Assembly (NCBI GenBank): GCA_964447495.1
Contig: CAYUTF010000022.1
Span: 1 to 40,566, forward strand
DNA: 40,566 nt
Reading direction: 5' to 3'
Origin: an uncultured archaeon
GTDB taxonomy: Archaea > Asgardarchaeota > Lokiarchaeia > Sigyniarchaeales > SOKP01
Shown here piece after piece: positions 1 to 40,566 of the stretch. The number at the start of each line of letters is the position of its first letter. Positions within the stretch are counted from its first letter, which is position 1. The translations under genes and the position numbers were made by a program. The notes under the pieces were generated by a model. The model saw only the letters and a program-made list of their open reading frames with translations, did not search any database and was not told the origin of the DNA.

Positions 1-2452
1 TCGGTCGAATACGCTTAGAATTTCTTTTATTTATGGGTAAACCATATATTTCACAGAAACCTGTTATTTTTCTCATTCCTAATAAACCTTTCACAAATGT
101 AGATTTACCTGCCCCACTCTCTCCCAAGATTCCTAATATCTCTCCATGTTTTATATTCATGGAAACAGTATCAACAATTAGTTTACTACCAGCAAACACG
201 CTTAAATTCTCGCAATTAATCGCTGGAAAATTCTGAAGATACGAAGGGGAAAGCTTACTTCCTATTCCCAACCTAAGTCTTATTCTCTGAGGTATTGAAA
301 GCCTTTGATAAAGTTTATATAAAATAAATAATACAAGACATCCTGCTTCAATATATAGAATATAGGTAAGAAGCTGATTCCAAGGTTTAAAATCAAACGA
401 TTGTTCATATCGTAATTCTTCCACAATAATAATACCATAGGGAGTATTTCTTAAATCACCACCGAATCCCGGGTTATCTCCAATTCCCCCCGTACTTAGA
501 CTAATACATTCTTTAAACCACAATAATGCTTCTTGAATATTTTCAGGTTGATAGCGATAATCATATAATGCTTTTGATGCTAGATATGAGAAAAGGAAAG
601 TAGAAGGTAACTCAAGATACATACTTATTACGGGTAATAAAGCAAAGCTTCCATCATCACTTTGACTGTTTTTTAAAAATTCAATTGCTGCAATTTTTGA
701 AATAGGTTCTGTATTGAATATTTCATTAAAGATTTCCAGACCATAATAAGTTGAAATGACGTCACTGTAAAAACCAACAACAATAGAAAATCCACCATCT
801 GCATTTTGACAGGTTCTTAGCCAATGGGTTAGATTATTGTTATTAATATAGTCAATAGATTCTAGATTTTTTAGAGAAATTAGTGCCCAATAAGTAGATT
901 CAATTGTCGAAACATTCGTATTTACTAAGTTTAGAAAAACACCATAATATGGTCCAAAAAGAGATAGAAGATAATCTAAATCGTTTCCAACTCGAAAGCC
1001 TCCATCGTCATTTTGAAGACTAATTAGAAATCGAGACAGATCAATAATTTGAGAAGGTGAAAACCACTTTTCAGATAAGGGAAAAAGCATACGATAGAGA
1101 TTGATTGCGCAATAAGTTGAGAAAAGAGTAGCATTCAATCCTGGCTGAGATCCATAACCTCCTTCGTATGAATTATAGCATAAATCTACAAATTTTAAAA
1201 TATTATCTCTTTGGATTTTTTGAGTAAACCCTTCTAAATTATACTCATTTAATCCTAATATACCAAAATAATTAGATTCAATCGTAATTTCACCAAATAA
1301 TGAATTAATTGCCTGAAATTGATGAGTCCAATTATAGTAGTTGGATCGATAGAAGTTAAAATTGAATGGTACTGTAGGAAAGGTTTTTTCTAGAATATCT
1401 AATGATTTCATAGCAGCCCATCCTGAATTAATATCGGATTCAATGTTTATATCTGGCGTTAATCCAAAACCACCATCAGGGCTGCTACAGTTTGCAATGA
1501 AATTTAAAGTATTTGTTTCATTAAAAAGGGGCAGGATTGGAAGGTTTAGAATGTCAATTGAAGCTAATGAATAATAGGTAGAAAGAATATCAGAGGTTTG
1601 CCCAAGGGCAGATGAAAATCCGCCATCCAAATTATAAAGTGAATTAAAATAAGTCCCCAATGCTAATTTATCAAAAATAGAATAACTCATGTTCATACTT
1701 AAGAAAGCTTGAATACCAAAATATGTAGTTTCCGCGGTTTGAACAAAAGAATTATTTGTTAAAAAATAGCCACTGCCAGACCAAGTTGAATTTATGAAAT
1801 TAGAGATATTAGTATTAAGTAGAATATTACCTAATCGTAATTGATATGCAGTATTAATTGCACTGAAGGTTGAGACAATATCTGAGGCGTTTAATAAGGG
1901 AATCGCTTTAAAACCCCACCCTCCACCATTTAATACGGTTAATAAATATTCAATGATCTTCTGAGTTTCATTATGAGCAATTTTCTCTTCAAGATATGTC
2001 TTGTTAGCCAAAAAAATTGTCGATATTGCTTGATAAGTAGATTCTGTATTTCCTAACCCTCCTATGTCTGAATAAGACCCTTCAGAATTTTGTTTCTCAA
2101 ATATGTAGTCAAAAAAAAACCAAGGATTTGCCATTTTTATTTGCACTTCCTTTAAGTAACTTGGGTTTATAATATCTGGAGAGATGATTTCTGCTAAGGA
2201 AAAATTTATTGAATCTATTACCCTAAAATTTGTTTCGATACTGGGTTCAACAAAAAGACCTAAGTCATTTTGGTGAGTTTTGGTGAATTTAACAGCATTT
2301 AATTTAACAAATTCTACGTCTTTCTCACTAATATACGAGATAAACCTAGTATTAACCAAAATGAGAGTGATAATAGGTGTTCCTATTAAAAGGAAAAATA
2401 TTAGCGCATATTTTAATCGATGTTTACTTTTCCTATTTAATTTTATTATTTT
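1..2452 (-). CDS. Membrane-anchored prenyltransferase/squalene-oxidase-repeat (alpha-alpha barrel) protein fused to a C-terminal ABC ATPase domain; 3' end runs off the window
   Basis: Not in the ORF track because it has no stop in the window. I translated it by hand and it is open from 2452 to 2. It has an N-terminal hydrophobic segment (YALIFFLLIGTPIITLILV), repeated Q/CxxDGGF-type motifs (QNSEGSY, YNLDGGF, CSSPDGGFG, QNDDGGF, CQNADGGF, SQSDDGSF), a TM helix (LLTYILYIEAGCLVLLFLY) and then Walker A GESGAGKST at about 98-124. Start codon uncertain. Confidence 0.85.
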
Positions 2453-3502
2453 TCAACACCTTCATTAGATATGAGTTCTTTTCTTTCTTCTTCTTGAATT
2501 CTAATCTGGAAAAATCTTCTAAAACTTGCTAAGTCTCTACTCATAGAATTTACGTTAATCCCCTTTTCTAGCATAAACTGTATTAATTTGGGTAAATTTT
2601 CCTCAAACGACTCCATTAGCACTTCTATTACTTCATTCCCTACTCTTAATACTTTTTTTATTGATGAGAATTCTTTTATTTGGTCAATTTTTGCTTCATT
2701 TAATTTGGTTATTTCAAATCTGGCTACCAATCCTTCACTCGGTAAGGAATTTATTAAATTTTGCGGTGAATCAAATTCTAACATACGGCCTTCCCTCAAA
2801 ATCGCCGTTTTATCACAGATTAAAGCCGCCTCTAAATCGTGAGTGATAATAAACATGGTGGTATTTAGTTTTTGATTCAATTTTTTTAAATAACTTAGAA
2901 TATCATATCTCTTAGACGCATCCACGCCTAAAACTCTATCAGTTTAAATAACTTAATAGTGTAGTCGGCTCGTCTAAGAATAGTACACTTGGTTTATGTA
3001 TAAGTCCAATTGCCATAGATAATCGCTTCTTTTCTCCTCCACTCATGTGCTTTACTTTTTTATTCCAAACATCTTCGGGAATATCTAATATTTTAAACAA
3101 CTCTATAGCTATCTCTCTAGCCTCCTCCTTTGATAAGCCATAGGTAGATGTGAAGACTTCTACGTTAACTAATGGACTGAGATCAAAGTATAAGTTTAAT
3201 AATTCGAGCTGGGGGACGTATCCGATATTGCTTAGTATTCTTGGATGGTTTTTTTTATTAGCAGGTGATAAACCAGTTACTTTTACATCACCATTCCAAT
3301 TTTTCTTTTCTATTTGGCATGTAAGAACACGAACAATTGTAGTTTTACCCGCTCCAGAAATGCCAAACAAGCCAATAATCTCCCCTTCATTCACCGTAAA
3401 TGAAACATTATGTACTATATGATTTTTATCAAATTTAACATTTAAATTGTTTACTTCTACCATTGGTTTATTTAATTTAACACTTTTGTTCATTAGCGCC
3501 AT
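2446..3502 (-). CDS. ABC-2-type exporter ATP-binding protein, 341 aa after removal of a 31-nt intron; join(complement 3502..2961, 2929..2446)
   Basis: ORF 2939-3502 has Walker A GISGAGKTT, signature MSGGEKKR and Walker B LFLDEPTT, then diverges into LLSYLN*. ORF 2446-2925 continues VDASKRYDIL...FIITHD (H-loop). Removing 2930-2960 gives the continuous consensus FLDEPTTGVDAS. Confidence 0.88.
2930..2960 (-). other. Predicted 31-nt BHB (tRNA-endonuclease-type) intron in an mRNA
   Basis: Pre-mRNA: GCC|GACU|AC^A|CUAUU-A-AGUU-AUUUA-AACU-GAUAG|AGUU|UU^A|GGC. It has a 4-bp central helix GACU:AGUU, two 3-nt bulges (ACA, UUA), an exon stem GCC:GGC, and a 9-bp exon-exon inverted repeat (2910-2918 / 2971-2979). 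Confidence 0.85.
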
Positions 3503-3793
3503 AAGCTTTCTGTAATTTTATTCTTATAGTATATATAGATTATTTTCTTTTAATAATATAGTTTCAATGGATCAATTTTTAAAATATAAATTATAAAGTA
3601 GAAATACTATGAAAGATAACTTCTTTCCAACATCATTCAGTACTCGCTTAGCTAAAAATCCAATAGATTTTTTATAATTTTCGCTTCCCTAATCAGTATC
3701 GCAAATTAATAAATAAAAAAAAAATATAAAATTTTTTAATAAAGGTAGTTTTGTTTTTCTGAAAAGTAATTGAATTAATGAAAAAAGGATTTT

Positions 3794-4591
3794 TTATTTT
3801 ACTTCCATTGTATTAAAAGATCTTGCTCCCAATAAAATAAGAATTGTCCCAAAAGCACCTACAATTAAAAAATCTAACCAAATTGGGAAAAAAGAGGCTC
3901 CTACTAATACCGCTCTGAAAAGATCTACACTATAAGTAAAAGGATTGAACATCGCGACTATACCTAAAGGTCCGCTTATAACATAAAACGCCCCTGATAC
4001 CAAAAACATAGGCATGACGATAAATGTTTGTATTAAACCAAAGGATTGAAAATCTCTCATTCGAGTGCTAATTGTAAGGCCCAATCCTACAATACCTATG
4101 CTTGCTAATAATGCTACTGGAAGAATCAAAATAATTTTCAATATTAAGATAAGATTATATCCAAAATATCCGAAAATCACGCCCAATATGACAATAATAA
4201 ATACTTGTATTAATGTTTGTAAAGCAACGCCTAAAGTTTTTCCCAACATTAATGTTCGTCTGCTGACTGGAGCAACAATTAATTCTTTCATAAATCCAAA
4301 CATCTTATCTCTCATTACTCCCATACCACCAAAAATTCCGGTAAACAGAATAACTATAGCAGCTATTCCTGAAGCGGCATAAGCTCTAGGATCAACAGAT
4401 ACTCCATTTATGAGTACTGATGAACTTGATGTTTGAAGAGCGGAGCTAAAGACAAACAAAAAGAGTATGCCTTGAACTATTGATGAAATTAATCTAGTCT
4501 TATTCCGCCAAAATTCATAAATTTCTCTTCGAGCTAATATCCATATGGCCTCAAAATTCAAACCAGTTTTTATAACATTCAAATCTGACAT
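3794..4591 (-). CDS. ABC-2 transporter permease (DrrB-like)
   Basis: Six hydrophobic segments, with RDKMFGFMKELIVAPVSR, PMFLVSGAF and NPFTYSVD motifs typical of ABC-2 permeases. Adjacent to an ATPase. Confidence 0.9.
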   Translation of the reverse strand: MSDLNVIKTGLNFEAIWILARREIYEFWRNKTRLISSIVQGILFLFVFSSALQTSSSSVLINGVSVDPRAYAASGIAAIVILFTGIFGGMGVMRDKMFGFMKELIVAPVSRRTLMLGKTLGVALQTLIQVFIIVILGVIFGYFGYNLILILKIILILPVALLASIGIVGLGLTISTRMRDFQSFGLIQTFIVMPMFLVSGAFYVISGPLGIVAMFNPFTYSVDLFRAVLVGASFFPIWLDFLIVGAFGTILILLGARSFNTMEVK

Positions 4592-4596
4592 TTATA

Positions 4597-5922
4597 TCAC
4601 TTCGTTAATTGCCTCATTTGTATACGGTTTTTTATATCTTTGGTAGTGTTGGAGGTTTCTTCTCTAATTTCAGATCCAACAAAATGTAAAAAAACATCTT
4701 CTAATTTTGGTTCATGGACATTCACAGTTTTTATTGTTAGATTACTTTCATCGACTTTTCTAATGACATCTGAAAGACATGTACCTCCATGTTCACACGA
4801 AATTGAGATTTCTGTTTCAGAATCCTTTTGATCCTCTGAAATTTCTCCTTTTTTAATTTTTATGATCTCTTGTTTAATTCCATCGGGTACTTGATCGAGC
4901 AGGTCGTCAGTAAAAAGATCAGCTATCCTCTTTTTTACCTCAAAAGGAGCATTTAGAAGCATTTGTGATGCCATTGGAAATCGCTTTAATGCAGTTAATA
5001 GCTTTTTCGGATCGGACATCATATCCCTCATTTGAGCCTTAATCATTTCAGGATTAATATTTGGCATATTTTTCGGAAGATTTAAATTCGTAAACATGGC
5101 ATCACTACTTGCCATTGAATGTCCAAATGAAATGTTCTTAATACTTGATAGTTCTCTAATTTGCGAAACAAAATCCATGATTTTCATTCTATCGTCAATA
5201 TTATCAAATTTTATGTCAATTATATCCCCAGAAATTTGTTTTTTAAGATTATCGGATGTATCTAAAGCAATAATTTTTCCATGATCCATAATACAAATCC
5301 TATCTGCTAATTCGTCTGCTTCTTCCATATAATGGGTCGTTATTAAAATTGTTATACCTAAATCACGATTCAATTCCCTAATTTTTTCCCATATCTTATG
5401 TCTGGTCTGAGGATCCAATCCTAAAGTTGGTTCATCAAGAAACAGCATTTTTGGCGATTGTAATAACCCCCGAGCTATTTCTAATCTTCTTTTCATTCCT
5501 CCGGAATAATTTTTTACAAATGTATCTGCTTTATCTTGTAAATCTACTAAATTAAGTACTTCATTAATCTTTTCTTTCCTTTGCGATTTTGGCATCTTAT
5601 ATAAAATAGCATGAAGTTCTAAATTTTCCTGCCCTTTCATTTCACCATCTAAGGATGGCTCTTGAAAAACAATCCCTATACTTTTTCGGACTTGACCAGG
5701 ATCTTTTTGAACATCAAATGAATTTATTGTTGCTGTTCCCTTTGTGGGATTTAAAATTGTGGATAATATAGAAATAGTAGTGGTTTTTCCCGCACCATTT
5801 GGTCCTAAAAGTGCAAAAATTTCACCTTTTCTTATTTCAAAACTAATATCATCAACAGCTAGAACATTACCTTGTTCATATATCTTAGTTAAGCCCTTTA
5901 CTTCAACTATATTTTCTGACAA
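4597..5922 (-). CDS. ABC-2 transporter ATP-binding protein (DrrA-like) with an approximately 100-aa Met/Pro-rich insertion in the C-terminal domain
   Basis: GPNGAGKTT, YSGGMKRRLE, LFLDEPTLGLDPQ, TTHYMEEAD and C-terminal PKLEDVFL. Confidence 0.93.
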   Translation of the reverse strand: MSENIVEVKGLTKIYEQGNVLAVDDISFEIRKGEIFALLGPNGAGKTTTISILSTILNPTKGTATINSFDVQKDPGQVRKSIGIVFQEPSLDGEMKGQENLELHAILYKMPKSQRKEKINEVLNLVDLQDKADTFVKNYSGGMKRRLEIARGLLQSPKMLFLDEPTLGLDPQTRHKIWEKIRELNRDLGITILITTHYMEEADELADRICIMDHGKIIALDTSDNLKKQISGDIIDIKFDNIDDRMKIMDFVSQIRELSSIKNISFGHSMASSDAMFTNLNLPKNMPNINPEMIKAQMRDMMSDPKKLLTALKRFPMASQMLLNAPFEVKKRIADLFTDDLLDQVPDGIKQEIIKIKKGEISEDQKDSETEISISCEHGGTCLSDVIRKVDESNLTIKTVNVHEPKLEDVFLHFVGSEIREETSNTTKDIKNRIQMRQLTK

Positions 5923-6293
5923 TTTATATATTACCTTCCTATTTTACTAAATTTTAATTTTAAAAAGTTATTTTTTTTAGATTTACTATTTATTTAATCA
6001 TAAATACTATATTATTAGACGATTTCTCTGAATTATTAAAAGTATTTTCGATGTTAAGGATCAGTCTTGAATGATCTCTAAGAAAAAATAAATAATCTGT
6101 TAATAATTTAAAAATAAGATACTGAGTTAAACATTTTGTTTATAAAAATTAAATTATTAAAATAAAGCCCCAAAGACACATAAATAATGCTTTTTTAAAA
6201 ACATCGAAATATATCTCAAGAACTAGTTGTGATCATTTATATTATCAATAGTTGCCATCGTTTCTGTGAATTCTGTTAGCATTTGAATATTTA

Positions 6294-7523
6294 CTATACC
6301 TCGTATTTTCTTCTTTTAAATATAATAAATGATATTAAAACTAGAACAGTACTAAGTAGTAATAACGCAAAGAAGTCAAATCCAAAAACCGATTTCCCTT
6401 TCGTAATAATTCCTCTAATCATAGGATCACCATGAGATAATGGTAGAATATATGCAATAATTTGTAAATACACCGGCATAGCATCAATTGGAATAAAAAT
6501 TCCACTGAGCAATAAGATTACTATAAACACGGCAAAAAACAACTGATTTGCCTCTGTTTTTGTTTTGCTTTGGGTACTAATGAAAATACCCATTGATAAT
6601 CCAGTAAACCCTATGCTAAATAATGCAATAAATAAATCGAATACACTTCCAGCAAGATAGAGGCGACAAATTAGAGTGCTAATGATTAGTAAGATAACTT
6701 GAAATATAAGTATAAGCGTATAAGTAAAATATTTAGACAAAAGGATTTCACTCCGCTTTGCTGGGGTTAATAATAATCGGGCAACAGGTTTCTCTTGCAC
6801 AACGACTAATATGGTGAGCACCATCGATACTCCAAAGACGATAAATGATAGAGTTAGGGTAATATTATAGTTGAATCGCAAATTATATCCTTCAGGTATA
6901 GAAAATTCTTCGTAACCAGTAAGTTCAAATTGAGGGGTCAAATTGTTATCATTCACAAATATTTTAATTGAATCAAAAACAGCATTCAAGGTGTCCTGAA
7001 TACTTTGTATATCTGAAGCATCTGGAACACAATCTATCAATCCTGGTAAACCTAATGTTATGAATTCCGAAAAGGCGACAGGTATGGCTATAATAACTTT
7101 AATCTCACTTGATATTAACATTAACCTTGCAGTTTCCATGGCATAAATCTCCTCTGTGGCATTATAGAAATGAAGTATATTCAAATATTCTGATTTATTA
7201 ACCGCGTTAATATATGGGAGGGTATAATCATCTCGCACTGATCCATTTAATATGCTATCATCAATATATACGTTCGAATCATAGGAAATGACAACACAAT
7301 CTATAGGTTGTAGTTCATCGGGAATGGCATTCATCATGAATCCAAATAAAAATATAATTAATGGTGGAACGACGATCGCAAGCAACATATTAAATTTATC
7401 AGTCCATAATAACAAAAATTCTTTTTTCATCTGACGTATGATTCTAAAGAGACTGCCCCGAATGTTATTAATATGAAATTTTCCTTCTTTACCATTTGAT
7501 TTTCTATTTTCACTTTCCCTCAT
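6294..7523 (-). CDS. ABC-2 transporter permease with large extracellular loop
   Basis: N-terminal TM, about 150-aa extracellular domain, then five TMs with RLLLTP, LSGIFIP and LPLSH motifs. Confidence 0.88.
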   Translation of the reverse strand: MRESENRKSNGKEGKFHINNIRGSLFRIIRQMKKEFLLLWTDKFNMLLAIVVPPLIIFLFGFMMNAIPDELQPIDCVVISYDSNVYIDDSILNGSVRDDYTLPYINAVNKSEYLNILHFYNATEEIYAMETARLMLISSEIKVIIAIPVAFSEFITLGLPGLIDCVPDASDIQSIQDTLNAVFDSIKIFVNDNNLTPQFELTGYEEFSIPEGYNLRFNYNITLTLSFIVFGVSMVLTILVVVQEKPVARLLLTPAKRSEILLSKYFTYTLILIFQVILLIISTLICRLYLAGSVFDLFIALFSIGFTGLSMGIFISTQSKTKTEANQLFFAVFIVILLLSGIFIPIDAMPVYLQIIAYILPLSHGDPMIRGIITKGKSVFGFDFFALLLLSTVLVLISFIIFKRRKYEV

Positions 7524-7527
7524 CGTT

Positions 7528-8682
7528 TTATACCTCTAATTTTTTAAATTTATAAATAATATATGCTAAAACGACGAAGATTAGCGAATTTAAATTTAGA
7601 AATAAAATATGATTTAAACTCATCGGTAGACCTTTTAAAGTGATATCTGTAATTAGAGGAATGGCATGACTTAATGGTAGGATATTTATTATATATTGCA
7701 TTGCAGGGGAAATTAACTCTGGCGGTAAAAAATTCCCTGAAAACAACACTATTACAATAAACATAATTAAATACATTTGATTAGCGCTTTGTTCTGTTGG
7801 GCTTAACGCAGAAATAAATAATCCTATACATATACCACAAAACCCAATCATCACTAAAGCTAGATAAAAATAAAACAATGATCCTAAACTATATAATCCA
7901 AAAAATGAAGTCATAATAAAGATTTCAGTCGATTGGAGAAACATAATTACAGAATTAGCAATTAATTTGCTCAAAATGATCTCTCTTTTTGTTGTTGGAG
8001 TAATTAGCATTCTTGGAAGTGGACCTTCTGATACGATTGAAAGAGAAGTCAAATTCATCGTGGTACCAAGAATAATTATGGGTAATATCAATGGTAAGGC
8101 ATAATTCAATAACTGTGATTCCCAAAAAGGGACATCAAATTCGAGATAAGGAACCATGATAGAAAAATTTGCAATTAAATCCGCTTCCGCTCTAAACAGT
8201 CCTATTGGTTCTTGAAGTGCTACCTCAACTGCGCTTACCGCGCTTAAATCTGAACCATCTATATAATAAAACAATACGGGATTTACCTTTTTTTCAACTG
8301 ATTCAGAAAAATTTTCCGGTAAAACAATGAAAATATCAACCTTTTCATCCTTTAAGAAATTATAGCATTTTAGATAGGCCGTATTATATTCTACTTCATT
8401 TGTACTATTAAAATATTGATGAAGATCCCACGCGGTACTATTATTGTCCATTATTGAGATAAAAATCTCATCATATTGAGATGAATTTGAAGGAAAATCA
8501 CCATAAGTGGGCATATCATCACGTGTGATGATTGCAGCAGTAAAAAATTTAGTTGGGCCTACTCCTGTTGTAAGACCAAATATAACGATTAAGATTATGG
8601 GTATTAAGAATAATAAAATTAGAGTTCTTCTATCAGATCTAATTCTCCCAAATTCTTTTTTTATTAACCCACCTAAACTCAT
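7528..8682 (-). CDS. ABC-2 transporter permease with large extracellular loop (paralogue of 6294-7523)
   Basis: LIKKEFGRIRSDRRTL start, RMLITP, FSGNFLP and LPLSH motifs; N-glycosylation-like sequons in the loop. Confidence 0.88.
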   Translation of the reverse strand: MSLGGLIKKEFGRIRSDRRTLILLFLIPIILIVIFGLTTGVGPTKFFTAAIITRDDMPTYGDFPSNSSQYDEIFISIMDNNSTAWDLHQYFNSTNEVEYNTAYLKCYNFLKDEKVDIFIVLPENFSESVEKKVNPVLFYYIDGSDLSAVSAVEVALQEPIGLFRAEADLIANFSIMVPYLEFDVPFWESQLLNYALPLILPIIILGTTMNLTSLSIVSEGPLPRMLITPTTKREIILSKLIANSVIMFLQSTEIFIMTSFFGLYSLGSLFYFYLALVMIGFCGICIGLFISALSPTEQSANQMYLIMFIVIVLFSGNFLPPELISPAMQYIINILPLSHAIPLITDITLKGLPMSLNHILFLNLNSLIFVVLAYIIYKFKKLEV

Positions 8683-8735
8683 TTAATTAAATTATTAAGA
8701 TTTCATTCTTAAAAATTTATTGGCGTATTAGCCAT

Positions 8736-9233
8736 CTATTTCAAATTTTTAGAGACATGTTTAGGAAGAATCTCTCTTTGAATGTCAAGAATTTGACTAT
8801 TATTTAAATGTTCTTTTCGTCTCATATCCTCTTCTATAAACTTCTGAAAAAGTTCATTATCATCAGTAATAAATTCCCAGAATTCTTCATATATTTCTTT
8901 TAAGGACATAGTTTTACGATTTTGCTGTAAAGTTACGGCAACAGCTGCTGAATTTTCGCGATTATCATTATTTAACGATTTTAACTCAATTTCTTTTTGA
9001 TTAGGAGTTTTCTTATCACATAATTCAAAATCTACTTTTTGAAATCCCCGAACAACGTAATTTTTATCAATAAAAAGTTGAAAATGATGATTGCAAATCT
9101 TTCCTTTTGGAATAGAGATCGTAGTAAGTTGTTTGGATTTATCTATAATTGATATTGGAATTTCTATAATTTCTTTAGCTTTGCATACCGGACAAGCTAT
9201 ACATATTTTCTTTAATTTATGAAGTATTTCCAT
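8736..9233 (-). CDS. Hypothetical protein with N-terminal Zn-binding domain (CPVC...CNHHF), of a type common in Lokiarchaeia
   Basis: 165-aa ORF with the CxxC...ISIPKGKICxHxFQLFIDKN...RGFQKVDF pattern. Confidence 0.7.
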   Translation of the reverse strand: MEILHKLKKICIACPVCKAKEIIEIPISIIDKSKQLTTISIPKGKICNHHFQLFIDKNYVVRGFQKVDFELCDKKTPNQKEIELKSLNNDNRENSAAVAVTLQQNRKTMSLKEIYEEFWEFITDDNELFQKFIEEDMRRKEHLNNSQILDIQREILPKHVSKNLK

Positions 9234-9402
9234 ATTGTTCTCAAAAAAATAATATCGTTATATTATTAGAGTATTTGATATTTTTGATTTAAATTCCAAC
9301 ATTTTTATAACCCAAAAACTGGACTCCAATTTTTTTTTAATTTACCCTTATCATTTCTTATTTAGAATTAAAAAATATTAATTAATGATAAGGTGGTAAA
9401 AA

Positions 9403-9918
9403 ATGGCAGATTGGAATGGTATTGCGGATCAAGCATTATTATATTGGCAAGAATTTGTTGCATGGTTCCTTAATATTCCTATTTATGGACAAATGTTAGT
9501 TATTTTTGGTGCTGTAGCGATTCTAGTTCTTACAGGCGTTTTAGTATATTATATACTTAAAGGTGTCGCATATCTGGTTTATTATATATTAAAAGGGGTC
9601 TATTTGCTTTTGAAAGGAATTCTATTAGGAATATACAAACTATTCGAAGAACTATATTATGGAATTTCGGGAAAACCAAAACCAATTAAACAACAAAAGA
9701 AAGTTGAGGTTAGTAATGAGTCCATTGAAGAGCCTCAAAAAGAAAGATCTATAGAACCTGAATTGCTGATGATTAATCCCAATGCTTCCTATTGTAGTGA
9801 ATGCGGAAATCAATTTACAGAAAAAATGCTTCAACAATTATCTGAAAATGGAGTAGTATTTTGTGTGAACTGTGGAAAAGGTTACAAAACTAATCTGATT
9901 GTTGTTGAAAATTATTAA
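9403..9918 (+). CDS. Membrane protein with C-terminal zinc ribbon
   Basis: Hydrophobic N-terminal half with repeated LVYYILKGV; C-terminal CSECG...CVNCG; GGTG Shine-Dalgarno-like sequence upstream; T-run after the stop. Confidence 0.75.
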   Translation: MADWNGIADQALLYWQEFVAWFLNIPIYGQMLVIFGAVAILVLTGVLVYYILKGVAYLVYYILKGVYLLLKGILLGIYKLFEELYYGISGKPKPIKQQKKVEVSNESIEEPQKERSIEPELLMINPNASYCSECGNQFTEKMLQQLSENGVVFCVNCGKGYKTNLIVVENY

Positions 9919-10092
9919 TTTTTTTTTCTCTTTTTTTGTGTGTAGAAGAAACAAAAAAATCACTATAATTAACAAAAATTGTTTATTAAATATGAAAATA
10001 TTTTGATTAGAGCGAATAGCTTTTATTAATTTATTGCTAAACGTAAATCGTAGGTAGTAAAATTTAATAATATCAAAAAATTTCTTTTATGA

Positions 10093-11256
10093 ATGTTATA
10101 TCAAGGATTAAGCAAACACGATTTGCTTAAGATATTAGATAAGAAATTATCTAATGATAATTCTTATGATTCAGGGTACATATTAGGCTCAATGTGTTCA
10201 AAAACTCCCGAATTTGTAAAAGATATATATGTTAAATACATTGATAAAAATCTGGGAGATCCCGGATTATTTAAAGGTACTAATCAGTTAGAGATAGAAG
10301 TTGTTAACGATATTGGTCAATTATTTGGAGGAAATAATATTGTTGGAACCATTACGACGGGTGGTACAGAATCAAATTTAATCGCCATGCTAATTGCTAA
10401 AAAATTAAGACCAGATATAAAGGAACCAGAAATTGTTATTTCAAAAGCAGGACATATTTCATTTGACAAAGCGGCTGATATGATGAATTTGAAAATAAAA
10501 AAAGCAAACCTTACTAACAATTATGATTTGGATTTTAATCATTTTAAATCATTAATTAATGAAAATACCTGTGCCGTAATCGGTATCGCCGGAACAACTT
10601 CGCTTGGAAAAGTAGATCCTATTGACAAAATTGGGGATTACGTTAATGGAAAGGATATCTTTTTTCATATCGATGCCGCATATGGTGGTTTCGTTTTACC
10701 TTTTCTAAAACATTTAAATTATAAAGTCTCCCCTTGGGATTTTAGCGTTAAATCAGTGGATTCCATTACCGCAGATCCACATAAAATGGGATTAGGAATT
10801 ATCCCTTCTGGAGGGTTATTTCTCAGAGATAACCCTGCTCTAGAAGATATAGGTGTTAGTATGCCATATTTAGCGGGAGGTGACTTTACGCATATCAATA
10901 TCGTAGGAACACGATCAGGCGCTCCAGTAATAGCTTTCTGGTCAATATTAAATTATTTTGGCATAAAAGGTTTTAAGGAAATAATCAAAGGATGTATGGA
11001 TAAGACCAAATTACTCGTAGAATTACTCACAGAAATAGAAGGAGTAACTCTCGCAACCGAACCTGATATGAATATAGTTGGGATTAAACCTTCAAAAGGC
11101 AGAAACTTATTAGAAATTGATCAAGCATTACGTAAAAGAAATTGGATGGTTGCCACTCACCCCGATTTTAATATAATAAGGATCGTAGTAATGCCTCATG
11201 TTCAAGAACATCATTTAATACAATTTTCTGAAGATTTAAAAGATATTTTAAAATAA
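10093..11256 (+). CDS. mfnA: PLP-dependent L-tyrosine/L-aspartate decarboxylase (MfnA)
   Basis: ILGSMC, NLGDPGLF, GGTESN, HISFDKA, HIDAAYGG, DPHK (PLP lysine), GTRSG and RIVVMPH motifs. Confidence 0.92.
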   Translation: MLYQGLSKHDLLKILDKKLSNDNSYDSGYILGSMCSKTPEFVKDIYVKYIDKNLGDPGLFKGTNQLEIEVVNDIGQLFGGNNIVGTITTGGTESNLIAMLIAKKLRPDIKEPEIVISKAGHISFDKAADMMNLKIKKANLTNNYDLDFNHFKSLINENTCAVIGIAGTTSLGKVDPIDKIGDYVNGKDIFFHIDAAYGGFVLPFLKHLNYKVSPWDFSVKSVDSITADPHKMGLGIIPSGGLFLRDNPALEDIGVSMPYLAGGDFTHINIVGTRSGAPVIAFWSILNYFGIKGFKEIIKGCMDKTKLLVELLTEIEGVTLATEPDMNIVGIKPSKGRNLLEIDQALRKRNWMVATHPDFNIIRIVVMPHVQEHHLIQFSEDLKDILK

Positions 11257-11280
11257 ATTCTAATTTTACTTTTGAAGCTT

Positions 11281-11580
11281 CTATTTTTTTAAGTTCTTTA
11301 TCTTCTTTCGAATTGACTTAAACTGTTTTTTATCTCCTGAAACTAAATGACAGATATACTTTTGATATGCTTCTATTGCTTCTTCATACTTCCCTAGTTT
11401 TTCAAAAAACTCTTCTAAGGCTTCATAACCTTCGGTACATTTTGAATCAATCTCTAAAGTTTTCTCAAATTGAGCAATTGCTTTATCATAATCCTGCAAA
11501 CTCTCATATATTTTGCTAATCCCCATATTAAATTCGAGAGAATTTGATTTCAATTTTAACGCTTCTTCGTATTTCTTTAA
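11281..11580 (-). pseudogene. 5'-truncated TPR-repeat protein remnant
   Basis: TPR-like LKKYEEALKLK...YDKAIAQFEKTLEID...LGKYEEAIEAYQK. The frame is closed upstream by TGA at 11581-11583 in the middle of a repeat. Confidence 0.6.
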
Positions 11581-11995
11581 TCAGAATCGAATATATGATC
11601 AAATGTACGCAATATTAAAAGGGAAACAATCAACAAGAAACACAAAACGAGCAGAAAGCAGCATAATAGTTAATGAGCTAAGTAATTTCAAAATAAAAGC
11701 TGGAGATATTCATTTAAAGATATGATATCAGATATTAAAGAAGGTTATTTCATTGATAAGTTATCGTGGTTAAATCTAGATAATGTATCGGGTAATTTTG
11801 GTGCAGGAATAAGAAGCGGATATTATAGTAAAAAGGGAGAGTTCCAAAATCAAAAAAAAAAAAAAACTAGGAAATGTAAGCGGTAATGTCCTTGAAATGA
11901 TGGAAAATTGCGTATATATCTCTAAAGAGCGTGAATTTACTGAAAACACACTTTTTGCATATATATTGTTTAAGAATTTAAATTTCTCTTCTTAA
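11581..11995 (+). pseudogene. C-terminal fragment of a PmbA/TldE-family protein, frameshifted
   Basis: Across frames it reads IYDQMYA...STRN...SNFKIKAGD / DMISDIKEGYFI...VSGNFGAGIRSGYY.KKGE / GNVSGNVLEMM...ISKERE...YILFKNLNFSS*. Frameshifts near 11712 and at the A15 run (11852-11866). Confidence 0.75.
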
Positions 11996-12119
11996 AATCA
12001 GAAAATTACTATTTTTACAATTACTTTTTTTATAATCCTAGCGCTTTGGCAGCATTAATTCCAAAAATTTTATCTTTTTTTTTTCATTTTATTATAAATA
12101 AACAAAATTATGAATAAAG

Positions 12120-12875
12120 ATGAAGGTTCTAATAAGTATTCGTTCACCTGAAGAATTAAGTTCCTGTATAGAAGGTGGAGCAGATATCATTGATTTAAAG
12201 AATCCTAATGAAGGATCTCTTGGTGCAGCTGCTCCATGGTTCATTAAAGAAGTTAAAGAAAGAGTTAAAGGATATCCTGTTAGTGCTGCAATTGGAGACA
12301 TGCCTAACTTACCAGGAACTGCTGCTTTAGCCGCAGTTGGGGCTGCTGTTTCTGGAGCGGATTATATAAAAGTTGGGTTATATGGAACTCATACTGAAGA
12401 TGAATGTATAAAGTTGATGAGTGAAGTTGTAAAAGCAATAAGAAAGCAGAATCCAAAAATAGTTATCGTTGGTGCTGGCTTTGCTGACGCAGAATCCTAT
12501 GGTGGAATTGACCCAATGAAAATACCAAGAATTATTAAAGCTGCTGGTGCTGATATTGCAATGTTAGACACGAAAAATAAAAATGGAAAAAGGTTGTTTG
12601 ACTTCTTAAGTTTAGATAAATTAAACCATTTTGTTGATGAATCTCATAGATTAGGCTTGCAAGCCGCTCTTGCTGGTTCACTCTGCGCTGAAGATCTTAC
12701 AACTATATATAATTTAGGAACTGATGTAACCGGTTTTAGAGGTGCGGCTTGCAGTAAAAATGATAGAAAGAACGGAGTAATTACAACTGAACGTGTATTA
12801 AAATTGATGAATATTGCTAAAAATTTAAATCTGCAATCAAAATTATCTATCAAAACTCAATTAATCGGAATTTAA
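12120..12875 (+). CDS. mfnB: (5-formylfuran-3-yl)methyl phosphate synthase (MfnB, 4-HFC-P synthase), copy 1
   Basis: LISIRS, GGADIIDLKNPNEGSLGA, VSAAIGD, DYIKVGL, MLDTKNK, ALAGSL and GFRGAAC motifs. Confidence 0.92.
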   Translation: MKVLISIRSPEELSSCIEGGADIIDLKNPNEGSLGAAAPWFIKEVKERVKGYPVSAAIGDMPNLPGTAALAAVGAAVSGADYIKVGLYGTHTEDECIKLMSEVVKAIRKQNPKIVIVGAGFADAESYGGIDPMKIPRIIKAAGADIAMLDTKNKNGKRLFDFLSLDKLNHFVDESHRLGLQAALAGSLCAEDLTTIYNLGTDVTGFRGAACSKNDRKNGVITTERVLKLMNIAKNLNLQSKLSIKTQLIGI

Positions 12876-13040
12876 AAATTATTTTTCTAATTTTTTATAG
12901 ATTAGAGTAACCAAAATCCAAGTGAAATAGGTCCCAAATCTTTTAGAATATATATCTTCTATTTCTATATTATTTAATTTCATATGAAATCCTTTCTAAA
13001 TAATTAATATCTATTATTCTTTATTTTCATTCAAATATAT

Positions 13041-13066
13041 GCGTTATGCATAGGGAAACATAACGC
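13041..13066. promoter_or_regulatory. Palindromic operator resembling a ModE (molybdate/tungstate regulator) box
   Basis: GCGTTATG-CATAGGGAAA-CATAACGC: perfect 8-bp GC-containing arms in an AT-rich spacer about 140 bp upstream of the ferredoxin-AOR operon. The CG-to-CG span of 24 bp matches the ModE consensus CGnTATATA-N6-TATATAnCG. Confidence 0.65.
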
Positions 13067-13207
13067 CTCCTTCCAATCTCCTTCACAAATCATCATCAAG
13101 TTTAAATCTAATTTTTGATTATTAATAATTAATTATTATTTTTTGAATATTTATTCAGAATAGTAATAATTCCATCTTAAAACAACAACAAAAAAGATCG
13201 ATAAAAG

Positions 13208-13462
13208 ATGTCAACGGTAAGTATTAGACATGTTATGCAGAAGTGCTATGCATGCAGGACATGCGAATTAGCATGCTCATATCACCACACAGGGTCATTC
13301 CAACCTTCAAAATCTAGTATATCTGTTGAAAGAGATCATATTAACGGAGAATGGAAGTGGAGTTTGGATGATTCATGTGATTTATGTGAAAATGAAGCTG
13401 AACCTTTATGTGTGAAATATTGTTTTTATGATGCAATCGTTATTGAAGGAGGGGATAAATAA
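13208..13462 (+). CDS. 4Fe-4S dicluster small subunit associated with the AOR-family enzyme
   Basis: CYACRTCELAC and CDLC...PLCVKYC motifs; ends 2 nt before the AOR start. Confidence 0.88.
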   Translation: MSTVSIRHVMQKCYACRTCELACSYHHTGSFQPSKSSISVERDHINGEWKWSLDDSCDLCENEAEPLCVKYCFYDAIVIEGGDK

Positions 13463-13464
13463 AA

Positions 13465-15384
13465 ATGCCTGAATTCAATATTAAAGGAGGTATAACTGGT
13501 AAAATCCTTCGTGTTGATTTAAGTGCTGGCAAGACAAGAGTAGAAGACAACGTCTATGCTAAACGATGGATAGGTGGTCGTGCTATTCAAAGCTGGATTT
13601 TATTAAATGAGACAAAACCTGATACTAAATGGTCAGATCCAGAAAATTTATTGATGTTTGGTGCAGGACCTTTTGTAGGCACGCTTATACCTGCAACTTG
13701 CAGAACTACTCTTGATACGATACATGTATTCAATAATGGAAAGGGTTCCTCTAACTTAGGTGGTCATTTTAGTCCTCAAGTTAAATATGCTGGTTTTGAT
13801 CATATTATTGTTAAAGGAAAATCCGATAAACCAGTTTATTTGTATGTATCCGATGGAAAGGCAGAGATTCGTGATGCTTCTCATCTTTGGGGAAAAACAA
13901 CCTATGAGACTGAAGAAACATTGAAAAAAGAATTAAACGATAATAAAATTGAAGTTGCTTGTATAGGTCCCTCTGGAGAGAATCTGGTACGTGGGTCAGC
14001 AATAATTGTTGATTGTGCAAGAGCTGCTGGCGGATCTGGAATGGGTTGCATTATGGGTGACAAGAAACTCAAAGCCGTTGTTGTTAGAGGTCATGGCTCA
14101 GTGAAAGTAGCTCATCCAGAAAAGTTAATGGAACGAGTGGATCAAGCATTTAAAAAAATCATGTCTCAACCTACAGCAAAATTCTTTAGACGAGTTACTC
14201 TTGCGGGGATGGTGTATAATGATAAAGAGCAATTTGATGCTCTTTTTGAAATGATGCATACTACTAGAAATGCTCAAGATGTTCACTGGACTCGAGAACA
14301 ACGCACAAAAATGTTAGGCAAAGAAGGAGTTCCGAAGTATCAAACTAAAGTCCAAGCATGTGCTATTTGCCCTGTTGGATGTCAACCATTTTCTGAAATA
14401 AAGGAAGGAAAATATGCAGGTACCAAGGGTTTAGGCTGGTGGATTAATGGATGTTTATGGAATGCTAAGATGGATATAACTGATCCCGACGGTGGTCTTT
14501 ATTACTATTTAAAAGCAAATCAATTAGGTTTAGATGGAGATGACTCCTCTGTCGCAATAGCATGGGCGTTTGAAGCTTACGAAAAAGGATTGCTCACTAA
14601 GGAAGATACTGATGGTTTAGAACTTACATGGGGAAATACTGCTGCTGCTATAGCATTACAAGAAAAGGTCGCTCGACGTGAAGGCTTTGGTGATTTTTTG
14701 GCTGACGGTGTAGTTGCAGCTGCTAAAAAATTAGGAAAAGGTTCGGAGAAATTTGCAATACATCAGAAAGGACAAGATTCTTTAGATCCATATCGATTAG
14801 CAAAATGCTGGTCTTTAGCATGTGCTACTTCACCTATTGCGGGTAGACACATGCGAGGTTCCCTAAATGTAGATCAAGCTTTTGGTCCTAAAGGTGTAAA
14901 ATTCAATCCATTTTCTTATAAAGATGCTCCACCAATGGTATTCTGGGAATTACGAACAAAAGAAATAGAAGATATGTTAGGAATATGTGTTTATGTTGGC
15001 ACATGGTCAGGTGTATATGCTCTTGAACCATCAGATTACGTAGATTTAATGGACGCAGCTTTAGGTATCAATATTACTGTAGATGATTTGATGCTTCAAG
15101 GTCAAAGAACCTATAACTTAGAAAAAGCGTTCAATACCATCCATGTTGGTTTTACAAGAGAAGCTGATTTACCCCATCGAAGGTTTTTTGAAGATCCAAT
15201 CCTTTCAGGTCCACAGAAAGGAGTAACATTGGATAAGGCCAAATATAACGAAATGTTAGATGCATTTTACGAACTTCATGGCTGGGATAAAAAGACCGGT
15301 TGGCAAACAAGAGAAACTCTTGAAAAATTAGGTATGAGCGATCTCGCTAAAATGTTAGCTGATGCTGGCAGATTAATCGAATAA
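13465..15384 (+). CDS. Aldehyde:ferredoxin oxidoreductase family (tungstopterin) enzyme
   Basis: GKILRVDLS, IGGR, DPENLLMFGAGP, SNLGGHF, CIGPSGEN, GMGCIMGDKKLKA, CAICPVGC Fe-S motif, GLD and YELHGWD. Confidence 0.93.
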   Translation: MPEFNIKGGITGKILRVDLSAGKTRVEDNVYAKRWIGGRAIQSWILLNETKPDTKWSDPENLLMFGAGPFVGTLIPATCRTTLDTIHVFNNGKGSSNLGGHFSPQVKYAGFDHIIVKGKSDKPVYLYVSDGKAEIRDASHLWGKTTYETEETLKKELNDNKIEVACIGPSGENLVRGSAIIVDCARAAGGSGMGCIMGDKKLKAVVVRGHGSVKVAHPEKLMERVDQAFKKIMSQPTAKFFRRVTLAGMVYNDKEQFDALFEMMHTTRNAQDVHWTREQRTKMLGKEGVPKYQTKVQACAICPVGCQPFSEIKEGKYAGTKGLGWWINGCLWNAKMDITDPDGGLYYYLKANQLGLDGDDSSVAIAWAFEAYEKGLLTKEDTDGLELTWGNTAAAIALQEKVARREGFGDFLADGVVAAAKKLGKGSEKFAIHQKGQDSLDPYRLAKCWSLACATSPIAGRHMRGSLNVDQAFGPKGVKFNPFSYKDAPPMVFWELRTKEIEDMLGICVYVGTWSGVYALEPSDYVDLMDAALGINITVDDLMLQGQRTYNLEKAFNTIHVGFTREADLPHRRFFEDPILSGPQKGVTLDKAKYNEMLDAFYELHGWDKKTGWQTRETLEKLGMSDLAKMLADAGRLIE

Positions 15385-15425
15385 TTTTTTTTATTTTCAG
15401 TATTTAATTTTTTCTTTTTTTTTTT
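15385..15425 (+). terminator. Oligo-T tracts, probable archaeal terminator
   Basis: Several T runs immediately after the AOR stop codon. Confidence 0.5.
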
Positions 15426-15466
15426 AACATTTCTCTGATAGTCGGATAACCGACATAATTTGAGAT

Positions 15467-16773
15467 TTACCCGATCACCTCCCGTGATTTTTTTTCTAAA
15501 GATAAAAATGCCTTCTTCAAGCTATCTTGATTTTGATTCAAGGTCCAAGTTTTAAATACTCGATCTTTTGCTTGTGATTTTTTTATGAGCATTTTATTCA
15601 TCTTCCACGAATTGTATAAAAGTATTCGAGCCAATATGTCTAAATAGCGCACTTTATCATGATTTAACTTCCATCGCCAATTAATTCGATTTAAGTCGGA
15701 AAACCCCGTCTCGATGAGCCAACGCTTATGATAAAATAGTGATATACGGGACGCCCATGAGCTAGTCTTGCCTTTAGGCTTCTTGGTAGTCATTATGATA
15801 AAAATTATATGATTGGCATCCTTTAGGGATATTCTTCCCCTCTGATAATCTCTCTTGACCCCTAGAAGTGAAAAACCCCGTTTCGCTTTTATTATGAGGT
15901 AAGCATTGGTAAAAAATCGACATTTTGCCTCGGTAGCACTAGAAAACGTGTATTTCCTCACCCGTCCTTTTTTTCCTTCCAAATATTCCGTTATAAATTG
16001 CTTGATCTTTTTATACTGCTTTGCAGGAATTAGTATATTGCCACCCATTCCCTTAATTTCGTCAAATAGTTCTGTTTTATAAAACTCTCAATTCATCAAC
16101 ACGTACTTTAACTCAAATCCCAAGTTTAGCAAGTGATCGAGAAAAGTTATAATAATTGGGATTTTAGATTGCCCCGTTGCCACCTGTTCTAATCCTGCGT
16201 ATAAATGGACTCCTCGAGAAAGAAGCGAAAATCCAAGATAATGACGCATTTTTTTGTTCCTTTCTGCCGGTTTGCTCCCTTTATCATTTTATCCTCTCGA
16301 GATCCATAATATGAATGCTCCGTGAAATCTATCAATACATTTACTTTCCGTGAAATGAGATCAAAAATTAAAGCTTCCTGTAATTGGTCATCTATACATT
16401 CTCGCAAAATTTTGCGTGCTTTTTGAAAGCCAATCTTGCGTAAATGTTTATTTACCTCGGTTTGATGCGGTGCAAATCGTTTTTGCCGTCTATCCGCAAA
16501 TCTTTTCTGTCTTCCCTTTTTATGACTCAAATAATGAACATTGAGCATTTCGCTGGTCTCATGAATTGATCTGCTGGTAATCTCAGAAAGGAAAAATACC
16601 TTTAAAAAATCAATATCCTCATATCTTGCGTTTTTAGCTCTTTTAAGCCTCCACGTGCGAGATTCGATTGCAGTACAAAACTTTTTAAAAAATGCCATCA
16701 TATATTCATCAGAAAGAAGTGATTTAACTCCTAATTTCTTAATTGAGGTAGGAGATATTTTATTTATTGGCAT
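15467..16773 (-). mobile_element. Degenerate ISH3-like (IS4 superfamily) DDE transposase
   Basis: LIDFTEHSYYG (first D), a frameshift at the A7 run near 16250, YVLMN*EF in place of the expected MDREF-type second D (TGA at 16088-16090), and YHKRWLIETGF (E). Element ends not securely identified. Confidence 0.8.
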
Positions 16774-16977
16774 AAATAAATAATATCACTTCTTTCTAAT
16801 AAATTTAGCGATATTAAATCAAATAATTAAATTAAATAAAAACGATATTTTGAAACAATTATTAAGTTATAAAATTAAATAGAACAAGTTTCAGTTCATT
16901 AGGATCCAGACTTCAAAATCCTTTGATACTATTATTATTTTCATTATTTTTTATTATTTATATAAAAAAAAGATTTA

Positions 16978-17691
16978 TTAAATTAAATTATGTACAAAAT
17001 TCATTATATTAGCGACTTTATTTTCACTTATCACTCCATTTTTTCTATCATTTTCACTGCAAACGGCACCCCGAAATCCTGTAATATCTGTATTTAATTT
17101 GTAGATTACTGATAAATCATCCTTCTGAAGAGACCCTGCTAATGCTGCTAATAAACCTCGTTTATGGGCTTCTTTTGTGAATATTTTTAATTTATCATAA
17201 TTTAAAAAATCAAATAATTTTTTATTTTTTTTAGTAATTGTATCTAGCATTGCAATATCAGCTCCTGCGTTTTTGACTAATTTTGGAATCTTCAATGGAT
17301 TAATTCCACCAAAATTTATCGCATCACCATATCCCGCACCAACAATCATAATATTTGAATTGTATTCTTTAACAGCTTTTACAACAGTAGTTAATAATTT
17401 TAATCCTTCTTCATAAGAATAAGTACCATATAATCCTACTTTTATGTAGTCTACATTAAATACCGCTGCACCTATAGCAGCTAAAGCTGCCGTACATGGT
17501 AAATTCGGCATATCACCTATAGCAGCACTAATTAAATAATTGGGAGCCAATTCTCTAATATGCTTAATAAATAAAGGACAGGCAGCACCTAAAGATCCTT
17601 CTTCAGGGTTCTTAAGATCTATAATATCTGCTCTGCCTTTCATGGCGGCAGATAATTCTTCTGAAGATCTTATACTAATTAGAATTTTCAC
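16978..17691 (-). CDS. mfnB: MfnB (4-HFC-P synthase), copy 2
   Basis: Same motifs as 12120-12875 (DIIDLKNPEEGSLGA, SAAIGDMPNLP, YIKVGL, ALAGSL, TGFRGAVC); GTG start. Confidence 0.9.
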   Translation of the reverse strand: MKILISIRSSEELSAAMKGRADIIDLKNPEEGSLGAACPLFIKHIRELAPNYLISAAIGDMPNLPCTAALAAIGAAVFNVDYIKVGLYGTYSYEEGLKLLTTVVKAVKEYNSNIMIVGAGYGDAINFGGINPLKIPKLVKNAGADIAMLDTITKKNKKLFDFLNYDKLKIFTKEAHKRGLLAALAGSLQKDDLSVIYKLNTDITGFRGAVCSENDRKNGVISENKVANIMNFVHNLI

Positions 17692-17724
17692 TTATTATTT
17701 ACCTATCTCATATAAATTATTATA

Positions 17725-18789
17725 TTAATGAACAGGTACTCCTATTCCTGCGCCACCAATAGGTATCTCTTCTCCAAGTGCTTTTTGTACTAACATTATT
17801 ATGTGATAAGGTTCCATACCCATTTGTTTAGAAGTTCCTCTCATAACTGCGGTACATATAGGACAAAACATTACATATACTTCAGCTCCAGCATCTTTAG
17901 CATCTTGAAGATTCAAACTTACATTATCCATAGCTCTATCATGTTGGGTAGGAAATATACCTGAATTGCAGCACATACTATTTAATTTTTGATATTTTCG
18001 TTCTACAATTTCGCAGCCAAGTAATTCAAAAGTCTGTTCAACCCAATCATAAAAATCTTCCTTCAGTTCTCCATGAGGATTATATCTTGTAGTACATGGA
18101 CGTTGATAAGCAACTTTAAGATTGAGAGGTGTAATAAGATCTTTATGTTCAAGGAGCCAGTTACGAATATATTCCATCAAATGTGTAGCCTTAAATGGTA
18201 CTTCAAGCATCATTGATAACGCTTCAGCCGTCACAAAACCCCAGCAAGCATCATGATAAAAAATTATTTCCCTAAATCCCGTGTCGCTTAAATTCTTTAT
18301 TAATGAAGGCAAATTTTCTAAACAAGAATTGGCGTCACACATATGGGTTTCAGGAGCTCTGCAACAATATGAACCTCCCATAATTAGTGATAATCCATTA
18401 AATAACTTTCCTTTAAAAACTTTTTCATAGGGAAGAGCATCAGCAAATCCCCCTATTGATAAAGCAGGTTTGTTAGGATCTCCTTTTATAATTCTATCCT
18501 CTTTTGCTGCCCATCCTAAAGCTGTTTGCTTGGCTTTTTCTGGATATATGTAGAGTCCAGTCTTTTGTTGCATTTGATTAATTAAATCCCATGGGTTTGC
18601 TCCTAAAGGGCAATATTCATTACATCCATAACATGTCACACATTTAGCTAATATATCAGCAGGTTGTTGATGAATTAATTTTGCCATATCTGCTTTAGCT
18701 TGTTGCTCATCATAATCAACAAACTGACACATTGCTAGACATTCTCCTTTACATTTTCTAAAATCACATCTTCTTAGATCAAATACCAC
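17725..18789 (-). CDS. Fe-S oxidoreductase with N-terminal 4Fe-4S and C-terminal CCG-like domains (HdrD/GlpC-related)
   Basis: CDFRKCKGECLAMC, CVTCYGCNEYCP, YCC, YQRPC, MCC and CPIC motifs. Confidence 0.82.
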   Translation of the reverse strand: MVFDLRRCDFRKCKGECLAMCQFVDYDEQQAKADMAKLIHQQPADILAKCVTCYGCNEYCPLGANPWDLINQMQQKTGLYIYPEKAKQTALGWAAKEDRIIKGDPNKPALSIGGFADALPYEKVFKGKLFNGLSLIMGGSYCCRAPETHMCDANSCLENLPSLIKNLSDTGFREIIFYHDACWGFVTAEALSMMLEVPFKATHLMEYIRNWLLEHKDLITPLNLKVAYQRPCTTRYNPHGELKEDFYDWVEQTFELLGCEIVERKYQKLNSMCCNSGIFPTQHDRAMDNVSLNLQDAKDAGAEVYVMFCPICTAVMRGTSKQMGMEPYHIIMLVQKALGEEIPIGGAGIGVPVH

Positions 18790-18829
18790 TTTTTATCACT
18801 TCCACTTTTTATCATTTCCACTTTTTATT
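18786..18829. repeat. 16-bp tandem repeat (about 2.7 copies) overlapping the GTG start of the Fe-S gene
   Basis: ccactttttatcactt / ccactttttatcattt / ccactttttatt. Confidence 0.85.
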
Positions 18830-18901
18830 TTTTTTATATTTTTTAATTTGGGCATATTTTTATTATTTTTTAAAAAAAAAAATATTTATTTTTCATAATT
18901 T

Positions 18902-19216
18902 TCAATCGAATGGTTTTTTTTTTGTTTTATAACGCTCAATTGCTTTATCCACATATTTAGTCATTTGAACAGCATCAACTATGCACGCTTCTACACAATT
19001 TCCACATCCTAAACAATAATCTGGATATATAAGCCATGCAACTGGAACTTTTCGATTTAATCCCAATAATTCAATACAAGAATTTGGACATGCTGTTATG
19101 CAATCTCCACACCCTTCACACATAAATGGCATAAACCAAGGAAATTGTGTTGGTTTTTTTTTAGGTTTTTTTCTAATTATTTCTTTTTTGTCATCATTTT
19201 GATTGTATAGCGTCAA
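18902..19216 (-). CDS. 2x[4Fe-4S] ferredoxin-like protein
   Basis: CEGCGDCITACP and CLGCGNCVEAC motifs. Confidence 0.88.
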   Translation of the reverse strand: MTLYNQNDDKKEIIRKKPKKKPTQFPWFMPFMCEGCGDCITACPNSCIELLGLNRKVPVAWLIYPDYCLGCGNCVEACIVDAVQMTKYVDKAIERYKTKKKPFD

Positions 19217-19294
19217 TTATTTCCAGACCTTAATTAGTTATTCCTTTTCAACTTTTTTAATATCGATATATCTAAAAGAATATTTAGAATTTTA

Positions 19295-19714
19295 TTATTT
19301 TTTTGGCAAATCTTTCCACAAATTACTTTCCCAAGCATCAAGTTCTTGCGGAGTTTTAAGATCAAGTCGTAGACCAGCATAACATCCAGGTTTAGTGCAA
19401 TACAGTTCTAAAAGTTTAACCGTTAAAAATATTGTGTCTCCTTTTTGTTTTGCTTTTCCTTGACCTTTAAATTGATAACAAAATCGAATACTACCAATCC
19501 CAGAAACACCAAAAGCAACCCATGAATTTTCTGATAAAGGTTCTTTAATCACTGAATATTCATCTCTAGTAAGAGCAAATATAACTTCATCATCTGAAAC
19601 GGAATCTATATTTCTTGCAACAGTTACATGTGGTATTCCTTTTTTATCAGCTACATTTAGATGACATCCTGTCTTTATCCATTCTTTCATTCTATTTGTT
19701 AAAATTATTCCCAT
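19295..19714 (-). CDS. Pyridoxamine 5'-phosphate oxidase-like (FMN split-barrel) protein
   Basis: HLNVADKKGIPHV...LSENSWVAF...YQFKG...YCTKPG pattern. Confidence 0.7.
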   Translation of the reverse strand: MGIILTNRMKEWIKTGCHLNVADKKGIPHVTVARNIDSVSDDEVIFALTRDEYSVIKEPLSENSWVAFGVSGIGSIRFCYQFKGQGKAKQKGDTIFLTVKLLELYCTKPGCYAGLRLDLKTPQELDAWESNLWKDLPKK

Positions 19715-19727
19715 TTTTATACACCTC

Positions 19728-20213
19728 TTATAAAATTTTTTCTCCTACTTTGCCTTTTTCAATTGAATAAACTTTTTCGACATGTAATACGACAATACCA
19801 CGTTGAGCCGGATGTGAATATACTACATCTGGAGGTACTTCATCTGGAGGCTGTTTATTATGCCAATCACCCCATTCATCTAAAACTTCTTTAGCAGATA
19901 TCCCATACCAATCAAAATCTGGTGGGAATCCATATTCTATATCTATTGCTTTTCCTTTAAATACCCAATCTCTACCAGAATTTATAGGATGACCTATAAC
20001 TATAGAACATTCAGGATTTTCCTTTAAATTTCTCTTTGTTTTAATTAAAAACATATCAGCAATCAAAACTTTATCATCTTTCATAGTGGCAACATATCTC
20101 ATTCCGGCAATATTAGGTTTACCATCTATTGATGCTGTCGCTAAATAAACTAAAGACCCGCCCTTACCCGGAACTACTAATGCTTCTTTCATATCAGGCG
20201 TTAATTTTACCAT
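19728..20213 (-). CDS. Pyridoxamine 5'-phosphate oxidase-like (FMN split-barrel) protein
   Basis: YLATASIDGKPN...IADMFLIKTKRNLKENP...FKG...VEKVYS pattern. Confidence 0.82.
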   Translation of the reverse strand: MVKLTPDMKEALVVPGKGGSLVYLATASIDGKPNIAGMRYVATMKDDKVLIADMFLIKTKRNLKENPECSIVIGHPINSGRDWVFKGKAIDIEYGFPPDFDWYGISAKEVLDEWGDWHNKQPPDEVPPDVVYSHPAQRGIVVLHVEKVYSIEKGKVGEKIL

Positions 20214-20649
20214 TTATAATCACTTCTTTTTATACTTTTATGCTTATAAAATTTTTGAAATAAAAAAACTTAAATAAAAAATCAAGATTTTTTATATGAA
20301 CTTTACACTGATTTCTTCATTTATAAATTTTATTATATTTACTAAATTTTTTAAACTAATAAATTAGATATAATACGATAGAAAAATGGAAAAATTTCCT
20401 TAAAATTTATATAACATAAAAATACTTTGTTAGATTAATAATATAATATTAACCAATCTCGATCTATATCCAAAAGATTTAATTTAAGGGTTTTTTTTTT
20501 ATATTTTTAAGAAAATTAGAATGAAAGCTTGGATGTAGCTAATTAAAACAGAAATTTTTTTTAATGAACATTCCAATTTTATAATTAAAGAAATTCTCTA
20601 GAGTATTAAAGTTAATAAAAAAATGAAAATTTAGTGCAGTGCATGAAAT

Positions 20650-22941
20650 TTGAGTGAAAAATATGATATATTATTCATTTCTGATTCTAAAAATGTAGTA
20701 TCTTCAATAATGCAAAAGTTAAAAGAACATACCTTCAAAGTGCAATTGGAATTCATCGAAAATCATATCAATTTATATTCAGTGTTATCTAAAAGAACAT
20801 GGGATATTATATTATCCGACTATGACGCATGGACGCTTTACGGAATAGAAATATTAAGAATCATTAAAGAAAAAAAAATATTACTTCCCTATATTGTTAT
20901 AGGAAAAGAAATAGATGAAAAAGCGATGATTTCATTGATAGAAACTGGAATAAATGATTATGTCAATGAAGATAATCTAAATCGCTTAATTCCAACTATT
21001 AAACGGGAGATAAAAAATACAAATTCCTTCAATAAGCTAAAAGATTTTAATTGTTCTCAATGTTTACCTGAAGAGAAATTTCAAACATTGCTAAAAGCAT
21101 CTGAATGTATGATTTATACCTTAGATCTTGATACAAATTTTCTTGATGTTAATAATGCTTTTACTGATTTTTTAGGATATAATAAAAAAGAAACTCTTGA
21201 TTCATTAAACATTTATAAATTAATTCATCCTAATGAGAAAAGAATTCTTACCGAAGGAATTAAAAAAGTATTGAAAGGCACTTTAGTTAAAAATATTGAA
21301 TATCGATTTAAAAACAAGAATGAAACTTATGTACCAATTTCATCAAATCTAGCACCAATTTTTAATAAACAAAATAAAATTGTCAGAATTCTCTGTGTTT
21401 CCCAAGATTTAACGAAAAGCATAAAAATCCAACAGTTCATTGAAAATCATATCCATAGACAGGCTTTAATTGCCAAATTTGGTTTAGAAACAATTACTGA
21501 AAAAAAAATTGATAATTTATTTAAAAAAGCAACGTCTTTACTTGCAGAAATATTGGATGTTGAGTTTACAAAGGTACTTGAAATTCTTCCTGATAAGAAA
21601 TTTTTAAAATTACGGGCAGGAGTGGGTTGGCATAAAGGATTAGTTGGAAATGCAACTGTTGAAAATAATATAAATTCGCAAGCGGGTTTTACATTACTAA
21701 AAACCACTCCAGTAATAGTGGAAAACCTAAAGACTGAAACTCGATTTTATGCCCCAAAACTTCTTGCGGATCATGATGTTATAAGCGGCATGAGTGTTAT
21801 TATTCAAGGAAAAAACACTCCATTTGGTATTTTAGGAGCTCATACCAAAGAATATCGGATATTTTCAAAAGATGATATCAATTTTTTACAATCTATAGCG
21901 AACGTTCTTGCAGGTTTTATTGTTCGTGATTCTACTGAAAGAGAGTTAAGAGAAAGTGAAAAAAAATATCGAATGCTTACAGAACAATCCTTGTTGGGCA
22001 CGCTTATTATTGCTAATGGACGAATAATTTTTGCAAACAAAGGGATATCTAACATTTTAGGATTTTCAATAAATGAACTATTATCTTGGAATCTAAACAC
22101 CATAACCCTGCATATTCATCCTGAAGATTTACAAATAACAATTGAAAAATATAACAAAATTTTAAACGATGATATATCCTCATTTCAATCCGAAATACGA
22201 ATGAAGAAAAAAAATGAAAATTATTTGTATATCCGACAATATTCAAAAAGGATTCAATTTCAAGGAACCTGTGCTCTACATATAAATATAATTGATATAA
22301 ACGAGCAAAAAAAGAATGAATCACTATTGGAATCTTCCCTAGCAGAAAAAGAAATACTCCTGAAAGAAATCCATCATAGAGTAACAAACAATTTGCAAAT
22401 AATTTCAAGTTTATTAGTACTACATGAACAACATGTAAAAGATGAGAGAATTCTTCATATTTTTAAGGATTTCCAAAGTCGTATTAAAGTTATGGCACTA
22501 ATACACCAATCATTATACAACTCCGAAAACTTGAATAAGATACGTCTTTCAAAATACATAAAAAACCTTGTTAATAATCTATTTAAAGCTTATTCCGCAA
22601 ATTCCAAACAGATTAAACTAAAATTGAACATTGAAAATATTGATTTCAGTCTAGACAAAGCCATGGCTTGTGGTTTAATTATAAATGAACTTGTATCTAA
22701 CTCATTAAAACATGCTTTTTCTAAAAATGATAATGGAAAAATTATTGTTACACTGAAAAAAACCATAAACAATAAGTTATTATTAGAAGTGTATGATAAT
22801 GGAATAGGTTTTCCCAAAGATGTAGATTATAAAAGTTCAGACACACTAGGGTTAAAACTTATTTCCACTATAACCAAACAAATGGACGGAAAAATTTCTA
22901 TTGAAAAAAATAATGGAACTCATGTTATAATTACTTGGTAA
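20650..22941 (+). CDS. Cytoplasmic sensor histidine kinase: REC-like, PAS, GAF, PAS, HisKA_2, HATPase
   Basis: H-box KEIHHRVTNNLQIISSLL, NELVSNSLKHAF and DNGIGFP; PAS motifs VNNAF...IHP and IHPED; GAF segment LRAGVGW...SQAGFTL. Confidence 0.92.
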   Translation: MSEKYDILFISDSKNVVSSIMQKLKEHTFKVQLEFIENHINLYSVLSKRTWDIILSDYDAWTLYGIEILRIIKEKKILLPYIVIGKEIDEKAMISLIETGINDYVNEDNLNRLIPTIKREIKNTNSFNKLKDFNCSQCLPEEKFQTLLKASECMIYTLDLDTNFLDVNNAFTDFLGYNKKETLDSLNIYKLIHPNEKRILTEGIKKVLKGTLVKNIEYRFKNKNETYVPISSNLAPIFNKQNKIVRILCVSQDLTKSIKIQQFIENHIHRQALIAKFGLETITEKKIDNLFKKATSLLAEILDVEFTKVLEILPDKKFLKLRAGVGWHKGLVGNATVENNINSQAGFTLLKTTPVIVENLKTETRFYAPKLLADHDVISGMSVIIQGKNTPFGILGAHTKEYRIFSKDDINFLQSIANVLAGFIVRDSTERELRESEKKYRMLTEQSLLGTLIIANGRIIFANKGISNILGFSINELLSWNLNTITLHIHPEDLQITIEKYNKILNDDISSFQSEIRMKKKNENYLYIRQYSKRIQFQGTCALHINIIDINEQKKNESLLESSLAEKEILLKEIHHRVTNNLQIISSLLVLHEQHVKDERILHIFKDFQSRIKVMALIHQSLYNSENLNKIRLSKYIKNLVNNLFKAYSANSKQIKLKLNIENIDFSLDKAMACGLIINELVSNSLKHAFSKNDNGKIIVTLKKTINNKLLLEVYDNGIGFPKDVDYKSSDTLGLKLISTITKQMDGKISIEKNNGTHVIITW

Positions 22942-22970
22942 TATTAAAAATTATTATAAGACAGAGTAAA

Positions 22971-23795
22971 ATGGCACAAATAAAAGTTATGATTGTTGAA
23001 GACGAATTAATTACCGCTGAAGCAATAGCGATTCTTTTAAAAAAATTAAATTATAATCCAATTGCCATTATTTCTTCTGGAGAAGAAGCAATTTCCAAAA
23101 TCAAGAATTTAAATCTTGATTTGATATTAATGGATATAATTCTAGCGGGAACTATGGATGGAATTGAAACAGCGAATTTTATTAATAAAAACTATGATAT
23201 TCCCATTATATTTATAACGGCATATGGAGATAAAAAAACCTTAAATAGAGCCAAATTATCGGAACCTTATGGATATATAGTAAAACCTATAACGAATGAA
23301 GATGACCTTCTACCTACAATAGAACTCGCAATGTATAATCATCAAGTAAAAAATAAACTTAAGAAAGGTAATGAAAAATTTGAACAGATTAAACAATTAA
23401 TTCAACCAGATAAAAATATTTTACCCTCCCAGGTTAATATTTCCTTAGAAAAAAGAAATTATCTTGAACAAGCAAATGAAGACCTAGATCCTATGCTTGA
23501 AATAGAAGTTCTTGGTGAAAAAATCAATTTAGTCGAATGGTTGAAATCGTTCTCGAATCCTGAGAGATTTTTAATATTGGAATTAATAAAATCTCAACCT
23601 TTAAAATTGGATGAGATACAGATGTTTATCAGTAAATCTCAATCTACCTCTTCACACCATATTAAGATATTAGAGAAAACAGGATTCGTTAAAGGATGGA
23701 AAAATGGAAAATATATTTATTACTCATTAAATAAGTCAAAAATAATGGAATTTGTGCATTTATGGGAGAATTGGATTAAAAATCTCTCATCTTAA
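22971..23795 (+). CDS. Response regulator: REC domain fused to an ArsR/SmtB-type winged HTH
   Basis: IVEDE, LMDIIL (phospho-Asp), FITAY and YIVKP; C-terminal NPERFLILELI...QSTSSHHIKILE..G.V...KNGKYIYYSL. ATG at 22971 preferred over TTG at 22935. Confidence 0.88.
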   Translation: MAQIKVMIVEDELITAEAIAILLKKLNYNPIAIISSGEEAISKIKNLNLDLILMDIILAGTMDGIETANFINKNYDIPIIFITAYGDKKTLNRAKLSEPYGYIVKPITNEDDLLPTIELAMYNHQVKNKLKKGNEKFEQIKQLIQPDKNILPSQVNISLEKRNYLEQANEDLDPMLEIEVLGEKINLVEWLKSFSNPERFLILELIKSQPLKLDEIQMFISKSQSTSSHHIKILEKTGFVKGWKNGKYIYYSLNKSKIMEFVHLWENWIKNLSS

Positions 23796-23837
23796 TTATT
23801 TAAAAAATAATAGAAAGAAGAGAATAGAAAGAAAAAC

Positions 23838-24185
23838 ATGAAAGAATTAACAAAAAATAAAATTAAAATTATAAAAAAAAAATTCAAGAATGATACCTCT
23901 TATAAGTTCTTACGAGAATGTATGGAAATCATAGGCAATAAAGACAGATTTTTAATTTTAAATCTATTAAATAATAAACCATGTTTACTCTCTGATATTG
24001 AAAAAAGCCTGAATAGAAGTCAACCTTCCATCTCCCATCATATTAGAATTTTGGAAATACATAAATTTATTTATAGTTCTAACAAAGGTAAATTCAAGGA
24101 ATATTCAATTTCCAGAGAAAAGTTTGTAAAATTATTAAACATTTGGAATCAATGGTTTCAGGCAATTCGATCCAAGAATTATTGA
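23838..24185 (+). CDS. ArsR/SmtB family transcriptional regulator
   Basis: DRFLILNLL...CLLSDI...SQPSISHHIRIL...GKFKEYS. Confidence 0.85.
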   Translation: MKELTKNKIKIIKKKFKNDTSYKFLRECMEIIGNKDRFLILNLLNNKPCLLSDIEKSLNRSQPSISHHIRILEIHKFIYSSNKGKFKEYSISREKFVKLLNIWNQWFQAIRSKNY

Positions 24186-24353
24186 ATTAGAATTAGGTAT
24201 TTTCTTTCAGCATTAAATTACGGATAAAACTCTAGTTTTGAGAAATTTTTTGAAAATAGAATAATTCTTTTATGATAATTTTTTTTTCCTTATTTTCTTT
24301 TTTTTTAATTTTAAACAAGGTTTTCTAAAAATCTGATTTTTTTCATAGAATTT

Positions 24354-25487
24354 TTATATTGAATGAACAGAAAATTTTTGTAATCGTTTAAGAGCACTAA
24401 TTTTATCATTCTTTTGTAAATGGGCTGCGTCTATAGCCTCTGATAGTATTTCTGCACATCTTTCCATTCTTTTTAAATTAACAAGGTAAGGAATACCATC
24501 TTTTCCACCAAAAGCAAAAGAATATTTAGCAGGATCCTTCCAACAAGGTGGCGACCCCCAGATGAATTCTGATATTAAAGCTAATGCCCTAATCATCCCT
24601 GGGCCAAAACCATGAAGCTTTAAAAGTTCTGTATAATCATTTATGCCTAAATTTTTGGCTAAATCGAGAGTTTCCCATTTTAAAGTAAAAGGAATCGGCA
24701 TTTTAAGATGAGGGAGAGTACAACATTTATATCTAGAGGCTGGTGCTAAGAAATCATCTAAGGAAGTTTGATTTTTGCTTTTTAATCTTAAATTTAAAAT
24801 CATGTTTTTAACCCTTTTAGAACCTTCCGATAGTAGATCTAACGAAACTTTTCTGCATTCTTCACTTTCCCTGGAAACTAAATTCATGACATTCTCTTTA
24901 AAAATTTCGGAACTAATATTTTTATGAGGATCATTGAGATAACTTTCTAAATTATCTGATATCCAGTGATATCTTCTAGCTTTGCCAATATTTGCGTCAA
25001 GTCCTTGTTGAATTATCCCCCAATTTTTCTCTGATACAATCATTAAGTGATGATACAATGAAAAACCATCTTGAATCGCCGCATTATCTATTTTTGCGAC
25101 GAGCCGGCTTGTTTCACTCAATTGGTTCACATCGTCATCAGTATAATCCAAAAATTTCGCTTTTTCTAATAAATGTTCCTTAACTTTTGTAGAGTTTTTT
25201 CCTTTTCCTCCCGCAATAATTAATCCATGCTCTTCAGGGTTGATAATCTGTTTTAAAACACCACCTAATACTGTTGTGCAACCACTTGAATGCCAATCAA
25301 AACCCAATATACATGCTAATCCTTGAAACCAAAATGTATCAGAAAGTCTTTTGATTATCCCTTTTGCTCCTTCTATTTCATACAAGATATCAAAAATGGG
25401 TTTACCTAAAAGATTCATCCTTTTTATTAACCACATTGGAGCTTTACTTCTGTGAAGGGGAAGGGTTGCGATACTGACTTTACTCAT
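24354..25487 (-). CDS. DUF763 family protein
   Basis: LPLH, WFQGLACILGFDWHSSGCTT, GGKG, KIDNAAIQDGF.LYHH, RRYHW and DPAKYSFAFGGKDG motifs. Confidence 0.88.
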   Translation of the reverse strand: MSKVSIATLPLHRSKAPMWLIKRMNLLGKPIFDILYEIEGAKGIIKRLSDTFWFQGLACILGFDWHSSGCTTVLGGVLKQIINPEEHGLIIAGGKGKNSTKVKEHLLEKAKFLDYTDDDVNQLSETSRLVAKIDNAAIQDGFSLYHHLMIVSEKNWGIIQQGLDANIGKARRYHWISDNLESYLNDPHKNISSEIFKENVMNLVSRESEECRKVSLDLLSEGSKRVKNMILNLRLKSKNQTSLDDFLAPASRYKCCTLPHLKMPIPFTLKWETLDLAKNLGINDYTELLKLHGFGPGMIRALALISEFIWGSPPCWKDPAKYSFAFGGKDGIPYLVNLKRMERCAEILSEAIDAAHLQKNDKISALKRLQKFSVHSI

Positions 25488-25591
25488 AATAATTACTTAA
25501 TTAAATTTTATAAGTCACACTAATGAGGGATAAAAAAATTTTAAAAGAGTAGATTGTTTGAGTTTTTTAATTTATTATATATATTTTGATG

Positions 25592-26464
25592 TTAAAACTC
25601 ATCCAATGTCTTCTCAAAAAGGATTACTTGAACAGGTTTATTATCCCAATAGGAGAACCCGATCTTTTTTATTTTGGGAACAACATCAGGTTGACAAAAA
25701 ATGTCTATCTCTTTAACTTTTTGAATATTTTTTTGTTCCAATATTGCATTTTGAATTAAATTGAAAGCTTCTTTAGCCTGACCATAAGCAATTAACCATA
25801 TTTCATCGTTATCCGGAGATTCTCGACTATTTGAGCTTTGAATATTTATTTTATGTATAATAGCTTTTTTGTTTCGAAACCATGTAGAATTTTGAATATC
25901 TAACGATTGTAATGGTACGAAAGACCATCCAATGCAAGTCTCGCTACCCGGACCAATTTCAATGTTACTATAAAACTCTTTAGCTTGATTTAAAGAAATT
26001 GACTCCATTTTTGTATATTTCAGTCCATCTCTTTTTATTTCTTTATTTTTACATGATAAATTCTCCATGCTTTTTTTCATTTTAAATCCAAAGTGTCTTG
26101 CAAGAGAAATTGATCCTTCATTTCGAGATGATGTGTCATATTGAACAACCTTAGCTCCAATTTTTTTAGAATAATTAAGCGCATATTCCATTATTTCTCT
26201 TCCTATACCTTGTTTTTGGAATTCTTTTTTCACTCGCGCCCCCTCTAACCATGTTAAGTTATTTGGAAAGATTTTCACTCTTCCAAAACCTATCAGGTTC
26301 TTCAATTCTGCATCATTAAACACTCCAAAATTCAAACTGTTTTTATCTTCAAGCCAATTATGAATAACATGAGGAACATAATCATCACCTTCCCAGATAT
26401 CCTTACTGATGTCAAGAATCGCTGGAATGTCATTTAACTCTAAATTTCTAAAATATATATCCAT
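25592..26464 (-). CDS. GNAT family N-acetyltransferase
   Basis: DIWEGDDY, WLEGARV...QKQGIG acetyl-CoA-binding motif and N.GS...A...GF. Confidence 0.88.
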   Translation of the reverse strand: MDIYFRNLELNDIPAILDISKDIWEGDDYVPHVIHNWLEDKNSLNFGVFNDAELKNLIGFGRVKIFPNNLTWLEGARVKKEFQKQGIGREIMEYALNYSKKIGAKVVQYDTSSRNEGSISLARHFGFKMKKSMENLSCKNKEIKRDGLKYTKMESISLNQAKEFYSNIEIGPGSETCIGWSFVPLQSLDIQNSTWFRNKKAIIHKINIQSSNSRESPDNDEIWLIAYGQAKEAFNLIQNAILEQKNIQKVKEIDIFCQPDVVPKIKKIGFSYWDNKPVQVILFEKTLDEF

Positions 26465-26474
26465 ATTACCAACC

Positions 26475-27062
26475 TTAGTTACTAATCTTTCTTGCGATAT
26501 TAATATAGAGAGTAAAAGCTAAAAGGTAATGAACTAAAATACAAAAGAATAGTCCTATAGTTAACAGTATATAACCATTTAAAAGCCCGAATAAAAAAGA
26601 ATAAATCATATAGATAATCATAATTCTCTGATTTTTAAATTTAAACCAAAAATGAATATGATACAAGGAAAAAATTATGCTAGATATGAGTATACACTGA
26701 TAAAACTCCAAATTAAATGCATAAAATAAAATTCCTATCGCGTAATATCGAAAGATGAATTCTTCCATAATCATCGTTAGGGGAAAGAATACTAGCAACA
26801 CCATATTATTATTTTTGTTTATAAGTGCTGAAATCAAATCATGGTGCCGCATTAATTCCAGAATTTCATGATTATAGAAATACTTCTCAAAAGTTTTCCC
26901 TAAAATGAATAAGAGGACTCCACCAATAATAATTAAGGATAAGGTCATTGTATTTACTAATCTAATGAACAGTAAATTTGTAAATAGTCCAAAAAAAGTT
27001 GGAATAATACAAATTACTACACAAAATATAATAACATAATACTTTTTCTGGTGTTCTAGCAT
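26475..27062 (-). CDS. CPBP (CAAX/Rce1/Abi) family intramembrane glutamic protease
   Basis: EEFIFR, FSLYH and ILVHY motifs in a multi-TM protein. Confidence 0.85.
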   Translation of the reverse strand: MLEHQKKYYVIIFCVVICIIPTFFGLFTNLLFIRLVNTMTLSLIIIGGVLLFILGKTFEKYFYNHEILELMRHHDLISALINKNNNMVLLVFFPLTMIMEEFIFRYYAIGILFYAFNLEFYQCILISSIIFSLYHIHFWFKFKNQRIMIIYMIYSFLFGLLNGYILLTIGLFFCILVHYLLAFTLYINIARKISN

Positions 27063-27124
27063 TTCACATTTAAAGTTATACTTTTAAATGTACTAAAGAT
27101 AATGTTATATTAATTGTTTTCACT

Positions 27125-28657
27125 TTGAGTTCTCAAATGACGGATTTATTTCAGAAATTAAAAAGAATTGTATCTGATGAATATATCTCTGATAGTATTT
27201 ACATGCGACATGCCTATTCTAGAAATGTCGATCCGGTTTTACAAGGGGTACCTGATTATGTTATCAGACCTAAGGATGAGAAGGAAATCTCGGAAATTTT
27301 AAAGATAGCTAATAAAGAGATTATTCCCGTGATTCCTCGAGGAGGGGGTGACTGCGAATTTGGAGGCAGTAAACCAATAGGGAATAGAGGTATTGTTCTA
27401 GATTTAACACGTATGAATAAAATCATTAATCTGGATCAAGATAATTTAGTAGTTACTGTTGAAGCGGGAATAACATGGTCTAGCTTAAATAATTTCTTAT
27501 CGCAATATGGGTTATATACGGGTTGTTTAGGTCCTGGCTCGGGTTTAACAGCATCTATAGGAGGAGGCTTATCCCATCATTCAGTAGGAGGTGGGGGTGG
27601 TGCTAAATATGGATCATGCTCAAATCAATTAGTATCACTACAAGTTGTTTTACCTACAGGTGAAATCATAGAAACAGGATCTCAAGCGAACAAATATTCC
27701 AAATTTCCTTTTAATCGATTCGGAAATGGTCCTGATTTGGCAGGCTTATTTTGCGGAGATAATGGAATATATGGCGTTAAAACAAAAGTGTCTTTACAAG
27801 TTTTTCCAAAACCCCCATATGCTGCGTATAAAACCTATTTGATGCCTCGAAAGTCAAATGAGATTTCGTCTGCAATATTTACCCAAATTCGAGAGAAGGG
27901 AATAGATGTCTATGATGTCATATTTTTTATGGATCTATTAGTTTCTGTTGGTGTTCAAAACGGCTTTTTCCCAATGTGGGAAAATTTAAAAAGGAAACGT
28001 GGCATTATGTTTTATGTTATTGAAGCTAATTCGGAACAAGAATTAAATGAAAAAGTCAAGCAATTAGATCAGATATTTTTAACTAATAAAACTGAAACGC
28101 TTGGTTTAGAAATTTCAGAGGGCAATATTGGAAAGTGGTTTTATGAAGAACAAGGTCATTGGATGTATGCTCACAATCTATGGGGATTAGTTCCTGGATT
28201 TGAATCATTGGACGCTGAATGTAAAGTTCCTATCGCATCATATCCAAACATTTTAAAAGATTTAGATCAGTGGGATTTTGAGCATAAGGAGGATATGGAG
28301 ACCATTTTAAAAATCGCAGGAATGAGACCTGTAACCGGAAGTGGACCGATAATTTTATTAAAAGGCAATACTGTGGAATTAACCTGTGGATTTACTAGTT
28401 TTAGTAGTTATATTAATGGGGAGTACCATCCTGAGCTTGAAGCATTAAATTTAAAATTATGGAAATCTATATTGGAACGGGTTACGAAACATGGAGCAAT
28501 GTGGTACATGATGGGAGACATTACAAGTCGTTTAATGGTTGACATTGGAGCTTATAACGAAGAATTTTATAACCTCATGAGAAGTATAAAAAAAACCATT
28601 GATCCAAACATGATTTTAAGTAGCGGAAAGTATAATTTCTGGGGTAAACAAGCTTAA
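27125..28657 (+). CDS. FAD-binding oxidoreductase (GlcD/D-lactate dehydrogenase-like, VAO superfamily), paralogue 1
   Basis: P..VIRP, VIPRGGG, VEAGI, ASIGG, KYG, VVLPTGEII, G..GIYG and C-terminal K...DP..IL..GK. Confidence 0.88.
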   Translation: MSSQMTDLFQKLKRIVSDEYISDSIYMRHAYSRNVDPVLQGVPDYVIRPKDEKEISEILKIANKEIIPVIPRGGGDCEFGGSKPIGNRGIVLDLTRMNKIINLDQDNLVVTVEAGITWSSLNNFLSQYGLYTGCLGPGSGLTASIGGGLSHHSVGGGGGAKYGSCSNQLVSLQVVLPTGEIIETGSQANKYSKFPFNRFGNGPDLAGLFCGDNGIYGVKTKVSLQVFPKPPYAAYKTYLMPRKSNEISSAIFTQIREKGIDVYDVIFFMDLLVSVGVQNGFFPMWENLKRKRGIMFYVIEANSEQELNEKVKQLDQIFLTNKTETLGLEISEGNIGKWFYEEQGHWMYAHNLWGLVPGFESLDAECKVPIASYPNILKDLDQWDFEHKEDMETILKIAGMRPVTGSGPIILLKGNTVELTCGFTSFSSYINGEYHPELEALNLKLWKSILERVTKHGAMWYMMGDITSRLMVDIGAYNEEFYNLMRSIKKTIDPNMILSSGKYNFWGKQA

Positions 28658-28773
28658 ACCTAATTTGTATAGAATTTTGACATTAATGAGAAAAAATCTA
28701 TATATATTTGGCGTGAAAATTTAATATAATTAAAAAATTTCATAATTGAGATATTTATAAAATTCTATTAATT

Positions 28774-30294
28774 ATGTCCGAACTCTATCATAAATTAGAA
28801 AAAATTGTCAAAAAGGAACACATTTCAAATGATATCCTTATAAGGCACAGTTATTCTAGAAATGTAGATCTTCTTTTACAAGGTATTCCCGATATCGTTA
28901 TTAGACCTAAAGATGAAATAGAGATTTCTGAAATCCTAAAAGTTGCTAATGAGGAGAATCTTCCCGTTATACCCCGAGGTGGTGGTGATTGCGAATTCGG
29001 TGGGAGTAAACCAATAGGAAATGAAGGAATTGTACTAGATCTAAAACGTTTAAATAAAATTGTTAATCTCGATCGTGATAATTTAGTTGTCACTGTTGAA
29101 GCAGGGATTTCATGGGCTAAATTAAATGAATACTTATGCGATTTTGGACTTTATACGGGTTGTATGGGGCCTGGTTCTGGTATGACTGCCAGCATAGGTG
29201 GAGGGATTTCACATCACTCGGTCGGAGGGGGCGGATGTGCAAAATATGGAGCATGTACTAATCAACTTGTATCGCTCGAAGTTGTTTTACCTACGGGTGA
29301 AATTATAGAGACAGGATCTCAAGCAAATAGATATTCTAAATTTCCATTTAACCGATTTGGAAATGGACCTGATTTAGCAGGATTATTTTGCGGAGATAAT
29401 GGTATATATGGGATTAAAACAAAAGTTACTCTGCAAGTTTTTCCTAGACCAGAGTATGCGGAATATAAATCTTTTCAATTACCTCGAAAAGAACGCCAGA
29501 TTTCCGCAAATATCCTAAACGACATACGTAATAAGGGAATTGATGTCTATGATGCTATGTATATCATGGACTTAATTGTTACTGTTCTTACACAATATGA
29601 ATGCATGCCGATGTGGCAAAATTTAAAGAAAAAAAGAGGAATTCTTTTTTATACAGTGGAAGCAAATTCGGAAAAGGAATTAGAAGAAAAAGTAAAACAA
29701 CTTGATGCTATAATGATGAACAATAAAGCTGAATTATTAGGTTCTGAAATATCTGATGGAAATATTGCAAAATGGCATTACACCGAACAAGGACATTGGC
29801 AATTTTATCATAATTTATGGGGAATCTTTCCCTCTATGCAACCTTTAACTGCTGAATGTTTTACCCCGATCAATCAATATCCCAGTTTGTTAAACGATAT
29901 AGATCAATGGGATATTGAAAACAATGATTTAATGCAAAAAATAATTAGCATTACAAAAACACGTCCAATCACTGGAAGTGGTCCGATATTACTCATTGAT
30001 GGGAATAATGTAGAAATCACCTGTGGCTTTACTAGTTTTTGGAGTGTGTTTGATGGAGAAACGCATAAAGAAATTGATGAAATCAATTTAAAATTATGGA
30101 CATCATTATTAGAAAGAGTGACAAAACATGGAGTTCAGTGGTATATGATGGGTGATTTTATGTCTCGATTAATGGTCGATATTGGTGCTTATAACGAGGA
30201 ATTTTATAACCTAATGACAAATATCAAAAAAACTCTTGATCCAAATATGATTTTAAGTCGAGGTAAATTTAATTTTTGGGGTGAAAAACACTAA
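28774..30294 (+). CDS. FAD-binding oxidoreductase (GlcD-like), paralogue 2
   Basis: Same motifs as 27125-28657; colinear and visibly very similar to it. Confidence 0.88.
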   Translation: MSELYHKLEKIVKKEHISNDILIRHSYSRNVDLLLQGIPDIVIRPKDEIEISEILKVANEENLPVIPRGGGDCEFGGSKPIGNEGIVLDLKRLNKIVNLDRDNLVVTVEAGISWAKLNEYLCDFGLYTGCMGPGSGMTASIGGGISHHSVGGGGCAKYGACTNQLVSLEVVLPTGEIIETGSQANRYSKFPFNRFGNGPDLAGLFCGDNGIYGIKTKVTLQVFPRPEYAEYKSFQLPRKERQISANILNDIRNKGIDVYDAMYIMDLIVTVLTQYECMPMWQNLKKKRGILFYTVEANSEKELEEKVKQLDAIMMNNKAELLGSEISDGNIAKWHYTEQGHWQFYHNLWGIFPSMQPLTAECFTPINQYPSLLNDIDQWDIENNDLMQKIISITKTRPITGSGPILLIDGNNVEITCGFTSFWSVFDGETHKEIDEINLKLWTSLLERVTKHGVQWYMMGDFMSRLMVDIGAYNEEFYNLMTNIKKTLDPNMILSRGKFNFWGEKH

Positions 30295-30410
30295 ATTACT
30301 AAAAAACAATTACAATACTTTTTTTATTATTATTCTGACTTTAATGAGATTTTTTGTTCTTTAAATAAAACTGTTATAATTAGTTAGTAAAAGATTTCAA
30401 ATAATAAATT

Positions 30411-31022
30411 ATGACGAATTATATTGAAGAACACTATATTCATTCAGAATATGATGAAATTTTTAATAATTGGTATGAAATTGAAGGCTTAAGAAAGATA
30501 AGAGAGCTTTCACGCCAACTCCGAACTTTTTTCAATTACAAGGCTGAAGTGATAAGATATCGATTTCATCCCAGTCCCATACTTATCAAAAATTATGTGA
30601 ACACTAAATTTTTTAGTCATAAACAAAAAATCGAATCTTTAGCTAAAGATTTCATTACTTTGCTTAAAAATGTAAAAAAATCAAATCAAACTGTTGAAGA
30701 AGGGATTCACTCTCTTTTTTTTAACAATAATAAAGCAATATTACAAAAACTCTTAGACCTCACAGAGAAATTGTTCATATTAATTCACTATTTATCAGAG
30801 GAGAGCATTTACGATCATCCAAAATTCCTCAAATTTATCATGGTATTGGCACAAAACACTTCATTGGTGAAAAAATGCTTAAATGCACAATTCAGCAAAT
30901 TTTATGAAGAGCTTGAAAAAAACTACAATCGTCTAGAAGGAGAATTGGAGGTTCTTTTAGAAAAAGAACCAACGAAGCCCATAAGATCAAAAACACAACT
31001 TGAGGAGAGATTAACATCATGA
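30411..31022 (+). CDS. Hypothetical helical protein, translationally coupled to the HNH gene
   Basis: 203-aa ORF whose stop overlaps the next start (ATGA at 31019-31022). Confidence 0.65.
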   Translation: MTNYIEEHYIHSEYDEIFNNWYEIEGLRKIRELSRQLRTFFNYKAEVIRYRFHPSPILIKNYVNTKFFSHKQKIESLAKDFITLLKNVKKSNQTVEEGIHSLFFNNNKAILQKLLDLTEKLFILIHYLSEESIYDHPKFLKFIMVLAQNTSLVKKCLNAQFSKFYEELEKNYNRLEGELEVLLEKEPTKPIRSKTQLEERLTS

Positions 31023-33382
31023 AGGTATATACCCCCGTGTCACGGAAAAATATAGGAGAGGATCGAGTGGCAATCTGTCCAAATTTTGGATGCGAATACA
31101 TGACACGAGTTAAACCTCTTAAATTGCGGTTCCTTGGGTTTGGTAAGCAACCTAAATGTAAGAAACATCGCATCCCTTTAGTCTATGTTGATGAGGGGAT
31201 TGTTGATTTTGTGGATGCCGCATTAGCGTGTTTGTTTGATAAAGCAGGACTTCCTCCTCGTGAATTGTTCAAGAGTATTAAAAAACAATTTCCCGATGAA
31301 ATTAACTCATTTATAGAAGGATGGATATATTGTATCACGATTGGAAGAGGCATATCAATAATTTCGCGTTACATGGACACGGTTTCGAATGTATATCTCA
31401 AGCAATTAACCAAAAAACAAATTAAAGCATTGAAGATAAGTAAAAATATTAAACCAAATCTTGTGAACAAAGCGATTAAAGATGGAATGGATGAAATTGC
31501 TATCCAATATGAAAGGATTCTTAAGCATCTGAGAGTCCATTCCGAGATCCTCAATGATCAACAAAAACTTCAGTCACTATCAAAAGGTCTTAGAAAATTC
31601 TTAGAAGAGTGGCAAAAAAATGCGCTTAAACATAATGAGATCATGAATTCAACAGAAATTAAGCGTGATATGACATTATTAGAAATCAAAACTAATTATG
31701 ATCAAATCCTAAACGTTGGAACTTGTCGATGTCTTCTTGGATTTAAATTTGAAAGTAAAGAACAAAAAGAAACAGGCTTAACAGCTTTTGATAGGTTTTC
31801 TGCTTATCATGATTTTTATATTGAAGGATTAACTACGAAATTTACTAAATCTGATATCTCAGCACTTTATTCAGAAAACGTCTTAATTAATAAATTAAAT
31901 AACTCGCCTGAAGAATGCTCTGATAATATGAATGAGGATAAAATTTCCGTAATTAAGAATAAATTAAAGAAAATTGATTGGTCTAAGGTGAGTAATTGTT
32001 GGCAAGTTAGATTTCGAAAAAATCAGTATTCTAATTATAAAATTATTGAATTAGATCCAAATAAGGAATGTTCTCAATGCAACCCCCTATATAAACATAA
32101 AAAATGGGTCAAGCGTGTTTATTATGATACGAGGTTTGATATGACAGATGAAAAATTAGCAGAATTATGTAATATTACTAAACTTACTGCTAATTATTGG
32201 CGTAGATATAAACACGGTATCATAGGAAAAGAGAAATGGGGAAAGGGCCGCTGGATTGATAATAGAAGTGGGAGAATTTATGTCAGAATATCAGATGATT
32301 ATAACCATCCTGAATTGAAAAAGAATCCAAGTAGAAAAAAAACTTATCGTCTTGAACATATCTTTATTATGGAACAATATTTGGCAAATCACCCAGAGTT
32401 AGATATATCTAGAAAGTATTTAATTAAAGGTAAATACCTCAAAATTGAATGTGAAGTACATCATATAAATTTTGATCCCCAAGATAACAAAATAGAAAAT
32501 TTATGGATATATGAAAATAAAAAAGCACATTCAATAGGAGAAAAATCGATAAGAAAAGTTTTTTCTGAGCTAATTATGTTGGGATGTATCTTATTCTCAA
32601 ATGGAAAATATTCTTTAAATCAAAACTTTGATCTTAATTTTCACTCTGATCCAGCACTCAAGGAATTTAAAAATTTTCAACCAATATCTTATCAGAACAT
32701 TAATTTGAATGATATAAAAGAAGTAATTAAAAAAATTAAATGGTATGAAATTTCAAATGATTGGAAAGTAATTAAACGATTCAATCAATTTAAGAATATA
32801 ATTATTGACCTAAATCCATATAAGGATTGCTCTGAAGAAAATCCGTTATATATGCATAAACACTGGTTTTCAAGGATATATAATGATCCAAACTTAAATT
32901 TATCTGATTCAAAAATGGGAAAGATTTGTAAAATCTCCAACGATAAGGCAAGATATTGGAGAGAAAAGATACACCAGATTGAAGGAAAAAAAGAATGGGG
33001 AAAAGACAAATTAATTGACAAATCTGATGGGCGTATTTGGATACGCGTTCCTAAAAGTTATTCAAATCCAGTTGTTAATAAAAAAGATACCCATCGAAGA
33101 ATAATGCTTGAACATAGATATATAATGGAAAAACACTTATCTGCTCATCCTGAATGGGGTATATCAAAAAGAACGCTTGAAAAAGGTAAATATTTGAAAT
33201 CAGATAGTGAAGTTCACCATATAAACCTTAATTATCAGGATAACAGATTAGAAAATCTATGGGTTTTTGAAGCTAATGATGAACATCAAGAAGCAAGAAG
33301 ATCTTTATATAAGCTAGTTGAAAAACTGATGAAATTGGAATTAATAAAATTTGAAAATGGATTTTATAGGTTAAATTATTAG
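31019..33382 (+). CDS. Protein with N-terminal Cys/His Zn-binding domain and two tandem HTH-like plus HNH endonuclease units
   Basis: CPNFGC...CKKH. Unit 1: EHIFIMEQYL...EVHHINFDPQDNKIENL...H. Unit 2: EHRYIMEKHL...EVHHINLNYQDNRLENL...H. Confidence 0.82.
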   Translation: MKVYTPVSRKNIGEDRVAICPNFGCEYMTRVKPLKLRFLGFGKQPKCKKHRIPLVYVDEGIVDFVDAALACLFDKAGLPPRELFKSIKKQFPDEINSFIEGWIYCITIGRGISIISRYMDTVSNVYLKQLTKKQIKALKISKNIKPNLVNKAIKDGMDEIAIQYERILKHLRVHSEILNDQQKLQSLSKGLRKFLEEWQKNALKHNEIMNSTEIKRDMTLLEIKTNYDQILNVGTCRCLLGFKFESKEQKETGLTAFDRFSAYHDFYIEGLTTKFTKSDISALYSENVLINKLNNSPEECSDNMNEDKISVIKNKLKKIDWSKVSNCWQVRFRKNQYSNYKIIELDPNKECSQCNPLYKHKKWVKRVYYDTRFDMTDEKLAELCNITKLTANYWRRYKHGIIGKEKWGKGRWIDNRSGRIYVRISDDYNHPELKKNPSRKKTYRLEHIFIMEQYLANHPELDISRKYLIKGKYLKIECEVHHINFDPQDNKIENLWIYENKKAHSIGEKSIRKVFSELIMLGCILFSNGKYSLNQNFDLNFHSDPALKEFKNFQPISYQNINLNDIKEVIKKIKWYEISNDWKVIKRFNQFKNIIIDLNPYKDCSEENPLYMHKHWFSRIYNDPNLNLSDSKMGKICKISNDKARYWREKIHQIEGKKEWGKDKLIDKSDGRIWIRVPKSYSNPVVNKKDTHRRIMLEHRYIMEKHLSAHPEWGISKRTLEKGKYLKSDSEVHHINLNYQDNRLENLWVFEANDEHQEARRSLYKLVEKLMKLELIKFENGFYRLNY

Positions 33383-33522
33383 AAAATGGTCAAATTTTAG
33401 GTCAAATGTAAAAACAACGATCAATTCAAATTACAATATTTTAAACAACAAAACCTGAAATTTTAAGAATTAGAGAATAGTAACAACATTATTATTTCAA
33501 ACATTATTAATTTTCTAGAAAG

Positions 33523-34789
33523 ATGTTAGAGCTAAAAAACTTAAAAAAGGAATGGCGAGCCATAATGTCCTGTATAGAATTTAGATATTTAATCTAATTC
33601 GCAGATGGGGTGTGGAGATTGTGGCTTCGCCATCCGTCCCGCTGTGGGCAGATATTTAACTTGTCCTGTAAAAGAGGCTAAAGGAGATCAAGGATTTGAG
33701 ATCTATTTTGCTCGAGGGCGTATGAATGTCCTTAAAAGCATCTTAGAAGGGAAAATACCATTAAGTCGAGAACTTGCAGAGTATGTGTATCAATGTTCTG
33801 AATGTGGTAATTGTACTGAAGTTTGTCATCAGAGTCAAAATGAATACATTATCCTTCCTACGAGCAAATGGATTGATCATGTTGAGGTGTGGAATGCATT
33901 AAGAAAAGATTTAGTAGAAGCAGGATTTGCACCTCTGGAAAAACATAGTAAATTGATTGCTTATATGAATAATGAAACCATGAGAAATCCTTATGGTGAA
34001 GATGAAAGTAAAAAATTCGAGTGGATCAAAGAATTTCCAAATATCAAAGAAAAAGCAGATTTGGTATTTTTCGGAGGCTGTACGATGCCATTGCGACAAG
34101 TAAGTACATTAAGAAGCATGATCAAGATTCTTAATGCATCTCAAATAGAATTAGCAATTTCAAAGGATGAATGGTGTTGTGGCTCCATCGCAATTCGCAT
34201 TGGCGATGAGGAATCCGTTAAGAAGAATATAAGACATAATGTTGATATCTATAGTGAAATGGGTGCCAAAACAGTATTTTCTGCATGTGCGGGGTGCTAT
34301 AGAACGTTAAAGAAAGATTATCCAAAAATTCTTGGTGAAGAATTACCCTTTGAGGTGAAACATATCACTGAAATTCTAATTGATTTATTGAAATCAGATA
34401 AAATCCCTTTTAAGGAAGATCAAGGAGAAAAGCAAGTAGTTACATATCATGATCCCTGCCATCTTGGTCGCCATATGAATCTTTATCAAATTCCTCGAGA
34501 GGTTCTTTCTAAAATACCTGGTGTTGAATTAGTGGAAATGAAAAGGAATAAAAAAAATGCTTGGTGTTGTGGTGCTGGTGGAGGAGTTAAAAGTCAATAT
34601 CCAACCTTAGCTTTAGACATTTCAAAAGATCGCATAATGGAAGCGATAAATACTGGCGCAGACATTCTAACTACTAGCTGTCCCTTCTGCATTGGAAATT
34701 TTATAGATGCCTATAATGATCTAGAACCAGAACTCCAAGAAAAGATTACTGTAATCGATATAATAGACTTAATTGCTTCAAAAATCTAA
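33523..34789 (+). CDS. Fe-S oxidoreductase (GlcF/GlpC/HdrD-like, 2x4Fe-4S plus 2xCCG), 411 aa after intron removal; join(33523..33575,33607..34789)
   Basis: Upstream mini-ORF MLELKNLKKEWRAIMSC supplies the first Cys. The spliced product reads SCMGCGDC...CP (CxxCxxC), followed by CSECGNCTEVC, WCCG, CAGC, YHDPCHLGR, CCGAGGG and CPFC. Confidence 0.88.
33576..33606 (+). other. Predicted 31-nt BHB intron in an mRNA
   Basis: Pre-mRNA: UC|CUGU|AU^A|GAAUU-U-AGAU-AUUUA-AUCU-AAUUC|GCAG|AU^G|GG. It has a central helix CUGU:GCAG, 3-nt bulges AUA and AUG, and an exon-exon helix of 33552-33566 with 33618-33633. Confidence 0.85.
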
Positions 34790-34982
34790 TTTCTATATTA
34801 TTAATTTTCTAGCAAAAATAATCCTTTCATATTTTTCGTTAAGGAAAAAATTTTTCAACGAGAATTAGGAGCAAACAAAGGTAGTAAATTTACAATTATT
34901 TTATCTGTTCTTGATTAATATTTCATAATGTATTACTATTTTTAAGATAAAAAAGTTCAGTAATAACATTCTAAAATGATTC

Positions 34983-35675
34983 ATGTTTTTCCTCTTTATG
35001 GAACATTTCGAAGATTATTTAAAACCAACCTACTTTTACGATTTTAATCATAAACCCGTTTATAACAAAGCTTTTGAAATAATCAATGGGTTAGATACTG
35101 TGAAAGAGAAAGCAATAGCTTTGTTTTACTGGGTACGAGATGAAATAAAGTATAATATGTCTACTTATAACCCCTCAGTTAAAATGAATTTCAGAGCAAG
35201 TGTTACTTTACGAAGAAAAAATGGGTTTTGTGTTTCAAAATCAATTTTATTATCTACGTTTGCGCGAGCAGTTGGAATACCAGCTCGAATTCATTTGTGT
35301 GATTTGATAAATCACAAAGTCTCTCAAAAAGTTATTGATTTCATGGGAACAAATGTTATGTATTATCATGGATATAGTGAATTTTTTATTAATAAAAAGT
35401 GGCTTAAACTTACCCCTTCGTTTGATAAACAAACAGCAATTAAGGGAAACTTTTTTCCCATGGTTGAATTTGACGGTGAAAATGATGCTGTTTTTCCCCC
35501 TTACGATAATGATGGAAATAGATTTGGAGAGTATCTTGAAGATCGGGGAGTGCATGCAGATTTACCACTTGATGATATTGAAGAATTATTCAAAGAAAAA
35601 TATTATGATCATATCTTAAATGCTAAATTTCAGCAGATGAGAAAACTGGACGATAAGAGTGTGTTACATAAATGA
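34983..35675 (+). CDS. Transglutaminase-like superfamily protein
   Basis: FYWVRDEIKY, GFCVSKS (catalytic Cys), RAVGIPAR and HGYSE motifs. The start may be the ATG at 34998. Confidence 0.88.
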   Translation: MFFLFMEHFEDYLKPTYFYDFNHKPVYNKAFEIINGLDTVKEKAIALFYWVRDEIKYNMSTYNPSVKMNFRASVTLRRKNGFCVSKSILLSTFARAVGIPARIHLCDLINHKVSQKVIDFMGTNVMYYHGYSEFFINKKWLKLTPSFDKQTAIKGNFFPMVEFDGENDAVFPPYDNDGNRFGEYLEDRGVHADLPLDDIEELFKEKYYDHILNAKFQQMRKLDDKSVLHK

Positions 35676-35686
35676 TAAAACTTTCT

Positions 35687-36604
35687 CTAAATGAAATAGT
35701 TTTCTTTTAGACCTATTTCTCTAAGATAAATTTTATACTTTCCTAATTTTCCGCCATAATTTCCAGCAGAAATCTTAATTAAACCCTCCATATCAATTAT
35801 ACCTTGAATTACTTTTACCATGGTTAATTCAATTGTTTTTATATCAACTGCATTAAACACTATTTCTGGAATTGATTTCACACCTATAGGTACTCTAAAT
35901 TCTTCGGAAGAAATTTTATCTTTCAAAGTTGGACAAAAAGGATGATTTGTCGAGGGTCCAATTTCAGGAAAATTAGTTTCAGGCTTAGAACCCGCAGAAC
36001 ATACATCAAAAGTTGTACAAACATTATCTATCTCTGCAATAATATTAACAGCTTCCCGTCCTACTTTGATGCCATTATTCACAGAATCGCAAAATAACCA
36101 TAAATTTCCTCCCATAACTCCTTTGGAGTAAGATATCTCTTCGTCTATTAAAAAATCATATCCCATCATAATGGGAACTGAAATTAGTTTACGGTTGAAT
36201 TTTGTAATTATCTCTTCATAACCATCTCCACAATGGCCCACATTATTCATCATGTTAAATTTTATCTCGCATTTTTCAGGAAAATAATCAAATACTGCTG
36301 TTGTAGGTACAACAAGAATACCTTGCCTCAATCTTAATCCTAATTGCTCATAAAATTTAGCTCGTGAACTTTTTCCTCCTCCAGTGACCCATAATTGTAC
36401 AATAGCACCAATTCTTCCATCTAAAGTTTCACGTTCAGTAAGCCATTTCACAATTCCCCCTTCGGCATCCCCAAAAACAGTTGATGGAAGAGCTGTAAAA
36501 GAATTTACTGCTCTATATAAAAATTCAGTATCTTGAGCAGTCACCATCAGCTGGACTACAAGACCTTCAAAGGCTTCGCAGTAGGTATCTTCTATGCTGG
36601 TCAT
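35687..36604 (-). CDS. ftr: Formylmethanofuran:tetrahydromethanopterin N-formyltransferase
   Basis: IEDTYCEAF, DGRIG, VPTTAVFD, GDGYE, GVMGGN, SAGSK, STNHPFCPTL, EIVFN and ISAGNYGGKLG motifs. The ATG at 36604 is preceded by GGAG. Confidence 0.92.
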   Translation of the reverse strand: MTSIEDTYCEAFEGLVVQLMVTAQDTEFLYRAVNSFTALPSTVFGDAEGGIVKWLTERETLDGRIGAIVQLWVTGGGKSSRAKFYEQLGLRLRQGILVVPTTAVFDYFPEKCEIKFNMMNNVGHCGDGYEEIITKFNRKLISVPIMMGYDFLIDEEISYSKGVMGGNLWLFCDSVNNGIKVGREAVNIIAEIDNVCTTFDVCSAGSKPETNFPEIGPSTNHPFCPTLKDKISSEEFRVPIGVKSIPEIVFNAVDIKTIELTMVKVIQGIIDMEGLIKISAGNYGGKLGKYKIYLREIGLKENYFI

Positions 36605-36746
36605 ATTTGACTCCTTTATGTCTTCTATTAGATTAATATTATTATTATCCAAATACTTTGATCAAATAAAAATTTAAAATCAAATACTTATTAATAAGTA
36701 ATTAAATACAAATTAACTTAGAAAATTCATAAAAATAGATAAGAAA

Positions 36747-37670
36747 ATGTCACCTCAAGCAATTTTTCTATATGAGATAGATAAATCTTTTGGTCCTAAC
36801 ATATTAGCTGAATATTTTTTAATCAAACAAGAACTACCAATTGAAATCTTAAAAGATTTTGCTGAGAAACATATAGAAAAAGAATATGAAAGTGCAATAT
36901 TTCAGAAAGATGAAATTAGATATTTCTCAAATAAGATTAATACAACGGCAATTGAGAAAGAAAATCTCTTTTTAGGGTTCATACTCAAAGAAGATGAAGA
37001 CATGGTTTCTATTAAAAGTATATTTGAGACAATAGAAGAAAAAATACTAAAAGACTATGATAGTGATAGAAAAAAAATGGAAGAGATTTTGAAAGACTCA
37101 TTACATTCTATTTTATCACTAATGGAAAAGCTGAAAGAGCCTACAATCATAATAGATACTATCAATGAGAAGACAAAAAAATTGTTAGATGATGGTAAAT
37201 TACAAGAAGCAAGAGAGTTAATAGATTTAGGAGAAGATGTTCCAGAGAAATTAGCAATGGAAATCAAACTTGCGGAACAATTTTTAAACGAGAAAGCATA
37301 TAAAAAAGCTAAGAAGAGCTATCTAAAAGCGGCAGAACTAGCTGAAATCATACAAGAGTATGAAATTGTATCATTTTTAAAATATAAAGCCGAAGAAATT
37401 GGGACTTTACCTGATTTAATAAAGGAAAGTGAGCAATTATATAAAACTATTAATGGGTTAATTGATTCTTTACATGATAACAAATTACATCTTTATCATG
37501 AATTGAATCAACCTTTGAATAGATTGATAAATATCTCTAGCTCCTTTGAAGAAAACGAAAAAATTTCAAAACTCACAGAACTTCTCTCTTTATGTAATCG
37601 TGCTGATAAATTAGCTAAAGAGTTATTTAATTTAGATAAAAAAGTTAAAGAAAGTATAGAAAATATATAA
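36747..37670 (+). CDS. Hypothetical protein with N-terminal longin/uDENN-like domain and C-terminal helical (TPR/SNAP-like) region
   Basis: IFLYEIDKSFGPNIL start, resembling the beta-strand-DxxxGP hairpin of longin-fold proteins; later AEQFLNEKAYKKAKKSYLKAAELA. Confidence 0.55.
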   Translation: MSPQAIFLYEIDKSFGPNILAEYFLIKQELPIEILKDFAEKHIEKEYESAIFQKDEIRYFSNKINTTAIEKENLFLGFILKEDEDMVSIKSIFETIEEKILKDYDSDRKKMEEILKDSLHSILSLMEKLKEPTIIIDTINEKTKKLLDDGKLQEARELIDLGEDVPEKLAMEIKLAEQFLNEKAYKKAKKSYLKAAELAEIIQEYEIVSFLKYKAEEIGTLPDLIKESEQLYKTINGLIDSLHDNKLHLYHELNQPLNRLINISSSFEENEKISKLTELLSLCNRADKLAKELFNLDKKVKESIENI

Positions 37671-37697
37671 AAAACAGCAGAAAAATAAGAAAACAGT

Positions 37698-39536
37698 TTA
37701 CTCTGTTGAGTGCTCTATATCTTCTCCTTCTTCAGAAATCTTCTCTTCTGGAGGAGAATAATCTCCAATATCAGGAAATATAATCCTTGCGATTTCCCAT
37801 CCTTTTTCTGTTGGATATGAGAGCGCATTTTCAATTAATTTTTCCCCTGATTCATTATTTAATTCTACCTTATGAATTATGGGATTATTATCTAAAATCA
37901 TCTCAAATTTCGCACCGCCACTCCCTGTAGGTACAATCAAGATACCGGCATCTATGGCTTTCTCATCTATAGCATCTTTAATACGTTTTGCAGCATAATA
38001 TCCCGCAACTCCCGCGCTTCTATCAAATGTTTTAATCGATGGAATTTCTAATCCCCATTTTTTACCTTGAGATTCGATTAATGCTGCTAATGTTTGACTT
38101 CTTTTTCCAAGCATAAATTTAAATTCCATCTGAGTATTAAAATCCTTTCCCTTTTCTTCACCAATTTTGATGATCGTTTTCAAAGTTGCTCCTGCTACTG
38201 ATGCTGGATTCACATCAATAACATATTCCTCTTCTGCTAAAATTTCTTCGATTGTCCTTTTAATCATCTCTCGTGGTTTTGAAAAATCGATTACTTCTTC
38301 TTCATCTTGCGTAGGAGGTTTAGCAGTAGCAACAATATCTGCACCTGCTTCCATTAATTCTTCTACGCTCATCTCTTCCATAACCACTTTATCTATAAAT
38401 CTTCTGCAAAGTTTAATTGAATTTCTTGGATTTCCTTGTGTTTTTTCATATATCATTTCAATTAATTTTTCATTTAAAGGAAACAATGGATATAATGGCG
38501 GATTTAAATTATTATCGTCCCAAAAAGTCTCCATGGTTTTTGAGTAAAAAATCTTAAGATCATTTAAACTAAATGGTTTTAATTCTTGTTCTGGCTCCAT
38601 TCGGGAACGTAAAGGTTGATCTGCAATCTCTAATATTCGAGGCCAAATTTCTTTTAGAACTGCTATAATAATGACTAATCCTTTTACTTCATTATATAAT
38701 CGTTTAAGGATTTCAAGAAACTTTCTTTCCGCAACTTCACCAAGCATACGATAGGGCGATTCTAGTTCATCAAAATAAAGGATTAAAACCCTATCTAAAT
38801 TTTCTGTAATGATTTTTATCATAGCAAGGCATACATCATCATCTTCTACCACACTATTAATTCCTAGCTCGCTTAATTCTTCAGTTTCAAGATCTTCTCC
38901 TAATAACCATCTTTCTGCTAATGCTTTTTTGTTTTTATCTAATTGATAGGTGACTAAAGCTTTAACACAATCAGCAAACACACCTGGAAACTCTCTAATT
39001 CCCTTTTGTATTACCTCTTCAATTTTAGGTTTTTGAAATAATCCGGCTTTTTTACCTCCCCATTTTTCAACAACCAACCTCTTTGATACAATATCAAGAA
39101 TTTCGGGACCCACTTCTTCAATAATACATGTATACACGTGAAGTAATACCCGAATACTAGCGGGAGGGCTTGGGACATAGATAATTGTCCAGTCTACAGG
39201 TTCAATTTGACTTACTTCAATCTCTTCTTCTTCAGTAGATTCTTCTAACTTTTTCCTATTTTCACGTTCTTTATCTTTAAATGAATGATATGCATGGGTT
39301 TTTCCGGTTCCCGCAGATCCTAAAATAGGGATGAGTCGTGAGGATCTATCTCGATACGTTTGACGAACCAAACGATACGCTTCACGATCAATATAACTTC
39401 TCGGGCGTGCGATATCAATTCTATCGGGAATATCTCCCCGAGAAACAAAATTAGAGAAAGGAAGGATTGGAGCTTCTCTAAGTACATCTAAATACATTTC
39501 TTTGTCATCGTCACTTAATTCAGAGTATATATTCAT
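37698..39536 (-). CDS. AAA+/P-loop ATPase with C-terminal alpha/beta domain
   Basis: Walker A GSAGTGKT, Walker B LILYFDELE, PLRSR (Arg-finger-like) and GNPR (sensor-2-like). Confidence 0.8.
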   Translation of the reverse strand: MNIYSELSDDDKEMYLDVLREAPILPFSNFVSRGDIPDRIDIARPRSYIDREAYRLVRQTYRDRSSRLIPILGSAGTGKTHAYHSFKDKERENRKKLEESTEEEEIEVSQIEPVDWTIIYVPSPPASIRVLLHVYTCIIEEVGPEILDIVSKRLVVEKWGGKKAGLFQKPKIEEVIQKGIREFPGVFADCVKALVTYQLDKNKKALAERWLLGEDLETEELSELGINSVVEDDDVCLAMIKIITENLDRVLILYFDELESPYRMLGEVAERKFLEILKRLYNEVKGLVIIIAVLKEIWPRILEIADQPLRSRMEPEQELKPFSLNDLKIFYSKTMETFWDDNNLNPPLYPLFPLNEKLIEMIYEKTQGNPRNSIKLCRRFIDKVVMEEMSVEELMEAGADIVATAKPPTQDEEEVIDFSKPREMIKRTIEEILAEEEYVIDVNPASVAGATLKTIIKIGEEKGKDFNTQMEFKFMLGKRSQTLAALIESQGKKWGLEIPSIKTFDRSAGVAGYYAAKRIKDAIDEKAIDAGILIVPTGSGGAKFEMILDNNPIIHKVELNNESGEKLIENALSYPTEKGWEIARIIFPDIGDYSPPEEKISEEGEDIEHSTE

Positions 39537-39722
39537 CCACTCCTAAAGTATTTTAAATATTTCATAACATATTTTGTAATTGGAATAAATTTATTAATCT
39601 AAACAATTTTTTTTAGATTAGAAGCTTAAATATTTTTAGCTTTAAGTATTAATATTTAAATTTATATTTAAAAATTTAAGTGAACGTAATATCTACACAT
39701 TTTTTTTAGGTGATACAATTTT

Positions 39723-40400
39723 ATGACAAAAAAAGATGAAAATAATGAGGAAGATGATGAGGATGAGGAAGATGATGATGGAGATAAAGTTGCTGATCCT
39801 TTTAATTTCTTTAAATCTTTAGGCGATCCAAATAAGCTTTTTAAAAATATTGATCCTTCGAACATGTTGAATTCAAAAGAATTCCAGCACATTTTCAAGG
39901 AAATTTTTAAACAAATTGCTAATAATTTACCTAAGGAATTACAGGGGTTATCTCCCGAAGATGTTATGAGAGAATTTATGAAAAATCGAGATAAATTTGG
40001 ATTTAAGGGTCCGATTATGTATGGTTTTAATATAAATTTTGGTCAAGACGGGAAGCCTACTATTGACTCTTTTGGAAATATAAAAAAGACGCCATATTCT
40101 GGGAAACCCAAAGTTAAAGAAGTAAGGGAACCATTAGTTGAGGTAAATGAAGATGGTAAAAAGATTATCGTTATCGCAGAAATGCCCGGTGTGTCCCGTG
40201 ATGACATTGAATTAAAAGCAACATCAAATTCTATTACAATTTCAACTAGAGAAGGAATTGTTAGTAGAAATTACTATAAAGAAGTTGAATTACCTGCTAC
40301 TATTGACTCCAATTATGCCAAAGCTCGCTATACTAACGGAATCTTAGAAGTAACTTTAAAAAAAATTGATGAAAAACAGACTAACATAAAAATCGATTAA
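39723..40400 (+). CDS. hsp20: Archaeal small heat-shock protein (Hsp20/alpha-crystallin)
   Basis: GPIMYGF...G.DGKP.I..FGN, REPLVEV, AEMPGV, YYKEVELP and A.Y.NGILEV motifs; C-terminal IKI motif; acidic N-terminus. Confidence 0.92.
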   Translation: MTKKDENNEEDDEDEEDDDGDKVADPFNFFKSLGDPNKLFKNIDPSNMLNSKEFQHIFKEIFKQIANNLPKELQGLSPEDVMREFMKNRDKFGFKGPIMYGFNINFGQDGKPTIDSFGNIKKTPYSGKPKVKEVREPLVEVNEDGKKIIVIAEMPGVSRDDIELKATSNSITISTREGIVSRNYYKEVELPATIDSNYAKARYTNGILEVTLKKIDEKQTNIKID

Positions 40401-40415
40401 TCGATATTATAAAAG

Positions 40416-40439
40416 ATCGTGAAACGCCAATTTCACGAT
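40416..40439 (+). terminator. Hairpin downstream of hsp20 (terminator or stability element)
   Basis: ATCGTGAAA-CGCCAA-TTTCACGAT, a perfect 9-bp stem followed by TTT. Confidence 0.5.
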
Positions 40440-40566
40440 TTTAAAACCATTCTAAAATAACATCTCTATATATATAGTGATAATACATTTGGGATCACTC
40501 TATATTTTTCAAATACAAAAAGATCATTTACTGAACTTTGGTAAGGTTATTGTTATATCATGAATA

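Follow-up and report, generated by a model that had tools for sequence, protein, structure and literature searches.

Putative bulge-helix-bulge mini-introns in protein-coding genes of an Asgard archaeon and its relatives

Results

The window, i.e., the whole analysed stretch of 40,566 nt from an uncultured archaeon (GCA_964447495.1, CAYUTF010000022.1:1-40566), carries a gene for an ABC-transporter ATPase on the minus strand and a gene for a CCG/4Fe-4S protein on the plus strand, each interrupted by a 31-nt insert (Table 1). The 5' part of the ABC gene matches Pfam ABC_tran (92.8 bits), with orthologues aligning across residues 1-182, and the frame of its 3' part can be reached only once the 31 nt are removed. 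The CCG gene opens with an N-terminus (MSELKHLK..W.AI.SCM) that is conserved and unbroken in 15 intron-less orthologous loci, while its 3' part matches Pfam CCG (130.8 bits) and also Fer4_8, the latter match beginning only at profile position 8. The ATG at 33605 is made of the last two bases of intron 2 and the first base of the 3' exon, so that gene callers would place the start of the CCG gene there.

Table 1. Coordinates of the two interrupted genes and of the predicted motifs at their inserts; both inserts were read from the sequence, and positions count from the first nucleotide of the window.
Feature	Position	Strand	Description
ABC ATPase 5' exon	2961-3502	-	ATG 3502; Walker A, signature motif, Walker B; ends ...DEPTT + split codon
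Intron 1	2930-2960	-	31 nt, within ABC-transporter ATPase gene; third base of bulge 1, 24-nt hairpin, central-helix strand AGUU, first two bases of bulge 2
Intron 1 borders	2961; 2929	-	5' exon end; 3' exon start
Intron 1 hBHBh' motif, whole	2926-2969	-	
Intron 1 outer helix	2967-2969 : 2926-2928	-	3 pairs
Intron 1 central helix	2963-2966 : 2932-2935	-	4/4 pairs
Intron 1 bulges	2960-2962 + 2929-2931	-	
ABC ATPase 3' exon	2446-2929	-	D-loop GVDASK, H-loop region, C-terminal domain; ORF 2446-2925
CCG/4Fe-4S 5' exon	33523-33575	+	17 codons + 2 nt; first Cys of CxxCxxC motif
Intron 2	33576-33606	+	31 nt, within CCG/4Fe-4S protein gene; central-helix strand GCAG, architecture as intron 1
Intron 2 borders	33523; 33607	+	gene ATG; 3' exon start
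Intron 2 hBHBh' motif, whole	33568-33609	+	
Intron 2 outer helix	33568-33569 : 33608-33609	+	
Intron 2 central helix	33570-33573 : 33601-33604	+	4/4 pairs
Intron 2 bulges	33574-33576 + 33605-33607	+	
CCG/Fer4_8 3' exon	33607-34789	+	ORF 33605-34789

Consistent with a first-pass annotation of this DNA, which had reported two 31-nt inserts of identical architecture at these positions, both inserts consist of a 5-bp and a 4-bp stem separated by a 1-nt bulge and capped by an ATTTA loop, and the core motif of each occurs once in the window (chance expectation 0.01 and 0.00). Its further observations also hold on the sequence: the four nucleotides following each hairpin complement the 5' exon of their own gene (GACU:AGUU for intron 1, CUGU:GCAG for intron 2), the codon is split after its second base in both genes, and in both the unspliced frame reaches a stop at the seventh codon after the split one.

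Together with the flanking exons, both inserts show the canonical geometry of an archaeal bulge-helix-bulge (BHB) motif, i.e., a 4-bp central helix, two 3-nt bulges (intron 1: ACA, UUA; intron 2: AUA, AUG) and predicted frame-restoring cuts after nucleotide 2, with an exon-exon helix (h) and an intron-intron helix (h') present in each. The inner helices comprise 5 bp + 4 bp; geometry scoring of the intron 1 motif counted 4/4 central, 3 outer and 6 inner pairs. The outer helices are short (GCC:GGC, 3 bp, in intron 1; UC:GG, 2 bp, in intron 2), which brings the motif nearer to the relaxed forms tolerated by broad-specificity enzymes. RNA folding in 71-nt windows was unremarkable (z-scores -0.76 and -2.03), and the minimum-free-energy structure of these windows recovers both hairpins while the full BHB is missing from it. 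When the 3.8-Mb genome was scanned for the exact architecture, with G-U pairs allowed, 45 matches were returned, among which only the two introns of the window combine an ATTTA loop with restoration of a gene. A look-alike on C39 from the same scan was rejected, the strand concerned being non-coding.

Orthologous loci provide an independent reading of the predicted junctions: 13 of 15 ABC loci lack the insert and read EPTTGVDASK, and 15 of 23 CCG loci lack it and read ..SCMGCGDC, exactly as expected after excision. The ABC orthologue of G018 has an intron at the same site, also of 31 nt and with a different loop, and the CCG site holds inserts of 29-31 nt, or nested pairs, in seven other genomes. 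Assembly or sequencing artefacts might be suspected, as the data come entirely from short-read metagenome assemblies and every genome compared is metagenome-assembled. However, same-site inserts of diverged sequence recur in independently assembled genomes of other species, and no deletion or joint at 2930-2960 appears among the DNA contigs listed for two further runs with depth over the bin; the probability of an artefact is close to negligible.

Across six orthologous CCG introns, pairing holds in 93.9% of the cells, compared with 33-50% for slid controls. Both sides have changed in 6 of 11 pairs and the observed covariation score was reached by 0 of 500 shuffles, both figures referring to these six related introns only. 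The stem differences between the inserts had been called compensatory; this description suits the orthologous introns, whereas the two introns of the window are merely two differing sequences that both pair. Conservation of the AUUUA loop, which had also been suggested, does not extend to the orthologous introns, whose loops are AAUUC, AAUUA or AUUUC.

In two of the seven genomes, G018 among them, the CCG site contains nested double introns (30+26 and 30+31 nt), in which the second BHB uses the central-helix strand of the first intron and the second intron lies exactly at the 3' cleavage site of the first. This arrangement is informative on whether the inserts could be kept in the mRNA and passed over by ribosomes in the manner of phage T4 gene 60, whether by programmed hopping or by frameshifting. 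In known bypass elements, as here, a stop codon follows the break closely and a hairpin opens the gap. However, matching take-off and landing codons of the gene 60 type are found neither in the ABC gene (ACA vs UUA) nor in the CCG gene (AUA vs GAU) nor in EF-1alpha (see below), the 4-bp exon-intron helix, the 3-nt bulges and their covariation would be left without a reason, and nested introns whose second BHB lies on the strand of the first fit only sequential cutting of RNA. Ribosomal bypass is accordingly an extremely unlikely account. Use of the first intron's central-helix strand by the second would imply an ordered, twintron-like splicing.

The two loci belong to a wider set, in agreement with the earlier claim that unrelated genes are affected: mini-introns of 26-42 nt, mostly 30-33 nt, are found at about 18 sites in 7-8 genes of the Asgard lineage, with up to 6 inserts within one gene. 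The gene for acetyl-CoA synthetase (acs) has 15 inserts at 8 sites in 6 genomes. EF-1alpha was matched just once per genome in 38 of 42 congeners. Eight genomes have an insert of 31-33 nt within the P-loop codons of this gene, and 3 further genomes have inserts elsewhere in it, at 3 sites, which brings the total to 4 sites. Three genes of G017, for an amidohydrolase, an acyl-CoA dehydrogenase and an unnamed protein, have one intron each, with in-frame stops.

Structure is common to these introns. At least 3 of the 4 central pairs form in the canonical register in 41 of 42 introns (mean 3.67), compared with 2-9 of the same 42 in slid registers (means 1.29-1.71); the CCG intron of G003 scored 1/4 in this catalogue, where its length was off by 1 nt, and reads 4/4 as a 29-nt insert. 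The register also bears on removal at the RNA level by machinery other than EndA and RtcB, such as another structure-specific endonuclease and ligase or a self-cleaving activity of an unknown kind, for which the hairpin alone could serve as a recognition element. A canonical pairing register, in which both cuts fall after base 2 of a 3-nt bulge, is by contrast a specific signature of EndA. A search of the whole window against Rfam 15 gave 0 matches at gathering thresholds, with no group I or group II intron, ribozyme or other curated RNA family. Moreover, the genome encodes two EndA genes (201 and 205 aa, both with PF01974 and PF02778) and one RtcB gene (561 bits); the EndA genes lie on C196 and C3. 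We therefore consider such other machinery very unlikely, and removal by EndA and RtcB the preferred reading.

Both inserts might also be small inactivating insertions in pseudogenes or, where they are in frame and lack a stop, might simply be translated. Gene callers would indeed see frameshifts or truncations, the unspliced CCG mRNA retains the internal ATG, and some 30- and 33-nt acs inserts are in frame without stops and could in principle be translated as 10-11 residues. Against this, the ABC 3' exon, downstream of the frameshift, differs between G000 and G018 by more synonymous than nonsynonymous codons (61 vs 34, with 59 identical), a pattern matching that of exon 1 (71 synonymous, 38 nonsynonymous and 71 identical). 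As judged from these codon counts, the 3' exon is under purifying selection in a frame given only by excision. The genes, 79-92% identical to intact orthologues, show no second lesion, the genome has no repeat family of such inserts, with no direct repeats visible by eye on the flanks, and in three genomes rated 95-100% complete the single-copy EF-1alpha gene contains two in-frame stops within its P-loop codons. Inactivation or plain translation of the inserts is thus highly improbable, and excision from the mRNA remains the reading that we follow.

The introns share a structure and almost no sequence. When both were compared with the genome by blastn-short together with their flanks, they matched only themselves, all other matches being of 17 nt or less; the word family used in the first-pass annotation does not apply in the sense of shared sequence, and neither the similar copies nor, by eye, the target-site duplications of MITE-like repetitive mobile elements were found. 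Its expectation of many such introns genome-wide has no support either. Comparison with 1.55 Mb of a congener (about 900 orthologue pairs) found introns in only 1-2 further G000 genes, and the counts of three ab initio censuses were not in excess of those for control geometries. The first, requiring a strict hBHBh' motif and ORF restoration, gave 1278 candidates vs 1227 for the mirror geometry, its signal being swamped by false positives at gene junctions; the second, with a relaxed central helix and an inner helix of at least 5 bp, gave 5982 vs 5901 in the control; the third, restricted to lengths of 26-45 nt, ORFs of 60 or more codons on either side and an RNAfold hairpin, gave 1192 loci vs 1141-1215 in slid registers. 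No census of the three told true introns from controls, and together they bound the true number only loosely; the comparative estimate suggests roughly ten introns per genome.

One possible further intron in G000 lies at C76 8696-8725, where 30 nt with an in-frame stop fall in a 47%-identity alignment near the N-terminus. A paralogue-spanning BLAST of joined peptides recovered the ABC intron through 11 ungapped paralogue alignments and otherwise returned mostly a repeat protein on C16/C26 (18 true-geometry vs 13 mirror candidates); the other true-geometry candidates listed, on C25, C1, C15, C49, C18, C76 (3397-3505) and C94, were unconvincing by eye. Split HSPs were likewise discarded as introns at HdrA/MvhD (a fusion in one of the two genomes, separate genes in the other), near 22.1 kb of C50 (two adjoining genes) and on C1 (an in-frame FN3-like domain insertion). 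Metatranscriptome contigs from runs X10 and X13 (word shares 0.09 and 0.05) cover 4787-5895, 9725-9875 and a few short pieces, with intron 1 lying outside.

Discussion

The original proposal, that protein-coding genes of this Asgard archaeon contain BHB-type introns, is supported alike by motif geometry, orthologous loci, covariation, selection and the genes for EndA and RtcB. Both inserts are very probably archaeal BHB introns in mRNAs, excised by EndA, with the exons joined by RtcB; we infer the roles of EndA as cutter and RtcB as ligase, as well as splicing in vivo. Similar hairpin inserts in relatives suggest, on comparative sequence grounds, that these archaea must splice some of their mRNAs.

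After transcription, a central helix would form between four bases of the 5' exon and four lying close to the intron's 3' end; the intron hairpin would stack on one side of this helix and the short exon-exon helix on the other. Stacking would present two 3-nt bulges on opposite strands, and a heterotetrameric splicing endonuclease built from the two EndA subunits would cut after the second base of each. Asgard EndA is reported to be of the broad-specificity (alpha-beta)2 type (PMC5829648). RtcB would then join the exons and probably circularise the intron, so that only the spliced mRNAs would encode the full ABC ATPase (...DEPTT|GVDASK...) and Fe-S protein (...SCM|GCGDC...).

The introns are most likely tolerated and evolutionarily mobile passengers, gained and lost within the genus, and we do not think that they are regulators. 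The position of the second nested intron exactly at the 3' cleavage site of the first hints that new introns enter at EndA-cleavable sites, e.g., through reverse ligation and then reverse transcription and recombination. More broadly, it is likely that this Asgard family as a whole and one or more other families of the same class keep a turning-over population of BHB mini-introns of about 30 nt in protein genes, including the P-loop of EF-1alpha.

If so, obligatory mRNA splicing, catalysed by the proteins EndA, in its (alpha-beta)2 form, and RtcB, would belong to the ordinary expression of genes in prokaryotes closely related to eukaryotes, and the lineage closest to eukaryotes would have interrupted protein genes whose mRNAs are spliced before or during translation. 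This bears on the origin of introns and of uncoupled translation, and on the ancestry of RtcB-dependent XBP1/HAC1 splicing. For annotation, such genes would be called frameshifted, truncated or stop-containing, and Asgard metagenome-assembled genomes may be mis-scored as having pseudogenes, recoded stop codons or missing marker genes. The presence/absence polymorphism at about 18 sites also offers a natural data set on the gain of BHB introns.

To our knowledge, introns of protein genes removed by the tRNA-splicing machinery are known essentially from one crenarchaeal gene, cbf5, and our literature search returned no account of them in mRNAs of Asgard archaea. Many interrupted Asgard genes, including an essential translation factor, would change this one-gene picture. 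The cbf5 pre-mRNA intron of Crenarchaeota is likewise a BHB inside a protein-coding gene, present or absent among relatives, and is removed by a hetero-oligomeric tRNA-splicing endonuclease, the enzyme type proposed here (Watanabe 2002; Yokobori 2009, PMC2738675). It concerns one gene and one site, whereas the Asgard lineage has about 18 sites in no fewer than 7 genes, with up to 6 inserts per gene, some of them nested and essential EF-1alpha included; splicing of cbf5 was shown experimentally, whereas here we infer it.

Some Asgard families have heavily interrupted tRNA genes (bioRxiv 10.64898/2026.10.13.758758; PMC11291895), and these papers appear to treat tRNA genes only, whereas the hosts here are protein genes. 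Archaeal tRNA and rRNA introns are like those described here in their hBHBh' motif, half exon and half intron, in their repeated gain and loss, in occurring multiply and nested within a gene, and in their association with (alpha-beta)2 EndA. In contrast to those hosts, the exon half in mRNA is made of codons, with no pre-existing RNA structure, and splicing must compete with translation.

An mRNA of Haloferax volcanii, HVO_1309, is an EndA substrate and is likewise cut at a BHB (PMC7714728). It is described as one additional mRNA substrate, unlike the set of ORF-interrupting introns considered here, and stands alone in a euryarchaeon whose enzyme is of the alpha'2 type. In eukaryotes, non-spliceosomal splicing of HAC1/XBP1 mRNA is carried out by Ire1 and a tRNA ligase or RTCB. 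A further example is 'SOS splicing', in which transposons are excised from animal mRNAs upon base-pairing of the insert ends (PMC12779559). Both resemble the mechanism proposed here in combining an endonuclease acting at paired stem-loops in mRNA with an RtcB-type ligase, and differ from it in their endonucleases and recognition structures; HAC1/XBP1 splicing is, in addition, a regulated single event, unlike the introns of this Asgard lineage.

Geometry of the two interrupted genes

The window is the complete contig C22 (40,566 bp) of a MAG, G000, of 3.81 Mb in 223 contigs and 31% G+C, and two of its genes are each interrupted by a 31-nt insert, intron 1 in an ABC-transporter ATPase gene and intron 2 in a CCG-domain/4Fe-4S gene (Table). 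The hairpins described in the first-pass annotation (5 bp, 1-nt bulge, 4 bp, ATTTA loop) are present, and each core motif occurs once in the window. As that annotation also read in the sequence, the 4 bases 3' of each hairpin complement the 5' exon of their own gene, both reading frames are broken after codon position 2, and a stop lies at the seventh codon past the break in both genes. Both inserts match, with no adjustment needed, the canonical hBHBh' motif, i.e., a bulge-helix-bulge (BHB) flanked by an outer exon-exon and an inner intron-intron helix, and in both the cut after the second bulge base is the exact point of frame restoration. RNAfold on 71-nt windows recovered the hairpins, with modest z-scores of -0.76 and -2.03, and did not recover the whole BHB for either insert; an Rfam search of the whole window gave no match.

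Table. Features of the window, with the helices and bulges of the two introns (central helices: 5' exon strand, then the strand from the intron 3' end; a slash marks the cut)
Feature	Position	Strand	Description
ABC-transporter ATPase, 5' part	ATG 3502	-	reads ...DEPTT before insert; Pfam ABC_tran, 92.8 bits
Intron 1	2960 down to 2930	-	31 nt; outer helix GCC:GGC; central helix GACU:AGUU; 5' bulge AC/A; 3' bulge UU/A
ABC-transporter ATPase, 3' part	stop 2446-2448	-	resumes GVDASK... in another frame
ABC-2 permease	3794-4591
Second ABC ATPase	4597-5922	-	441 aa
~14-kb stretch	9916-24359
Segment spanning the CCG gene start	30289-33583
HNH_3 ORF	31019-33382	+	787 aa
CCG-domain/4Fe-4S protein	ATG 33523, end 34789	+	53 nt precede insert
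Intron 2	33576-33606	+	31 nt; outer helix UC:GG; central helix CUGU:GCAG; 5' bulge AU/A; 3' bulge AU/G

As to the surroundings, the second ABC ATPase adjoins the ABC-2 permease, and the ABC and CCG genes lie 30 kb apart as against 11-13 kb in five relatives (G007, G011, G018, G020, G021), in whose syntenic contigs the ~14-kb stretch, which may be an inserted element, has no tblastn match at >=50% identity. The segment spanning the CCG gene start likewise has no counterpart in syntenic contigs of five relatives. Immediately 5' of the CCG gene, the 787-aa ORF carries a C-terminal HNH_3 endonuclease domain (PF13392) and appears internally duplicated, its two alike halves each ending in an HHIN...QDN..ENLW motif.

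Orthologous loci and nested introns

The 15 orthologous ABC loci compared come from congeners, apart from one in an order-level relative; 13 are uninterrupted and encode EPTTGVDASK, the predicted spliced junction. In the relative G018, the bond interrupted by intron 1 also holds a 31-nt insert, with identical stem-closing bases, another loop (AAUUC) and a central helix that is altered yet paired; the ATTTA loop, earlier taken as conserved, thus differs even between orthologous introns. More than half of the codons differ between the G000 and G018 genes, both with a frameshifting intron. The pattern 3' of the intron (59 identical, 61 synonymous, 34 nonsynonymous codons) is the same as that 5' of it (71, 71 and 38, respectively), and the 3' frame is therefore translated in both lineages. 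That selection acts on the downstream exon contradicts an interpretation of the inserts as pseudogene lesions or plain insertions, as do the otherwise intact state of the interrupted genes and the interruption of single-copy EF-1alpha in genomes with a rated completeness of 95-100%.

The CCG comparison comprises 23 loci, 15 of them uninterrupted and reading M-S-E-L-K-...-S-C-M-G-C-G-D-C, and eight with an insert at the same bond (31 nt in G000 and the L031 MAG, 30 nt in G021, G012 and G019, 29 nt by our reading in G003, 56 nt in G004 and 61 nt in G018). The two longest (loci L004 and L114) are nested introns: a second BHB intron (26 or 31 nt) occupies the exact 3' splice/cleavage site of the first, whose GCAG strand supplies the 5' side of the second intron's central helix, and removing the second recreates an ordinary 30-nt intron. 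All four nested elements have 3-4 of 4 central pairs, and both of those in G018 start AGGUUU. Since the second intron pairs with the central-helix strand of the first, an obligatory order of removal is implied. Bypassing of the inserts by the ribosome explains neither this nested arrangement nor the exon-intron helix, and the take-off and landing codons do not match.

When the six single CCG introns are aligned, the BHB and lower stem are 93.9% paired, versus 33-50% with slid partners, 6 of 11 pairs are changed on both sides, and the covariation score was reached by none of 500 shuffles. Six sequences being few and related, this covariation is supportive rather than conclusive for the predicted structure.

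Introns in acetyl-CoA synthetase, EF-1alpha and other genes

Comparison of 1.55 Mb of the congener G017 with G000 in both directions found a clear counterpart for 887 of 1,633 G017 ORFs and 940 of 4,289 G000 ORFs, and from these a split-HSP screen produced 7 rows for G017 and 11 for G000. With one exception they reflect gene fusions, neighbouring genes or a domain insertion, hence not introns; in the exceptional row, 32 nt divide the acetyl-CoA synthetase gene of G000 (acs, contig C50). Most false 'split gene' signals came from HdrA-like and MvhD-like genes, which occur either as one fused ORF or as separate, overlapping genes, depending on the copy (G000 C5, ~15.8-18.9 kb; G017 C17, ~308.7-311.1 kb; and paralogues). 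When in-frame inserts were screened, 7/73 in G000 and 8/70 in G017 fitted the BHB geometry, versus three in each genome for a mirror geometry. Two rows in G000 seemed genuine, one an acs insert of 33 nt and the other a weak candidate on contig C76. In G017 four inserts were strong and contained in-frame stops; they interrupt the genes of an amidohydrolase, an acyl-CoA dehydrogenase, an unnamed protein and EF-1alpha.

A survey of acs in 42 genomes of the genus gave 30 loci, 17 with a full 662-682-aa frame. Inserts (30-42 nt) were found in 6 genomes, 15 in total over 8 sites, with a maximum of six in one gene (G023). All 15 fit the BHB register at the protein-preserving cut; at one site in G018 the BHB-implied cut is 1 base off the alignment-based cut, and the residue encoded is unchanged. 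Several MAG contigs end inside acs (G004, G021, G046 and G019; L146, L147, L150 and L151), the gene being in two pieces on different contigs in G004 and G021; assemblies may be broken here by introns that only some strains carry.

Of the 42 congeners, 38 have a single EF-1alpha match, which in three of the 38 contains two in-frame stops and 33 extra bases. From a class-wide sample of 141 genomes, 130 with a match, 14 odd-looking rows were fetched. Eight genomes in three genera carry a 31-33-nt BHB intron in the P-loop, between the codons of GHIDHG and KST, all with the same AUGG:CCAU central helix and with differing hairpins. Further introns lie 12 nt (G014) and 6 nt (G115) upstream of this site and, in another family, at ..EM/HHE.. 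(G068); the gene is uninterrupted in G000, G144 and G069. At least 11 of the 130 matches are thus interrupted, a lower bound because only flagged rows were examined.

The resulting catalogue comprises 42 introns, which occupy about 18 sites across 7-8 genes and have lengths of 30 (18 introns), 32 (9), 31 (7), 33 (5), and 26, 29 and 42 nt (one each). In the canonical register 41/42 form three or all four of the central pairs (mean 3.67), versus 2-9/42 (means 1.29-1.71) in registers slid by 1-3 nt; the 42nd entry (G003) was scored with 1 nt in excess. Nearly every entry has A at the start of the 5' bulge. In 24/42 the length is divisible by three (30, 33 or 42 nt), a larger share than the chance third. 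The sites fall within strongly conserved motifs (Walker B/D-loop, CxxCxxC, P-loop, and the surroundings of acs WQTETG, GEPINPEAW and YYTGDGA), possibly reflecting a detection bias towards alignable regions.

Number per genome

Four introns of G000 are secure (one in ABC, one in CCG, two in acs), and the C76 candidate may be a fifth. From two in 40 kb the first-pass annotation expected many genome-wide, a density that would imply ~190; the sampled comparison, with 1-2 intron-bearing genes in G000 and 4 in G017 per ~900 orthologue pairs, points by extrapolation to a number per genome on the order of ten. This is a floor, because short 5' exons, such as that of CCG, and sites common to both genomes escape the screens. 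The phenomenon is broader in genes and taxa than two loci suggest, and sparser per genome than supposed. No further intron was found across the 17.8 kb of the window comparable with syntenic contigs of five relatives, and candidates in three ab initio censuses were not in excess over control geometries. Nor do the window introns form the sequence family proposed, since blastn-short found no other copy of either in the G000 genome; their likeness (31 nt, stem plan, ATTTA loop) is best explained by convergence, in an AT-rich genome, on the minimal size for introns of this class. ARAGORN called 56 tRNA genes in G000, 15 with introns, several of implausible size, so that these calls are unreliable; one contig has 16 tRNA genes within ~13 kb.

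Candidate splicing machinery and read data

G000 encodes one RtcB and two EndA homologues (201 and 205 aa), each with N-terminal and catalytic-type domains, consistent with the (alpha-beta)2 endonuclease, with a loop conferring broad substrate specificity, that PMC5829648 ascribes to Asgard archaea. A nuclease other than EndA may excise the inserts, but the pairing register is the EndA signature. In the salt-marsh DNA runs X2 and X3, every bin across window positions 1-20000 has depth, and no deletion or joint is reported at 2930-2960; an assembly artefact is excluded by same-site inserts, diverged in sequence, in independent assemblies. In two metatranscriptome runs, near-identical contigs over 1-20000 cover only the second ABC ATPase and 9725-9875, which suggests that these libraries contain the organism or a close strain.

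Relation to known BHB introns

The proposed BHB splicing of mRNA is very probably right, as judged from the agreement of geometry, intron-less orthologues, selection and the EndA and RtcB genes. In the literature found, cbf5 is the BHB intron of an archaeal protein-coding gene (PMC2738675) and the only mRNA case cited by papers on EndA structure and evolution (PMC5829648, PMC12397907); a 2020 Haloferax study gives 'one mRNA' as the previous tally for the motif and reports another (PMC7714728), the portion seen of a 2026 review of non-canonical splicing includes no archaeal mRNA case (PMC13149111), and two Asgard papers, likewise in part, treat tRNA introns only (PMC11291895, bioRxiv 10.64898/2026.10.13.758758). 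Our literature search, which covered the main text of openly accessible articles, turned up none describing BHB introns in protein genes of Asgard archaea. Because some introns are nested and many are polymorphic, the mechanism of intron gain becomes testable. The introns catalogued here are a variant of cbf5-type mRNA introns, in Asgard archaea, and their interest lies in this host and in the targets interrupted, EF-1alpha included.

Follow-up and report, generated by a model that had tools for sequence, protein, structure and literature searches.

The window, by which we mean the whole 40,566-nt stretch of DNA that was analysed, is contig C22 in the 3.81-Mb, 98.4%-complete genome of an Asgard archaeon of the Promethearchaeia type, which also has a gene for a eukaryote-like actin (442 bits against the Pfam Actin model). 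An ABC ATPase gene on the minus strand (3502..2446) is broken by 31 nt between the motifs FLDEPTT and GVDAS, which mark the Walker B/D-loop junction of ABC ATPases. According to the open reading frame list and the translations, the minus-strand frame from 3502 reads ...VLFLDEPTT, continues as LLSYLN and meets a TGA 19 nt into the insert, corresponding to a 187-amino-acid truncated product if unspliced; a second minus-strand frame, GVDASKRYDILSYLKK... (GVDASKRY...), starts at 2928 and runs for 160 codons to a stop at 2446-2448. The Thr codon in front of the insert ends at 2960 and the Gly codon behind it starts at 2928, leaving a gap of 31 nt. Exon 1 (3502..2961, 542 nt, minus strand) carries Walker A, the signature motif and Walker B, and its final AC supplies bases 1 and 2 of the junction Thr codon; exon 2 (2929..2446, 484 nt, minus strand) contributes base 3 of that codon, the D-loop GVDAS, the H-loop region, the C-terminal domain and the stop codon (2446-2448). 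The Pfam ABC_tran match to exon 1 (3.3e-26) takes in the entire profile (positions 1-137 of 137) and stops exactly at the junction, and 30 paralogous open reading frames elsewhere in the genome align contiguously over the predicted join. Among the 26 open reading frames of the genome with both Walker A and Walker B, only this one ends within 40 codons after Walker B. A sequence-only reading of this DNA had placed a 31-nt insert with a frameshift and a TGA at 2930-2960, and the frames and translations bear it out, with the intron at 2960..2930 in the canonical cut register. Its further statement that joining AC to A yields ACA (Thr), with no residue gained or lost, agrees with the 1,026 nt of the combined exons, which make up 341 codons plus a stop, and both halves align at full length to orthologues without stop codons, so that the remainder of the gene is indeed free of other lesions.

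The RNA of the junction can be drawn as a canonical bulge-helix-bulge (hBHBh') motif, with a GCC:GGC exon helix, a 3-nt bulge, a 4-bp GACU:AGUU helix, a second 3-nt bulge and an intron hairpin. In minus-strand order, the 5′ strand of helix h (2969-2967, GCC) consists of the last base of a Glu codon and the CC of a Pro codon and pairs with 2928-2926; the exon strand of the central helix H (2966-2963, GACU), made of the third base of the Pro codon and an ACU Thr codon, pairs with intron positions 2935-2932. The 5′ bulge (2962-2960) is ACA, as in all 17 alleles considered below, and contains the 5′ splice site (AC|A). Inside the 31-nt intron (2960..2930, with the in-frame TGA at insert nucleotide 19), the hairpin h′ (2959-2936) has a stem of 2959-2950 with 2944-2936, one bulged base and a loop at 2949-2945. 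It is followed by the intron strand of H (2935-2932, AGUU), the 3′ bulge (2931-2929, UUA) with the 3′ splice site (UU|A), and the 3′ strand of h (2928-2926, GGC), which is the Gly codon. Cleavage presumably falls after the second base of each bulge, and 31 nt are removed wherever in the two bulges the cuts fall, as long as they are symmetric. As set out in the preprint 10.64898/2026.10.13.758758, the hBHBh' definition has four exon nucleotides 5′ of the 5′ bulge pairing with four intron nucleotides 5′ of the 3′ bulge, bulges of 3 nt and a minimum of 2 bp in each flanking helix. At this locus GACU pairs with AGUU between the bulges ACA and UUA, and h and h′ each have at least two contiguous pairs, so every helix of the strict motif named in the sequence-only reading is present at its coordinates.

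In thermodynamic folding, the minimum free energy (MFE) structure of this allele (RNAfold; −19.6 kcal/mol, z = −2.88, with 2 of 200 shuffles as good) contains the outer helices, the intron hairpin and a 9-bp repeat, but in place of the 4-bp helix H the AC of the 5′ bulge pairs with GU of the H strand, and the BHB register lies 1.7 kcal/mol higher. The BHB fold was 0.3-2.9 kcal/mol from the MFE in 12 of 17 alleles and 4.1-7.9 kcal/mol above it in the other five, and RNAalifold over the six alleles of the genus likewise drew the alternative inner pairing and not helix H. As a measure of chance, a strict BHB with 3 bp in h, 4 bp in H and 3 bp in h′ has a frequency, for a fixed position and length, of 1.05e-4 in this genome (31% GC), or of 1.8e-5 if h′ is at least 5 bp. 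The span originally marked (2910-2979, minus strand) also takes in two exon segments (2979-2971 and 2918-2910) that form a perfect 9-bp inverted repeat, for which a clamping role had been suggested. The repeat is perfect and forms in the MFE structure here, but it is specific to this allele: over 13 alleles only 67.5% of cells were paired, a value reached by 228 of 500 shuffles. Since its pairing is unconserved and no better than in shuffled alignments, we rejected the repeat as a part of the functional motif.

The insert is not an assembly error, being carried by three independent DNA sequencing runs. Contigs from X2 (2763-3280) and X4 (2762-3072) span it and two overlapping contigs from X3 cover it, with no differences and no gaps, and an intron-less joint was not seen in the contigs of these runs; the likely source run, X1, had no contig over the insert in that comparison. 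The concern that the insert might lack support in DNA reads is thus answered by contigs from three other samples.

To place the insert among relatives, orthologues were collected at E ≤ 1e-35 from 71 of 154 genomes of the order, 70 of which could be assessed at the junction. An insert was found at the identical codon boundary in 12 of these 70, the carriers representing six genera of one family. It measures 31 nt in seven genomes (G000, which is the genome described here, G046, G047, G053, G018 and G042 of its own genus, and G100), 32 nt in three (G080, G152 and G148), 33 nt in G075 and 34 nt in G084. A short open frame was seen in 15 of the 71 orthologues, comprising the 12 with inserts, two that are contiguous but cut by a contig end (G112 and G029) and one in which the contig does not reach the junction (G094); in the remaining 56 the frame is open over 332 amino acids or more, and many of their junctions were inspected directly, all of them contiguous. 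In one comparison set the insert was absent at 18 of 20 orthologous loci. Six of the 42 genomes of the genus hold the intron pattern, each in a single copy. Searching public metagenome contigs for the 31-nt signature returned seven contigs, all with the same gene and site, that added five new alleles, and the full alignment of genomes and metagenome contigs holds 17 distinct alleles. Some carriers and non-carriers are very close to each other, such as L085 and L084.

Over the 17 alleles, the BHB core (three pairs of h, four of H and the first two of h′) was paired in 150 of 153 cells, with double (compensatory) changes in five of nine pairs (20 cells). The covariation score was 0.446 against 0.191 for shuffles, and none of 500 shuffles scored as high, counts that are inflated by the relatedness of the alleles and by the structure having been read from the same sequences, and that are not probabilities. 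As a control, sliding the 3′ partner by one to three columns left 8-56% paired, and smaller allele sets gave the same covariation picture. The clearest covariation involves synonymous exon sites, for which the sequence-only reading had proposed a check in the exon helix. Base 3 of the Pro codon is partnered by the final base of the H strand in the intron (columns 24-61) as GU in seven alleles, AU in five and UA in five; base 3 of the first Thr codon pairs with the first base of that strand (columns 27-58) as UA in ten, CG in five and UG in two; and the outermost pair of h, between the third bases of the Glu and Gly codons, is AU in eight, GC in five, GU in three and unpaired in one. Helix H has all four pairs in 15 alleles and three in two (G152 and G148, with a C.A mismatch), while h has all three pairs in 16 and two in one (L041, which is without the outer pair). 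A second intron class has the H strands UACC (exon) and GGUA (intron) versus RACU and RGUU in the first.

The number of contiguous h′ pairs next to the bulge ranges from 2 to 10 across alleles; in the six alleles of the genus all nine stem pairs of the hairpin are kept, and the differences are limited to the bulged base, the loop and wobble pairs (U-G/U-A). The 3′ bulge is free to vary (UUA, UAA, UCA, AAU, UGA, AAA); its last base becomes position 3 of the Thr codon, where any base is synonymous because AC+N always encodes Thr. All six carriers in the genus use CCR for Pro, ACT for the first Thr and ACA for the second. The 17 intron-less orthologues of the genus use CCC, CCT or CCA, then ACA, ACT or ACG, then ACT, ACA or ACC, and 8 of the 17 could not form the outer pair of h.

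How carriers of the insert come by a working ATPase can be judged from its lengths and from selection on the two halves. The lengths of 31, 32, 33 and 34 nt correspond to 3n+1, 3n+2, 3n and 3n+1, and the 33-nt insert keeps the frame yet has a stop within it; BHB excision restores ...DEPTT-G... at all four lengths and in every carrier. We regard it as highly improbable that the ribosome copes with the insert by programmed frameshifting, stop readthrough or bypassing (hopping), even though four of the six alleles in the genus have a narrow window (insert nucleotides 14-19) that formally allows a +1 shift and the insert holds a stable hairpin, as bypass elements do. Because the inserts fall in every frame class and would demand different shifts, neither one frameshift nor one readthrough or hopping event can serve all carriers. 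Stops in the exon 1 frame lie inside the insert in 10 of 10 alleles tested, and in G018 and G046 the insert's final in-frame codon is a stop. Exon 2 is not preceded by a landing codon that would match ACA, the take-off codon, since the last three insert bases vary, and a frameshift would set Walker B and the D-loop apart by about 10 foreign residues. Some archaea have split genes, and there is a slim chance that the halves are made as two polypeptides that come together as one ATPase: in this genome and in G046, codon 2 of exon 2 is a GTG. Those two are, however, the only ones of six carriers in the genus with a start near the beginning of exon 2; in the other four a start first becomes possible beyond the D-loop, 13-24 codons into exon 2. 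The break moreover falls inside the catalytic core, between Walker B and the D-loop, and the conservation and covariation of the BHB would be left unexplained.

Scarcely credible, too, is the view that the insert is a neutral scar in a gene that is dead in its carriers, for which one could cite the stop 19 nt into the unspliced frame and the minority status of carriers (12 of 70). Both halves are open, and ω among carriers, where dS was computable, was 0.04-0.11 for the N-terminal half and 0.06-0.18 for the C-terminal half, with most dS values above 1.5 or saturated; purifying selection on both halves at saturated dS implies that lineages with a long history of the insert have kept translating exon 2 in its own frame. 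Against a pseudogene there also stand the single site, the single shape and the covarying pairs over six genera, and no carrier has a second lesion. A different question is whether the insert leaves the RNA by a route other than EndA and RtcB, for example through another hairpin endonuclease or a different ligase. We give this a small probability. The intron hairpin is more conserved than structure alone demands, which would fit such a route, but the conserved and covarying part is exactly the 3-4-3 BHB core, including exon-exon and exon-intron pairs and with the 3′ bulge free, and EndA (in two copies) and RtcB are encoded in the genome. In the accounts of PMC2738675 and PMC7714728, moreover, archaeal BHB substrates, the cbf5 mRNA among them, are all ascribed to EndA. 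Two further candidates were rejected. A 31-nt insert is too unlike the core of hundreds of nucleotides of a self-splicing group I or group II intron, and the window has no Rfam match at gathering score; an intron homologous to that of the cbf5 family does not fit a host gene that is an ABC ATPase in a genome where cbf5 is intact, as one uninterrupted 349-amino-acid frame.

The machinery for BHB splicing is predicted from the genome. Two EndA paralogues scored above the cut-off of PF01974 (104 and 69 bits, in open reading frames of 201 and 205 amino acids), and there is one RtcB (561 bits). Judged by eye against the motif, the first EndA frame appears to keep the Tyr/His/Lys pattern and the second to be without the His. 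The Tyr/His/Lys triad of EndA is named in PMC12397907, which also describes EndA cleavage as leaving a 2′,3′-cyclic phosphate. Asgard EndA is described as an (αβ)2 enzyme with an L1 loop tied to broad specificity (PMC5829648), and the preprint 10.64898/2026.10.13.758758 counts two full-length EndA paralogues in 44 of 60 Asgard genomes. With ARAGORN in intron mode, 56 tRNA genes were called in this genome, 15 of them with predicted introns; several of these were implausibly long (670 and 807 nt), and they were therefore left aside for calibrating the cut register.

Genome-wide searches point to an isolated case. A scan for strict BHBs whose canonical cuts fuse two open reading frames of at least 70 codons (introns of 11-150 nt) recovered this locus among 712 matches, versus 725 and 641 for shifted-cut controls; within the limits of that scan there was no excess of frame-restoring BHBs over the controls genome-wide, and none at stricter motif quality. 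The matches were dominated by AT-rich pseudo-motifs at gene boundaries. A scan for paralogues aligning across the junction, within the same limits, gave 20 canonical matches versus 35 and 33 in controls, mostly repeat-domain proteins, and only this locus had many spanning paralogues (30). With no excess in either scan, no class of such introns is visible in this genome. No second copy of the intron core was found in the genome with up to four mismatches, no split domain was seen among 10 closely spaced same-strand open reading frames of the window searched with Pfam, where the additional introns implied by the sequence-only reading did not turn up, and neither a tRNA nor an Rfam family was found in the window.

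Taken together, the inserts at one site in related genomes, the 3-4-3 geometry, the covariation, the purifying selection, the independent DNA runs and the genes for two EndA paralogues and RtcB support the interpretation of the sequence-only reading, and we think it very likely that the insert is a genuine archaeal hBHBh' intron in the coding region of an Asgard ABC-transporter ATPase gene. Cleavage and ligation in vivo, as well as the enzymes responsible, are what we infer. In the pre-mRNA, the codons for the invariant Glu-Pro-Thr-Thr...Gly residues would supply the exon half of the motif, and the intron would supply the second strand of the 4-bp central helix together with the hairpin. An (αβ)2 EndA may then cut symmetrically in both 3-nt bulges, after which RtcB would join the exons and probably circularise the 31-nt intron. 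The outcome would be an in-frame mRNA reading ...FLDEPTT-GVDAS... and a 341-amino-acid ATPase. Coupled transcription-translation could act as a competitor of splicing.

In a gene tree of 43 orthologues (a smaller tree of 24 rows was also built), well-supported branches impose a minimum of six gains or losses on the eight carriers. For the 31-, 32- and 33-nt forms the inner hairpins are similar, which suggests one old intron with many precise losses; a history of precise loss is likewise argued for the cbf5 intron in PMC2738675. Alleles with saturated synonymous sites have introns that differ at only 2-6 of 31 positions. Where a carrier and a non-carrier are close, their mismatches cluster in the 30 nt of exon 1 adjoining the junction: L033 and L064 differ at 10 positions in that stretch and at 0-2 in other upstream windows, and the same comparison of upstream windows for L050 and L074 gave 11 and 7 mismatches. 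Between G018 and G047, dS was 1.12 upstream of the intron and 0.14 downstream. These patterns hint that recombination also moves the intron, a lead and not a result. No reverse transcriptase (PF00078) was found in this genome, itself an intron carrier, a result without bearing on the lineages that lost the intron. Gene conversion would explain the near-identical introns at saturated dS, the mismatch clusters at the junction and the minimum of six gains or losses. A broader scenario, tentative and on balance rather doubtful, is that the intron is ancestral to this family of Asgard archaea and is carried between lineages by gene conversion along with some 30 nt of exon 1, being kept as a switch in which the tRNA-splicing machinery would decide between the full ATPase and the 187-amino-acid product, in the manner of HAC1/XBP1.

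HAC1 and XBP1 mRNAs of eukaryotes contain a short intron that is removed without the spliceosome, the exons being joined by a tRNA ligase (RtcB in animals) with a change of frame. The intron described here would resemble them as a short, non-spliceosomal mRNA intron whose removal changes the frame and decides which protein is made. It differs in that IRE1 acts there on twin stem-loops, in contrast to the proposed EndA on a BHB, and stress regulation, established for HAC1/XBP1, would be pure speculation here. The closest likeness is to the cbf5 intron of Desulfurococcales and Sulfolobales, which, as described in PMC2738675, is short, lies in a protein-coding gene, has a BHB or BHB-like structure and occurs in lineages with hetero-oligomeric EndA, the part played by EndA in the present case being the presumed one. 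According to the same source, the cbf5 intron also interrupts the catalytic core of an enzyme and is patchily distributed, with lineage-specific absence. Its host is a pseudouridine synthase of Crenarchaeota, whereas here it is an ABC ATPase of an Asgard archaeon; and while splicing of cbf5 was established experimentally (PMC2738675), the present case, with splicing predicted, offers a strict hBHBh' with exon-intron covariation over 17 alleles and four lengths. Archaeal tRNA and rRNA BHB introns share the identical geometry (3-nt bulge, 4-bp helix, 3-nt bulge, h and h′) and the presumed enzymology but differ in their host, which is an mRNA here. Asgard genomes are described as unusually rich in tRNA introns (PMC11291895; preprint 10.64898/2026.10.13.758758), and the passages of these papers on such introns do not mention introns in mRNA. 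In Haloferax volcanii, the HVO_1309 mRNA is processed by the splicing endonuclease at BHB sites (PMC7714728), as we propose for the ATPase mRNA; that intron lies in the 5′ UTR, so that the reading frame is not at stake there, whereas the intron here interrupts coding sequence. Besides the Haloferax case, the 2020 account in PMC7714728 names only the crenarchaeal cbf5 mRNA intron. In the full-text literature searched, no protein-coding gene of an Asgard archaeon is described as having a BHB intron, although the supplements of the preprint and of PMC7714728 might list further non-tRNA BHB substrates. Very probably, a kind of intron hitherto known from one gene family gains another member here, the first from Asgard archaea within the literature searched.

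Such an intron would be rare, the crenarchaeal cbf5 intron being the sole coding-region BHB intron otherwise reported in the literature searched. At 31-34 nt and with natural compensatory variants, it offers a compact and testable substrate for the action of EndA and RtcB on mRNA, and it is relevant to the origins of eukaryotic mRNA splicing outside the spliceosome. For annotation it carries a warning, as genes of this kind will get called as two fragments or as pseudogenes. Finally, the patchy distribution of the intron among members of this family provides a system in which the gain and the precise loss of introns in prokaryotes may be studied.

The split ATPase gene (2446-3502, minus strand) is flanked by other genes in the same orientation. 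The region upstream of it (3794-5922, minus strand) codes for a DrrA-like ABC ATPase of 441 aa together with an ABC-2 permease of 265 aa, so the intron-bearing gene is a second ATPase of an ABC-2 type transporter cluster. In the adjacent downstream gene (2-2359, minus strand), prenyltransferase/terpene-cyclase-like alpha-alpha toroid repeats (PF00432, 3.3e-35) precede a further ABC ATPase domain, of which only the beginning lies inside the window; relatives have an ORF of ∼1066 aa at this position. Such a fusion of toroid repeats to an ABC ATPase is unusual, and it belongs to the same operon as the split gene.

Elsewhere in the genome, four actin-family genes were found (best match, 442 bits), and ARAGORN returned 56 tRNA genes, with introns predicted in 15 of them, several implausibly long. 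Large repeat-domain proteins form a family represented by C9:55916-59416 and by relatives on contigs C24, C4, C5 and C25; the false hits spanning a junction in the genome-wide scan came mostly from this family. In X1, the likely source sequencing run, a second contig covers part of exon 2 (2515-2818) with 25 differences in 304 nt. The ABC ATPase gene is evidently also carried by a related strain or species co-occurring in the sample.

Among the orthologues, the 32-nt introns of L106 (genome G152) and L108 (G148) have a C.A mismatch in the central 4-bp helix of the bulge-helix-bulge (BHB) structure, leaving three of four pairs and thus a relaxed BHB. In both alleles the BHB fold is less stable than the minimum free energy fold by 6.5 kcal/mol. 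Splicing of these alleles may be inefficient, or they may be decaying.

When the whole gene was compared between two carriers of the intron, L005 (G018) and L027 (G047), dS was 1.12 in the upstream half versus 0.14 downstream of the intron, and this difference suggests that a recombination breakpoint lies at the intron or close to it. In four otherwise very similar pairs of carrier and non-carrier alleles, mismatches were concentrated in the 30 nt of exon 1 adjoining the junction (L033/L064, 10; L033/L078, 10; L050/L074, 11; L063/L066, 7); other upstream windows held mostly 0 to 2 mismatches in the L033 pairs, and up to 4 to 5 in L050/L074 and L063/L066. The cluster of mismatches in exon 1 looks like a conversion tract that moves with the intron.

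Follow-up and report, generated by a model that had tools for sequence, protein, structure and literature searches.

The 31 nucleotides at positions 33576–33606 (+) of the stretch of DNA analysed here (40,566 nt at full length, referred to as the window) are with high probability an archaeal bulge-helix-bulge (BHB) intron in the pre-mRNA of an HdrD/GlcF-like protein of a Lokiarchaeia-type archaeon. The insert and its borders have the shape of a BHB element, the substrate of the archaeal tRNA-splicing endonuclease EndA, and its removal would restore the protein of uninterrupted relatives, which together make it very probably one of the rare protein-gene introns of the archaeal kind. This interpretation, already put forward in the initial annotation, is supported by several independent kinds of comparative evidence: the colinearity of the joined exons with orthologues, compensatory changes within the fold, and the maintenance of exon 1 as coding sequence. 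From the same comparisons we infer that the RNA is actually cleaved and ligated, and at which bases.

The interrupted gene and its orthologues

The ATG at 33523 (+) opens the frame MLELKNLKKEWRAIMSC, which continues IEFRYLI and then, as the initial annotation had noticed, runs into a TAA (33595–33597) inside the 31-nt insert. The called ORF (33605..34789, +; 394 amino acids) is one base out of frame with the MLELKNLKKEWRAIMSC frame. It does start MGCGDC without the first Cys, as had been remarked, and its Fer4_8 match begins only at profile position 8, which means that the start of the dicluster domain is missing from it. Joined across the insert, the gene would consist of the following parts:

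33523..33575 (+), exon 1: 17 codons (MLELKNLKKEWRAIMSC) and AU, the start of the interrupted Met codon; aligns colinearly with the N-terminal ends of the orthologues of 410–411 amino acids
33576..33606 (+), predicted intron: 31 nt with the in-frame TAA at 33595–33597; without counterpart in 50 distinct orthologues
33607..34789 (+), exon 2: G completing the Met codon, followed by GCGDC... up to the stop; Fer4_8 and two CCG

The HdrD/GlcF-like protein has a ferredoxin-like N-terminal domain with two Cys clusters (Fer4_8, 27.6 bits) and two CCG domains (CCG twice, 130.8 bits). It shares this Fer4_8 plus two CCG build with the HdrD, GlcF and GlpC-type CCG-domain Fe-S proteins without reaching any equivalog cut-off, the NCBIfam matches (TfrB, LdhH, GlpC, GlcF) all being under theirs. 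In 15 full-length orthologues C17, C20, C23 and C37 as well as C81, C84, C87 and C91 are invariant, and P38 is also invariant in full-length orthologues. The first cluster Cys comes from exon 1 only; in protein P0006 the Fer4_8 match begins at residue 16 and thus includes Cys17. The gene is preceded by two FAD_binding_4 oxidase genes.

The full-length orthologues retrieved by protein search are 410–411 amino acids long, are 70–85% identical, begin M[ST]ELKNLKxxWKAIMSCMGCGDC, and carry in their source records the names (Fe-S)-binding protein or HdrD, from Promethearchaeota or Lokiarchaeota archaea. Among the best 120 protein clusters there are 36 of at most 403 amino acids that start at or near GCGDC and probably lack the N-terminus, although some may simply be partial. 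The junction DNA was read in the genomes of the same genus and in 80 metagenome contigs. From 127 loci examined, 10 without the site (mostly cut contigs) and two that failed the exon 1 pattern were set aside, and identical junctions were collapsed, which left 87 distinct ones. Fifty of these are uninterrupted (TGY ATG GGN TGY), 28 have a single insert of 29–34 nt and eight an insert of 56–61 nt; the proportions among the metagenome contigs are biased, since one of the two patterns used for them (CMGCGDC) favours intron-less genes. The one further junction, L126 of a distant homologue, had been parsed wrongly and has no interruption. Within the genus the orthologue is present in 33 of 42 genomes, 11 with an insert, 17 with none and five with an unreadable junction. 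A search of the genome contigs with one protein gave an unrelated cyanobacterial locus as its sole match.

All 36 inserts interrupt the Met codon at exactly the same place, after its AT. The first two bases following the Cys codon are AU in every one of the 36 insert-bearing relatives, and the third base of the 5' bulge is A in 35 and U in one; the 3' bulge always ends in G (36 of 36), and its first two bases vary (AU, AA, UU, AG, UG, UA, CU, UC). Cutting behind the second base of each bulge would be expected to leave such a pattern, a fixed AU and a fixed G beside variable bulge bases. The rule is that EndA cuts at this point; no passage giving the precise position within the bulge turned up in the literature searched. 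A cut after the second bulge base is also the only register that yields AUG in all 36 insert-bearing relatives. The lengths of the inserts include every remainder modulo 3, and stops occur in most of them; therefore neither read-through nor a single frameshift explains them. Their sequences are divergent among the 36 distinct relatives, with the structure kept. The AU+G join proposed at the outset gives C-M-G-C-G-D-C, which agrees residue for residue and in register with the 50 distinct uninterrupted orthologues; these all read ...W-x-x-x-x-S-C-M-G-C-G-D-C, and none starts at MGCGDC.

The BHB fold and the constraint on the exons

The elements of the fold, in the order in which they occur, are:

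33552..33566 (+), long exon-exon helix, 5' strand: pairs with 33618–33633
33568..33569 (+), outer helix h, 5' strand: UC of the Ser codon, pairs with GG 33608–33609
33570..33573 (+), central 4-bp helix H, 5' strand: CUGU, in exon 1, pairs with GCAG 33601–33604
33574..33576 (+), 5' bulge AUA: predicted cut 33575/33576
33577..33600 (+), intron hairpin h': stems GAAUU/AAUUC and AGAU/AUCU, loop AUUUA
33601..33604 (+), central helix H, 3' strand: GCAG, in the intron
33605..33607 (+), 3' bulge AUG: predicted cut 33606/33607
33618..33633 (+), long exon-exon helix, 3' strand: pairs with 33552–33566, both in the pair list of the BHB conformer and in the MFE structure

The CUGU:GCAG helix, its AUA and AUG bulges and the short outer stem UC:GG are all present where the initial annotation had placed them. 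In archaeal BHB introns the flanking helices h (exon-exon) and h' (intron) are each expected to have at least 2 bp. Here h, the outer helix adjoining the bulges, has only 2 bp (UC:GG, 33568–33569 with 33608–33609) and is followed by an internal loop and then by the 15-bp exon helix, and h' is made of a 5-bp and a 4-bp stem. The 15-bp helix, with one G-U pair and one bulged base, exists in the window as first described; over the relatives it is only 70% paired, with a middle part that is not conserved, and some of the pairing is due to the invariant codons for Trp, Ala-Ile and Asp-Cys-Gly.

The computed folding energy of the 96-nt region is −35.1 kcal/mol, as compared with a shuffle mean of −21.2 kcal/mol (z −4.56; none of 200 shuffles was as good). 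The BHB conformer has −27.2 kcal/mol and is thus, by 7.9 kcal/mol, not the computed optimum of the naked RNA. A strict BHB, defined as a 4-bp helix with two 3-nt bulges and at least two outer and at least three inner pairs, has a chance of about 2.5e-4 per position-and-length combination in the genome, as estimated from 204,839 raw hits of a genome scan over 2 x 3,811,275 positions x 107 lengths; at the HdrD/GlcF-like gene the register is set independently by the orthologue alignment. No Rfam family reached its gathering score anywhere in the window, and ARAGORN found no tRNA in it. A self-splicing group I or group II intron does not fit, as the insert has 31 nt as compared with a catalytic core of hundreds of bases, and there is no Rfam match.

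Because the exon borders fix the columns, the helices can be compared between relatives independently of alignment choices. In 26 of the 28 single-unit inserts all four pairs of the central helix form. Its pair 1 is UA in 10, UG in 7, GU in 6, CG in 2 and GC in one, with a mismatch in two; a mismatch at pair 1 is found in 5 of the 8 two-unit inserts. Natural variants of the helix include UUGC:GCAA, GUGU:GCGC and GUGU:AUAU. Pairing in the alignment of the 28 sequences amounts to 98.2% for the central helix, 96.4% for h and 89.9% for h', and the five basal pairs of h' all show double (compensatory) changes. Changes on both sides were counted in 59 cells at nine pairs, as compared with 20.1 in shuffles, and the covariation score of the whole structure is 0.276 versus 0.143, neither value being reached in any of 500 shuffles. 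The whole structure is 80.3% paired versus 73.6% in shuffles (again 0 of 500 as high) and 29–55% in slid registers.

The exons, too, differ between intron-bearing and intron-less genes. All 35 intron-bearing genes have TCN as the Ser codon in front of the Cys, versus TCN in 21, AGY in 28 and ACT in one of 50 intron-less genes, and pairing with the GG of exon 2 is possible only for UC. The median energy of the exon-exon duplex is −19.5 kcal/mol in the 35 intron-bearing and −9.6 kcal/mol in the 50 intron-less genes; that of the window gene (−28.5 kcal/mol) is the strongest of the 85 orthologues. In 13 phylogenetically independent pairs with differing intron state a duplex of −15 kcal/mol or lower tracks the intron 11.5 to 0 (sign test, p ~0.0005) and TCN tracks it 6.4 to 0 (p ~0.016), an association to which linkage could contribute in part if recombination moves the N-terminal segment as one block, in which case the 13 pairs would be less independent than they appear.

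Could the insert instead be an inert piece of DNA that has decapitated the gene, so that only the ORF from the ATG at 33605 is translated and exon 1 is a relic? We consider this improbable. The window genome does have the ATG at 33605, where the AUG of the 3' bulge makes translation of exon 2 alone formally possible, and gene callers annotate proteins of 393–397 amino acids that begin at or near GCGDC. However, in 25 of the 36 insert-bearing relatives the stretch from the last stop to exon 2 contains no ATG, GTG or TTG in frame, which makes the AUG at 33605 a peculiarity of the bulge in the window genome rather than a general start. A relic is also not what exon 1 looks like: in 35 of 35 intron-bearing genes (L079, in which a contig end cuts the gene, was excluded) its 17 codons are open without a single stop, the start codon being ATG in 34 and TTG in one, and it has a coding substitution pattern, with diversities at the three codon positions of 0.223/0.041/0.343, much like the 0.29/0.08/0.373 of the intron-less genes, the second positions being the most conserved. 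Cys17, which exon 1 supplies, is invariant in the full-length orthologues, and an inert insert would neither keep a BHB by compensatory changes nor recruit matching exon codons.

Less probable still, indeed very improbable, is that the gap is skipped in translation, by programmed ribosomal bypassing in the style of T4 gene 60 or by frameshifting, as a hairpin within the gap and a stop a few codons past the take-off region might suggest. Programmed bypassing requires matching take-off and landing codons, and no matched pair is found in the 36 sequences: UGU/AUA precedes the gap, whereas the codons at its end are variously AUG, AAG, UUG, AGG, UGG, UAG, CUG and UCG. Skipping would, moreover, have to cope with gaps of 29–61 nt in all classes modulo 3, and would leave unexplained a covarying helix that links the end of exon 1 to the end of the insert in the exact BHB register, and a second BHB formed by the two-unit inserts. 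An assembly or sequencing artefact, or a recent strain-specific mutation (a pseudogene in the making), might be thought of because the source of the window is a metagenome-assembled genome in 223 contigs, and has next to no probability. It is rejected by the contigs of four out of four DNA runs (one of which may be the source sample), which cover 33478–33731 and carry the insert with 0 differences, no indels and no joined form; by P0003, a protein 95% identical to the window ORF, which shares its truncated start; and by inserts at the same codon in 11 of the 28 readable genomes of the genus and at the junctions of many metagenome contigs.

Splicing enzymes, two-unit forms and a second intron

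A host of a BHB intron should encode both an endonuclease and a ligase, and the window genome does. It has, on contigs C196 and C3, two EndA paralogues (PF01974) of about 200 amino acids (104.2 and 68.6 bits), of which one matches the C-terminal and the other the N-terminal repeat of fused enzymes; the Tyr/His/Lys catalytic pattern is, as we take it, present in the C-terminal-repeat-type paralogue only. There is one RtcB (561.2 bits), on contig C15. The two paralogues fit the (alpha-beta)2 EndA with an L1 loop for broad specificity described for Asgard archaea in excerpts of PMC5829648.

The proposed course of events is as follows. In the transcript the last four H-strand bases of exon 1 (CUGU) would pair with the GCAG before the 3' bulge, and this helix would be framed by the two 3-nt bulges, the intron hairpin and the exon-exon pairing. 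EndA, probably an (alpha-beta)2 enzyme formed by the two paralogues, would cut after the second base of each bulge. RtcB would ligate the exons and would probably circularise the intron. The join would make the codon AU-G and fuse the 17 N-terminal codons to the remainder of the protein, thereby bringing in the first Cys of the CxxCxxC...CP cluster motif.

The eight distinct two-unit loci have a first unit that ends GCAG-AAA, then a second hairpin, then CUGN-NNG. Their GCAG can pair either with the end of exon 1, as in the single introns, or with the CUGN, in which case CUGC or CUGU gives 4 bp and CUGA 3 bp. The second BHB so formed uses the 3' bulge of the first as its 5' bulge. By sequence the second hairpins fall into three kinds, two of which differ by a compensatory change, and L072 carries the first unit alone. 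Taken together, the position of the second BHB and the state of L072 suggest that the second unit is an intron that entered the first at its 3' cut. No extra copies of the second unit were found in the genomes G018, G045 and G004, and no second copy of the HdrD/GlcF-like intron in the window genome.

The genome scan brought to light a further candidate at the other side of the window:

2930..2960 (−), second predicted BHB intron: 31 nt, in an ABC-transporter ATPase gene, after Walker B
3502..2961 (−), exon 1 of the ABC ATPase gene
2929..2446 (−), exon 2 of the ABC ATPase gene

This insert lies between the ORFs 3502..2939 and 2925..2446 (−) and has the central helix GACU:AGUU with bulges ACA and UUA. 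The splice product would read DEPT-T-GVDASKR, as it does in 18 uninterrupted orthologues of the genus; an insert is present in 6 of 24, with AACU:AGUU, GACU:AGUU and AACU:GGUU as variants of H. Alignments to 22 paralogues run across the junction.

Filtering of the raw scan hits gave no sign of a larger population. Rescue of the reading frame left 3007 hits at the true cuts and 2898–3043 at cuts displaced by 1–2 bases, which is no excess, and added thresholds for the exon duplex and hairpin energies gave no clear excess in any length bin. For inserts of 26–37 nt with a closed hairpin there were 9 hits as compared with 8–13 for decoys. Demanding a junction supported by paralogues left 107 hits versus 103–120 for decoys, and 21 versus 17–20 under stricter rules; repeat proteins aside, this test singled out only the ABC gene. 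An actin-like gene on contig C3 and a gene on contig C96 were false hits, with their ordinary starts intact. In the genome scan there are thus only two convincing candidate introns, both in the window, and the lack of an excess over decoys suggests that mRNA introns are not common in this genome, although the scan, being limited to strict and frame-breaking motifs and missing relaxed motifs, stop-free in-frame introns and single-copy genes, sets no upper bound.

How the introns came to be so patchily distributed was looked at on a rapidly built maximum-likelihood tree, for which the 80 of 85 proteins that reach 300 amino acids were used. The intron state needs at least 21 changes on this tree, 13 of them forced by well-supported branches, which is barely fewer than with shuffled labels, and close sequences differ in intron state and in insert sequence. 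When the inserts were typed by single linkage, 22 of the 36 were chained into one group, and the 11 type changes on the tree do not differ from shuffles (mean 12.6). A speculative reading is that protein genes of Lokiarchaeia harbour a turning-over population of BHB micro-introns, not relics of one insertion, with repeated gain at existing splice sites, for example by a reversed EndA/RtcB reaction plus reverse transcription or by allelic exchange. We regard it as doubtful. Hints in its favour are the at least 13 well-supported gains or losses among 80 sequences, near-identical host genes with very different inserts, three lineages in which the 3' cut of the first BHB unit is the exact insertion site of a second, unrelated one, and, at a distance of 30 kb in an unrelated gene, another candidate intron with the same 31-nt design. 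Against it speak the failure to find other genomic copies of either unit and the missing genome-wide excess of such sites.

Comparison with known systems

In the openly accessible full texts that were searched, the only BHB introns of protein genes found were those of crenarchaeal cbf5, and the only BHB introns of Asgard archaea found were tRNA introns. The reference lists of PMC5829648 and PMC12397907 also point to cbf5. The HdrD/GlcF-like and the ABC ATPase genes would therefore be two further host genes for EndA-type introns in protein genes, from those archaea that are most closely related to eukaryotes. The fold already has a kind of mutational test in the dozens of variants that occur in nature, and the patchiness, the nested double form and the synonymous sites shaped by RNA structure make for a tractable system in which questions of intron gain and loss can be asked. 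There is also a consequence for annotation: with mis-started gene calls the products appear to be without the cluster cysteine.

The protein-gene BHB intron of cbf5 (pseudouridine synthase) was first reported in 2002 for some Crenarchaeota, and in excerpts of PMC2738675 such introns of 16–44 bp are described for the cbf5 pre-mRNA of Desulfurococcales and Sulfolobales. The likeness is considerable, judging from what these excerpts and those of PMC5829648 contain: in both cases a short insert in a protein gene folds together with the exon borders into a BHB-like EndA motif, is present or absent depending on the lineage, and leads gene callers to mis-annotate the gene. The hosts are, however, different, here an HdrD/GlcF-like Fe-S protein and an ABC ATPase of a Lokiarchaeia-type Asgard archaeon, and the HdrD/GlcF-like intron lies 17 codons into the gene, within the cluster-binding motif. 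The patchiness is also greater, with at least 13 well-supported changes in 80 sequences as compared with about two losses inferred for cbf5, and relatives of the HdrD/GlcF-like gene have tandem or nested two-unit forms. For cbf5 splicing was shown experimentally, whereas for the HdrD/GlcF-like gene it is predicted from sequence.

In Asgard archaea BHB introns of tRNAs are abundant and often non-canonical, as described in parts of bioRxiv 10.64898/2026.10.13.758758 and PMC11291895. With the archaeal tRNA introns the candidate shares the two 3-nt bulges, the 4-bp helix, the flanking helices and presumably EndA and RtcB as the enzymes. It differs from them in that the substrate would be an mRNA and that the outer helix is made of coding sequence, as a result of which synonymous sites carry a structural constraint.

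A more distant parallel are the eukaryotic HAC1 and XBP1 mRNAs, from which, according to excerpts of PMC4090602, a small intron is removed without the spliceosome, with a tRNA ligase, in animals RtcB, joining the ends. There, as proposed here, protein enzymes excise a small intron from an mRNA, and its removal shifts the reading frame. The difference is that in HAC1/XBP1 splicing, which is part of a regulated stress response, Ire1 acts on stem-loops, whereas in the Lokiarchaeia-type archaeon EndA would act on a BHB.

Two-unit inserts and a genome with two copies of the Fe-S gene

At the junctions of eight orthologous loci of the HdrD/GlcF-like Fe-S gene (L014, L041, L085, L004, L071, L073, L077 and L079) the insert is 56–61 nt long and consists of two units, the second bulge-helix-bulge (BHB) hairpin being placed exactly at the predicted 3′ cut of the first. 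The GCAG strand is common to both BHB units, as is the AAA bulge, and the second unit is single-copy in genomes G018 and G045. The genus genome G046 contains the orthologue twice, on contigs C79 and C48: one copy carries a 31-nt insert (L022), and the other is a 413-aa open frame in which the match begins at residue 16 and which resembles the two-unit type.

Public protein records

The intron in the Fe-S gene is systematically mis-annotated in public records. Among the 120 best public protein clusters similar to the Fe-S protein, 36 are 403 aa long or shorter, and the short clusters inspected begin with LGCGDC, MQKGCGDC, MQMGCGDC or MNCGDC, which indicates that the gene starts were called within the intron or at its end.

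A second predicted intron and spurious BHB-like hits

Another 31-nt BHB intron is predicted in an ABC-transporter ATPase gene of the window, directly past the Walker B motif DEPT:

2930–2960 (−), predicted BHB intron
3502..2961 and 2929..2446 (−), flanking ABC-transporter ATPase exons

It is carried by 6 of the 24 genus orthologues; the other 18 are without the insert.

In the genome-wide scan of the window's own genome many spurious BHB-like hits came from a repeat-protein gene with the recurring unit APSRL (contig C16, approximately 9460–9610, + strand), arising from the 15-nt periodicity of its DNA repeats.

Neighborhood of the Fe-S gene

The following features surround the Fe-S gene in the window:

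27125–30294, FAD-linked oxidase genes
30411–33382 (+), 203-aa ORF and 787-aa ORF, between the oxidase genes and the Fe-S gene
35687–36652 (−), formylmethanofuran-tetrahydromethanopterin formyltransferase ORF (FTR and FTR_C)
37698–39536 (−), 612-aa ORF that weakly matches a BrxC/BrxD ATPase

The 203-aa ORF has no Pfam match, and the 787-aa ORF exhibits an internal duplication in its architecture and an HNH_3 endonuclease motif. In the window these two ORFs separate the oxidase genes from the Fe-S gene, whereas approximately 10 nt lie between the end of the oxidase gene and the Fe-S gene start in many relatives. The pair may represent a mobile or defence element that was inserted here.
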